From: Octopus vulgaris
Taxonomy: Eukaryota
Length of the DNA: 64,000 nt
Reading direction: 5' to 3'
NCBI GenBank assembly: GCA_951406725.2
Contig: OX597840.1
Coordinates: forward strand, 13,392,001-13,456,000
The notes below the pieces were generated by a model. It had not been told where the DNA came from and did no database searches. It saw nothing but the letters and a program-made list of their open reading frames with translations. The translations under genes were made by a program, and so were the position numbers. Shown piece by piece: positions 1-64,000 of the stretch (the first letter of the stretch is position 1; every line of letters begins with the position of its first letter).

Positions 1-480
1 CTTTTTACGTCCCGAATTCAAATTCCACCGCGGTCGTCTGCTTTTCATCCTTTCAGAGATTAATAAAATGCGTAGTAGCCGATTTATTGAGTTGACATAA
101 TCGACTAGAAGAACCCTTTCTCAACAGTTAGAGAGACGGACAAAATGCTCAGTGGAATTTCTTCAGGCTTTTTTCGTCCCGAGTTCAAATTCCAACGAGG
201 TCGTCTGCTTTTCATCCTTTCAGAAATTAATAAAAATGCGCACTAACTGATTATTGAGTTGACTTACTCGACTAGAAGAACCCTTTCTCAACAGTTAGTG
301 AGACAGACAAAATGCTCTGTGGAATTTCTGCAGGATTTTTACGTCCCGAGTTCAAATTCCAACGAGGTCGTCTGCTTTTCATCCTTTCAGATGCGTACAA
401 GCTGAGTATTGAGTTGACTTAATCGATTAGAAGAACCTTTTCTCAACAGTTTCAGTCTTTGTGCTAATGTTTGAAACCAA
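1..480 (+). repeat. Tandem array (~3 x ~167 bp) of a diverged SINE-A body
   Basis: Repeated gagttcaaattcc...gaggtcgtctgcttttcatcctttc...cgactagaagaaccctttctcaacagtt. Confidence 0.8.
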
Positions 481-743
481 TATTAAATCATAAAGTGCCA
501 CAGTTTGTCAAAACCAGACCTTACGTTGGTTCATAGAGACGGATGCTATGTGGTTAATAGTATGCGAGGATAGGTGTTATAAGATATGAGATGATGGGGA
601 AATGTAGAACAGAGTACAGTAGAGCGATGAAATGAGAGGCATGTCAACGCATGACGTAACAGAAAAGACAGACGAAAAGAGCAAAGAATTAAGACTTAAG
701 ATACATTTTGTAGATAAATGCATATTAGTTACACACACACACA

Positions 744-841
<98 letters not shown>

Positions 842-1319
842 TAATTTTATTTGTTTCAGTCATTTGACTGCGGCCATGCTGGAGCACCACCTTTAGTCGA
901 ACAAATCGACAGCAAGACTTATTCTCCGTAAGCCTGGTACTTATTCTATCAGTCTCTTTTGCCGAACAGCTTAGTAACGGGGACGTAAATACACCAACAT
1001 TGGTTGTCAAGCAATGAGTGAAATGGGTACAGTGAACCTGCCGTGAGGAGTGGAATATCTAACGCTTCGGATTCAATCCTTCGTCAGGGGACAGAGAAAA
1101 AGAGAAGGAGAAAAGTCAAGCAGAGTTTACATCGTCTCAGCTTGAGAAACTGGCTGCAACTGATAATGGACGCAGAAAAACACGGTCTGCTAACGTGAAA
1201 CGGAAGTTATAGGAGAAGGAATGCAGAAAGGAAAAGGGTGATGGTGAGGGTAGAGGTACATGAATATGGGAATGTTGCAGAGAGAGTGTGGAAGAAGGAT
1301 TAATAAGGGTAAAAAAGAA

Positions 1320-2470
1320 TTAAGAGGAGGTGAAAAGATGAAAGGCAAAACGTTCATTCAAACCTGTCAGGGACATAGTGCCAAGATGCTTAAGGTTAGG
1401 CTTATCCCTCCTGTCTTGGTTTGAGCCAACATAATCTACGCGTGCATCGCAGAATGTGTTAAAGCCTATCAACATTAGAGAGTGTGACGTACCAGAAATA
1501 GTGCCAAGATCAAATATGAGACGTTGCTCCTTTCGTTTCTTAGAGAAGGGGGTCCGTGGTGCAAGTCCATACCACACACTGATAAATCTGCAATAGAATG
1601 ATTCACAGTGTTGAAGTGGGTAGCAACAAGTTGGCCTGACATGCGTAGCATTATGCTTCTGATGTATTCGCGAAAGCGATCCCAAGGTGTCACCCTGTTT
1701 CTCCAATGTAAAGAGCACCGCAGAGTTTGCGTATGATGCAATATATGAGATTCGCCGAAGTGCAGCAGAAGTGATGTGTTATGTGATATTGCTTCTATGG
1801 GCCCTGTGAATAACCTATCTAGGTAAGTTATGGGAGACCCATCTCTACTTGACCATGTCCACACTAGAGCGTTCCTGAATTTCAATCTAATAGCTGGAAG
1901 CGACTTAGCAGATCCTTAAGGTTAGGCTTATCCCTCCTGTCTTGGTTTGAGCCAACATAATCTACGCGTGCATCGCAGAATGTGTTAAAGCCTATCAACA
2001 TTAGAGAGTGTGACGTACCAGAAATTTCTCCATGCCACAAAAATAATCACTTTTATCATCATTACTAGCTGGTGAATAAACTGCAACCAGTCTGATCGAC
2101 TCACCATTGCTGAACGAATAGCCTACTCTCTCGATCAAGAAAAATTACCTTTTTCTCTGAAACCAGTTTTTTTCTTCCGCTCACAGTATGGCATATAGAA
2201 ATTACTTTTTCATAACCAATCAGGAGTGAGAGTAAGTCCCTTGGTCTGGTCTTCCTGGTTTCAGTAGCAACAATGACATCTAATCCACGTGACCTGATGT
2301 CTTTAACAAAACGACCTTGTTTCCAGCTTGATATCAGACTACGCACATAAAAAAGAATAATAAAAAATAAATATGAAACTGCCAAAAAATCGTAACTTTT
2401 TCTATGCTTAATTATTTTAGGATTTTCTCCAAAATATTCATCCGGCTGAACACTTTCATTTGAGTTCAAA
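1320..2470 (-). mobile_element. Degenerate Tx1/L1-type LINE endonuclease fragment
   Basis: ORF pieces DVIVATET, IGFNTFCDARVD and TWSSRDGSPITYLDRLF are APE motifs and resemble ORF 38933..39685. Confidence 0.7.
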
Positions 2471-3495
2471 TAATATTATTTTTCTCTTAAAAAGCAGAAA
2501 ATATTTTGCTTTCTGAAAATTGTCCCCTTTCAACGTCACTTAAAGCCACACAACTTTTTTTGTAGCTCATGTTTTTAACAAGATTTCCACCAGGAGGTTC
2601 TTCTCATAAAGTTCTTTCAACTGAAGTAATCTCGAACGCAGAGTAATTGCGAAAACAACTTAGAAGATAGGCTAAATACCCTTAGAAAAAAGTGGTCAGC
2701 AAGCTGCTACAGATGTTCGAAACCCGTACTTCCCAAACTCCAGTTAAGAACTCAGTACAATTAAGTTAAGCGTCCCATAATAATATCTTTTATAATGCTA
2801 AATATCTTAAAATGACGAAAATATTTTGATTTGTTAAAATAATCCCTTTTTTCAATACTTAAAGTTTTTCGCCACAGTTTTTCATAGAGCTCTTTCATTT
2901 AAATACAACTATTGCCGGTTTTTTGTTACAATAGCTGAGATATTTTTTATTCAAAGTCAGTTTTGGTGGTTACTTATCTTTTCGTCACATAAAACCACAC
3001 TACTTTATTCGTAGCTAATGTTTTTATGAGGTTTTTACCAAAAGATTCTTCTCAATGAATATATTCTTTTAAATCAAATTAATTTATATTTTTCTTTTAA
3101 AATATCAGATACTTTGATTCAAACTCAAGCTTTCGCTTTACGCTCCCATATTGATCTTATATGTTTTAACATACCTTTTTTTTTAATGAACCAAATTCCA
3201 ATTATTTTATCTCAGAACTGGACCATCATTGCTAAAAAAAACTGCCTTCAATTTGGTTGAGAACTAAATTACTAATGAAGCCTAGAAGTGCTCGCGAATA
3301 ACTAAAAGATTACCTTAAGAATATATTCACTCATTGCCGTGGGTAAATGATGAAAACTATGAACATTACTTGATCTGAGAGTGTAGAAAACTTCCTTCAT
3401 TGAAATAGTTTCGTCATTAAGCTTTATTAGTTTTATCGTAGATCTGTCCCTTGAGTCTGGTAAGAAGATGCATAAACTCGATCCTCCGTTCTCTT

Positions 3496-3729
3496 CATTA
3501 TTTACATTGGATAGATATGTGTCCTCATCTTGCTTGTTTCGGCTGATTTACTCTCCAGCCTTCATCAGGTGTCCTGATAGAATTTCGAACCTAATCCTGG
3601 GTGCTCATTCATAAGGCTGGGTTCAAAATTCTACCAAGACATCTGATGAAGGCTGGAGAGTAAATCAGCCGAAACATTATGGTAAAAACAAACAAGATGA
3701 GGACACATATCCATCCAATGTAAATAATG
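3496..3729. repeat. Fold-back Penelope-like remnant with a hammerhead-type core
   Basis: Inverted arms ~3496-3591 and ~3619-3729; CTGATGAA-GGCTG...CAGCC-GAAAC at 3643-3675. Confidence 0.65.
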
Positions 3730-4049
3730 TAAATAATGTACAGAATTTCTCATCTCTAAAATATAGAACAGTATCATTCGTTCTCTTATCTTTTATTTCA
3801 TTCAGTCATTGGACTGCGGCTTTTTGGGGGGACCGCCTCGAGTTTTAATTGAATAGATCGCCACTAACACTTATTTCTTAAGCCTGGGGCTAATTCTATG
3901 CAGAACCACTAAGTTACAAGGACGGAAAGAAGCCAACACTGTCAGATTGAAAGTGTGTGTGTGGGGGGGTGCAAACTCAAGTACAAATACATATATATAT
4001 ATATACATATACGATGGGCTTCCACAGTGGTGGGGACAGACACAAGAAA

Positions 4050-4084
<35 letters not shown>

Positions 4085-4667
4085 CGATGGGTTCCCGCAC
4101 AATTTCCGCCCACCAAATTCAGTTACAAGGCATTGATCGCCCTCAAAGCTCTTGTAGAAGACACTTGCGCAAGGTTCCACTCAGTGGGGCTGAACCCGAA
4201 ACTACGTGGCTGCAAAAGCGAGATTCTTAACCACTGAGCTATACCTGAGTCTTTTGTACAATAAATAAGTAAATGTATAAATCTTTATGCGACCGCTGAA
4301 CCTGAAATAAATTGCAACCAAAGCAAGATCACATTAAATGATGTGATCCTAGACACACCGTTTCGGAAAAATAGATAAATAAAAAAATATAAAAAGTATA
4401 AATAAATAAATAAATAAAAAACATAATGGTCACAGCTGTAAAACCTTCAATCAAAACCGAGTTGGTGTCACCAGTAACAGCAAGAGCATTACTTTTACAA
4501 GCAGGTCTCACTACATACTTTTAATTTAGGGCGGACATTTTGAGGGCAGACATTTATATATTTATTTGTTGACGTCATTATTCAATATTATTATTATTTC
4601 CATAAGTAAATGATTCAGGTTTCAAATATTCTCCCCAAAAATCAATAAATATTAATATTATTTTCAG

Positions 4668-4772
4668 AATTCAGCTTTTGTTTTAGATAAACACATCCAT
4701 ATCTCACCTGCAGCTGTATCAACATATTTACCTGGTTCATCATTAGCAAACGCTGTCTTTTTCAACATCAAG
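4668..4772 (+). other. Candidate non-coding 5' UTR exon of the GCLC-like gene
   Basis: ttttcAG acceptor and a consensus AG|GTAAGT donor in non-repetitive sequence. Coding exon 1 has its own acceptor, which implies an upstream exon. Confidence 0.45.
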
Positions 4773-5117
4773 GTAAGTCTCGATTTTCATATTTATTTAC
4801 TTAAGGCGGAAAGCTGAAAAAAATCGTTAGCACCTCGGCCAAAATTCTTTGTGGCATTTCGTCCGTCTTCACATTCTGCGCCCAAGTTCCGCCAAGATCG
4901 ACTTTTACTCTTTTACTTGTTTCAGTCATTTGACTGTGGCCATGCTGGAGCACCGCCTTTAGTCGAGCAAATCGACCCCGGGACTTATTCTTTGTAAGCC
5001 TAGTACTTATTCTATCGGTTATTTTCGCCGAACCGCTAAGTTACGGGGACGTAAACACACCAGCATTGGTTGTCAAGCGATGTTGGGGGGACAAACAGAC
5101 ACAAACATATACACACA

Positions 5118-5158
<41 letters not shown>

Positions 5159-6151
5159 GCATATATACGATGGGCTTCTTTCCGTTTCCGTCTACCAAAT
5201 CCACTCACGAAGCTTTGTTTGGCCCGAGGCTATAGTAGAATACACTTGCCCAAGGTGCCATGCACTATATCTGTATCCTTTTTAAAACCCTTTTACTCTT
5301 TTCAGTCATTTGATTGCGGCCATGCTGGGGCACCACCTTGAAAGATTTTAGTCGAACAAATTGACCTAAAGACATATTATTTTTTGAAGCCTACTACTTA
5401 TTCTATCGGTCTCTCATGCCGAACCGCTAACTTACGGGGATGTAAACACACAACAAATGGTTGCCAAGTGGTAATGGGAGGACAAACAGACACTCCCATC
5501 ATTTTTTCAATCTGCAGAGAAATGGTCAAAATTTGCTCTGTTTATAATTATACCTTATGTTGCATATTTATTATATCATATCTTGATACTGTTTGGACTA
5601 AGATCCCCGTTGACAGGCTGCTGGTATTTATAGAGTGTTAAATGCTTTCAGTATGCAAATTAGGGTCTCCTTCATAGAGTAACTGCTGCATTTGTTGAGT
5701 ATGTAAACAGTTTCACTGCATTCTTCTCCGGGGACAGTAAGAATGATGTAGATGTCTCTGATGAGTTCTCAATAAGGTTCGAAAATCGATTAAGGTTGTT
5801 CGTTCTTTTTTTCAGTCTGCGGAGAAAGGGTTATAATTTTTCCTGTTTATAATTATACCATATGTTACATATGATGGAATCTATAAATTTGTAACACATC
5901 GCTACGCGTGTTTGCACAAATCACGTGATTTTAATACATGATGTTAAATTAAGCTGAAACATATTACTTAATTGTACTTTCGCTGTATATTGAATAATTT
6001 AAATAAGATAGGGTTTTATATTTCTATGGCGTGAAAAGGTTTTACACGTTAAAGTTTCCCATTTTCTTTCATTTCTATTTAGAGCCTTTACTGAAAAGAG
6101 AAGATCAGAGTTAAACTGACTGAAAGAAACGTTTGTCAGTCAAAAATACAG

Positions 6152-6301
6152 ATGGTTTTTGTTATAGATGGCACCCTAATGGCATGGGAGGAGATTAAAC
6201 TCTATATTCCACTTGTCAAGAACCAAGCAAGAATGCAGTTTGTTCATCAATACAAGAAATATAAGGACCTGAAAAACTACCCATTTTATTGGGGTGATGA
6301 G
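6152..6301 (+). CDS. GCLC: GCLC-like coding exon 1 ([16 protein letters not shown]...FYWGDE)
   Basis: ATG at 6152, 50 codons ending WGDE, donor GTAAGT at 6302. A probable acceptor (tttctatttAG, 6081-6082) gives a 5' UTR part at 6083-6151. Confidence 0.93.
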
Positions 6302-9300
6302 GTAAGTTTTTGACATACAGTTCTTTTCGGTATAAACTAACTCCTATGATTTAAAAAAAAAACTTTTACCATGATGTTTGAAAGTAGAATAGAAGACGCA
6401 CACGTGTTTAAGACGGAAAAATACGCCAATCTGGCCAACAGCTTGACGGAAGCAAACTTCCGGGTAAAGGTTTTCGCTAAAAAGGTCGAGGCCGTAGGTT
6501 TTGTGGGTAAATCTGCTTACGATCAGATGAAACAACTCTCAGTCTGTGGGAAGAATAGGATCAAAGCCCTAAAGGCAATATCAGAGACAGTGGAGACGTT
6601 TTCCAGCTGGATCTCGTCGAGGAGTAACAAAACCCTCTATTCCGGTTGAAGGCAATATTTTTGTATTTTAATGCCAAGAGAAGTAACTTTGAATGAGCCA
6701 TTGCGATAGCGCTGACGTTTCACCGCAACCATGACAACCAACTTCATTTCTTCTTCAAGTATAAATTTGAAAACTGAATCAACGGGGAGGAGTACCAACT
6801 AGATGAAATCTCCAAGCGGTTTAAATGCATAAGTCTCCGATATCCAAGAGGCTAAAAAGTGTCGGCAGATGGACACCGAGGAGTCATGACCTGGATGCGA
6901 CCGAGCTCGGCCCGGTCCGACCCTTTTAGAGTATAGGAAGAGACGAAACACTTTCAAGGGTGGGTGTTTCTTCTCTGAAGACCTTCTGCTTTCAGATCTC
7001 TTGAGAGTTTCTGACGGTGAAAAGCACGATAATTCACTTTTGAAGAAATGAATACGGGTAAAACACCAAGTTTCCAGATACCGATCGTCCAGAACATCTT
7101 ATAATCAACACCAATTTACGAGCAGGAACTTCAAATGGCCGCGGCCGCCAGACGAGCTTACTGGGACCTTGCACAGACTAATAACTTAATAACAGTACAG
7201 TAGTAATAAACTTGTATCATTTATACGAGTGGTTCTCAACAGAGGGTCCATATGACCCTTGGTGGTGGGGGACATATAACATTTTGTTGTTAAAGCTCAG
7301 GCGCCATATATTCGTTATACTTCTATAATAAACAAAATAGTTTAATTTTTTAAATACAATTCCTGATAATATATGATCATAAAAATATAATAGGATTTTT
7401 CAAACATCAAATAGCTAAGAGGGTCTACCCGAGGAATATAGGGTTCGTAGGAAATAAATGGTTGCGAACCACCGATTTATTTTAATGTACAGATACCTTT
7501 ATTTCATTTAATTATTTAAGTAAATTCAATATTTGATTTAGTGTTTGTCGACTAAGGTGCCCACCCCCGGTTCGGAAAACTCACTATTCCGGAAAGGCTT
7601 TGGAACGAAAGACTCCGGAAATTCAATGGTGTGCCCGCAATAAAGAAGTTACACATTTTTGAAGACGTAGATGATTTTAGCCCCGAAAACTACAAAACAT
7701 TAGGCATTCCACTTCTCACAGCAATTAAAATATATAACATTCTGTCTTCGATCTTTTTCTCACTAATTTTTATATATTGTATATTTTTATAGCTTGATCA
7801 TTATATAAATTCTTATATACTTCACATCATATATTTTATGCATATTGTGTATATCAAGACCTCCTCCTGGGGAAGGCTAAGGGAGTAAACCCCGACAGAA
7901 AATCCGGAGCTGGAGTCCCTAAGGCGGCCTGACTCAACACGTCATCACCGGCAACTCCTGCGACGCATCTGGTACCAAGCTGTATCGACTCGTCGTTCCC
8001 TTGGAGCTACCAGCTACGTGGAGAGGGCGGGGGTCAAACTGCATGGGCAATAGCTGATCCCTCATACAAACCTGCCCAGGCCTTGTAGCTCAACAGAAGA
8101 GGACTGGAGAGGACACTCCAGCAGTATCGTAAGATTCTGACACAACACGGGAAGGGACAGTTACCGGTGATAAGCTCAATCCGATTGGCGGAGGAAACGA
8201 GCGCCAGGGGTCACCTCTGTCGGTGGGAGAGGCCATCGAGCCTCAATGGACAGCTACCGCCCGCCTCAAGCTGGGCAGCCTCCAGCCAATAAGATGCAGT
8301 CCCGCCATGGCTCACCTGCTCCACTGGGTGCGTGGAGATTAGAGAACCATCTCGAAAAGTTAGCCAAAAAACCTCGCACCAGGCAAAAAGAAAACCACAC
8401 ACAACAGAACAAAACCTCCAGCTTTTCGGTTCGCTAGCTGGAATGTTAGAACCATGTGCACGGGGCTTACATCAGACCTACAATTGATTGACGATGCAAG
8501 GAAGACCGCTGTGATTAACCATGAACTAAATCGCCTGAATGTGGACATTGCCTGCCTACAGGAAACCCGCCTTGCTGAGATCGGCTCAATCAAAGAGGAA
8601 AACTACACCTTCTTCTGGCAGGGAAAGGCCTCAGACGAATCAAGGACTCATGGCGTTGGCTTAGCTGTTAAAAACAACCTCATCAATTACATTCAGCCAC
8701 CAAAGACTGGATCTGAGAGAATCCTTGTCCTCAGAATATCAACATCCACAGGTCCTGCAAACATCATCACTGCCTATGCGCCAACACTATCTTCATTTCC
8801 CGAGACCAAAGACCAATTCTATCAAGCTCTGGACAACGAACTATCCATGATACCTAGGTCAGAACTCCTATATCTTCTCGGTGACTTCAATGCGAGAGTG
8901 GGATCAAGCAACAACTCCTGGCCCACATGCCTGGGTAAATTCGGTAGAGGGAAAGTAAACGAGAATAGCCAAAGGCTACTGGAGCTTTGCTGCCTCCATG
9001 GACTCTGCATTACCAACACTTTCTTCGATTACAAAGAAATCCACCAAGTTTCCAGGAGACACCCGCGATCCGGTCACTGGCACCAACTCGACCTGGTCAT
9101 CACAAGGCGTGCAGACATAGCCAGCGTTCTCCTTACTCGCAGTCACCACAGCGCAGACTGTGATACAGACCACGCCTTAGTCGCCAGCAAAGTCCGCATG
9201 AGCCTGAAGAAAATGCACCACTCCAAGGAAAAATGCTGTCCGCGCATCAATACCTGCAACACCAGTAACATCGAGAAAACGTCACAATTCATCGCCAACG

Positions 9301-11635
9301 TGGAAGAGTCACTCACTAAAGCACCATCTAATGACTGCATCGACAAAAAGTGGCACTATCTTCGCGACAACATGTGCAGCTCCGCTTTCAACGCCTATGG
9401 GAAGAAAGAAAGAAAAAAATGCTGACTGGTTTGAAGCACATTGGGATGAGATAGAACCAACCACAGAAGCCAAAAGGAAAGCACATCTGGCCTACAAACA
9501 CAACCCATGCCACAGTAACCTCCAGAACCTCAGGGACGCCAGGGGGCACATCTCAGCAGACAGCCCGGCGCTGCGCCAACACTTACTGGTTGAACCTCTG
9601 CAACAGCATACAGAGTTCAGCAGACTCAGGGAATGTGCGTGAGATGTACGAGGGCTTAAAGAAGGCAACAGGCCCAGCTCCTACCAAGACGGCTCCTTTC
9701 AAGACCAAAGAGGGAGTAATAATCCAAGATCAGGAGAAACAAATGCAGTGCTGGACTGAGCCCTACCCTGAACTGTATGCTACACAGAACATCGTCACAG
9801 ACTCGGCCCTCAACGCTATCCCGGTCCTACCGGTTATGAACGAACTAGACTCTCCACCCACACTGGAAGAGCTCAGCAAGGCAATCGACACACTAGCCTG
9901 TGGCAAGGCTCCCGGGAACGATGACATCCCATCAGAAATCCTCAAATGTGGGAAACCTGCACTGCTACACCCCCTGCATGATCTACTCTGGCTCTGCGGG
10001 GAACATGGTCACAAACCGCAAGACGTGAGAGACGCTAAAATCGTCACCCTGTACAAAAAGAAAGGTAATTACAGCGACTGCAACAACTGCAGAGGTATCT
10101 CTCTACTCAGTGTAGTCGGTAAATCCTTCGCACGAGTCACACTAGCGCCCCTACAGACCTTGGCAAACCGTGTTTACCCAGAGTCACAGTGTGGTTTCAG
10201 AGCAGGATGATCCACAGTGGACATGATATTCCCACTACGACAACTGCAAGAGAAGTGCCTAGAACAACAGATGCCTCTCTATATAGCATTCATTGACCTC
10301 ACCAGGACATTCGATCTCGTCAGCAGGAATGGACTCTTTACACTTCTACAGAAGATAGGATGCCCACCGCACCTGCTCAAAGTGATAACCTCATTCCACG
10401 ACATGCACAGCACTGTCTGCTACAACGGCGCGACATCGGAAACTTTCCCAGTCAGCAGCGGAGTGAAACAAGGTTGTGTTCTTGCACCAACACTCTTCGG
10501 AATATTCTTCTCGCTGCTCCTACAGTTTGTATTTAAGACCAGCTAGGAGGGAGACTACATCCACACCAGGTGCGACGGCAAGCTTTTCAACATCCCCCGT
10601 CTACGAGCCAAAACCAAAGTCGCTAAGGTGCTCATTCGGGAGATGCTCTTCGCAGATGACGCAGCACTGATGTCACACACAGAAGCTGGGCTCCAAGAAC
10701 TTGTGAGCTGTATGTAACACGCCTGCAAAGAATTTGGTCTAAATATCAGCCTGAAGAAGACAGACGTCATGGTGCAGGGCGCAGAGCATAACCCATCAAT
10801 CTGCATAGATGGCTACAACCCAGCAGTGGTCGACAACTTCACCTATCTCGGGTCGACTATATCCAACTCTGTGTCCATCAACACAGAGGTTACGAGCAGA
10901 ATCGGCAAGGCAACAGCGGTAATGGCCAAGCTTAACAAACGGGTATTGATCAACACCAGTCTCACTGAGAATATCAAACTGAGAGTTTACCGAGCATGCG
11001 TACTGAGCATACTGCTGTACAGAAGCGAGACATGGACCACCTACGCCCGACACGAGAAACAACTCAATAGCTTCCACCTAAGGTACCTGCGGCGCATTCT
11101 CCATATCAAATGGCAGGACAGGATCACTAACACAGAGGTTTTGGACCGTGCCAACATGTACAGCATGCAAACATCACTCTGTGAGAGGCGTCTTCGGTGG
11201 CTAGGTCATGTCAGCGGAATGGATGCAGGACGGATTCCAAAGGACCTACTGTACGGAGAGCTAACGGAATGCTCCAGAACAATGGGACGCCCCAAACTGC
11301 GCCTCAAGGATATCTGCAAGAGGGACCTAAAGCTATGCCAGATCAACACCCAAACTTGGGAATCCGCTGCTGCCGACAGAAGCGCCTGGCGACACAGTGT
11401 CAAGCACGGTGCCATGAGAGCAGAGAACCTGAGGACCACAACTGCCAAACTAAAGAGAACCAGGCGAAAGGAGCAGCAACAGCAACCACAGCTCTGATCC
11501 CCCTTTCACTTGCACCAGATGTGGTAGAGACTACCACTCGATGATTGGTCTGCACAGCCACACCAGGAAGTGCAGATAAACCCACCACCTTTTCTGAGCT
11601 ACACCATCGTCTTTCGAGACGGACGGATGCCGAAA

Positions 11636-11694
<59 letters not shown>

Positions 11695-12001
11695 CAACAA
11701 TTAAGGAATGGCCTTAATAGGCCATTCGGCCCACTAGCTGGTTTGCCATTAAAAACACCGAAACGATGCATCGTCTAAAGATGAATTAGGGTAAATGTTT
11801 TTAAATTTTCATTTAATTTCTGAATTACTACTACTTAGCGGTTTGAGTCCTGGCTGCTTCTTCTAGTGGGCCGAATGGCCTATTAAGGCCATTCCTTAAT
11901 TGTTGTTGAATTTATATATATAGTCTTTGACTATTTTCTCTTTCCCACTAGACCGCTGGTAGCGATAAATTTCTATTGAATTTTTTGCTACCCTAAATTG
12001 A

Positions 12002-12051
<50 letters not shown>

Positions 12052-12408
12052 AAATAAGAAAATGGAGGAACAGATTCATTTTAATCATCGACTTACAGAT
12101 ATTACCAATTCATATTATTTATTAACTACATAAATAGGAACATCTAAATCCAACAAAATAAAACAATATACATCAATAAGTAAGATAATACCATAAAAAT
12201 AATATACATAAAATGGATCTTACAGCTGTTTCAGCCTGTAGATAAAGGTATCTCATTCTGCCTATATTAGTCAGATGTATTGAGGTAATATGCAGTTAAA
12301 AATGAGTTATTTATATATATATATCTCAAGGCCTCGTCAGAGATTATAAAGTATAATTATAAAAATATAAAAATGTAAATATAAATATGAAACAAAATGT
12401 ATACACAA

Positions 12409-12457
<49 letters not shown>

Positions 12458-13290
12458 ATATTTCGGAATGGTCATATTGCCAGTTTAGCCAATAAAAACA
12501 CACGCACTATATATTTGGTGTTATTTTGCTTCAGTGATATTTATTTTTTACATTAATCTTAATCTTATTTCGGCCAAAGTTCTTTCGTTACACTCCTGTG
12601 ACCGCATCAGTGGTCCTTTGTTTTCTTCTCACTTACTTGTGTCTCTCCTTACTAACCGTCAGCCATTTTGTATTTCTATTGTATGTCTTCATTTGCGCAT
12701 GCTTATATCTCTATGTGCGTCTATGTTTATTTAGTGTGTGGGGGGGATGCCTGTAATATTTGTATCTTCTGGTTATATACATTCTTGTAATTTGTATTTT
12801 GTTTTTGTTGTTGTTGCTTTTGTTCTAATTTTGTTCATGTGTTTACATCCACCCATTATTATCATTACATATGCTTGTATGTATGTATAACAACAATATT
12901 AGTAATAATAATAATAAATCTAATCGAATGAACATTGGAGACAACTCAAGGAAGGTAAAAGCTCATCGATTCTGTACCAACACGCCGAACAAGAACACGG
13001 GGGATCAATCAATAACATAGAGATTAAGATATTGTCCACACATAGAACAGATGCAACAATTAGACAAATTACAGAAGCTACACATATAATAGAAAATAAA
13101 CCTAGCCTGAATAGAAAACTAGAATGGAGCAATAGCGCACACCACAACATATGACAATAGTGGATCCTGCAAACATAATAAATACACAGGTAATTAAAGA
13201 AATAGAAATGAATATCTATATATATGTATATGTGTATATGTATATGTGTATATATATGTATATGTATATGTGTATATATGTGTATATATG

Positions 13291-13321
<31 letters not shown>

Positions 13322-13882
13322 GTATATTCTTTTTTTTTCTTTTTTTTTCGATTAGATTTATTATTATTATTACTAATATTGTTGTTATACATACATACAA
13401 GCATATGTAATGATAATAATGGGTGGATGTAAACACATGAACAAAATTAGAACAAAAGCAACAACAACAAAAACAAAATACAAATTACAAGAATGTATAT
13501 AACCAGAAGATACAAATATTACAGGCATCCCCCCCACACACACACTAAATAAACATAGACGCACATAGAGATATAAGCATGCGCAAATGAAGACATACAA
13601 TAGAAATACAAAATGGCTGACGGTTAGTAAGGAGAGACACAAATAAGAAAGAAGAAAGCAAAGGACCACTGATGCGGTCACAGGAGTGTGACGAAAGAAC
13701 TCTGGCTGAAATAAGATTAAGATTAATGTAAAAAATAAATATCACTGAAGCAAAGTAACACCAAATATATAGTGCGTGTGTTTTTATTGGCTAAACTGGC
13801 AATATGACCATTCCGAAATATAACAATATCTGTTTCAACACACGACTTCACATAAAAAATCTTGCACAACAAATATTTAAAC

Positions 13883-13956
<74 letters not shown>

Positions 13957-16900
13957 AGGTAACAGACAAAGGAAACAATTCCTTCAAAGGTGTTTGTAAA
14001 ACATCCAATTCCCTGGTACGTCGGTTGAATACCACATAAATATGGATAGAATGCAAATTACAAACAATACATTAAATAGAGAAATAATGCCTCCCCAGAC
14101 ACAACAGAGAAATAATTGCTTATACTATATCATATTCATAGTATATTGTGTTATATCATAAATAAATTAATGGATTGTCATTTGTGTCTCTCCAGTAAAT
14201 GTATTGTTTATATTAAAATATGTCTATATGTACACATATAAAGAAAAGACGGCAAATTGTGGAAAATAATTATATTTATATTTATATTAATATTCATATA
14301 TTTATATGAATATTAATATGTAGATATATAAATATTTATATTATTTATATTCATATTTATATTATTAATATGTATGTATAAATAAGTGTTGTTTGCAAAA
14401 CATGTATAAATACATAAAAATTCATCAGCTGAAAGCCTCCACCTTTTGCTTTCTCTCGTTTTGCATCTATACATATATACATTTTTTCTGTTTGATATGT
14501 CTAATTCAGTGTTGCCAACTTAAGATCAGAATTTTATGCTAAATTCCCGAAGAAAAAATACCAAAAAAATGCTTTAAAATATGACAAAAAATACTAAAGA
14601 CTAATTATATCAAAAATATTAATCTTTATTTACATTTTTATTTACTTTCTTTAATTATATTCAGCATTGAGAAATAATTTCTTCAATTTCACTGATTTGA
14701 TCATTTTCAGCTGCAGTGCCGAGGTCTTTGACTTCTGTATACATTCAAGGTCACAATCTTATTACGTGTTTTGGAATATCGACGTTTTTGGCAACATCTG
14801 CCATATCTTTTCAGGATATATTTTACAGACAGTATCGATCTAAGCATAGGAAGAGGCATTTTGTTTCTCAATTTTGATTTGACTACACCCGTACTACTGA
14901 ACAACCGTTCAACTTCTGCATTTGAGTTTGGCAATGTCAGTAGATTAATGGCAAAATTTGCAACATCTCTAAAAGGATTTCCTCCAGTAGCATCTTTATA
15001 TTCCAAGACTTCCAGCCAGAATACCTCAGTATTAGACGTATTTGTCCAGTTAACTAAATGACTGCTATTAAACTAATTTTCAATTGAAGACATTTTTTCT
15101 TCATTTAAATGCATTGATTTTAAGACAGGTAAAATTGGCTCTTTGAAATGCTGCAAAATATTCTCCACTGAAAAACATTTGATATTCCTCAGTATATTAA
15201 TATTTCCTGGTAAACGGTGCTTGAGCTCTTTATAAAGGCAGGGTAAAAATTGTTGTGTCCTTTTGCGAATATTATTTTCTTCGGTGGCTGTTACAGCCTT
15301 CTTGATAATCATTTCTGCTATCTTTCTCTCGAACCTGTAGCCTAATTTCGGTTCAGGATCCAGAAATGTTTCAGTAGAAGCATCCGGATCAAGAGGATCG
15401 ATTCTACATGTTAGAAATACTATCATATTAGCAACAGATTTGATCAAATTTGAAAGATTTTAAAGTAATCTTGTTTTGTTGACAGTGTTTGATTCAAACA
15501 GTTTTTCATTTGCTGAACATGTTTTAAAGTTGGATGCAAAAATAAAAGGTAAAGTTCCTTCCTAGAATCACAAAACATTTCATGTAACGTTTGTGTTGTA
15601 AACCATTTTTCTTTTGTAGTCGTAGTTTGGAAGTGAGTTTGCAATTCAAACCATTGGCTTAAAATTCTATTTACCGCTGGTTCTGTTGACAGCTACCTAG
15701 TTGTACAAGAATTCACGATCTTCAAAGGCTCTTCATCATTGATAGCAAAGTAAAGTTGTTCGTAGGTACTTTGTCTTGTTGAAGAATGAGAGGACCGTTT
15801 ATAGGTTTCGAATAATAAAAATTCTAAATTTATAGTCGAGCATTCAGCACAAGTGTGGGATGCTGCTAACTGTAAAGAAAGACATACACATCTAAATAGA
15901 AGTAATGATGGAACTTCTTTTAATTTCTGGAAAACACCATTGTTGACTCCTATCATTACTCTAGCATTGTTGGTTCCTATAGCCAGTAAATTTTTTATAT
16001 CTAATTTCTTTTTCACTAATTCAATTTTTAAGGCATCTACAATGCCATCTGCATTACGTTTCTAAAGATACTATACTGAGATATGTATGTACCACTTTTT
16101 TGCGAGTGTCACTATAATATATGATAACAATTCCTAACAACTTGTTTATCGATATATCATTGGATTTATCTAATGATAGGCTAAAGTTCTTATCTCCTAT
16201 ATCAAGAATCAAATCTCCATCAAAATATGGAGTTATTCTCACAATATTTGCACATTTTGTACGATGCAACTTCACTTTGGGTATAATATCACTCTCAAAC
16301 ATATGATTCTTACGTAATTCTATTAAGTGATCACAGCTATTAAATGATGAATGGCAACAAATAAACATTGCTAAATTTGCTTCAAGCATAGATGTCTTAT
16401 CATTTTTTGGTTTTAAAAAAAAATTGGTAAGAGAAACAATTTGTTGTGGAGTTGATGCCTTATGTTTATTCGCTTACGAAAAGAGAATATTTTACCAACA
16501 TATTACATCTACAATATCTGCAATGTGCTTTAGATTGGTCACTAGGTACTTCACACAACCACTTAGTAAATGCTGACTTCTTAAGCCATTCCTTTCGGAA
16601 TTTTTGCTGATAAAACTTTGTTTTTTCTTTGCTCATTATAATGTAGTGGGAAGCAAGAAAATAAATTGAATTATTAATAAAAATATAAAATTGGAAACAC
16701 AACTCATCAGTTTGCTGCTAACAATTCTTTCATTCGTCAATAACAATTCTTATGTTGGCTGCTTACAAATTCTTGAGGTGAAGAATTCTGATTCAGGATG
16801 CAGGGTGGCCACCTTATAAATGGAAAAGTAAAATCTACAGAATCCTAAAACTGTGTTCTGATATAAACCTGGGAACATCATATTTCGCTTCCAATCTTAC

Positions 16901-17615
16901 ATTTAATATCTATTAGTAAAACCACAATACTTAAAAAAAAATAGTAAGTAGAAATATATAGGGGGAGACCCCTCCACCCCCATACTTCTATACAATATAT
17001 ATAATCCAAAATAAGCATGAAAAAACACAGGCCTATTTTAAAACAGTCAAACTGAAAGTAAATCAGTCAACCTGTTGTGATAAAAACTCATCATTACAGA
17101 ATAAAGCATTGTTAGGACGAAATCTTTGCAACGTATTTACATTGTTCAGGTGCTGACATGCATTATCTTCTCCCCCATCAGCACCACTCTGTATCCAAGC
17201 CGATGAGGTGGGGCTGGAAAACTTGATAAACTTGATAAACTTCCTTTTGATAAACTTTCATTTGAAGTTTCAAGAAAGGGAAAGAAAAATTCAACAATAG
17301 CCGAGAGTACTAAACTTTGGCTGTAACGAAAGCAGAAAAGGAGGAAAAAGAAGAAAAAAGGGTAGCTATTGTGGAAATGGGATGATCAGAGAAAAATGCT
17401 AAATAAAATTTTAAACCTATTATTTTCTCTACTAAATGCGAGATTCAAAAATTTTCTGCTAAATGATGAAAAAAATGCTAGATCTAGCATAAAATATGCT
17501 TAATTGGCAACCCTGGATCCGCATAATTGCCTCAATGATCCCCTGTAAAAGATCGGAGTCTAAGTTTGAATCTTTTGAGCACTACTGTCCGCTGTACGGA
17601 TAATCTCTGGATCTC

Positions 17616-17702
<87 letters not shown>

Positions 17703-17708
17703 CATCCA

Positions 17709-17792
<84 letters not shown>

Positions 17793-20700
17793 AGAGAGAG
17801 GGGGTTATGTATACATGCAGGTGGGGTTGTGAGGCCGAGAATCTTGCTTCGCAACTGCGTGATTTTCGGTTTAGTCCCACTGTGCGCCACCTTTGGCAAC
17901 TGTTTTCTACTGCTGCCCCGGGCCGACCAAAGCCTTGTACCACGCGCGAGATGTTGAAATGATTGCAGAGTGATTACTTCACCATTTGACTTGTGGCATA
18001 TCGTGCACCTGTACAGGTAATGTCGATTTGATGGAGGAAGTGAGCTAATGTCCTGCACAAACTGTTCGTCAATATAAAGGAATGATTTGTTCTTTAAGAA
18101 GATGCAGAATCGTCTTTCTCGGACTCGAGAGACCATCAACAATATCATACCCCCCATGTGAGGTAGTTTTTCCCCCCATACATCTCTGCACACGGACTTT
18201 ACTAACACTTCGTATTCTTTCCTTTTTTTTATTATTAATGAAGTTATTTCCTGTGGGACTTGTTTATCCACTTGCTCTGACCTAACAAATTGGGTTTTTA
18301 GATATAATTGTCCATATCCGAGTTACAAGGCCAAACGTGTCTGATTTAATTGATATTTAGAAATAACTGGTCTGATTTCTTTTTTAGATTGAATATTCGT
18401 TAATACGATTTGACCATGAAAAACGAGTTGTCCAGTTACTTTTGAATGCTACATCCTTACTTGAATCTCCAGAAGTGAAGGGATCAGAATCAAGGTGAGT
18501 TTAATTCTGTGGACCAAATTTGAAATAATCTTTGATGATAATTAAAATTATTATAAGCGACAATTTGGGGAGAGAAGGAGAGAAGAGAAAGAGAGGATGG
18601 AGGCAAGTGGTAGATGTGTAGTTTGGTTCCCATCACAAGCGCCTGTTTCTCAACTGGTTTATAATGTTTAACTAAAACTGAAAAATGTGCACGCACAAGA
18701 GGGTTACACAATGTCATAGTAAACCTTAAAAAGTATGGAACTAGAATTGTTGCTCAAAAATATTGGAATCCCTATTTGTTGTACAGTATAAGGCATTTTG
18801 AAACGAAAAGAGACTCGTGTGTGGATTACGATGTCTCGATAATTGTTAAACTGAGTTCTTAACATAAAAATTTGAAAATGTACAAAATATGATCTTTAAC
18901 TTCGAATTAGTAAATTTTTTTCTACTCTAAGCACAAATTTTGGGGGAGGGGCCAGTTGATAAGATCGACCCCAGTACGCAACTGGTACTTAATTTATCGA
19001 CCCCAAAAGGATCAAAGGCAAAGTCGACCTCGGTGAAATTTGAACTCAGAGCGTAAAGACAGACGAAATACCGCTAAGAATTTCGCAAATTTTTTATTTC
19101 CCATAAGGGGACAACAAAGAGGGGACATTACAATCTGATATGGGGTCAGATTTCACGAATTAGTTAACAAAAAGATGAATTCAAAAATTTTACATAAATA
19201 TGAATAGTTCGAATGATAACATATACAAGACAATACAGAATGGAATGGGGAGGCGGGATATGCTCGGACCCCACGAGCCCTGTCTCAGCACTGATGCTTT
19301 GGGTTCTTCATGCGTTGTATTCATGCGGTTCCATCCATACGCAACATTCGTGCGTCATTCTTTCGTCGATCTTGGAACATTTTCGCAGACGGGCATTTTT
19401 TCTCTAACCCTATTTTCCTTCTTAGGTGGAAGGTGAAGAAATTCACCAAGCCAGGGCCAGATATAAAAATGCCTGTTATTAACCCTTTCATTCGCGTCTT
19501 CCAAATCACTTCTCTTGCAATTGCTACTACGATGAGAAAGCAATTCTTACCTTCTTTCGATATGAAATCCGGTGGGTCAATTTTTATTATTTACTCAGTT
19601 GATAGCTGTATTCTTCCTGTACTTGACAACAGTTGTTCGGCATAAACCCACACATCTGACATCTCCGAACACTGAACAATAGCGTGCGGGACGGTTTCCC
19701 TGTCCCGCCCACATCTTGGACAGGTCGGTGGACCAGGGCCACCATGCCTTGCGAGCTTGTTATCCAGTGTCTTCGGCCCGAATGTATGTTGGAACAGACT
19801 GGCCAACTGATTATCGTCGAGACCTAGGGTTTCCCCCAAGGTATCGTCACATTTCGCCTCTATCAACCCTCTATAGAAGAATGTGGAAGAACCACTACCT
19901 CAGACGTTGCCCGAGAGATGGAATGTCTGGAGAGCCTTACGACACTCCATAAACCATGTACTCGACTTCGATCTACGATAGAACCAGGTATTCGGTCCAC
20001 CGAAACAAGTGAACTTGGAAAACATCTGTTTCGCCAGCTGAGACCACACCCGATCACCATCCACAGATGCCTCAATCTCAATGCGTGCCTGCGCATCATC
20101 AGCCAAGGCATCCCTAGCCCACCCTTTAACTGTTGTCGGCAGCAAATAGAGGGTCTCACAAGCGGATTCGAACCCTTTCACAAGAAGGATAAGAGCTGTC
20201 TTTCCAGCTTGCTCAACCACGAATCAGAGCTGGGAACGACGGTTAGGCGGTAGGTGATGACCGATGCGATGAACACATTGGCCACCTCCGCCCTCCCTTT
20301 TAGGGATAGCCACCACCAAGACCAGGTCTTTGGCTATATGGGCCACCCTGCTCGCTACCTCGGCCCAATTCTTTTCTATTTGGAGGCCTGGTCCAAACTA
20401 GACGCCTAGCGACTTAATCGGACCCACCGTCCAACGTCCCACGACGCTGTCAGGAGGCATCGACTTGCCTCTCCAAGTGACGAGCTGCAAGCCGACTGAC
20501 TTTTCACGATTAACCTTTGCTCCTGCCACCGTTTCGTATTCCTCAATGGCCTTGTCTATCCTCTGTAGGTGATCCATTTCAGTTACGATGATGGTGATGT
20601 CGTCCGCGTTCGCTGAAATCGACTCTCCACAACCTGGCTGTCTCGGCATGTCGCTCAGCTTTCGCAGCAATGGCTCAAGAGCCATTACATACAAAAGCGG

Positions 20701-22956
20701 GTAGAGCGGACACCCTTGACGAACCGAGCGTTTGATGATGAACGGCTTAGATAAAAAGCCGTCCACCCGAACTACCGAGTCGATGTTGTGATAAATTTCA
20801 ATGGTCCACCTGAGGGAGCCAAGACCTAGGCCGGACACCAGGTAATGATGGTCGACCCTATCAAAAGCCTTTGAATGGTCTAAATGGACCACTGCCCCTC
20901 CCTTGCCAAAATCGTTATTAAACCCCTCTGCAGAGTACCGTATAAGATGGAGATTCTCCTGGATGGATCTACCGGGAACGGCACATGTCTGTACCTTCTC
21001 GATCAAGCCACCTGCGACACGCGCCAAAATTTTCGATAACACTTTGGCCAAAATCTTCAACTCTGTGTTTAGCAGAATGATGGGCCGAAAATTATCAATG
21101 CAATCCCCTTGTTCGGGTCCTTTCTAATAAGCGTCACCACACTCCGGCGCACAGATCTGGGAATGAACCCATTCTGCTGCCAGTTCGTGTAGACATTCGC
21201 TAGCAGGTGCCCGAAAATGTCTGGCATACAGTTCGTAGCGTAGACCATCCAGGCCCGGCGCCTTATACGCGTCGCAGTCCGCTATAGTTTCAATTACCTC
21301 CTCAGATGTGATCGGCCCTTCACAACGCTCCGCGTCCTGCCCCGATAGGCGCGGCAGCCTGGCGAGGAAGTCCGTTAGGTCCCACATACTGTCCGGTCCA
21401 CTGCCCCCGCCGAAAAGCTGGGCGAAGTGCTCCTGAGACACCTCACACATCTCGAGCTCGTTTATCAACTTACCTCTTGGTTCATCAAAGTTCGAATTGT
21501 GCTATCGTTGTCACTTTGGGCTTCCATCACTCGGGTCCATCCCGCGGCCTTGATTCCCTCACAACCCAATGCACGAATCCTAGCTCTGACAATGCAACCC
21601 ATATGTTGGGATTCGAGGTGCTGGTTTAACACCAGTCTCTTGGCCGTCACCTGAGCTGCAGTAAATACAGTAAATCCATAAGAAATGTTATCCCAGGATA
21701 AATCCTGCAGTAGCAGGCTCATGAACACTGTCTATACATTAAGTATGATACGTAGGTGTCTAGTTTAATTAAATACGTTTCAATTACGTATACTGTGTTT
21801 TTAATCAGATAGACGGCTATTCGTAACATCAGTGAATGATTTGCTCACACTTTCTTATATCAGAGACAATAAAGTCTTGCCGGATCATGTGGCTGGTTGT
21901 GAGTATGCGCTATTGAAACGGTCTTAAAAAAATTGAAATGCATCTGGTTCTTTCACTGGCCGTTGCTGGGGCAAATTTATATTTCCTTCTGATATCAAAT
22001 TTGAGCGCAATCAGATGGAGGACGCCTGAGATCCTAGAAGACACACACAGAGACAGAGACAGAACGGATTTCATATAATATACATTTATATTTTATATAA
22101 TATACATACATATAATATACATACATACATAAAATCCGTTCTGTCTCTGTCTGTGTGTGTGTTTTCTAGGATCTCAGGCATCCTCCATCCGATTGCGCTC
22201 AAATTTGATATGTAGATACCGACGGTATCAGGGCGTGTGTAAGTCCTGAAAAAAATTACAAAAATCGATTCCAGGTGAGAATGCGATCGATAAAGCTGTG
22301 GGAATGTGCATTTGTAAAATCGTTTTTCTTGGAATAGAAAAAAAGTCTATCTTTATTTCTTCTTTTGCTGGTGTCTCAAATTTAGATTAAATCAATGTTT
22401 CTCAAAGGGGAGACCTATGGGACGGTCGGACAAGTTGTTTTGAGAAAATTTAGTTTAAATGTTTGACAACTCAGACGGGGTGGGGCGTTTTGCTCTTATA
22501 TGTGTGTGTGTGTGTGTATAGTTCAAATCTACAGAAAACAAAAGATGATGACAGGTGTAGGAACAACAAGCAGGTGTTTTAGTTTGACGCTCGAGAAGAA
22601 TAGAAAAGTCTTAGACGTTTTGAGCCTACGCTCGATATATAGATATATAAAGACAAAGACATCCGCTAAACACGATTTAAGCAGTGTTTGATTAAACCAG
22701 CTGTGGCTATTTTATTCAAACATTGCTGCTGTTGCGTATTCCGGATTACTTTATCTTTAATCTGTTTCTTGTTTCAGTCATTTCACTGCGGCCATGCTGG
22801 AGCACTGCCTTGAAGAGCTTAGTCGAACAAATCGACCCTGTGACTTATTGTTTTTTTAAGCCTAATACCTATTCTATCGTTCTCTTTTGGTGAACCGCTA
22901 AGTTAAAGGGATGTAAAAACAACCAAGGTTGTCAAGTGGAGAAGGGGAGCAAATGT

Positions 22957-22988
<32 letters not shown>

Positions 22989-24784
22989 CTATATATATAT
23001 ATATATATATAAGACGGGCTTCTTTCAGTTTCCGTCAATCAAATCCACTCACAAGGCTTTGGTCGACCCGGGGCTATAACAGAAGACACTTACCCAAAAT
23101 ATCACGCAGTGGGACTGAACCCGGAACCATGTAGTTAAGAAGCAAGATTCTTACCGCAGGGCCACGCCTGCGTCTATGATAAGTATAATCTATATATATA
23201 AAACTCAACTTGTGTGTCTCTGTGTGTGCCTGTGTGTTTAACTTCCCGACACATCTCCTCCTAGCCAACAAATCGTAGAACCACCAAAAATGGGTCACTT
23301 AAAGTTTAGGCGAATGAAAATTGAACTGCGCTATTTCTGTTTCGAAATTCATCTCTCAAGTGCAAAAATCGATAATGTGTTTGGTTAGGCCTTATCTCAT
23401 GCATTAAGCATGCGTAAATTGCATGAAAAATAAAAAAATCAAGATATAAAAACGAATCGCCGTAAACATTGTAGAAATTCGGCAAAGAAATAAATTTTCG
23501 GGATGTAGCCTGGAGGGTTTTTTCGTATTAATCGTTTGGACTTTGTGAACACATACCAATTGTTTTCATAACATTTTTAACGCTTTGAATTAAATGTGAC
23601 CATTTTGCGTTGAGTCTGTAGTTTGAATCACTTTAACCAAATTTTAGCAGGCCGGATTTTTGATCATCACGATACATCACCAGCGACTCCCTGAAACTCT
23701 CCCCTGAAATCCCCGTTGAGCCGGGCAATACTGCTAGTGATAAATATATTTTCTCTTTATAAACAAAAATATCAAAGCGTGTGGACCCCAGAATATGGCG
23801 AATATATGATGGAAGGCAAATCCAGAAATCCTTTTGGTAGTTCCATGGCTGATCTGAATCGTATAGAAGATTATTTTAAGGAAAGGTAACCATAATATTT
23901 TTTATTTACTTTATTTACATTTATACAGAAATATTTAAGACTTCATTCATTTTTCGTATTATTCATTTTGTAAAAAATAACATCGTTGATTTCTAACAGA
24001 CAAATGCCTGGTTCTCCGTATTTTTATTGGCCACATATTTGAATCTATAACGCCTGTTGTTTGTATATATGTACATATGTGTACGTGTGTGTGTGTTTGG
24101 GTGTGTGTGTAAATATATGCATATGTATATGTATTGTGGTTACGACGACGAGGGTTCCATTTGATCCGATCAACGGAACAGCCTGCTCGTGAAATTAACG
24201 TGCAAGTGGCTTGGCACTCTACAGACACATGTACCCTTAACATAGTTCTCGGGGAGATTCAGCGTGACACAGTGTGACAAAGCTGGCCCTTTGAAATATA
24301 GGTACAATATAAACTGGAAGAAAGAGTGAGAAAAAGTTGTGGTGAAAGTGTACAGCAGGGTTCGCTACCACCCCCTGCCGGAGCCTTGTGAAGCTTTAGG
24401 TGTTTTTGCTTAATAAATACTCACAACGCCCGGTCTGAGAATCGAAACTGCGATCCTACGACCGCGAATCCGCTATCCTAATCACTGGGCCATTGCGCCT
24501 GATATGTATAGTTGTTAAGGTATGCGCAAATATATATATCTGTATGTGTGTGTGAGTATATGTGTATAATTAAATACTTAGAATAGGCAAGAATTGGTCC
24601 AGGCCATGACCAACTTAGTACCACTCGGAGAAGACATTTAATGATGTTTTCCATTAGAGTCAATCTGTGGGCATCGCAGTCAAATAAAGAGTAATTGTTT
24701 GCAGAGTTATATCTGGGTGTAGATGGGTCATCTGGAATTTGTTGGAGGATGTCTAGATGCCTATACAGTTGTAAACCTCTGTGT

Positions 24785-24861
<77 letters not shown>

Positions 24862-25079
24862 GATAATGAGGGAGATAAATTGAATATTAATTTAATTAAT
24901 ATCAATTTAAAACCAGTAGCCTAGCATACAAAAATCTGAAAAATCAGAGAAAATTCTAATACATGTGTATATTTAAAGGGCTAAAAAACCACTATGTGGT
25001 CAGCCGTATGCTAGAAGTAGATCTATGGCTGACCACATAGTGTTTTTTAGCCCTTTAAATACACACACACACACACACA

Positions 25080-25155
<76 letters not shown>

Positions 25156-26422
25156 ATGTCCCCAAATTAAAACAACCAATTATTTTAAATTTTGCCAAAG
25201 CAAGACATTGTTATATTTAGGGTCCGGGCGATGCAATGCAATGGTAAAGGAAACACAGTTATGACATTAACGCATTTATTCGATATGACCACCTCTGTTT
25301 CGAATCACAGCCTGAAATATAGGTGCAAATGATTCACACGCGGCACGCAGCTGTTCTTGCGGAATCGAAGCCCATTCCTGGCGCAGTTTTGCCTTCAGAC
25401 AGTCGTTCGAGGCATGAGGAATACTCAAGACCATTGTCTCCAAAATGGACCAAACAGAAAAATCCAGTAGGTTGAGATCGGGGTTTCTTGAGGGCCATAC
25501 ATCCTTACCTATGAGCGACGGAATGTTTTTTTTTTCTGAATCCAATGTTGTGTCTGTTTGGACCTGTGGGGTGGTTTCTTGTCCTGTTGGAGGCCCCATG
25601 GTGTGCCTTGAAAGTGCTCATTCGCCCATGGAAGCAGTTCAGCTTCGAGAATGTCGCTAATGTATCTCTGGGTGTTAATTTTAGCAACCGAGGGTACAAA
25701 ATCGAGGGGAGACCTTCCAGTGGCTGTCACAGTCGTCCAAACCCTAACTGACTGCGGATTTTGACGTCGATTTACGAGTCTACCCTCGACTGAACCAGTT
25801 GCACTCCAAAGTCGATCAGTCTGGTGGTTTACTCTCTGTTTGATGTCAAATTTCTTTTAATCAGTGGGCACCAAGTTGGACAGCGTGCCTTCAGCAATCT
25901 GATGCAGGATAAGACGACTTCTCTCCAGTCTCTTGGCCTTATTATCTTGCGTGAGCTGATGACAGCGGATCATCTTGTAGCTGTGGGTCGTGAGATCTTC
26001 CTTCAGTCCTCGATATAACGATGTCTGGCTCATTTTGGCTGATGCAACGACTGGGATTTCATTTCTCTGATACTTTTCATAATCTGGGGAGTTCGTACAC
26101 TTCTTTTTCGGTCACGTTTACATTGATAAGCGGTGGAACCAGTCTCTTGAAATTTCTTCACAATTTTCCAGACTGTTGTTCGATTAAATCTAGCTTTTTT
26201 TTTTGCTATAGCTGTATTACTTTTGCCTCATTTGTGAAGGGTTATGATTGTATTTCGATCTATAGCCATTATCTTTAAGAAATCTAAATTTCTTTAGTCT
26301 GAAACAAAAACAAGACACACTAAACTTTTATAATGATGTATAATTTTCATATATTATCACATGTACTGATAATTATTAAAGCCCGAAACTTTGGTTGCCT
26401 TAATTTTGGGACACCCTGTGTG

Positions 26423-26501
<79 letters not shown>

Positions 26502-27531
26502 GTATGTATGTATGTATATATGTATGTATACTCCCACTTAAAAGTGGATGTTGTGTAAGAACACAGAATACTGTTTTCGTTAACATGAGAGAACCTCTTA
26601 TATGGACTTGTTTACATCGCTAGCAGGAGACAGTCACCGCCATCATCGCCACCGAGACTACCACATCATGTAATTTCGGCCTTACTTGGCTTTGTCACTA
26701 GCAGACACCTGACTGCTGGAAATAGCAGCGACTACTCCGCTAGCGATATACATAAAATCACAGCACCTCATGAGGCACTGGCGTCATAGTGGGCTTATTG
26801 ACAAATAATTAAGGATTTCAAACTTTGGCACAAGGCCACCAATTTTGAGGAAGGGTGTAAGTCGATTACACTGATCCCAGTGCTCAACTTGTACTTATTT
26901 CATTGACCCCGAAAGGATGAAAGGCAAAGTCGACCTCGGCGAAATTTGAACTCAGATCATAAAGACGGACGAAATACCACTAAGCATTTTGTCCTTCGTC
27001 CTGACAGGTCTGCCATATCGCCGCCTTTTACTGACAACTAATAAATGGCTGGAGAGAATAAATATGTTCTTCACGGTTGACCTCCGTCTAAACTACAAAA
27101 CAACCACAATATATTTTGTGTTTTCTCTTTTTGCCGTTGTTTTTGTTGTTACTTTCTAAGCGTAAAATGTATAAAATCTATTTTGTTCAGTCTTATGATA
27201 CATCAAGAATCCATCTTGTTAATATTTTAGACGTAAATCCATAAAACAATTGTTGGGCCCAGATCAAAGTCTAGTTACTTCAACAGTTTTTCCAAGGTAA
27301 GTGAAATCTGTAAACCAATCCCGATTTCAAATTTTCACACAAGGTCAGCACTTTCAGGTAAGGAGACAAGTCGAATAAATCGACCCCAGTATTCAACTGG
27401 TATTTATTTTACCAATCCCGAAAGGAGGAAAGACAAAGTCAACCTCGACAGCATTTCAACTAAGAACTTAAAGACGGACCAAATGCCACTACACATTTTG
27501 CTTGGCATACTCTTTTACTCTTTTACTCGTT

Positions 27532-27604
<73 letters not shown>

Positions 27605-30600
27605 TAATAAGATATTTGTTTTGCAAGATTTTTGATGTGAAATCATGTGTTGAAACAGATATTGTATTTAGGAATGGTCATTTTGCCAGTTTAGCCAGTA
27701 AAAACACACGCACTATATATTTGGTGTTACTTTGCTTCGGTGTTATTTATTTTTTACATTAATCTTAATCTTATTTCGGCCACAGTTCTTTCGCTACACT
27801 CCTGTGACCTCATCAGTGGTCCTTTGCTTTCTTCTTTCTTATTTGTGTGTCTCTCCTTACTAACGGTCAGCCATGTATTCCTATTGTATGCGTCTTCATT
27901 TGCGCATGCGTATAACTCTATGTGTGTCTATGTTTAGTTAGTGTGTGTGATGAGGTCACAGGAGTGTGACGAAAGAACTCTGGCCGAAATAAGATTAAGG
28001 TTAATGTAAAAAATAAATAACACTGAAGCAAAGTAACACCAAATATATAGTGCGTGTGTTTTTACAGAATAAACTGGCAAAATGACCATTCCTAAATACA
28101 ACAATAATATTAATCTTTTCTACTTTAGACACAAGGCCCGAAATTTTGGGGGAAGGGGCCAGTCGATTAGATCGACCTCAATATGCAACTAGTACTTAAT
28201 TTATCGAATCCGAAGGATGAAAGCTAAAGCCAACCTAGGCAGAATTTGAACTCAGAACGTAACGACGGGCGAAATACCGCTAAGTATTTCATTCAGCGCG
28301 CTAACGATAATAGTTTTTGAAGCATGACCAGTAAACAAGTGTCACCTTAGTCTGCTGGTTGTGGACGGCTGAAACTTTCCATCATACTCAGAAAAATAAG
28401 CTGTGTTTTCATATTATTATTATTATTATTATTAAAATGTTTCAAATCTTGGTACAAGACCAGCAGTTTTTTAGAGGGAGAAAGATAGTTGGTTATATCG
28501 ATCCAAGTACTTAACTCATACTTTATTTCATCGACCCCGAAGGAAAGGAAGAAAAAGTTGACTTCGGTTGATTTGAACTCACAACGTAAAAATCCAGAAC
28601 TGCCATTAAGCATTTGTCATTTTATTTTATTTTACTTGACACAAATCGGCTGATATTGGCGACATTACATTAACAGGTTTGAATAGTTATTTTTATATAG
28701 AAATCGTATAAAAAGGAAATGAATTTTAATTATATCTGATCGTAATTAGTTTTAATTTTGCTTTCTATTTCAGACTGGGCCGACCTAATTTCACTTTCCC
28801 CTCTTTCGAACCAAACAAAAATCCAACTGAATTGCACCAGTCGATCTTCTTAGCGGATGCTCCTCTGTATTCCCATTTTCCGTTATTTAAGTGAGCCGTT
28901 TACATTTTTTACGTATTTTGTAGCATGTTAACGTTTTTCTGCGTTATTGAGTAGTTCAAATATCAACGGGATTCACTGATTTTTTTTTTATCTTAGAATA
29001 AAGTACCTGTCAATGACAGGGGTCGATGTAACCTACGCTACCATGTCCTCTCACAACGCGTAACCATTTCCCTATGTTAGATAGGTTAGACATCAGCATT
29101 TGGTCACAATACTTCTCTCTATCTTGTGTTCAAATCCTATCAAAGTCAGTATTGTCTTGCATCTAAAAAAACTGGTAGAAGACAGAAAGACTCAATACCA
29201 GAAACAAACCAAAGAGAAAAGGCAAGAGCGAATATAGAGTCATTGATAGCTAAATAAAGTTCTAGAAACAAAGTAACTACAGCTAAAATATAACTGTTGC
29301 TTAATAAAGACATCCACACGCGCGCGCGCACGCACACAGAGAGAGTGAGTGAGTGAGAGAGAGAGAGAGAGGTGGGGTATCAGTTAAAATTCTTCCAATT
29401 CACTTGTATAGATTATTCTTAGTTTATCTTCTATCATAAGTATTTTCCCGGCTGGTGAGTTCAGCCATTTTGTTTAAAGCTTTCATGGAAACTCAGAAGA
29501 GACAAATATAGTGTTTACCTCCGATGAAGTTTCTGTATCAGATCCACTCACAAGGCTTTAGTCGGCCCGAGGCTATTGTTGAAGACACTTGCCCAAGGTT
29601 CCACGCAGTGGGACTGAACCTGGAACCATGTGGTTGGGAAGCAAGCTTTCTAGACAGCCATTCCTGCACCTTATATGTTAGCAAGATTAAAGGTAAAAGA
29701 AGTTGTTTTGTATGATAGAATGCAGTTGCAGCTGAGGTTTCTATATTTAAAAAGACTAAACAGGAACCATGATCTTCGAAATTGTCAAATTTTCAATTCT
29801 TAAATATTTTATATTTTCCCAATCAAGTCAGCGAACTCAAAATATTGTGAACAGAAGAAAGGAAAGAATTTCCATTAACGTACCGAGTAAGTATATTAAA
29901 CATAAAATAGATTGTCTTTCTAATAAGTGAGATATCAATATATTCATATATAAATTAGTACACAAACTTTTGAACAGTTTTTTTATAAGTAATATGACTC
30001 TTACATATTTCTTATAAGTAATATGACTCTTACATGGTTCGAATAATGCTTCAATTTATTTCAATATTTCCCTCAATAATAATAATAATAATAATAATTA
30101 ATGTTAGAACTGTAATGGAGTTATATATTGCATTGGTGCTCAACGCTGGGAGCACATTTCGGTGTAGCCGGGGCCGTTGTAAGCCAATGGAGGCGTTTGA
30201 ATAACTCCTGTTCTTTTGCCACTCAGTTGTTATTTAATATCAATTTTTTAAATAAAAGCGCAATTTTCAAAAATAATTTGGAAACCAACATTTTTAACCC
30301 CTCGGACGAGGTCGAAATTAAAGGAAACTGGTTCTTGCAAAGGATACTTAGCTCTGTGTATACAATGAGTTAACAATTCAGTTCTTTTATTCAAATCATT
30401 TCTTCCTTCAAGCAAATTTTGTAATAATATAATTATATATCTCGATTTATAATTTGCATAATATTTCTTCGAAATATGTCATTCCTTATTGTGCATTTGA
30501 TTATAATTTGTAAACTGGTTCTGCCTCGAATATAAAATTGTTGTTTCAGTTTATAAAGATAAAAATACCATGATGCCATATGGGGAAGACTTGTCTGTGT

Positions 30601-33600
30601 ATGGAGAAAATAACGAGATGAAGAAATCATTGAAACCCGGCCATATTTACATGGACACGAAACTATTTGGGCTTGGTTGTTGTTCCCTCCAAGTTACATT
30701 TCAAGCTGCTGATATAAAAGAAGCTGCTTACCTCTATGACAATCTGATACCGCTTACTCCAATTATGGTAGGCATCACTTTATATATCCGTTCGTTATCA
30801 ACAGATTTTTTTGTTTTTAGTAGAGCTATGACCCTGAAGTTTGTTAACAGAATACTACATCGTTAACTGTTATAAACCAGGCATTTAACTGTACATTATT
30901 AACATATTCTGTCAATATAGACCGCCTTACAAAATATGTTGCACTGTTAAATATTATACTGTCAATATAAACTAAAATATCAACATATCCTACAGTGTTT
31001 ACATTAATTATGCTTACTTGCTCCTTCTCGAGCTATGCCTGGCTCATAAGGGCCGCTTTTCTGGTTTCATTGGCGTATAGGTTCGCTACCTGGTCAGGAC
31101 GCCAGTCCGTCACAGGTGAGCTGCAAGATGCAGGAAGGAAGAGTGAGAGAAAGTTGTGACGAAAGAGTCAGCAGAAGTTCGCCGTTACCTTCTGTCGGAA
31201 CCACGTGGGGCTTAAGTGTTTCGCTCATAAACACACACATCGCCAGGTCCGAGATTCGAACCCGCGATCCCTCGATCGCGAGTCCGCTGCTCTAACCACT
31301 AGGCCACGTGCTACCAGTTACATTAATTATACTATGAATATATATATCACATTGTTTAAATATATAATGCCAAAGTGTATTATACTGTTAAAGTATACAA
31401 ACAATTCGTGGCACTCTATCGGTTATATAGTTTCATGTACATGACAAGTACCATTCATCAGGCGCCTGATGAAAGTACTTGTCATGTACGTAAAACTATT
31501 AGTAGTGCGTGTAGTACATGTGGAGTGAAACGCATACATTAATATCGAACTCTCGTTAAATGGCATACTCTTCTTGTTGACCTTTTTACGCAAATCAATT
31601 TATTGTATACTAGCAGTATCGCCCGGCGTTGCTCGGGTTTGTAAGGGAAATAACTATATAAGCATTTTTAGAGAGTTACTTCCCTTATAGATGCCAATTT
31701 GGGCTTTCTTAGCCATTTCTGTTTTGGTGTCTTCAAGCCATGAAGTCGTTGTTCTAAAACAACGCTGGTCTCCTTGACAACGCTTTACGACGTTAATTTT
31801 CTTACACTCCCTTCCCCACAGCTTCACGAGGGAGGGAAGAAGGGGGAGAAGCAAACAGGTGCAGGTGTGACCATGGACGCCAACTCCGCCGACATCGACA
31901 CACGAAAAATTATGCATTAAAATGGAATAAAAAATGATGTTAAATTATTTTTAAAATCGTAGACTCATCGTAGACGCGCGCTAATACTCAGACGGGCTCG
32001 ATATTAATCACGACTATAAGATACCCGAATTTGGTTAAACTGCACCGCAAAATGTGGGAGTAGTTAGGAATCTAAATCGAAGGGGACAGACACTCACACA
32101 ACTACAGTTTTATATATATATATAGATATGTGTGTCTGTCTGTGTGTATGTGTGTGTGTATAATTAATCCAAAAACAAAAGAAGAGAAAAAACGCAAGAA
32201 AAAGCAACAACAACACGAGGACGTGGTACATTCAAAGTATTGAAAGACGCTCAGGGAAGGAAAGAAAGGGTGTTTTACGTTTCGAGCAAAGCTCTTCTTC
32301 AGAAACAGGAGACAGAGGAAAGTCCAAGAGAAAAGGAAGACAGAAGTTAAAAAATCGCCAACAATCCCCATGTATATTATTAAGTAAGGAAATGGAGTTA
32401 TTTAATGGATATAAATTTATTTATTTATTTATTAACACTGCCTACAATTGTTTTAATTTACACTCAACGCAAATTACAAACATATAGAATAAGGTTGGGG
32501 TGTCTCAACCGATCAACGTATTTTCCTTAATGTCCTTTTGCCTTGATGAATTTTGATATTTTGCTCTGAATATTCAAAGTGCAAACTTATTTTATTCTAT
32601 TTATTTGTAATTTGTATTGAGTGTAAATTAACACAATTGTAGGCAATGTTAACAGATAAATTAATTTATATTCATTCTCTCCATTTTGTTACTTAATAAT
32701 ATATACCATAGGAGCAAAGAGTTCCTTCGAGTTCCTATTTGAAAAAACTTTATTCCTACCAGCGAAAATTTTATGTTGTTGATGTAATAAGAATTTATAG
32801 ATCTCGAGAGAAGGCGAAATAATTTTTAGTTTCTGCAACACTGGATCCCGAAGCAGATAAATAGTCACTACTATCCAAGCGTTATCTGCTTCAGGTTACA
32901 CCGTTCAAAAAAGAATTATTTTATGGTTTATGAATTCATATGACGTCAATAATTTTTAAAATAATCTATATTCCATTGTTGTAGTGTTTCTAAATAAGAG
33001 AAGGTGTATATAGTCCAATCCATTATACACACCCGTTGTACTTTTTTTAGCCCGGTTAATATATTATTTCTTCGATCTCTAAAGTATCAAATGTAGATTA
33101 TTATATTATAAATTCTTACTATGGATTTATAGAAATAATATTAGTTTAAAAGCTTGGTACAAGGCCAGCAAGTTCAGGGGATGAATTAGTTGATTATATC
33201 AACCCCAGTTCACAACTGGTACTTATTTTATCGACCCCGAAAGGATAAAAGGCAAAGTCGACCTCAGCGGCATTTGAACTGAGAGGCCGCTAAGCATTTT
33301 CGCCGGCGTGCTAACGATTCTGCCAGCTCGCCGCCTGGTTTATAAAGAGAATATTACGTTTCATTCCTTCTAACAGTAAAGGGCATTGAATTAGCTGAAT
33401 CGGTAGAGCATCGGGAGAAAATGTCTTGTATTCCTTCTTATTCTTTGCGTTCTGAGTTCAAATCCCTCGGAGGTCAACTGTACCATTCATCCTTTCTGCG
33501 CTGATAAAATAAAATACCAGTCATTTACTGGAATCAATGGCAACCATAGAAACTCCTCCCTCAAAACTGGTGGCCTTGTACCTTACGTATAGTGGTTTCT

Positions 33601-36600
33601 ACTTAAAGTAGAAACCACTATACGTATCTCTAATTTTGATATTTAATTCTTATATTAAATTGCTTATTATACATTGTTCTATGGTGTTTCATCTACTCTT
33701 AAACGAATGTTTTCGTCTTTTATCTTCAGTTAGCCCTGACCGCTGCCGCTCCCATTCATCGAGGATTTTTGTCTGATACTGACTGTCGCTGGTGTGCTTT
33801 GGTTCAGTCTTGTGATGACCGAACCAGACAAGAACAGGGGTTAGAAGTGAGTTTCAATATATTTATCTCATTCTTTAAAAACAAAAACCTTGTGAAAAAA
33901 ATGAATTAAAAAATTCTCTCCCATTTCTCAGTACGAATCAATTTGCGGTATAAATATTTTAAAGAAGACCTTTAAGCAATGCAGGTGAGAAATAAAGTAA
34001 AATATCTAAGTTGAGGCCAGTAAATAAATGCAAAGACAAAATATTGTGTCACTCTATATGGGCTGCTTAATGTTTCTATTATATGCGGGAAAACCTTCTT
34101 ATCAAATCTGGAGCACTTCATAGAAGACGAGGGTCCCAGCTGATACAATCAACGGAACAGCTTGCTCGTGAAATTAACGTGCAAGTGACTGAGCAATCCA
34201 CAGACACGTGTACCCCTAACGTAGTTCTCAGGGAGATTCAGCGTGACACAAAGTTTGACAAGGCTGGCCCTTTGAAATACAGGTACAACACATTTTTAGC
34301 AGCTGAGTGGACTGGAGCAACGTGAAATAAAATGTCTTGCTCAAGGACACAACGTGTCGCCAGGAATCGAACTCACGACCTTAAATCGCGAGCCGAATGC
34401 CCTGACCACTAAGCCATGCGCCTTCACCCATTATCAAATACACTATAAAAACAACAGCTATTGCTCGGAGAACTCATTTTCAAAGAAGTCGATAAATTTA
34501 ATACTTAAATCAGCTTCAAAGTTCCGATTCAGATACTGAATTCATAATTATGTCGTCATAGAGTGAAATCCTGTTTAGAATGGAACTTTGGATTGGATCA
34601 TAATTTTAATGTCTTCGAAAACTGTGTTAGGCTTCCTTCTTTATCAATGTTTGTTCCTTCTCGAGCCACACCTGGCTCATAGGGTCAGTTTCCCAGCTTC
34701 CTTGGCATATAGGATTCCCCACCTGGACGGGACGCCGGTCCATCGCAGATGAGCTGCAAGATGCAGGAGGAAAGAGTGAGAGAAAGTTGTGGCGAAAGAG
34801 TCAACCGAAGTTTCGCCATTACCTCCTGCCGGATCCGCGTGGAGCTTAGGTGCTTCGCTCATAAACACACACATCGTCCGGTCTGAGATTCGAACCCGCG
34901 ATCCCGCGACCGCTGCTCTAACCACTAGGCCATGTGCCTCCACTTCTTTATCAATAGCATTTATTGATTGATCAAACATGTGAGCCGAAGACAAATAAGC
35001 TTTAACTGTTGCAGTCATCTTGATATCACCTTGATCTGCTGCTTGTAAACCATACGTGCTGTTTAGCAACATAAGCATTTATCTAACATTCGTATGTTGG
35101 TGCTGCAGATTTTGTACAATGAACAGTGTATTACCTACGATCAGTGGCAGCACATGAAGACAGAATAAATATTCTGTCTTCAGAATATATTTCTCTTTTT
35201 TTTTTTATTTTAGACAGAAAAACTATGAAAAAACAATCTTCAAACATTGAAGTAATAATACTGATACATTTACTTGTTTTCTGTAGGACTGGAGTGTAGC
35301 TTTTAAATATTCGGCTGGGTTCACAAGATTGGGTTTTAACCAATAGTCTCTCACTGCATTACCTCCTCGTCCCATCCCAGGTATTAACGTCAAACTATGA
35401 TTACGATAAAAGTAAACGTCGCCCTTTTCAAGCCTAGCGAGGCTCATGGGTTCGGTTTCCCGGTTTCTGTGGCATATGTGTTCCCCCCAGCTGGACGGGA
35501 CGCCAGTCCATCGCAGCATAACTCAAGAAACAGGAAGAGAGAGTGAGAGAAAGTTGGGGCGAAAGAGTACAACAGGGGTCGCCACCACCCACTGCCGGAG
35601 CCTCGTGGAGCTTTTAGGTATTTGTGCTCAATAAACACACACAACGCCCGGTCTGGGAATCGAAACCGCGATCCTCCGACCGCGTGTCCGCTACCCTAAC
35701 CACTACGCCATTGCGCCTCCACCAAACTATGCTTAGTAACTTAAAAACGACTATCGATTATTACATTGCTATGTAATGGGTCAGTCGTGTGTGCTGACAG
35801 AAGACATATCTGTCTTTTTTACTACCCACAAGGGACTAAACACAGAGGGGACAAACAAGGACAGACAAAGGGATTAAGTGGATTACATCGACCCCAGTGC
35901 GTAACTGGTACTTAATTTATCGACCCCGAAAGGATGAAAGGTAAAGTCTACCTCGGCGGAATTTGAACTCGGAACGTAACGACAGACGAAATACGGCTAC
36001 GCATTTCGCCCGGCTTGCTAACGATTCTGCCAGCTCGATGCCTTCAGAAGACATATCTTGTCTACATGAAGAATTCTTGGAAAAGTGTAACTTTCCTCTG
36101 TTATTTCTTTTAATTTTTTCCTCTTGATGGAAAGAACAAAAATACTGTTCCGATGTCATAAATAGAAGCAAGTTTTTGTGCTTTTACCGAATGCTGTCGT
36201 TTTTACTTTATGATATCTTCTCTTCGCGTCATAAATAGCAGCTTATTCTTGCATCTTTGAGTCGTTGTTTTGACTTTATATTTTCTCTTCTTATTAGCCT
36301 TTGACAATTGGTAACAGTTTGATCAAGAAAACCCGTTTTGATACAGTAAGCAGTTACCTGTCTGTGAGCGACAAGTTTTATAACGATTTCGATTACAGTT
36401 ATGATGCTCAACAGTATGGATTATTGAAGGCTGAAGGTATTTAGAAATTCTCTAAAAATATTTTTTAAATAATTGCAGCGTGGAAGGTGTTTATAAGCCA
36501 TTTAAGAAACTCTAAAAAACCGTTAGATTCACTTCAACATTTAAATTCTATTTGTCAAAATATTTTCGTCGCTTTGAAACCGCGACTGACAAAATTCCGT

Positions 36601-37580
36601 GCTATGTTTTTTTTTATTCGATATGAAAATATTATCATTGACCTGTTGACAGAATTAAGTATAAGTGTCAAAAGGGATTTATCTTCGTCTACGGAAACCT
36701 GCTCAGTTTGGCCCTGTCTCAAGTAACCTTTGACCGTGAAGGTGCGTGGCTTAATGGTTAGCGTAATCGGCTCTCGCTCATAAGGTTGTGAGTTCGATTC
36801 CCGGCGACGCGTTCTCCTTGAGCAAATAATTTATTTCATTTTTAATCAAGTCCACTCAGCAGGCAAAAATAAGTTGTACCTGTATTTCAAAGGGCCAGCC
36901 TTGTCACATTCTGTGTCACGCTGAATCTCCCTGGGAGCTAGATTAACGATACATGTGTCTGTGGTGTACTCAGCCACTTGCTCTATAATTCCACAAGCTG
37001 GCGGTTCCGTTGATCGGATTAACTTGAACCCTCGTCGTCAAGTAGGACAACCCTCTGACGCTGCCAGCCGTTGCCATTTCCAATATCTCAAACATAATGG
37101 AGACAGTTTCAATCATTCTCTCTTTCCTTAATGACTACACTACGACTATAACAATTCAGATATGAATGTTACTCACACACACACACACTTATACACACAC
37201 ACACACATATATATATATAGATATATATAAATATATATATGTCTATATAATATACGTGGTGACGCAATGGCCTAGTGGTTAGAGCAGCGGACTCGCGGTC
37301 GTAGGATCGCGGTTTCGATTCCCAGACCGGGCGTTGTGAGTGTTTATTGAGCGAAAACACCTAAAAAAGCTCCACGACGCTCCAGCAGGGGGTGGTGATC
37401 CCTGCTGTACTCTTTCACCACTCTTTCTTCTGCTCGCTTATTCAAAGGCTAAAACAATACATTGTGACCAGCGATGTGGAACATCTGATGGTCTGGTCGG
37501 TCACGTGATCACGTGATATAATATATATATATATACATACATACTATATATACATACATATATCTATATAATATACATGC

Positions 37581-37613
<33 letters not shown>

Positions 37614-37668
37614 TATATATACATACATATATATAATATATATCTACATACCTATATAATTTATATCT

Positions 37669-37710
<42 letters not shown>

Positions 37711-38153
37711 TCTTTTACTTGTTTCAGTCATTTGACTGCGGCCATGCTGGAGCACCGCCTTCAGTTGAGCAAATCAACCCCAGTACTTATTCTTTGTAAG
37801 CCTAGTACTTATTCTATCGGTCTCTTTTGCCGAACCGCTAGGTTACGGGACGTAAACACACCAGCATCAGTTAGTGCCACGCAGTGGGACTGAACCCGGA
37901 ACCATGTGGTTGGTAAGCAAGCTGAACCCGGAGCCATGTGGTTGGTAAGCAAGCTATTTACCACACAGCCACTCCTGCGCCTATATATATATAAAGTTTC
38001 TGTGTATAACAGTATGAACATTTTAATTCAGTTACATCAGTGAGGGGCAGGTAACTCTTCTTGGATGATGTAACTCAGCTGCAAAAATGTTTAACTTAAG
38101 GGTCGTAACACAGTCTGGCAACAACCCAATGGTTGAGACGAGGATATGATTGA

Positions 38154-38218
<65 letters not shown>

Positions 38219-41200
38219 GTGTGTGCTTGTGTGTGTGTGTGTTCGCGCGTGCATACGTATGTGTGAGTGGATGTGTATATGTGCGCATGCCCGTGTGTCG
38301 GTGTGTATTATCAGTTCTTTCTTGAAAGCATGTTACAATTATGTAAATTTAATTGGTTAAATTATTTGTTAATTAATCAGGTGTTGATGAAATGATGTCC
38401 AAATACGTTGCCCAACTCCTGGTCAGAGACCCAATCGTTTTATACAAAGAGAAGATCGATCAAGACATAATGAATGATACGGATCACATTCAGGTAAAAC
38501 ATAATTCTTGAATGCTTTTTATTTAAAAATAAATTGGTTGGAGTTATCAAGGTAGAAATTAACTCTATGATAGACTAATTTTTGCCTTCCCTTGGCCTTC
38601 GACACCTGATGGAATCGTAAAGATTATGTCGTGTTGTAGCGTGTATTTCGAACATTTTACAATCGATCCGATTTCTTCCAGAGAGAAACAGACAAACAAA
38701 CAGACAGACAGACACGCACATTGTAAGACTGATACAGGAAGAGAAACAATAAAGAAAAAAGAGAGAGTGAGACATGAAACATCTTCAAAATTGAATTGGT
38801 ATATTCGTATTTATCAAGACTCGAAATTATGCAGTGCGAAGTTTATTTTGGTAAGATTGGGATTCCGTATCGCAGAGACGGAGAGGAAATAACGCAACCC
38901 ACTCTATCTGACACCCTAATGACTCAGCCAATTTACCACCTGATTCCTAAGTCTCTGTACTCCTTAATCGTCAAAAGGGACGTATTAAGTTTCCAGTAGC
39001 CGGGACCTCTATATAACTTATATATGTCGAGCTTATAGGTGACCATCTTGTGATCACTGTAGCTGGCCATGTGAAACTGTGGACACCGAGCTATCTTCTT
39101 ATCTACTTTTCTAATTAATATTCTATCTAGATAAGACCTGGAAGATCCGTCGCTATTTTCCCATGTCCACAATAGAGCATTCGGAAATTCCAGTCTGTAT
39201 GGATCTACCAGCTCAAAACGTCTTAGTAGATCCTGGTAGCAAGCATTACTTCTATTAACACATGAGCCAACAGAATCTACGCGTGCATCGCAGATTGTGT
39301 TATAGTCTCCTACCACAACTAAAGGATGTGATGTACCAAGAAACTTCTCTAGGTTCCGATAATACTCAGTTTGCCCCGTATCTTGAGGTGCATAAATTGC
39401 AACCAGTTTAATAGTCTTACAATGGGTGAACGTCAAGTCAATGACGACCAGCCTACCTTCTGGATCTGCAAAAATCAACTTTTTCTCAGAAATCCAGTTT
39501 CTTTTTAATATGGCCAACACCCTACTCCCGCTACGAGGACAGCACGGAGAGATGAATCTCTCGTAACCGTCAAACAGCGTGAATGCTTGACATGGACTTA
39601 CCTTTGTCAGTGGTACTCTCTTTTTCACTGGTTCGTGGGGTGATATTCTGACATATTTCCTCGTACATCGACTTGTTAAAATCAAGTCTTGGAGGAATCA
39701 CGTAAGTTGGGTGGTAGTTTTCAAGATGCAATAGTTCATTTTATCTATTTTATAAATGGCAATATTTTCTGGAGTCTTATGATGATGTTTGTAAATTGAC
39801 GCCGTTGGTATTTGCTTTAACCTTTTTCTTTTAATTGTTTGTTATTATTTATTGCAGTCGGCATTTCCTTATATTCGTTAGATTTTCTTGGACTTGATAT
39901 CGGGAACAGATTGACTGGGCTTGGCGGATGAGGGGTGATGTTTGGGAGAGGAGGGAAATCCCAACTAGAGGTGCTAGGGGGGTCTCATCGCCGATGGGGG
40001 AATAGGATGGGGAGGAATCTGATATTGTTGATTTTGGGGAGGAATGGCGGTGGAGTGGGGTAATTTTTCTTTGAGTGTCCTGAGTTTTTCTTTTGGTTGT
40101 TGTAGGGTTGGGTTGAGTTGGTTGTCATTATTATTTTCCCTTTTTGGGGGGTCTTACTACCGACTACCCGGCTTATTGAACACCATCAGTGCCGTGGTTC
40201 TGCTGGTCGGTCTTTTGGTTTTGTTCTTCTTCTTCTTCTTCTTCTTCTTCTTCTTTCTCCTTTCTCCTTGCGGGTGGGGCAGTTTACCCGAATGTGGTCT
40301 TTTTCGCCACATTCGTAACATCTGGGTTTCCCGCCCTCCACCATTACCCGCAAGGTGGTTTCTTCTCCGATGTAGATGTTCTCAGAAATTTCTTCTAACG
40401 TCTGGAGGGCCGCTTGGATTATGATCTCAAGCCCTTGGCCTCGCCAGTGGTTTTCTGAAAGCTTCAATTATCTTGATTTTTATCCTCAAGCCCCACTAGA
40501 AGGGCTGAGATAATCCATATGACATTTATTTCTGGTGGGATTTCCTCAATAACTATTTTGGATGTTCTCCTACCCATATAAGTTGGTAATAAAATGACTT
40601 CGTTGGTTTTCATCGGTTGGAGCGAGTGTTTTATAGCCTTTTCCTCATTTTTGAAGTACACCACTATTGTGGCGTATCTTCTCCCTCTGGTCAAGAACTC
40701 GATGTCTTGCCAGATGGATTGTAGACACTTCTCGATTTGGTCTTTGGATACCTTGTCTATTTTCTTGTCTTTTATTATCATTGTCTTATATGTTATTATT
40801 TTCCTCTTTGTTTCTTCGATGAGTTCATTGGGGGTGGAGCTTTAACATCAAAACCTTCCCTTTCGAACATAACCTCTGTGCTGCCGCAGTGAATCTAGCT
40901 CTATGTTCAATTTATCTTTCCTCACACTGGCTGCGGTGGCAAAATTAATCTTCTTTTGGTTGTCTTCTGTTGGGTTTACTTATCCGTTATTCATTTTATC
41001 ATTTTCAGCATTTATTTTTCCTTCTTTGTTCCTTTTCCAGTTTACTGCATTTATGTGGCTTTCGTTCACATTTTCATTCGTTTGGTCTTGTTTTACAATT
41101 GCTCTTTGGTTAGCTTGGTCAGGGTTAGAACACTTGTCCTCCGAATTCATTTTTACAAAAATACATATCTTCCAAAATATTTTTTCAAAAATTGTTTCAA

Positions 41201-42252
41201 AAATTATTTTTCCCTCCTTATGGAGGGGAACAACAGTCCACTACGTCTGTTAAAACAAAACGTAGAACAATAACAAAAGTTCAGAAGCTAACAATAAATG
41301 GCAACAATAACAATAAATAATAAAAACAATTACTAACCAAATTCTCGCAAAGACAAATTAACCGCAGCGTGCTAACGCTTCTGCCAACTCGCCGTCTTAG
41401 ATTAAGAAATTATGAAGGATTTTCTTAATACAGTTTTCAAAACAAGCATAAATTTGGGTTTTTTTCATTAATCTAGATGTCGTTATTTCGAATATTTACT
41501 GCAGACCATATTTTTATCCGAATGTAGCAAAAGTCAAAGGTTATTTTCGAATTTGCTTTTTGTTTTGTTTATAATGTGTGAACATTTTCAGAGTATTCTT
41601 AAAACAATTATTATAATCCAGACTAAACACTTTTATTCCTATATATCATAATCTTTTCTACTCTAGGCACAAGGCCTGAAATTTTCCACTGATATTGTAC
41701 ATTTATAACAATTTAATTAAGCACACAGTATTTATTCGTATATAATACATTCTTGTGTATCGTGGCACTCTGACAGTAACGACGACGGGGGTTCCAGTTG
41801 ATCCGATCATACGTGAAATTAACGTATAAGTGGCTGAGCACTCCACAGACACGTGTACCCTTCACGTAGTTATCGGGGAGATTCAGCGTGACATAGTGTG
41901 TGGCAAGGCTGGCCCTCAGGAGGATGCCATTCGATTAGATTGACCCCAGTACGAAACTGGTACTTAATTTGTCGAGGCCGAAAGGATGAGAGGCAAAGTC
42001 GACCTCGGCGGAATTTGAACTCAGAACGTAAAGGCAGACGAAACACCTACTTCTTTACTACCCACAAGGGGCTAAACACAGAGAGGACAAACAAAGACAG
42101 ACAAACGGATTAAGTCGATTATATCGACCCCAGTGCGTAACTGGTACTTATTTAATCAACCCCGAAAGGATGAAAGGCAAAGTCGACCTCGGCGGAATTT
42201 GAACTCAGAACGTAAAGACGGACGAAATACCTATTTCTTTACTACCCACAAG

Positions 42253-42298
<46 letters not shown>

Positions 42299-43897
42299 TG
42301 TTTTGCAACTATACTCCCCCCGGAACCGACTATGGTTTCCCGCGCAGGCTCCCCGCCGGGTCATCGAAGCGGGACAAACAAGGACAGACTAACGGATTAA
42401 GTCGATTATATCGACCTCAGTGCGTAACTGGTACTTATTTAATCGACCCCGAAAGAATGAAAGGTAAAGTTGACCTCGGCGGAATTTGAACTCAGAACGT
42501 AGCGGCAGACGAAATACCGCTAAGCATTTTGCCCGGCGTGCTAACGTTTCTTATTTCTTTATTGCCCACAAGGTGCTAAACATAGAGGGGACAAACAAGG
42601 ACAGACAGAGGGATTAAGTCGATTACATCGACCCCAGTGCGTAACTGGTACTTAATTTATCGACCCCGAAAGGATGAAAGGCAAAGTCGACCTCGGCGGA
42701 ATTTGAACTCAGAACGTAAAGACAGACAAAATACCGCTAAGCATTTCGCCCGGCGTGCTAACGTTTCTGCCAGCTCGCCGCCTTTCCTATATATCACAAT
42801 ACTAAATGAAAGCCACTGTGAGAGATATTTTCTCCTGGTTTTCCTAACCAATAGTTAGTAATGTGCATTATACACAAGAGGAGGCACAATAGCCCAGTGG
42901 TTAGGACAGCGGATTCGCGGTCATAGGGTCGCGGTTTCAATTCCCTGACCGGGTCTTGTGAGTGTTTATTGAGCGAAAACACCTAAAGCTTTACGAGCTT
43001 TCGGCAGTGGGTGGTGGCGGACCCTGCTGTACTCTTTCACCACAACTTTCTCTCTTCCTGTTTCTCTTGTACCTGTATTTCAAAGGGCCAGCCTTGTCAC
43101 ACACTGTGTCACGCTGAATCTCCCCGAGAACTACATTAAGGGTACACGTGTCTGTGGAGTGCTCAGCCATTTATACGTTAATTTCACGAGCAGGCTGTTC
43201 CGTTGATTGGATCAACTGGAACCCCCGTCGTCGTTACCGTCGGAGTGTCACGATACACAAGAATGTATTATATACGAATAAATACTGTGTGCTTAATTAA
43301 ATTGTTATAAATGTACAATATCAGTGGAAAACCTTGTTTAACATTCTGTTTTAGACCATTATTGGAAGTAATTGGCACAGCTTGAAACTGAAACTTCCTG
43401 ATGAGAAATCTGGATGGAAAATAGAATTCAGAACAATGGAGGTAACATTTTACTAGAAACTATCTCCTTAATAAATATTGGGTTGTCCGGAAAGTTCGTG
43501 TCGATTTTTAAAGGAAAGAAAAAGGTCAATAAATACTTGCCATTACATTTTTCATCAACCAAATATGAACCATTTTGTTGCACAATGCGTCTCCATCTTT
43601 CCTTCAGCTTGAAAATACCCTCTTCCCAGAATTGAGGTGACTGGGAGGGTAAGTCAAAAGGTAAGCTACTATAAATCGGCACAAACTTTCCAGATAACCC
43701 AATTTTGTAGTATGCTTCATTGTATATTGGCTCAGGTATAATTATTTGGTGTTGGTTTCATATCAACATGGCTCTGAGTTCAATCTCACCACGAGTCACC
43801 TTGCAGAAGTGTTTTCTAATAATTTGGGGTTGATTGATATCTTGAGTGGAATTTGGTATATTCTTTGTCTAGTTTGAGCCATCAGACACATACACAT

Positions 43898-43969
<72 letters not shown>

Positions 43970-46558
43970 ACAGTACACCTATATATGACAGGCTTCTCTC
44001 CAGTTTCCAGCTATATTCTTTGAACCGTCGAACACTACATGTACCAATCTGGAGGATTCAGTCAGTCATATCGATCTTGCAACTTATTTCCTCGAACTTC
44101 ATAAACACCAGGACCGGTTTCCAAACGGCGATTGCGCATGCATAACCATGATCTTCTACACACGTGCACACACACGCGCGTCCGCATGGATACGTTCAAG
44201 AATATATATTTCTTTACTACCCGCAAGGGGCTAAACATAGAGGGGATAAACAAGTACAGACAAACGGATTAAGTCGATCAGATCGACCCCAGTGCGTAAC
44301 TGGTACTTAATTCATCGACCTCGAAAGGATGAAAGGCAAAGTCGACCTTGGCGGAATTTGAACTCAGAACGTAACGGCAGACGAAATACTTATTTTATTA
44401 CTACCCACAAGGGGCTAAACACAGAGAGGACAAACAAGAACAGACAAACGGATTAAGTCGATTATATCGACCCCAGTGCGTAACTGGTACTTAATTTATC
44501 GACCCCGAAAGGATGAAAGGCAAAGTTGACCTTGGCGGAATTTGAACTCAGAACGTAGCGGCAGACAAAATACTGCTAAGCATTTCGTCCGGCGTGCTAA
44601 CGTTTCTGAAGCTCACCGACTTCATTCAATTATATATAACAGGCTTCTTTACAGCTTTGTCTGTCGCATTTCCCTTCAAATTTCATTCACATACATCTTA
44701 ATATCACCGTTCCCCATGTATTCTTTTCTACTCTAGGCACAAGGCTCGAGATTTTTGTGGAGGGGAACCAATCGATCAGATCCACTCTAGTCCACAACTG
44801 GTACTTAATTTATCGACCCCGAAAGAATGAAAGGCAAAGTCGATCTCGGCGGAATTTGAACTCAGAACGTAAAGACAGACGAAATACCAATTTCTTAATT
44901 GCCCACCGGGGGCCAAACATAGAAATGGACAGAACAACTGATGGGATCAGTAAAGCGATATGGCTTTACATATAATGTGACTAAAAATTAAATAAAATAT
45001 TAAAAAATCGAATGAAATCAACAATACAAAGACAATACAAATGAAGCAATGATCAGACCACGCTCCGACCCCACAAGCCCCTATCTATCACTGGTACCTT
45101 TTTTGTTTTTGTTCTTTTTTCCATCTATTCACACGGCTTCTTGCACGCAGAACACTCGTGCAACATGCTTCCATCTCTTTTGGAACATACATCTCTTCAC
45201 CGGCCACACCTTCCTTTTCAAATGAAAAGTAAAAAATGATCGTAAATTGTGGCCGGATTTAAAGTTGCCTGTCTTAATCCCTTTTATCCTAGTCTTCAAT
45301 ACTGCCTCTTTCGCCATTGCTACAACCGTGAGAAAACAATTCTTACCTTCGTTTGTTAAAACTCCCGGTGAGTCAACTTTTATAATTGACTCAGTCAAGA
45401 GCTGTACTCTTACTTCGCTGGACAACAGGTGTTCAGCATAAGCCCACATTTCAGATATCTCCGGACACTGAACAATAGCGTGAGGGACGGTTTCCCTGTC
45501 TCCTCCACATCTTAGACAGGTCGGCGACTGACGCTTACCGTGCCTAACAAGATTATCCCAAACGGGCAAGGCACCTCTGTAGCATTGCCAGGTTAAGGAC
45601 TTTTGGAAGTTGGCCAACGTTCTCAACCGAATGTACGGTAAAACAGGCTGTCTAGTTGCATAAACCCGAGACCTAGAGTCGGTCTTAGGCCATCATCGCA
45701 TTCAAACTCTACCAACCCACTAAGTTGTCCGAGCATCGGAATAGCAAGAGGGCCTTACGGAACTCTTTATGCCATTCACTCGACCTCGGTCCATGAGAGC
45801 ACCAGGATTCCTGTTCACAAAAACTTTTGAACTCGGGGAACATTTGTCTGGCCAGCGGAGACCACACCCGTTCATTATCCAGGAGAATCCAGAGGTGCCT
45901 CAACCTCAACGCATGTCTGTGCATCATTAACCAAGGCTTCCTTAAACCTCCCTTAAAAGGCTTTTGATAGCAGACAGAGCGTTCGCAAGTGGTGACCTGC
46001 CCTTCCACAAAAATCGAAAGAGCTGTCTCTCCAACCTGATCAACCACGAATCTATATAGCCGTATTACAGCCTATATACCATTTTCACATTTACATTCAA
46101 ATCTCAGCCCATATTTTAGTATCACCAAAATTTACATTTCAACCATCTTAAAAAGTTATGCATCCTTTCTCTTAAAAGCACAAGACCTGAAATTTGGAGG
46201 GAGGGGACGAGTCGATTACATCGACCCCAGTTGTTCAACTGGTACTTATTTTATCGACCTCGAAAGGATGAAAGCAAAGTCGACTCGGCGGAATTTGAAC
46301 TCAGATCGTAACGAAATACCGCTAAGCATTTCGTCCAGCGTGCTAACGATTCTACCAGCTCACCGCCTTAATAGTGTAATAAACAATCTTATATAGGCGC
46401 AGGAGTGGCTGTGTGGTAAGTACCTTACTTACCAACCACGTTGTTCCGGGTTCAGTCCCACTGCGTGGTACCTTGGGCAAGTGTCTTCTACTATAGCCTC
46501 GGGCCGACCAAAGCCTTGTGAGTTGATTTGGTAGACGGAAACTGAAAGAAGCCCGTCG

Positions 46559-46617
<59 letters not shown>

Positions 46618-46850
46618 GTGTGTGTGTTTGTGTGTCTGTGTTTGTTCCCTCAACATCACTTGACAACCGATGCTGGTGTGGCTACGTCCCCGTAACTTAG
46701 CGGTTCGGCAAAAGAGACCGATAGAATAAGTACTAGGCTTACAAAGAATAAGTCCTGGGGTCGATTTGCTCGACCAAAGGCAGTGCTCCAGCATGGCCGC
46801 AATCAAATGACTGAAACAAGTAAAAGCGTAAAACAGTAAAGAGTAAAAGA

Positions 46851-46905
<55 letters not shown>

Positions 46906-48153
46906 CTTATATATATTTTATGTACGTATTTTATATATTTCCAGCTTCAGTTGACCGATTTTGAAAACGCTGCCCTTGTCGTATTTCTGGTTCTTCTTAC
47001 CCGAGTTATACTTTCTTTCAAATTAAACCTTTTGGTCCCAATAACGAAGGTAAACATTGATTTCTCTACAATAAACATTAAACCATCTGAAGCACCCATA
47101 CGTATGTAAGCTATCACTCACCTAGGCTCTTAATCCCGCCTAGGACACTGACCATCGACGATCTCCCTCCACTCATTCCAGTCCTCACCATTCCTCTCCA
47201 TTATTTCTCGGTCATCTACATCTCATTCTGCAGTTTTGTACCCTTCCTCTTGTTCTTCTCTTCTGGAGGTTCCAGCTAAGGAACTACTTTGTTACGCTGG
47301 TGTGGAGGTCTCACAAAACAGTGGATCCAGTCCAGTGCCACTTACTTTGCTTTATCTCCCTGTCAATGGGGGTCTGCTGGGTTTGCTCCAAAAAGGTTGT
47401 GTTGCTGAATTTCTTCAGTTAACGGACTGAGAATCATTTGCTGATGACATTCTGGGTCTTCTCTAGTGCTGCTTTTGTATATCTCCTCTTCTTGGTCCCA
47501 TAAAATAGAACTAACCGTGGTGAGAGAACTTGCGTAGTTCTTTTACAATAAAACCTATATTGGTAGAGAGTTTATGATCTCTGACTGATCCATTAATTCC
47601 GAACCGGCTAAAATGTAGGATATAGGCTAAAAACTAGTCCCTGGTCTACTAATTAAAGTTTACGCATGGAGGAAAAACAAAGCAATATGAGTTACAGGAG
47701 ATATTTAATCATATCTCAACACACCGGTTTCATAGCATTATCATTTTTCAAGCTATTAATGTCATCCTTAATGAAACATTTAAATTATTTACATGAACAA
47801 TACGTTTTAGTTGCTATGAACTCCGGCCGTCTTGCTGGATTATTTATTTATTTATTTATTTATTCGCTAGTTTCATCATTCGATGGTAACCATGTTGGGA
47901 TACCGTCTTTAAAAGTTTCAGTAAATTATATCAACCACAGCATCCATTCATTTTATCAGTTTCTCTTTATCAAAAGACCGACCGTGGACCATGGAGAACT
48001 GTATGGGCTTAACAGTCAATGATTTCGAGTGAAGATTCACACAACACAAACTCTTTCCGGTAAAGACTCAGTGAAATTTCCACCTCAAACTCCTACTTTA
48101 TCTGAAAACTCCAAGACAAAACATGCGACATCCCTAGCACCACATACATTATT

Positions 48154-48226
<73 letters not shown>

Positions 48227-49440
48227 TTTATGCTAGTTTCTCTGTGACCCTTTTTGGTCCTATGCAGCAAATCTCCCTGTTTATAAAATGTCTATTTCCT
48301 AATTTAAAATGTTTTTTATCGTAATTTTATGCGAGAGCTTTGCATCCGTTGCACCTGTACAGGTAACGTCGATTTGATGGAGGGAGTGAGCTTATGTCTA
48401 CACAAACATTTGATCACTATAAACAAAAGGTCAGTGTGGGTGTTTGGTAAGAAATTGTCGAAACCTCATACGTCGCCTAACGACGGCAGAGTCCATCATA
48501 TATATATATACATGCGTATAATATGGGATGACCACTAAGTGGACATCCAATATGCTAGAAGAAGATCATCTACCATCTAACCACAAAGAATGTACTCTAG
48601 AGAAATTCAGCAAACACCAGGACATAAGCGGGTAAGACAGATGAAAATATACAAAATACAGAATTAATCGTAGACCGATTTCGTCATTAACGATTTTACT
48701 TACGTAATCATCGTCCGTGGACTCTTCCGTACGATCGTTCCAATTCAATATAATTTATAGAACTATACACGAGTTGTCCTCATAAAATTAGACGTGTGTA
48801 TAGTTCTACCGATTACATTGGGGTTATTTTCAAATGTCTAAGTTCTGGTGCGCCAAATCCCGGAAACAGTTCCGCAGTAGATAATTCACTGCAGTTAATG
48901 TTGCCGGTTAGAGAATATAATTATTTAAAATTCAAATAATTAAATTTGAAATTTAAATTATTATTTAAATAATAATTTAAATAATTTGGCGCGCCAGAAC
49001 TTAGACAATTGAAAATAACCCCAATGTAATCGGTAGAACTATACACACATCTAATTTTATGAGGACAGCTCGTGTATAGTTCTATAAATTATATTGAATT
49101 GGAACGATCGTACTGAAGAGTCCACGGACAAGAATTACGTAAGTAAAATCGTTAATAACGAAATCGGTCTACGATTAATTCTGTATTTTGTATATTTTCA
49201 TCTGTCTTACCCGCTTATGTTCTGGTGTTTGCTGAATTTCTCTAGAGTACATTCTTTTCTTTGTGGTTAGGTCGTAGATGATCTTCTTCTAGCATATTGG
49301 ATGTCCACTTAGTGGTCATCCCTTGTTATACGCACGTATTACAACTTTTCTTAATTTTCAGATTTTTCTATATGCTAGGCTACTGGTTTTGAATTGATGT
49401 TAATTAAATTAATATTCAATTTATCACCCTCATTATTTAA

Positions 49441-49478
<38 letters not shown>

Positions 49479-49901
49479 TCATCATTGTTTAACGTTCTCC
49501 TTCTATGCTGGCATGAGTTGGACGGTATGACAGGAGTTGCATCAGACTTTTGTGTCTGTTTTTTGGGGTGGGGGCGGTCTTTTACAGTTGTCTTCCTAAC
49601 ACTATCAGAGTGCACTCAGTGCTTTTTACGAGGAGAGGTCAGTTTTGGCTTGGTTTTTACAGCTGGATGCCCTTCCAAACGCCAACCACCTTCGTGTGAG
49701 AACTGAATGATTTTAAGTGGTACTAGCACTGCCAGGGTTACCAAATATCTTGCAAGACAAAGATCCTTTGAGAAGGGAGGGGGCATTGGAGGAGGTGATC
49801 TTGTGTCAGAAGACGAAAGGTTATAGTGAGACAGAGGGACAGAAACAGGTGTCTTGCTGTAGGAGAGGTACAAGTTTACCAGACCAGAGGTGTGTGTTTG
49901 T

Positions 49902-49943
<42 letters not shown>

Positions 49944-51874
49944 TCATTTTCTACTCAATTTTATCCTCTTCAAGGTTGATGAAAACTTCACATCAGCACA
50001 AAAGCGGGATTCCACTAATACAGAAAAGTTTCACTTCAGGAAAAATATTCAAAAGGGTAAGAATGAAATTTCTTGGAAATTTTCAGAGTAATTATTACTT
50101 AATCTTGACTAAATATTTATTTCTTTATTGCCCACAGGGGGCTAAACATAGAGGGGATAAACAAGGACAGACAAAGGGATTAAGTCGATTACATCGACCC
50201 CAGTGCGTAACTGGTACTTAATTTATCGACCCCAAAAGGATGAAAGACAAGGTCGACCTCGGCGGAATTTGAATTCAGAACGTTAAGACAGGCGAAATAC
50301 AGTAACATATTTCGCCCGGTGTGCTAACGTTTCTGCCAGCTCGCCGCTTTGTTTTTGACTAACTATTGTTATAGGTTAGAAAATGTCAGCCCTTACTGAG
50401 TAGAAATATGTTCAAATAAATTCCATTCATGACCAGTCTGTATTTTTAAAGATTAATTCCGCTCCATTTATCAATGAATCCTGCCTCATTTCAGTTCGGC
50501 AGGTGATATCAGGAAGGTTTTGGTCGCCATTGCCAGCTTATCAAGCGGTTATGTAACGACTCATGGCTGCGAATATTAATTAAGGCTCGATGATAATAAG
50601 TTAATTAATACATTTTCCTATTCTTAATCAAATCAACAAACACATCTGTGTAAAACCTAAGAGCTGCTATGTCAGGGGTGTCACAACCGGAGTGTCACAA
50701 CAGCATTTAAGGGTGTCCACCAGAGTTTATATTTTTTCTATTGGAGTAAAACAAGGGGTGTCATGTACATTAATTGTAAGGAGGAAAGGTGACGGGGTCA
50801 CGGAAACAGTGGGAATCATTACTATTTGTCTCTCACAATATACAAACATGTAAATTTGCATAGTGAAGGTGCGTGGTCGAGTGGTTAAGGTTTTCGGCTA
50901 TCGAATCGTAATATCGTGAGTTCAATTACTGGAGTGGGCAGCACGTTATGTCTTTGAGCACAACACTTCATTTTACATTGCTCCAGTCTTCTCAGTACCA
51001 ACCAAATTCTGGTACTGTCTTTCTCTCTGTCACTCTTTCTCTCTCACCCTCTCTCCAGCTCTCTTATCCTGGATGTGCCGCTGGCTGAAATGGTAAGAGA
51101 GTCGAGATCATATCTATGACTACTCGCGACTACATAAGCACCTAAAACAATGAGCAAAAGTTTGGTACATGTCATCGAGCCATATTCGTAAGTAGGTGAC
51201 GGCTGGCTCCACATTTACCTTATAATAGAAACACTTATTACTGTTGTTATTATGATATGTTTGGCTTTTGCTTTGTATTTGCACAAGTTGACCCCAAGAC
51301 TCACCCAGAGACCTCAAGGGACAAGTTAGAAGTTCAAGTTATGACTAGGGTGTCATATGTTGGGTTTTGAACTGAGTATTGTTCTAGAGAATTCTGTCAA
51401 AACAAGTAAATTAAAAGTTTGTTTTAAAAGTAATTTGATTATAAGATGATAGTTTGATGTTGAGATGACAGTAAAAAGTGTTTGCTGTTATGTACATTTA
51501 AAAGTATTTTGGCAGTTTACGGATTAAAATGTTTTGGGTATTACATTATTATTATTATTATGTAATAGAAATATTAAAATTACTAAGTCTCTCTAAAAGA
51601 GAACAACGGCAGCGTTCCCGGAAAATAATAGTTATCGCCATACTAATATGGCATTCTTATAAAAATAAGAATAAAGCTGTCCGCTTATTAGCTCCATGAG
51701 GCCATCGCCTTAAGTTAGCTATTGTTCGAAGGTTATATGGATACAGTTTGTGTATCAAATAGCTAACTTAAGGCGATGGCCTCATGGAGCTAATAAGCGG
51801 ACAGCTTTATTCTTATTTTTATAAGAATGCCATATTAGTATGGCGATAACTATTATTATTATTATGATTATTAC

Positions 51875-51921
<47 letters not shown>

Positions 51922-52283
51922 TATGTTTGACTTTTGCTTTACATTTGTACAAGTTGGCTCCAAGTCTCACCAAGAGACCTCAAGAGACAACAAGTTCGAA
52001 GTTCATGTTGGTATTATGCCTAGGGTGCCATATATTTGGTTTTGTACATAATGTTGTTCTAGAGAATGTTTAAGAAACCATAAGAAAATTACGTGATTGT
52101 TTTAAAACTTGAGATTACATAGAAAGTATTTTGCGTAGGATATGAGCAGTTCCCATGAACACTATCTTTTGAATTTCTGCCAATTTGGAATTTCATTAAT
52201 ATCTGAGCTAGGTAGCAATCAGCCCCTTTTGCTATCATTTCCAGGGCACCTATGACAACAGGTATTGTTTTAGTTTATTATTA

Positions 52284-52329
<46 letters not shown>

Positions 52330-55300
52330 CATCATCATCATCATCATCATTATTATCATCATCATCATCATTATCATTATTATTTTAATGTATGATGCAA
52401 CCACTTGCCTGGTCACACCCATCATCCTAGGGCAAGTGAAGGTTAAGAGATATTTGAACATAGCTGAAAGCTTAAGGGGGGAGTGGGGAGGACTCTACAG
52501 AAATACATTCATATACAACACAGCACGAACATTTAAGGACTTATCTAAGTATGTGAGCAATACTTGTCGACAAAATATTTTGGATTTCTTTGATATATGG
52601 CTGTCTTGGGATGTTCTCTAGATGTTTGGGACATCCCTCTTTTATCATACCAAGGACATCTACAATAATAGAAACAGATTTTGATTAAGATGCCACATTG
52701 TTTGTATTTCAATTTTCAGGTCCTTATATTTTCTAAATTTATTAAATCCCTTGACAATTTTTTTTTTTTACCAATGAAGACACTTACATCTATCAGTTTA
52801 CAAGTATTTTCTTTACTGTCTTTGGTGAAATAGTCCGAAATAGGATGGTATATTGTTTAATCAAATGTGTTGTAGAATCTGCACTTTGGGTCAGTTTTTA
52901 AGAGATTCTGGTAAACAAGCTTTGATCTTGTGCCGCCGGTAACAAGCCTCCAGTCTCTGCTTTCAATACCGACCTCCTCAGCCGCCTATGAGTTGTTGCT
53001 TGGTCTACATCAGCATTTTGACTTCGAAGAATATACTGTCCATGCAAGCCCTTCTGTTTCCATCGCTCCTCTGTTGCTTCCTGTTTTTTAGCAGTCTGTT
53101 TAATTCGTTTTACTTTCATGATAGCAGTGGTTTCGGGTTCTTCGTATAATTCACGCTTAACTTCAAGTTCCCTTGAGAAGTTATACGCTTCCTTGACAAT
53201 AGAATACGGCTTTCAATAGACAATAGAATATGGTTTTCTTGCCCAAGCTGAAGCATCCAATCCTCTATACTAGATATGTACCTATTCATCCCTATACAAT
53301 AATAATAAATGCGCCCTTTTAAAGCCTAGCCAGGCTCATGAGCCTGGTTTCCAGATTTCAATGGCGTAAGTGTTCCCCAGCTGGACAGGACGTCAGTCCA
53401 TCGCAGCGTTACTTATTTTTGCCAGCTGAGTGGACTGGAGCAACGTGGACTGGAGCTCAAGAACACAACGCGTCGCCCGGTCCAGGAATCGAAACCACAA
53501 TCTTACGATCATGGTGCTGACACCTTAACCACTCTTTAGTAGAGGTTTTATAGCAGAGTTCTAATAACATCATTCCCCTTCCTCCTCCGCTGCTTCTATG
53601 TAGGCACAGACTGTCAGTATCTGCCTCAGGGCTGTGCATGTTATTAGAGGTCAATAGTTTTCTTGTCTTCTTGTTCATGCTTTTGAGTTCCGTAGGATTC
53701 CAATTAACGATATTAACTGTACTAGACTGCTTGAACTGCCAGGGTGTTAATGGTTTCGATGCGATTTTTAGAGTTAAGTTCAGTACTTTTTTACAATAGG
53801 ACAAAATTTATATATTATATTATTTACTCTCAAAGAGTATGACTTTACTGCCCACAAGGGGCTAAACATAGAGGGGATAAATAAGGACAGACGAACGAAT
53901 TAAGTCGATTGTATCGACCCCAGTGCGTAACTGGTACTTATTTAATCGACCCCGAAAGGATGAAAGGCAAAGTCGACCTCGGCGGAATTTGAACTCAGAA
54001 TGTAACAGCAGACGAAATTCCGCTCAGCATTTCGCCCGGCCTGCTAACGTTTCTGCCAGCTGTCTTATTCTCCGAGAGTCCTCCACAGTAGCATGATCTA
54101 TGCCATCTCCTTCATTTATACCCAGGTATTTATAAGTTTCTTGTGAGTCGAGTTCGTTGATGGCAGTGTCAATATCTAATTTAACGGATGTTGTTTGTCT
54201 GAGCTTACCTCTTACAAAAGTTGCGATAGCACACTTATCGAGGCCAAAGTCCATCTCACTATCATTGCTAAACTCTCTAACAGTTGTTAGCAATTTTCTA
54301 ATTCTTGGTCATTCATTGCAAAAAGTTTCTTATCGTCCATGTAAAAAAAGATGGTTTAATATCTTGTTAATACTTTTGTACCCGTATCCGGTGTTGTTCA
54401 ATTCATTTAAGAGAGGGATCAGCCCCATGCAAAAATGTAATGAGCGAGAGAGTTTCATTGAAAGATGCCACACTTGATGTTGGTGCCATTTATGTGGGCC
54501 ATCACCAAGCGCTCTCCTTGTACTCTATCCATGCCGTACTTAAGTTTTTGATTTTACTGCGAAAATTCTCGAAAATCATTCTATTTAAGAGCATCGCCCA
54601 AAGGAATTTCTTTAACAACATTTTTGCACTTGTAGAAGAATAGAGTTCTGTTCAAGGAAAGCGCACATTCTTTCAGTTATTATGATAAATGATAATTATG
54701 TGTTATTATGGATATGAGGATCTTGTAGGTAATATTGAGACATGTTATTAGTCGGTAGTTCTTAGGGTCGTTTGTATCCTCAGTTTTTGGTAGTAGGTGG
54801 TTAGTTTGTTCAGTTACCCAGGCCAGTATTTGCTCTGGGTTCTGAATGATATCAGTTAGAGATACAGAAAGATTTTCATGAACTTCTGCCAAACAATTCA
54901 GCCAGAAGTTAGGAATCCAATCCAATCCTGGGGTTTCGATTTATGAAACCTTCTCAGAACTCACTTTGCTCTTCTATTCCTATCGCTTCCCAATTCTCTG
55001 TTCTTCAACTTCATCTAATATCTCTTTCCCATGTTCTATCAGGTCCACTTCAGCACTATACACTTTTTGTTGTTCCATATCTGCTTCCGGAACTCTTCCT
55101 CTTCCTCAGTTTTAGGTGGTTCCTTTACCTCTCTATTACTTTTGTCAAGTCTCTATAAAATTACTTCGCACCTCACACCCGTTTTAAAAGCATACCTTCT
55201 AAGCCGTTGACTGTATATCATCATCATTATCATCATCATCATCATCATCATCATCATTGCTATTATTATTATTATTATCATCATTATTATTATTATATGT

Positions 55301-57011
55301 TTGACGTTTGCCTTGTATTTGTAAAAGTTGATTCCAAGTCTCACCCAGAGACCTCAAGAGACAAGTTAGAAGTTCATGTTATCGTTATTATTATTATTAT
55401 TCTGTGTTTGACTTTTGCTTTATGTCTGTACAAGTTGGCTCCAAGTCTCACCCAGAGACCTCAAGAGACAACAGGTTGGAAGTTCTGTGCCATATATTTG
55501 GGGGTTTTTTTGGTTTTTTTGGTGTTGTACTAGTGAATGTCTAATACATAAAAATAAAAGAAAAAAAGAAAAGAAAAGAAAAAAAAGAAAAAGAAAAAAA
55601 GAAAACAAAATAAAATAAATAAATAAATAAATTTTTAAAAAGTTTGTTTTAAACCTTGGGATTACATAGAGAGTATTTTGCGTAGGATATGAGCAGTTCC
55701 CATGAGCACTATCTTTTGAATTTCTGCCATTTTGGGGTTTCCTGGTATCTGAGTTAGGTAACAATTAGTCCCTTTCGCTATCATTCCCAGGGCACCTATG
55801 ACAACAGGTATTGTTTTAGTCTTCAGCTTCCACATTTTGCTGATTTCTATTTCAAGATCTTTATATTTGCTCAATTTTTGGTAGGTCTTGACAGATACGT
55901 TTATATCGATTGGGACAGTCATATCAATGAGGAGGCATGTTCTTTGTCTGAAGTCTTTCAATAGGATGTCTGGCCTATTTGCATCTATCTTCCTGTCAGT
56001 TTGAATGGTGAAGTTCCAGAGGAGTGAGATGTGGTCATTTTCAAGCACTGGGGGTGGTTTGTGTTCCCACCAGTTTTTTTCATGGGGCAAATCCAGGTTT
56101 TTGCAAATTACCCAGTCAATATATTGTGCAGCTCTATCATGTCTACTGAGGTACTCTGTAGGCGCTAGAAGACTGCATTTGGAGACAACATGATCAATGG
56201 TTTCATTTTGTTGTCGGCATACACGACATGTTGGGCTACTGCCGTTCTTTAATATGCTGGCCTGGTAGTTTCTTGTTGGTAGGCATTGATCTTGAGCTGC
56301 TATGATAAACCCCTCTGTTTCAGATTTTAAGCCAGAGGCCATTAGCCATTGATGGGTCAGGGCTTTGTCAATATCTGCATTATTCACTCTCTTTGGGTAT
56401 TTGCCATAGAGAGGTTTTTCTTGCCATTTATTATTCAGAATATCTAAGGCCGCAGTTTTGGCACGGGTTTTCATGCACTTAGCTTTTTCTGTGCTTGTTT
56501 CTTGTATGTCTATCTCTAATTCCGAAATTGGTTGTATTCGGAATTCACTTAGATATTCCTTTGCCTGTTTTGTGACTGAGTATGATGCTTTCTTGTTTTG
56601 ATGTTTTGAGACAAGTTTTAACATCCAGTCCTCAGAGTTTTTCAGGTAGGTGTCTAGGCCAATTGTAGCAATCTTCATTGTTATTGCCAGTTGTAAAAGA
56701 CCACGGCCTCCTTCTTTTCTTGGCAGATAGAGTCGTTCTGTATCTGCCTTAGGGTGGTGCATTCTATGCATTGTCAACAGTTTCCTTATTTTTCTGTCGA
56801 GCTGACATATTTCAGTAATTGACCAGTTAACAATATTGAAACTGTAAGTCACGACTGGTATAGCTAATGCATTGATCGCTTCGATCCTGTTTCTTGCATT
56901 CAGCTCTGTCTTGAGTTGTTTCTTGCATTCAGCTCTGTCTTGAGTTGTTTCTTGCATTCAGCTCTGTCTTGAGTTTATTACTATTATTATTATTATTGTT
57001 TTAGTCTTTAG

Positions 57012-57068
<57 letters not shown>

Positions 57069-60000
57069 GAGTGAGAGAGCAGTGCATGCCACCAAAGTGA
57101 CTCTGAGGTAAAATATACGAAGCCCAGTATACCCATCATGGTTACTCGTCTGATAAGCGTACACCAGGCACATGCATCACATTATTATTATTGTTGTTGT
57201 TGTTGTTGTTGTTGTTGTTATTATCATTATTATTGTTCTTATTATTATCCTTATTATCGTTGTTGTTATTGCGATCAATTAGACTCTGCTGATTGTGAAC
57301 CAACTGATGATATTTGCACATTGATGACTATAAATGAAATCATGAATGGAAAGGTAAAAAAATATTTCAAATCTTAAAACACATTAATTTTTCTCTCCTG
57401 ATTTTTTTTTTAAACAATGAATGATATTTAAATCAATTTTAAACTTATATCTAGCCCAAAGGAGTCTTCTTTTACGATTTTACTTATCTCAGTCATTGGA
57501 GTGTGGCTATACTGGAGCACCACCTTGGAAGGTGTAGTCCAGTAGTCCAGTGGTTATCAAGCATCTTTTAACTAAAGACCTCTTTGATTTTAATTTTATT
57601 CTAGTGGACCCTTCATGACCATCCAGTGTCTGAAAGCTAATTCTATTGATATTCATTTCAAAACTCCTATTTTGTTTTTCATGTATTCGCTTGTATAGGT
57701 TTGGCAATGCTACTCTGTGAGAGAAACATGTTAAACTATGTTAAAGATTAGAGAAAGAAACCTACCAGTTTCTTACAATAAAAACATCTAAAAGAAAAGT
57801 TGGGTTTATTTTGTTTCATAGACCCTTAAAATACAACCGAAGATCCCCAATTTACTATTTTGCTTCCATAGACCCCACAAAATCTTATATAGACCTCTGT
57901 TGAGAACCACATGTGAAGTCGAACAAATCGCCACCAGTACTTATTGCTCTCCGTCTGGTACTTATTCTATCGGCCTTTTTTGCCGAACTGCTAAGTTAGG
58001 GGACATTAACAAATCAGGCAGTAGTGGGATACAAATAAACGCACATACATATACATTCGTATACAGCTGGATTTGTAGGGGACAAAAGAGCAACTGTCCT
58101 GGTCCCACCAGTATCGGCCCCCACAACACTGATATAAGTAGTAGGCTCTCTATATTGGGAGTCACCCCTTTCTGGCAGATTTGCATGAAGAGTGCCTCCG
58201 CCATTCTATTTCTTAAAAAATCAGTTTTAAAAAATTTTCAAAAATACATTTTCTCCACTTTAGCGTCACCAGTTACTAAATTCTCTTCCAATCTTTCTGT
58301 CTATCTGTCGTCCTCCATTCTCCCTATATCTTTTTCCTGTCTATCTGTCTATCTCTATTCTCTCTCTTTCTTTCTTTCTCTCTCTCTCTCTCTCTCTCTA
58401 TTTTACTCTCACTTATCCTCTCCCACTCTTTCCCTTTCTTGTTTGTTTACTCTCTTTCTCCTACTTATTCTCCTCTCTCTATCAGTTATCCTCTCTTTAT
58501 ATATATCTATCTGTCTGTCTGTCTCTCTCTCTCTCTTTCTCTCTGTCTTTCTCCCTCTCCTTTCTGTTTGCTTTTCTATTTCCCACTCTTCCTCTTTCAA
58601 TGTTTTCTTACTCTCTTCAACTTATTCTCCTTCCATTTCTGTCAATTCACTATTTATCCGACTGTCTATCTATGAGTCCTCCCCTCTCTATATATCTATC
58701 TTTTTGTTTGTCTGTCTGTCTATTTATCTCTCTCTCTCCCTCTCTTTCTAGCTCTATCTCTGTCTTTTCGTTTGCATTTCCCTCTTACCCTCTTTCTCCT
58801 CCTACAGCCATAACTTCCTCTCTTTCTCTCTTACACTCCCTCCTCTCCGTCCTGAACATGCTTCACTGCCCGTTCTTTCCTGTCTACTCTAACTATTCCT
58901 CTCTCCCTCACAACCTCATAACATTAGAGAGGTTAAACCACTTCCCGGGTAAGGTCTTCTCTCTGGTTACGCTTCGTTTCGTCTTTCCTGTGATCGTCGC
59001 CATGTCAAATTTAATTAACGCTATGTCTGAATTCTCATTAATTCATTAAATTAGTACTTTTTTTTCACTGAACCCAAAGGTAACCTGAATAGTGTGAACA
59101 GAGGGAAGTACAGATATTATGTAAGACAATGCGGTTGCTTTACCTGTTGGAAATAGCAGCCAGGTTGCCCTCAAATCACTTCCTACTGTCTCTTAGAAAA
59201 GATGCATTTGACAGTGTATTTCTAGACGTATTATGTCAGAAATACAGAATGGCTGGTCAAGCTGAAACATCTTTGATCGTAGGTCTGCTAGCTCAGGAGT
59301 GGCCTGGGGCTGAATAATCATATATTTTTATGTACTTTATAAAATAGAAATTAGAAAATCAGAGGTGGCCTTTCTCCTATAAAAACCAACAATCACCTCA
59401 ATGTGGTTTGGGGGCGAACCAGAAATTGGGAGAACGATGGCAACGGTACTTGAATGACAATCTAAATAGTAACTTATATGATATATGGAGGCGCAATGGC
59501 CCAGTGGTTTGGGCAGCGGACTCACGGTCCGAGGATCGCGGTTTCGATTCCCAGACCGGGCGTTGTGTGTGTTTATTGAGCGGAAACACCTAAGGCTCTG
59601 CGAGATTCCGGCAGGGGGTGGTGGCGACCCCTGTTGTACTCTTTCGCCCCAACTTTCTCTCACTCTCTCTTTCTGTTTCTTGAGTAACGCTGCGATGGGC
59701 TGGCGTCCCGTCCAGCTGGTGGTGGGGAATACATACGCCATAGAAACCAGGACACCGGGCCTATGAGTCTGGCTAGGCTTGAAAAGGGCAATGAAAAAAA
59801 CATCTTAAAAGTAAGAAATTTAAATAGAAAAAAATTCCTGTTTTACAGAAAAAGAGTTTAAGAAAATATTCAAACTTCCAATTTTTCTGAAAAATATTAT
59901 TGTTATAAAGGAAAAAGGTTTAATAAAATGTTGAGCATTCAAAATTTAGAAACTGGAATCGAATTTTAATTGGCATTTTGTTGTCCTTTTTGAAATGCTC

Positions 60001-62087
60001 ACCTCATTATCAAACATATCTTATTTCCAAAGTGGGGTGGAATACCACCTTTTTTTAACAAATGAAGATTAACTATATAATTTCTTTTGGAAGCATAGGA
60101 GAAGGATTTGATGGGATTAAGGACAGAAGGAGACGTTTAATCGAATAGAAGAGAGAAGCGAAAATAGAGGGGAGGAGGAGGCAAGAAACATGAAACAATG
60201 GTAGGTCCAGGAAGAAGGAAAATGAGTTATTCGAAGAGGGAAGATGGTGGGAGGTGAATGATGAAATGAAGAGAGAAGGAAAAGAAGGAGGAAAAGAGAA
60301 AAAGATAAGAAGAAGAGAAAGAGAGAAGAAGAATAAAAGAGAGATAGGTCTGAGAAGAAGGATAATGACTCAGATAATGTCCCAGATAAAGAGAAAGGAT
60401 TGTAAAATGGAATGGGGGAGAGAAAAGAAAGAGGAGGAAGTGAAGAGATTTTATTGTTAAAACTATTTTTTTTTCAAAAAGTGTAACAAGATGCCAATTA
60501 ATTTTTTTTATTTTTTCGATTCTAGTTTCTAACTTTTGAAGGCTCAAAATTTTATGAAACCTTTTTCTGTAAAACAACAATTTTCTTTTTTTCCTTTTTT
60601 TTTTTTTAGAAAAATTTAAAGTATGAACATTTTGTTAAACCCTTTTTTCTGTAAAACAGAACGTTTTTTCCATTTAGATATTACAAATGATTTGGAGCAA
60701 ACATCTGAAACAAGATATGGCGCTCAGACATTGGCAATCAAAATGGATTACGTTGAAACTGCTCTGATGGTGACGATCTGAATTCTAATTCTTTTACATT
60801 TTAACAGTACACAAAGTTTTTCAAGGAATTGAAGTTCGTCTGAACAAAGTGGTAGATCTAACCGATTCTTTAAAAAAACTTTCTGAAATCATATTGAGAT
60901 AGGTATGAAGAGTTGGAACTGGATGCTAGGAACGTGTGGAAATACAGACTCTAAAACAACAACAAATATAACAAGGAAGACAAACAGGCATGGAGTAAAT
61001 CTAGCATCAGCCTCGGAGGGAGTTGTCCTTTCTTATTTCTTTACTGTCCACAAGAGGCTACACACAGAGGGGACAAACAAGTACACACAAACGGATTAAG
61101 TCAATTATATCGACCCCAGTGCGTAACCGGTACTTAATTTATCGACCCCGAAAGGATGAAAGGCAAAGTCGACCTCGGCGGAATTTGAACTCAAAACGTA
61201 ACGGCAGACGAAATACCGCTAAGCATTTCGCCCGGCGTGCTAACTTTTCTGCCAACTCGCCGCCTTTCTGCAAGAGAACAATGCAGATGCAGGACTTTCA
61301 ATATCATTTTACATCAGTTTGTCATTCTCTTACAAAATCACAGATGAGTCTATCGATCTGTGTACGACAAGCTCAAAGTAATACATGCAGATTTCAGAAC
61401 TGAATCTGAGAAACTTATCCCCGTTTCCCTGTGATTTTAGTAATGCGTTCATAGAAGTAATTGTGCAGCTTACAGCCTTTTGTTAACCCAGGACATATTT
61501 CACTTTATCTAAAGAGGCTCTTTTAATCCATAATAAAAGGCTTGCTTATAACTTTCCAACTATTGATGTAACTCTTAAAATATATTTGAGCTTGATGGTT
61601 ATTAGTTGTTCAGGAGAAAGGTTATTCGATAAACTGAGACTGATAAAGAATTGTCTGAGAACCAAAACGACTCATGAAAGACTAAGTATTCTGTGCCTTT
61701 TGAATGTAGAGAACCGTATTCTAAAAACGCGTATCTTGAGAAATTCATTAAAGATTTTTCTGATACAAAGTGCAGAAAGAAAGTCGCTTTTGTAGGTATC
61801 ATAGTGTATAGTGGTAAGTTGATAAAACTTGTTGTACTTTGTTTAGATTGCAAACTTTGCACTGACTGATGCCTTTAAATTTTGTGTGTTAACTTGTCAA
61901 TTTCAGTTATATGCAATAGACGGATAATGAGATGTAAATTTGGTAATTTTACATGGATTTTAATATCTGAGTATGAATGACCCCCCCCCCACCGAATTTA
62001 AAGTGCTCTGGGCCCTACAAGATGTGAACCCAGTCCTGCGCTCCACACATGCACAAATAGATAGATAGACAGACAGATAAATATAGG

Positions 62088-62119
<32 letters not shown>

Positions 62120-63415
62120 TAGATAAGTTCCATTTGCTGTGAGGAACGAAGAATCCGCATGAAAACATAGATTATAATTATGGTGCCTAATCTGGAGAAA
62201 TAAAGGTCAGAATCAGAATCAGGACAATTTTTTGACCCAGAAACAAGTCTTACTTAACTTGTATTTCTTTTGAACCTGAAATTTGTTGCACAGTGTTATT
62301 AAACTCTTCTATTAAATCTTGGACTGAGCAGAATGGTTCTCTTGCAGAGTTGAAATGCTCAAGAACACAACAGGCGACCCAGTCCGGGATTCGAACTCAC
62401 AACCTCACGATCGTAAGCTCGACTCTCTAACGGATAAAAATTTCTTAGCTTCTCTTCCCAATTTTGCAATATTTCTTTATTACAAAAATATCATTAAACT
62501 TTATAACTTGTTGGTCGACATCTCGAACAATTTCTTGCTTACAGGACAGAAGGTTCAAACTATTTCCAATTATTTTGATTCTATTCTCAACAGGATGATT
62601 TCCCTGGTTTAATTCCTCTCATACACAAATATCTTGATTATAATTACGATACCGGTAGCAGACCTCAAAATATGAAATACCTGAAATATATTTCAGACAA
62701 AGCTGCAGGTAAGATGATTCATTTGTTTCCGTCGACTCATCCACCTTCAAATAGTTTTGAAAGCCCATAGAAAATGCGAGCCTTTTACGTGAAAAACTGT
62801 GGATTTGTATAAAGGACACACAGACACACAGATACACAAACATTTTGCCGTTTATAGATATAGAGATGTTGCTGCAAATACACAACATTTAATCTCTAAT
62901 GATGCTAGTTTGTTCTTTTTAATTATAAAATATAATGTTAAACTATCTTTTAACCTTGTAACAACCATCGTTAATAAACCATCAAACTCCAAATACTACG
63001 TACTTATATGAAGAAAACTGTGTGTGTGTGTGATTCTATCACAGTTAAACCATTCTATCACAGTTTGGTTTTAAGCAATGTTTTCAAAACAGTTATCACA
63101 GCTAAAACGAATAAAGAAAAGAAACAATTAGGGCTTTATCTGTTTTTGCCTCAGATCACGAAGTCAGGATATTGTTACAGAATACAGCAAATAATTTCCA
63201 TATAAAATAAATAATAAACCTTTTTTTTTATTTTCATTTAATTTATAGGAAAGATAAGGACAATGGCCCAATGGACAAGACAGTTTGTAACAAATCATGA
63301 AGATTACAAGAATGACTCTGTTGTCAGTGAGAGAATCGCTTATGATTTTATGATGGAATGTGAGAAGATTGTCAACAACGAAGAAGGATGTCCTCAAGCA
63401 TTTATCAGGAGTTAA
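6152..63415 (+). CDS. GCLC: Glutamate-cysteine ligase catalytic subunit-like gene, 16 coding exons, ~611 aa (whole-gene span)
   Basis: Hand-spliced exons give a continuous frame with compatible intron phases and GCLC motifs in the right order: [87 protein letters not shown]. All donors are GT and all acceptors AG except the preferred exon-3 acceptor. Confidence 0.95.
6360..6650 (+). mobile_element. 3' fragment of a restriction-like-endonuclease non-LTR element (Hero/NeSL-like)
   Basis: ORF 6371..6649 matches the E.RI..AH..K.EKY..L...VE..GF...AISE..E..S.WI pattern typical of RLE C-termini. Confidence 0.6.
7228..7474. mobile_element. hAT (Charlie-like) MITE
   Basis: Termini agtggttctcaac and ggttgcgaaccaccg are imperfect inverted repeats of the CAGTGGTTCTCAACC type. 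Confidence 0.55.
7857..11631 (+). mobile_element. Near full-length RTE-clade LINE with a frameshifted APE-RT ORF
   Basis: ORFs 8454..9425 (APE: [20 protein letters not shown]), 9590..10210 and 10217..10546 ([10 protein letters not shown]), LFADD near 10646, and 10769..11497 (RLRWLGHV...PK.LLYG). GC-richer than its flanks and ends at a (TA)n tract. Confidence 0.93.
12454..13880 (+). mobile_element. 5'-truncated Penelope-like element with an inverted pLTR
   Basis: + frame 12927-13153 gives NEHWRQ...SILYQH...R.ITEA.HI...PSLNRKLEW (GIY-YIG endonuclease C-terminus). ~475-bp inverted arms at 12454-12928 and 13347-13825; flanked by (TA)n. Confidence 0.82.
14507..17515 (-). mobile_element. hAT-superfamily DNA transposon with a degenerate transposase
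   Basis: TIRs cagtgttgccaa (14507) and ttggcaaccctg (17504-17515). Minus-strand pieces: N-terminal Zn finger (AHCRYC), [21 protein letters not shown] and hATC-like [13 protein letters not shown]. No TSD seen. Confidence 0.88.
17617..17800. repeat. Compound microsatellite (TATC)n(TA)n(GA)n, one of many in the window
   Basis: Directly visible. Similar (CA)n, (TA)n and (TAA)n tracts at e.g. 730-840, 25060-25150, 26430-26520, 27533-27610 and 56975-57070. Confidence 0.95.
18388..18494 (+). CDS. GCLC: GCLC-like exon 2 ([19 protein letters not shown]...)
   Basis: ttttttAG acceptor, GTGAGT donor, phase 0 to 2; resembles the family segment EYMLVSFDHENKKVRL. Confidence 0.92.
19087..21655 (-). mobile_element. 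5'-truncated Tx1/L1-clade LINE (RT plus C-terminal Zn-binding region)
   Basis: [32 protein letters not shown], (N)ADD and [16 protein letters not shown]. Confidence 0.9.
21992..22211. repeat. ~80-bp inverted repeat of a Helitron-like 5' segment
   Basis: atatcaaatttgagcgcaatc...agaacggattt (21992-22071) is the near reverse complement of 22132-22211. Confidence 0.7.
23189..23737 (+). mobile_element. Non-autonomous Helitron
   Basis: A|TC start, sub-terminal GC hairpin cccg..cggg, CTAG|T end, no TSD. Ends 25 nt upstream of GCLC exon 3. Confidence 0.8.
23763..23885 (+). CDS. GCLC: GCLC-like exon 3 ([18 protein letters not shown]...FKER); start 23763 (AA acceptor) or 23778 (AAG acceptor)
   Basis: PEYG/MEG motif, donor GTAAC at 23886. 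The 5' boundary is ambiguous; both options are phase 2. Confidence 0.88.
25152..26418 (-). mobile_element. Tc1/mariner transposon, degenerate
   Basis: TIRs taggatgtccccaaattaa.caaccaa and ttggttgccttaattttgggacaccctg, in TA/TG microsatellite. Transposase pieces QQD and [20 protein letters not shown]. Confidence 0.88.
27231..27296 (+). CDS. GCLC: GCLC-like exon 4 ([22 protein letters not shown])
   Basis: ttttAG acceptor, GTAAGT donor, 66 nt, ends in the FPR motif. Confidence 0.9.
27609..28101. mobile_element. Second copy of the Penelope-like pLTR (same family as 12454-13880), folded back
   Basis: Inverted arms at 27662-27815 and 27948-28101; adjacent to (TAA)n. Confidence 0.78.
28774..28890 (+). 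CDS. GCLC: GCLC-like exon 5 (LGRPNFTFP...QSIFLAD...HFPLF)
   Basis: tttcAG acceptor, GTGAGC donor; resembles LGCPGFT...SLFFPD...HPRF. Confidence 0.9.
29828..29886 (+). CDS. GCLC: GCLC-like exon 6 ([19 protein letters not shown])
   Basis: caAG acceptor, GTAAGT donor, 59 nt; T.NI..RR....INVP motif. Confidence 0.9.
30550..30767 (+). CDS. GCLC: GCLC-like exon 7 (YKDKNT...[22 protein letters not shown]...TPIM)
   Basis: tttcAG acceptor, GTAGGC donor; overlaps ORF 30570..30866; core GCLC signature. Confidence 0.95.
31610..32126 (-). mobile_element. Non-autonomous Helitron (termini related to 23189-23737)
   Basis: Minus strand starts TCtatatatat..aaaactg and ends cccgagcaacgccgggcgatactgCTAG|T. Confidence 0.8.
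33730..33846 (+). CDS. GCLC: GCLC-like exon 8 ([21 protein letters not shown]...[11 protein letters not shown])
   Basis: cttcAG acceptor, GTGAGT donor, 117 nt. Confidence 0.95.
36298..36436 (+). CDS. GCLC: GCLC-like exon 9 ([22 protein letters not shown]...YND...)
   Basis: ttattAG acceptor, GTATTT donor, 139 nt. Confidence 0.92.
38381..38493 (+). CDS. GCLC: GCLC-like exon 10 ([26 protein letters not shown]...DHIQ)
   Basis: atcAG acceptor, GTAAAA donor, 113 nt; RDP motif. Confidence 0.92.
38890..41360 (-). mobile_element. 5' half of a Tx1-clade LINE (ORF1 with CCHC knuckle plus APE endonuclease)
   Basis: ORF1 pieces 40464..40781 and 40186..40467 ([14 protein letters not shown]); ORF 38933..39685 ([30 protein letters not shown]). 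Confidence 0.9.
41930..42785 (-). repeat. Nested/tandem array of four SINE-A units
   Basis: Repeated cgaccccgaaaggatgaaaggcaaagtcgacctcggcggaatttgaactcagaacgta; only the outermost unit keeps the full tRNA-like head. Similar stack at 44210-44615; single copies near 18920, 26820, 28115, 33155, 35815, 46175, 50120, 53845 and 61030. Confidence 0.88.
42253..42368 (-). pseudogene. ~116-nt 18S rRNA fragment embedded in a SINE
   Basis: Reverse complement reads ...ggttccggggggagtatagttgcaaaacagaaacttaaaggaattgacggaagggcaccaccaggagtggagcct, the universally conserved eukaryotic SSU rRNA segment. Confidence 0.92.
42880..43251 (+). mobile_element. tRNA-derived SINE with a shared central domain and an RTE-like tail
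   Basis: Head gcccagtggttagg...ggtttcaattccc (A/B boxes). Relatives near 24140-24500(-), 31020-31310(-), 34125-34430(-), 34660-34940(-), 35420-35720(-), 36739-37040, 37258, 59487 and 63849. Confidence 0.85.
43355..43441 (+). CDS. GCLC: GCLC-like exon 11 ([29 protein letters not shown])
   Basis: ttttAG acceptor, GTAACA donor, 87 nt; divergent form of NIQSTNWQTMRFKPP...GWRVEFRPME. Confidence 0.93.
43478..43702 (-). mobile_element. Internally deleted mariner element (MITE-like)
   Basis: ~30-bp TIRs ttgggttgtccggaaagttcgtgtcgattt and aaatcggcacaaactttccagataacccaa. Retains the mariner C-terminus [23 protein letters not shown]. Confidence 0.85.
44889..46052 (-). mobile_element. 3' fragment of a Tx1-clade LINE
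   Basis: ORFs 45709..46047 (GGL.KPWL) and 45129..45626 ([16 protein letters not shown]), homologous to the 19087-21655 copy. Confidence 0.88.
46396..46852 (+). mobile_element. Full-length tRNA-derived SINE-B with an internal (TA)n(TG)n tract
   Basis: Head ggcgcaggagtggctgtgtggtaag...gggttcagtccc, tail gactgaaacaagtaaaagagt. Minus-strand copies near 845-1015, 3790-4250, 4905-5490, 22770-23170 and 37710-37980. Confidence 0.85.
46945..47049 (+). CDS. GCLC: GCLC-like exon 12 ([35 protein letters not shown])
   Basis: ttccAG acceptor, GTAAAC donor, 105 nt; well-conserved segment. Confidence 0.95.
48513..49438. mobile_element. Fold-back Penelope-like pLTR with a minimal type I hammerhead ribozyme motif
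   Basis: ~345-bp inverted arms at 48513-48858 and 48984-49335, hammerhead motif at 49107-49175. The terminal part 49355-49438 recurs inverted at ~24860-24945. Flanked by (TA)n. Confidence 0.75.
49975..50056 (+). CDS. GCLC: GCLC-like exon 13 ([13 protein letters not shown]...FHFRKNIQK)
   Basis: cttcaAG acceptor, GTAAGA donor; VDEN...AQKRD...F.FRK motif. Confidence 0.93.
51624..51857. repeat. 100-bp perfect inverted repeat with a 34-nt loop
   Basis: 51624-51723 is the reverse complement of 51758-51857. Confidence 0.9.
52630..55150 (-). mobile_element. Old degraded R4/Dong-like LINE interrupted by SINEs
   Basis: Pieces [33 protein letters not shown] and [14 protein letters not shown]...AAQDQSL. 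Confidence 0.8.
55403..56974 (-). mobile_element. Young 5'-truncated R4/Dong-clade LINE (RLE endonuclease) in a (TAA)n tract
   Basis: Intact 431-aa ORF with [50 protein letters not shown]; (TTA)n on both flanks. Confidence 0.92.
57283..57353 (+). CDS. GCLC: GCLC-like exon 14 ([24 protein letters not shown])
   Basis: attAG acceptor, GTAAAA donor, phase 1 to 0; resembles TLMSIDTIINGK. Confidence 0.88.
61540..61800 (+). mobile_element. hAT transposase C-terminal (dimerisation) remnant
   Basis: [33 protein letters not shown] matches the hATC ERSFS.L..IK..LR pattern. Confidence 0.7.
62594..62708 (+). CDS. GCLC: GCLC-like exon 15 ([15 protein letters not shown]...[11 protein letters not shown])
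   Basis: caacAG acceptor, GTAAGA donor; FPGLIP motif. Confidence 0.93.
63249..63415 (+). CDS. GCLC: GCLC-like terminal exon 16 ([28 protein letters not shown]...CPQAFIRS*)
   Basis: ttatAG acceptor; resembles TVARWMREFIANHPDYKQDSVI; stop TAA at 63413-63415. Confidence 0.93.
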
Positions 63416-63450
63416 CAAAAACTACAGCAATTTCACTTTGTATTCAGTCG

Positions 63451-63456
63451 AATAAA
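63451..63456 (+). terminator. Candidate polyadenylation signal AATAAA
   Basis: First AATAAA, 35 nt after the stop codon. Confidence 0.45.
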
Positions 63457-64000
63457 ATTATGCCAGTGCTTATTATTTTCTACCGGTAGCTTTTGTCAAA
63501 CCGCTAAGTTACAAGGATATAAGCAAACAAACTCCAGTTGTTAAGAGATGATGGGTACAAAGACAGACACAACGCTTTATAGGTGCGAAAACAATGGTCA
63601 CTCTCTTACCGGCCATAACAAACGACCTTATATGTATGTGTATCAGGTATTATATCTATGTGTATATCAGGTATCAGGTGTTAACAAAAGCCATAATTTT
63701 GTTTAACTTATAAATAGGTGAAAAGAAAAACATGAAATCGGTACCAGAGGAATTTGAACTCAGAACGTAAGACGCTTAAAGAAATAACACTAAGAATTTC
63801 GCCCATGATTCTACTTTCTCACTGCTTTGTTGCTACTAAGCATGTGTGAAGGTGCGTGGCTTAGTGGTTATGGCATTCGGCTCACGATTGTAAAGTCGTG
63901 ATTTCGATTCCCGGCGACGCGTTGTGGCCTTGAGCAAGACACTTTATTTCACATTGCTCCAGTCCACTCAGCTGGCAAAAATGAGTAGTACCTATATTTC

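What the first reader, a model, noticed from the sequence alone, without database searches (positions are those of the whole stretch)
6152..63415. Intact but remodelled GCLC paralogue: metal and catalytic residues kept, substrate pockets rewritten
Seen: an uninterrupted 16-exon frame keeps WGDE-IE, PEY, MEG, LQVT, DCRW and EFR (the Mg ligands and catalytic Arg). Motifs I recall as near-invariant in eukaryotic GCLC are changed: HPRF>FPLF (28877-28888), DAMGFGMG>DTKLFGLG, the active-site Cys before LQ>Ser (CCSLQ), EGTP>EGKS, KSRY>KTRF, HFENIQSTNWQTMRFKPP>[18 protein letters not shown] and GWRVEFRP>GWKIEFRT. Established: these segments line the cysteine, glutamate and ATP sites of yeast and trypanosome GCL. 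Inference: this is probably a lineage-specific duplicate rather than the housekeeping glutathione enzyme. It may ligate glutamate to another amine, escape glutathione feedback, or serve a non-catalytic role; cephalopod S-crystallins derived from GST are a precedent for enzyme recruitment.
Basis: partly seen in the sequence, partly recalled or inferred. Interest (0 to 1): 0.75.

Follow-up and report, generated by a model that had tools for sequence, protein, structure and literature searches.

The report
Octopus glutathione-enzyme copies with rewired pockets
This octopus gene is an intact, spliced copy of the first enzyme of glutathione synthesis, one of at least six such copies that exist in addition to the normal gene; it keeps the catalytic metal-binding residues but has replaced those that likely hold cysteine, so it likely joins glutamate to some other small amine.

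Summary
Confirmed and extended. The window holds a 16-exon, all GT-AG, stop-free gene (606 aa) of Octopus vulgaris, spliced in contigs of 4 of 4 runs laid. It is not the housekeeping GCLC: a canonical copy lies on a different chromosome-scale contig (54% identical). It belongs to an octopod clade (100/100 support) of at least six O. vulgaris paralogues on one 40-Mb contig, with members in O. sinensis, O. bimaculoides and Argonauta. All six Mg ligands, the catalytic Arg and the ATP Lys are kept in 8 of 8 paralogue rows. The glutamate and ATP sites are only modestly changed. The cysteine (acceptor) pocket is rewritten (6 of 7 columns, against 25% background) and differs among paralogues more than normally variable columns do (72% against 38%). 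The Arg of HPRF is lost in every paralogue. Best reading: active ATP-dependent gamma-glutamyl ligases with new, paralogue-specific acceptors, likely amines without an alpha-carboxylate; two new basic residues point to an anionic amine (taurine or beta-alanine type) for this copy. No activity was shown. Similar remodelled duplicates arose separately in mussel, clam and horseshoe crab. My searches found no description in print.

The parts
6152..63415 (+). GCLC-derived gene, 16 coding exons, 606 aa
   Evidence: splice model; 603/606 identical to O. sinensis XP_036370512.1; PF03074 E 2.4e-136 for that orthologue
6152..6301 (+). exon 1, ATG to WGDE; D49, E50 (metal ligand). Left out of the public O. 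vulgaris model CAI9741797.1
18388..18494 (+). exon 2; E52 (metal and glutamate ligand) at 18391-18393
23778..23885 (+). exon 3; E91 (yeast E96), E98 (E103) kept; T105>K100, P106>S101
27231..27296 (+). exon 4
28774..28890 (+). exon 5; HPRF>FPLF (H194>F179, R196>L181 at 28883-28885, F197 kept). Left out of CAI9741797.1
   Evidence: covered by contigs in 4 of 4 runs
29828..29886 (+). exon 6 (59 nt); L200>R185 at 29832-29834
   Evidence: X4 contig 14 has 59 letters between its exon 5 and exon 7 pieces (table 8)
30550..30767 (+). exon 7; M258>K240 (30660-30662), M262>L244, C266>S248 (30684-30686); C264, Q268, T270, Q272 kept
   Evidence: spliced joint to exon 8 in 4 of 4 runs
33730..33846 (+). exon 8; DCRW with R295 (yeast R313) kept
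   Evidence: joints on both sides in 4 of 4 runs
36298..36436 (+). exon 9; KSRY>KTRF (Y362>F328 at 36337-36339)
38381..38493 (+). exon 10; HFE>HIQ
43355..43441 (+). exon 11; W405 (W445), K411 (K451), E422 (E470), R424 (R472) kept; R449>K409, R468>K420
46945..47049 (+). exon 12
49975..50056 (+). exon 13
57283..57353 (+). exon 14
62594..62708 (+). exon 15; the Cys of DTRC (position 553 in three 637-aa mammalian rows) is Pro537
63249..63415 (+). exon 16, ending in TAA; the protein stops about 27 residues short of the canonical octopus C-terminus

Best explanation
The gene is an intact, spliced member of an octopod family of GCLC duplicates that keeps every catalytic metal ligand and has a rewritten acceptor pocket, and it likely works as an ATP/Mg-dependent ligase that joins the gamma-carboxyl of glutamate to a small amine other than cysteine. 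Shown: intact frame, splicing, a separate canonical gene, clade membership, residue pattern. From known GCL chemistry: E50, E52, E91, E98, Q250 and E422 bind the Mg ions; ATP phosphorylates the glutamate gamma-carboxyl; R424 steadies the acyl phosphate; an amine then attacks it. Inferred: glutamate is still the donor (E52, R295, R424, C246 kept; only Y362>F). Cysteine is likely no longer the acceptor, because the Arg of HPRF (recalled as an anchor of the acceptor's alpha-carboxylate) is hydrophobic in every paralogue and the thiol pocket (recalled as yeast L200, M258, M262, C266) is replaced. Each paralogue likely has its own acceptor. Most speculative step: this copy puts Arg185 and Lys240 where the thiol pocket was, which would suit an amine with a distal anion such as taurine, hypotaurine or beta-alanine (about 0.2); paralogues with hydrophobic pockets would suit aryl-alkyl amines. 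Loss of the Cys553 equivalent suggests release from modifier-subunit control (role recalled).
For: E50, E52, E96, E103, Q268, E470, R472, K451, D49, T270, Q272 are kept in 8 of 8 paralogue rows, across lineages that are 63-80% identical to this protein. Catalytic-set columns changed 0 of 13, acceptor columns 6 of 7, other near-invariant columns 40 of 160 (Fisher p 0.04 and 0.002). Mean pairwise difference among 7 paralogue lineages: catalytic 6%, other invariant 18%, normally variable 38%, acceptor 72% (acceptor against variable columns, Mann-Whitney p 0.003). R196 is L, F, F, L, V, F, Y, L in the 8 rows, against R in 71 of 71 canonical rows and R or K in 140 of the 143 family representatives that have a residue there. 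Stem branch 0.83 against 0.11 for the canonical sister. Spliced GT-AG joints in 4 of 4 runs from 4 studies. Model of the orthologue: pTM 0.93, TM 0.88 to yeast 3IG5. Canonical GCL already accepts other amino acids (PMC10741565 passages). ATP-dependent gamma-glutamylation of amines is known in molluscs (EC 6.3.2.18 table row in PMC9547800; PMC6454038; PMC8155685). The same logic was argued, with loss of canonical activity measured, for nematode glutathione-synthetase duplicates (PMC5919673 section 8).
Against: No activity, substrate or tissue pattern was shown. The pocket roles of R196, F197, L200, M258 and C266 are recalled: the yeast structure papers were not held, names only E96 and W445 for cysteine, and both are kept here; no distances could be measured on the model. 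PMC6454038 describes gamma-glutamyl conjugation of monoamines as the gastropod route and says gastropods differ from cephalopods and bivalves in monoamine catabolism; the only Aplysia sequence retrieved is canonical. Three ribose-contacting positions (T105, R449, R468, mapped from the Leishmania model) are all changed, so nucleotide use may differ. Two lineages also lose W445 and one loses R313, so the family may not share one chemistry. No octopus gamma-glutamyl amine metabolite turned up in the listing.
Confidence: 0.55

Rival explanations
1. A regulatory variant that still makes gamma-Glu-Cys, with lower cysteine affinity and freed from glutathione feedback and the modifier subunit.
For: E96, F197, W445, R313 and all metal ligands are kept in this copy; the Cys553 equivalent is lost in 10 of 10 paralogue rows.
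Against: R196, L200, M258, M262, C266 are 70-71 of 71 conserved in canonical rows yet replaced here, two of them by basic residues; one shared substrate would not explain 72% pocket divergence among paralogues.
Confidence: 0.13
2. A non-catalytic protein recruited for a structural or binding role, as with the S-crystallins.
For: Cephalopod precedent (PMC13218726 passage); long stem branch; changes in all three substrate sites.
Against: Six metal ligands, R472 and K451 are kept in 8 of 8 rows while ordinary positions diverge by 18-38%.
Confidence: 0.1
3. A ligase in which the acyl donor has changed as well, making an octopod non-ribosomal amide such as a bond in the branchial-heart pigment adenochrome.
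For: Y362>F in 6 of 8 rows, R313>A in 1, remodelled FENIQST helix; adenochrome is an Octopus branchial-heart product (PMC7545470 passage; its peptide nature is recalled).
Against: E52, R472 and C264 are kept in 8 of 8 rows and R313 in 7 of 8; GCL-fold ligases that I recall use a glutamate gamma-carboxyl; no branchial-heart expression data.
Confidence: 0.1
4. A GCL-fold enzyme that runs a different reaction (gamma-glutamyl hydrolase or transferase), as Dop does relative to PafA.
For: All three ribose-contacting positions differ from canonical in this copy, and R468 is K in 8 of 8 rows against R in 145 of 149 representatives; the PafA/Dop pair shows the fold can switch reaction (abstract start of PMC8599861 in the listing; detail recalled).
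Against: The changes are to Lys; K451, Q272, T270, D49 are kept.
Confidence: 0.08
5. A young or decaying pseudogene.
For: No O. bimaculoides orthologue of this particular copy was retrieved.
Against: No stop or frameshift in 606 codons, canonical splice sites, spliced contigs, 99.5% identical intact orthologue in O. sinensis, constraint gradient among paralogues; 2 of the 3 listed exonic variants are synonymous.
Confidence: 0.02

Closest known systems
Eukaryotic glutamate-cysteine ligase catalytic subunit (GCLC / yeast Gsh1, EC 6.3.2.2, PF03074, PDB 3IG5)
   Same: Fold (TM 0.88), Pfam domain, six metal ligands, catalytic Arg, K451, R313, W445; direct descent from octopus GCLC.
   Different: 54% identical to the octopus canonical copy; 49 of 183 near-invariant columns changed against a median of 1; acceptor pocket rewritten; Cys553 equivalent, an internal Cys-rich loop and the C-terminal tail lost; multi-copy.
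GS-like effectors of plant-parasitic nematodes (Lilley et al. 2018, PMC5919673)
   Same: Housekeeping glutathione-pathway ligase duplicated many times; catalytic residue conserved, one substrate sub-pocket hypervariable among paralogues; new substrate inferred.
   Different: Second enzyme of the pathway and an ATP-grasp fold; secreted with signal peptides; loss of canonical activity measured. The octopus protein starts at the canonical Met with no added leader and is untested.
Gamma-glutamylhistamine synthetase of Aplysia (EC 6.3.2.18) and invertebrate gamma-glutamyl amine conjugation
   Same: ATP + glutamate + amine without alpha-carboxylate gives a gamma-glutamyl amide, the reaction class predicted here.
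   Different: Known as an activity in gastropods and annelids; I recall no gene for it; no remodelled GCLC was retrieved from Aplysia; the octopus clade is octopod-specific, so it cannot be the orthologue.
Cephalopod S-crystallins
   Same: Cephalopod expansion of a glutathione-pathway enzyme.
   Different: GST-derived lens proteins that may or may not keep activity; the GCLC copies keep the whole catalytic core and no lens link was found.

Membership tests
Eukaryotic GCL family (PF03074), by descent | Pfam GCS domain above the curated cut-off and GCL fold | tested here: met
   455 bits against cut-off 25; Foldseek 3IG5 E 1.4e-51, TM 0.88; both on the 99.5% identical orthologue P0002
Canonical GCLC (EC 6.3.2.2) | Mg ligands E50, E52, E96, E103, Q268, E470 and catalytic R472 | tested here: met
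   all kept; E50, E52, E96, E103, E470, R472 roles from PMC5613772 Table 3, Q268 mapped from its Gln328
Canonical GCLC (EC 6.3.2.2) | Glutamate alpha-carboxylate site R313 and Y362 | tested here: inconclusive
   R kept, Y>F; F also occurs in 2 of 71 canonical rows
Canonical GCLC (EC 6.3.2.2) | Cysteine pocket H194, R196, F197, L200, M258, M262, C266 | tested here: not met
   6 of 7 changed; pocket assignment mostly recalled
Canonical GCLC (EC 6.3.2.2) | Nucleotide site D49, T105, T270, Q272, R449, K451, R468 | tested here: inconclusive
   4 kept, 3 changed to Lys
Canonical GCLC (EC 6.3.2.2) | Is the orthologue of the housekeeping animal gene | tested here: not met
   separate canonical gene CAI9722052.1; trees
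Canonical GCLC (EC 6.3.2.2) | Forms gamma-Glu-Cys; inhibited by glutathione; binds the modifier subunit | not testable with these tools
   needs assay; the Cys553 equivalent is Pro, role recalled
Gamma-glutamylhistamine synthetase (EC 6.3.2.18) | ATP-dependent ligation of glutamate to histamine or related amines | not testable with these tools
   activity-defined; no reference sequence in hand
Enzyme-crystallin / pseudoenzyme | Loss or decay of catalytic residues | tested here: not met
   0 of 13 catalytic-set columns changed in this copy
Enzyme-crystallin / pseudoenzyme | Very high expression in lens or another structural tissue | not testable with these tools
   runs are unlabelled contigs without usable depth

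The most novel reading that the evidence does not exclude
Animals have repeatedly turned GCLC duplicates into an unrecognised class of gamma-glutamyl-amine ligases, and octopods expanded one into a panel of six or more enzymes, each tuned to its own amine (taurine-type anionic amines for this copy, biogenic amines for others). This would reveal an unknown octopus small-molecule pathway and supply candidate genes for invertebrate amine gamma-glutamylation, known so far as an activity (EC 6.3.2.18 type).
Probability: 0.3. Interest if true: 0.78.

Novelty: new variant of a known kind. Interest (0 to 1): 0.55.

Why it matters
The GCLC active site is nearly frozen from fungi to mammals (median 1 departure at 183 columns in 71 sequences). 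An octopod family that keeps the catalytic core but gives each copy a different acceptor pocket points to undescribed gamma-glutamyl chemistry in octopus. It is directly testable with recombinant enzymes and metabolomics, gives a natural mutant series for how GCL selects cysteine, and may yield useful gamma-glutamyl amide ligases. Databases label all copies simply 'glutamate--cysteine ligase', which would mislead octopus oxidative-stress studies, and the public model of this gene lacks two active-site exons.

Tried and rejected
No genome is held for the window, so tandem order and dN/dS were not computed; clustering rests on shared contig lengths and four consecutive accessions. No squid, cuttlefish or Nautilus GCLC of either kind appeared among the named hits or the 20 proteins looked up (17 of them representatives), so the duplication is not dated against decapodiforms; this is no evidence of absence. 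In one search no holder is on record as RNA; only the GT-AG joints are used as evidence, and contig depth is not used as expression. The careful 59-row tree did not finish (one search is the quick tree); the careful tree has 26 rows. One ancient origin for all remodelled GCLCs is not supported: the Mytilus, Mercenaria and Tachypleus copies group with their own lineages, and none of 11 such rows joins the octopus clade (long branches; no AU test run). Yeast structure papers were not held; a search for their residue names found 0 papers. Supplements of the skin-mucus (PMC10138644) and posterior salivary gland (PMC7693380) proteomes gave no match (the files may be cut). Only 3,805 characters of supplement are held for Albertin 2022, so unseen supplements may list this expansion. 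No complex prediction was run, as no modifier-subunit sequence was in hand. Earlier-findings look-ups returned nothing.

Full report
Observation. Exon 7 used as a query returned Octopus vulgaris CAI9741797.1 and O. sinensis XP_036370512.1 at 100% identity. CAI9741797.1 matches the window without a difference on its exons, including where the two species differ, so the window is O. vulgaris. A splice model guided by the O. sinensis protein gives 16 exons from 6152 to 63415, 15 GT-AG introns, 606 residues and no internal stop, with 3 differences from the orthologue. Because the joined protein was used only inside scripts, alignments, fold and family scans use that orthologue (P0002); its three differences fall in columns that vary among the canonical rows.

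It is transcribed. Contigs of 4 of 4 runs laid, from 4 studies, join 30766 to 33729 and 33846 to 36298 across GT-AG introns, with 0-2 differences per exon. One contig of X4 carries exons 5, 7, 8 and 9 in order with 59 letters, the length of exon 6, between 5 and 7. The runs are only guessed to be RNA and carry no tissue label, so tissue and level are unknown. Of three listed exonic variants two are synonymous and one is the O. sinensis residue.

It is not the housekeeping gene. O. vulgaris has a canonical GCLC (CAI9722052.1) on a 176.7-Mb contig, as do O. sinensis and O. bimaculoides; it is 54% identical to the window protein. The window gene has five O. vulgaris sisters (CAI9741796, 798, 799, CAI9742054, CAI9742280), 63-80% identical, all on a 40.2-Mb contig; four accessions are consecutive, which suggests a tandem cluster but was not checked on DNA. 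Counterparts lie on a 20.3-Mb contig in O. sinensis, two of them on a 22.6-Mb contig in O. bimaculoides, and Argonauta hians has at least one. In the careful tree (26 rows) the 8 paralogue rows form a clade (100/100) on a stem of 0.83 changes per column, sister to octopus canonical GCLC (100/99), whose own stem is 0.11. The quick 59-row tree agrees (17 rows). Argonauta falls inside the clade without a starred branch. No decapodiform sequence was retrieved, so the age is open.

What is kept and what is changed. Yeast numbers come from the alignments to 3IG5. In an 81-row alignment (10 paralogue rows and 71 others picked from the hits) 183 columns are at least 95% conserved among the 71. The octopus canonical protein departs at 0, the median canonical row at 1 (maximum 21), this gene at 49 and its sisters at 49-60. 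Kept in 8 of 8 paralogue rows: D49, E50, E52, E96, E103, C264, Q268, T270, Q272, K451, E470, R472. PMC5613772 (passages and Table 3) gives E50, E52, E96, E103, E470 as Mg ligands, Y362, E52, R472 for glutamate, E96 and W445 for cysteine, and D49 and K451 for ADP; its Leishmania residues Thr101, Arg481 and Arg494, placed at the ribose, map by offset to T105, R449, R468. This gene keeps R313 and W445, changes Y362 to F, and changes the three ribose positions to Lys. The columns I recall as the cysteine pocket change to H194>F179, R196>L181, L200>R185, M258>K240, M262>L244, C266>S248, with F197 kept. That is 6 of 7, against 40 of 160 other near-invariant columns (Fisher p 0.002) and 0 of 13 catalytic-set columns. 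Among 7 paralogue lineages the mean pairwise difference is 6% in the catalytic set, 18% in other invariant columns, 38% in 132 normally variable columns and 72% in the acceptor columns. The gradient from 6 to 38% shows continuing purifying selection; the 72% suggests diversifying selection on the acceptor.

How it likely works. Retention of the whole metal and catalytic set across the clade argues for continued acyl-phosphate chemistry on glutamate. The one acceptor change shared by all is loss of the HPRF arginine, which is R or K in 140 of 143 family representatives with a residue there. If it anchors the acceptor's alpha-carboxylate, as I recall, the new acceptors likely lack that group, meaning primary amines. 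This copy adds Arg185 and Lys240 at two normally hydrophobic pocket positions, which would fit a distal anion as in taurine or beta-alanine; gamma-glutamyl-taurine is a known animal metabolite (PMC10741565 passage) and the abundance of taurine in octopus is recalled. Against a biogenic-amine role, PMC6454038 (passage) assigns gamma-glutamyl conjugation to gastropods and says they differ from cephalopods and bivalves. I put an active ligase with a non-cysteine acceptor at 0.55, a deregulated GCL at 0.13, a non-catalytic role at 0.10, a changed donor at 0.10, a hydrolase or transferase at 0.08 and a pseudogene at 0.02.

Protein evidence for the family. The O. vulgaris ink proteome (PMC10142993, supplement rows and passages) lists sister A0A6P7TS50 by one peptide with 2 spectra, in 2 of 3 samples, both taken by milking dissected sacs. 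The peptide is absent from canonical GCLC and is tryptic in two sister lineages, but not in this protein, where it follows Thr. It shows weakly that a family member is translated and says little about tissue.

Wider context. Of 104 family representatives aligned over all scored columns, 19 keep the metal set and catalytic Arg but change at least 3 of 6 acceptor columns; 16 of these keep R196, 2 have K and 1 has A. Named ones among the 19 are from Mytilus, Tachypleus, Apostichopus, Lingula, Gordionus and Oppiella; Mercenaria, Rotaria, Halotydeus and the fungus Tulasnella have similar copies that fell outside that count. They do not join the octopus clade. Remodelling of GCLC duplicates is therefore recurrent, which makes the octopus case less unique but the theme larger; the octopus family stands out by clade-wide loss of R196.

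What is in print. NCBI and UniProt name all copies glutamate--cysteine ligase. Six full-text searches (listings only) showed no paper on this family; the main text of the Sepia officinalis genome paper has no GCLC mention (PMC13218726) and the small held supplement of PMC9068888 none. Subscription papers and unseen supplements were not covered. The nearest precedent is the nematode glutathione-synthetase expansion (PMC5919673, abstract and section 8). Also seen: passages of PMC9547800, PMC8155685, PMC7545470 and PMC7261830 (the last not used); supplement searches of PMC10138644 and PMC7693380 (no match). Biterova and Barycki 2009/2010 and the Cys553 role are recalled, not read.

Verdict. A real, intact, expressed member of an apparently undescribed octopod family of GCLC-derived enzymes. 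It is a member of the GCL family by descent and fold, and should not be filed as canonical EC 6.3.2.2. New variant of a known kind; interest 0.55.

Noticed in passing
proteins P0204, P0208, P0213, P0214, P0222, P0224, P0225, P0228, P0254 and others: GCLC duplicates with an intact metal site and a changed acceptor pocket occur in mussel, hard clam, horseshoe crab, sea cucumber, Lingula, hairworm, rotifer, mites and a basidiomycete, and appear to be separate origins; most keep R196.
   Followed up: partly
window 1260-1394 and about 4668-4772: The public O. vulgaris model CAI9741797.1 starts with two exons that did not match any other GCLC tested and skips true exons 1 and 5, losing E50 and the FPLF segment.
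   Followed up: yes
window 6150-6154: The start ATG directly follows an AG (tacag|ATG), which hints at an upstream untranslated exon.
   Followed up: no
P0143 and P0144 lineages (CAI9741796, CAI9742280): Two sister lineages also lose W445 (T, G) and one loses R313 and R361, while keeping all metal ligands; they may have changed donor as well.
   Followed up: partly
residues 2-4 and 40 of the protein (window 6155-6163, 6269-6271): The conserved N-terminal GLL and R40 are among the most variable columns in the family, like the acceptor pocket; they may form a lid over the active site.
   Followed up: no
window 8364-11497 (+), 20398-21123 (-), 38933-39697 (-), 45129-45692 (-), 55662-56957 (-): Broken LINE retrotransposon relics in introns (endonuclease, reverse transcriptase and zf-RVT matches); the one in intron 1 spans about 3 kb in four frames.
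   Followed up: partly
window 14707-16473 (-), 61487-61795 (+), 25276-25856 (-): DNA transposon relics: hAT dimerisation matches at 14707-15072 and 61487-61795 (the second below the Pfam cut-off); the 25.3-25.9 kb frames look Tc1/mariner-like by eye but gave no Pfam match.
   Followed up: partly
window 29483-29743, 33137-33397, 35747-36007, 42371-42768: Short high-copy interspersed repeats in introns attract thousands of contigs; one occurs as a 217-bp tandem pair.
   Followed up: no
PMC10142993 supplement, protein A0A6P7TS50 (P0008): A sister paralogue was detected by one peptide in O. vulgaris ink-sac contents.
   Followed up: partly
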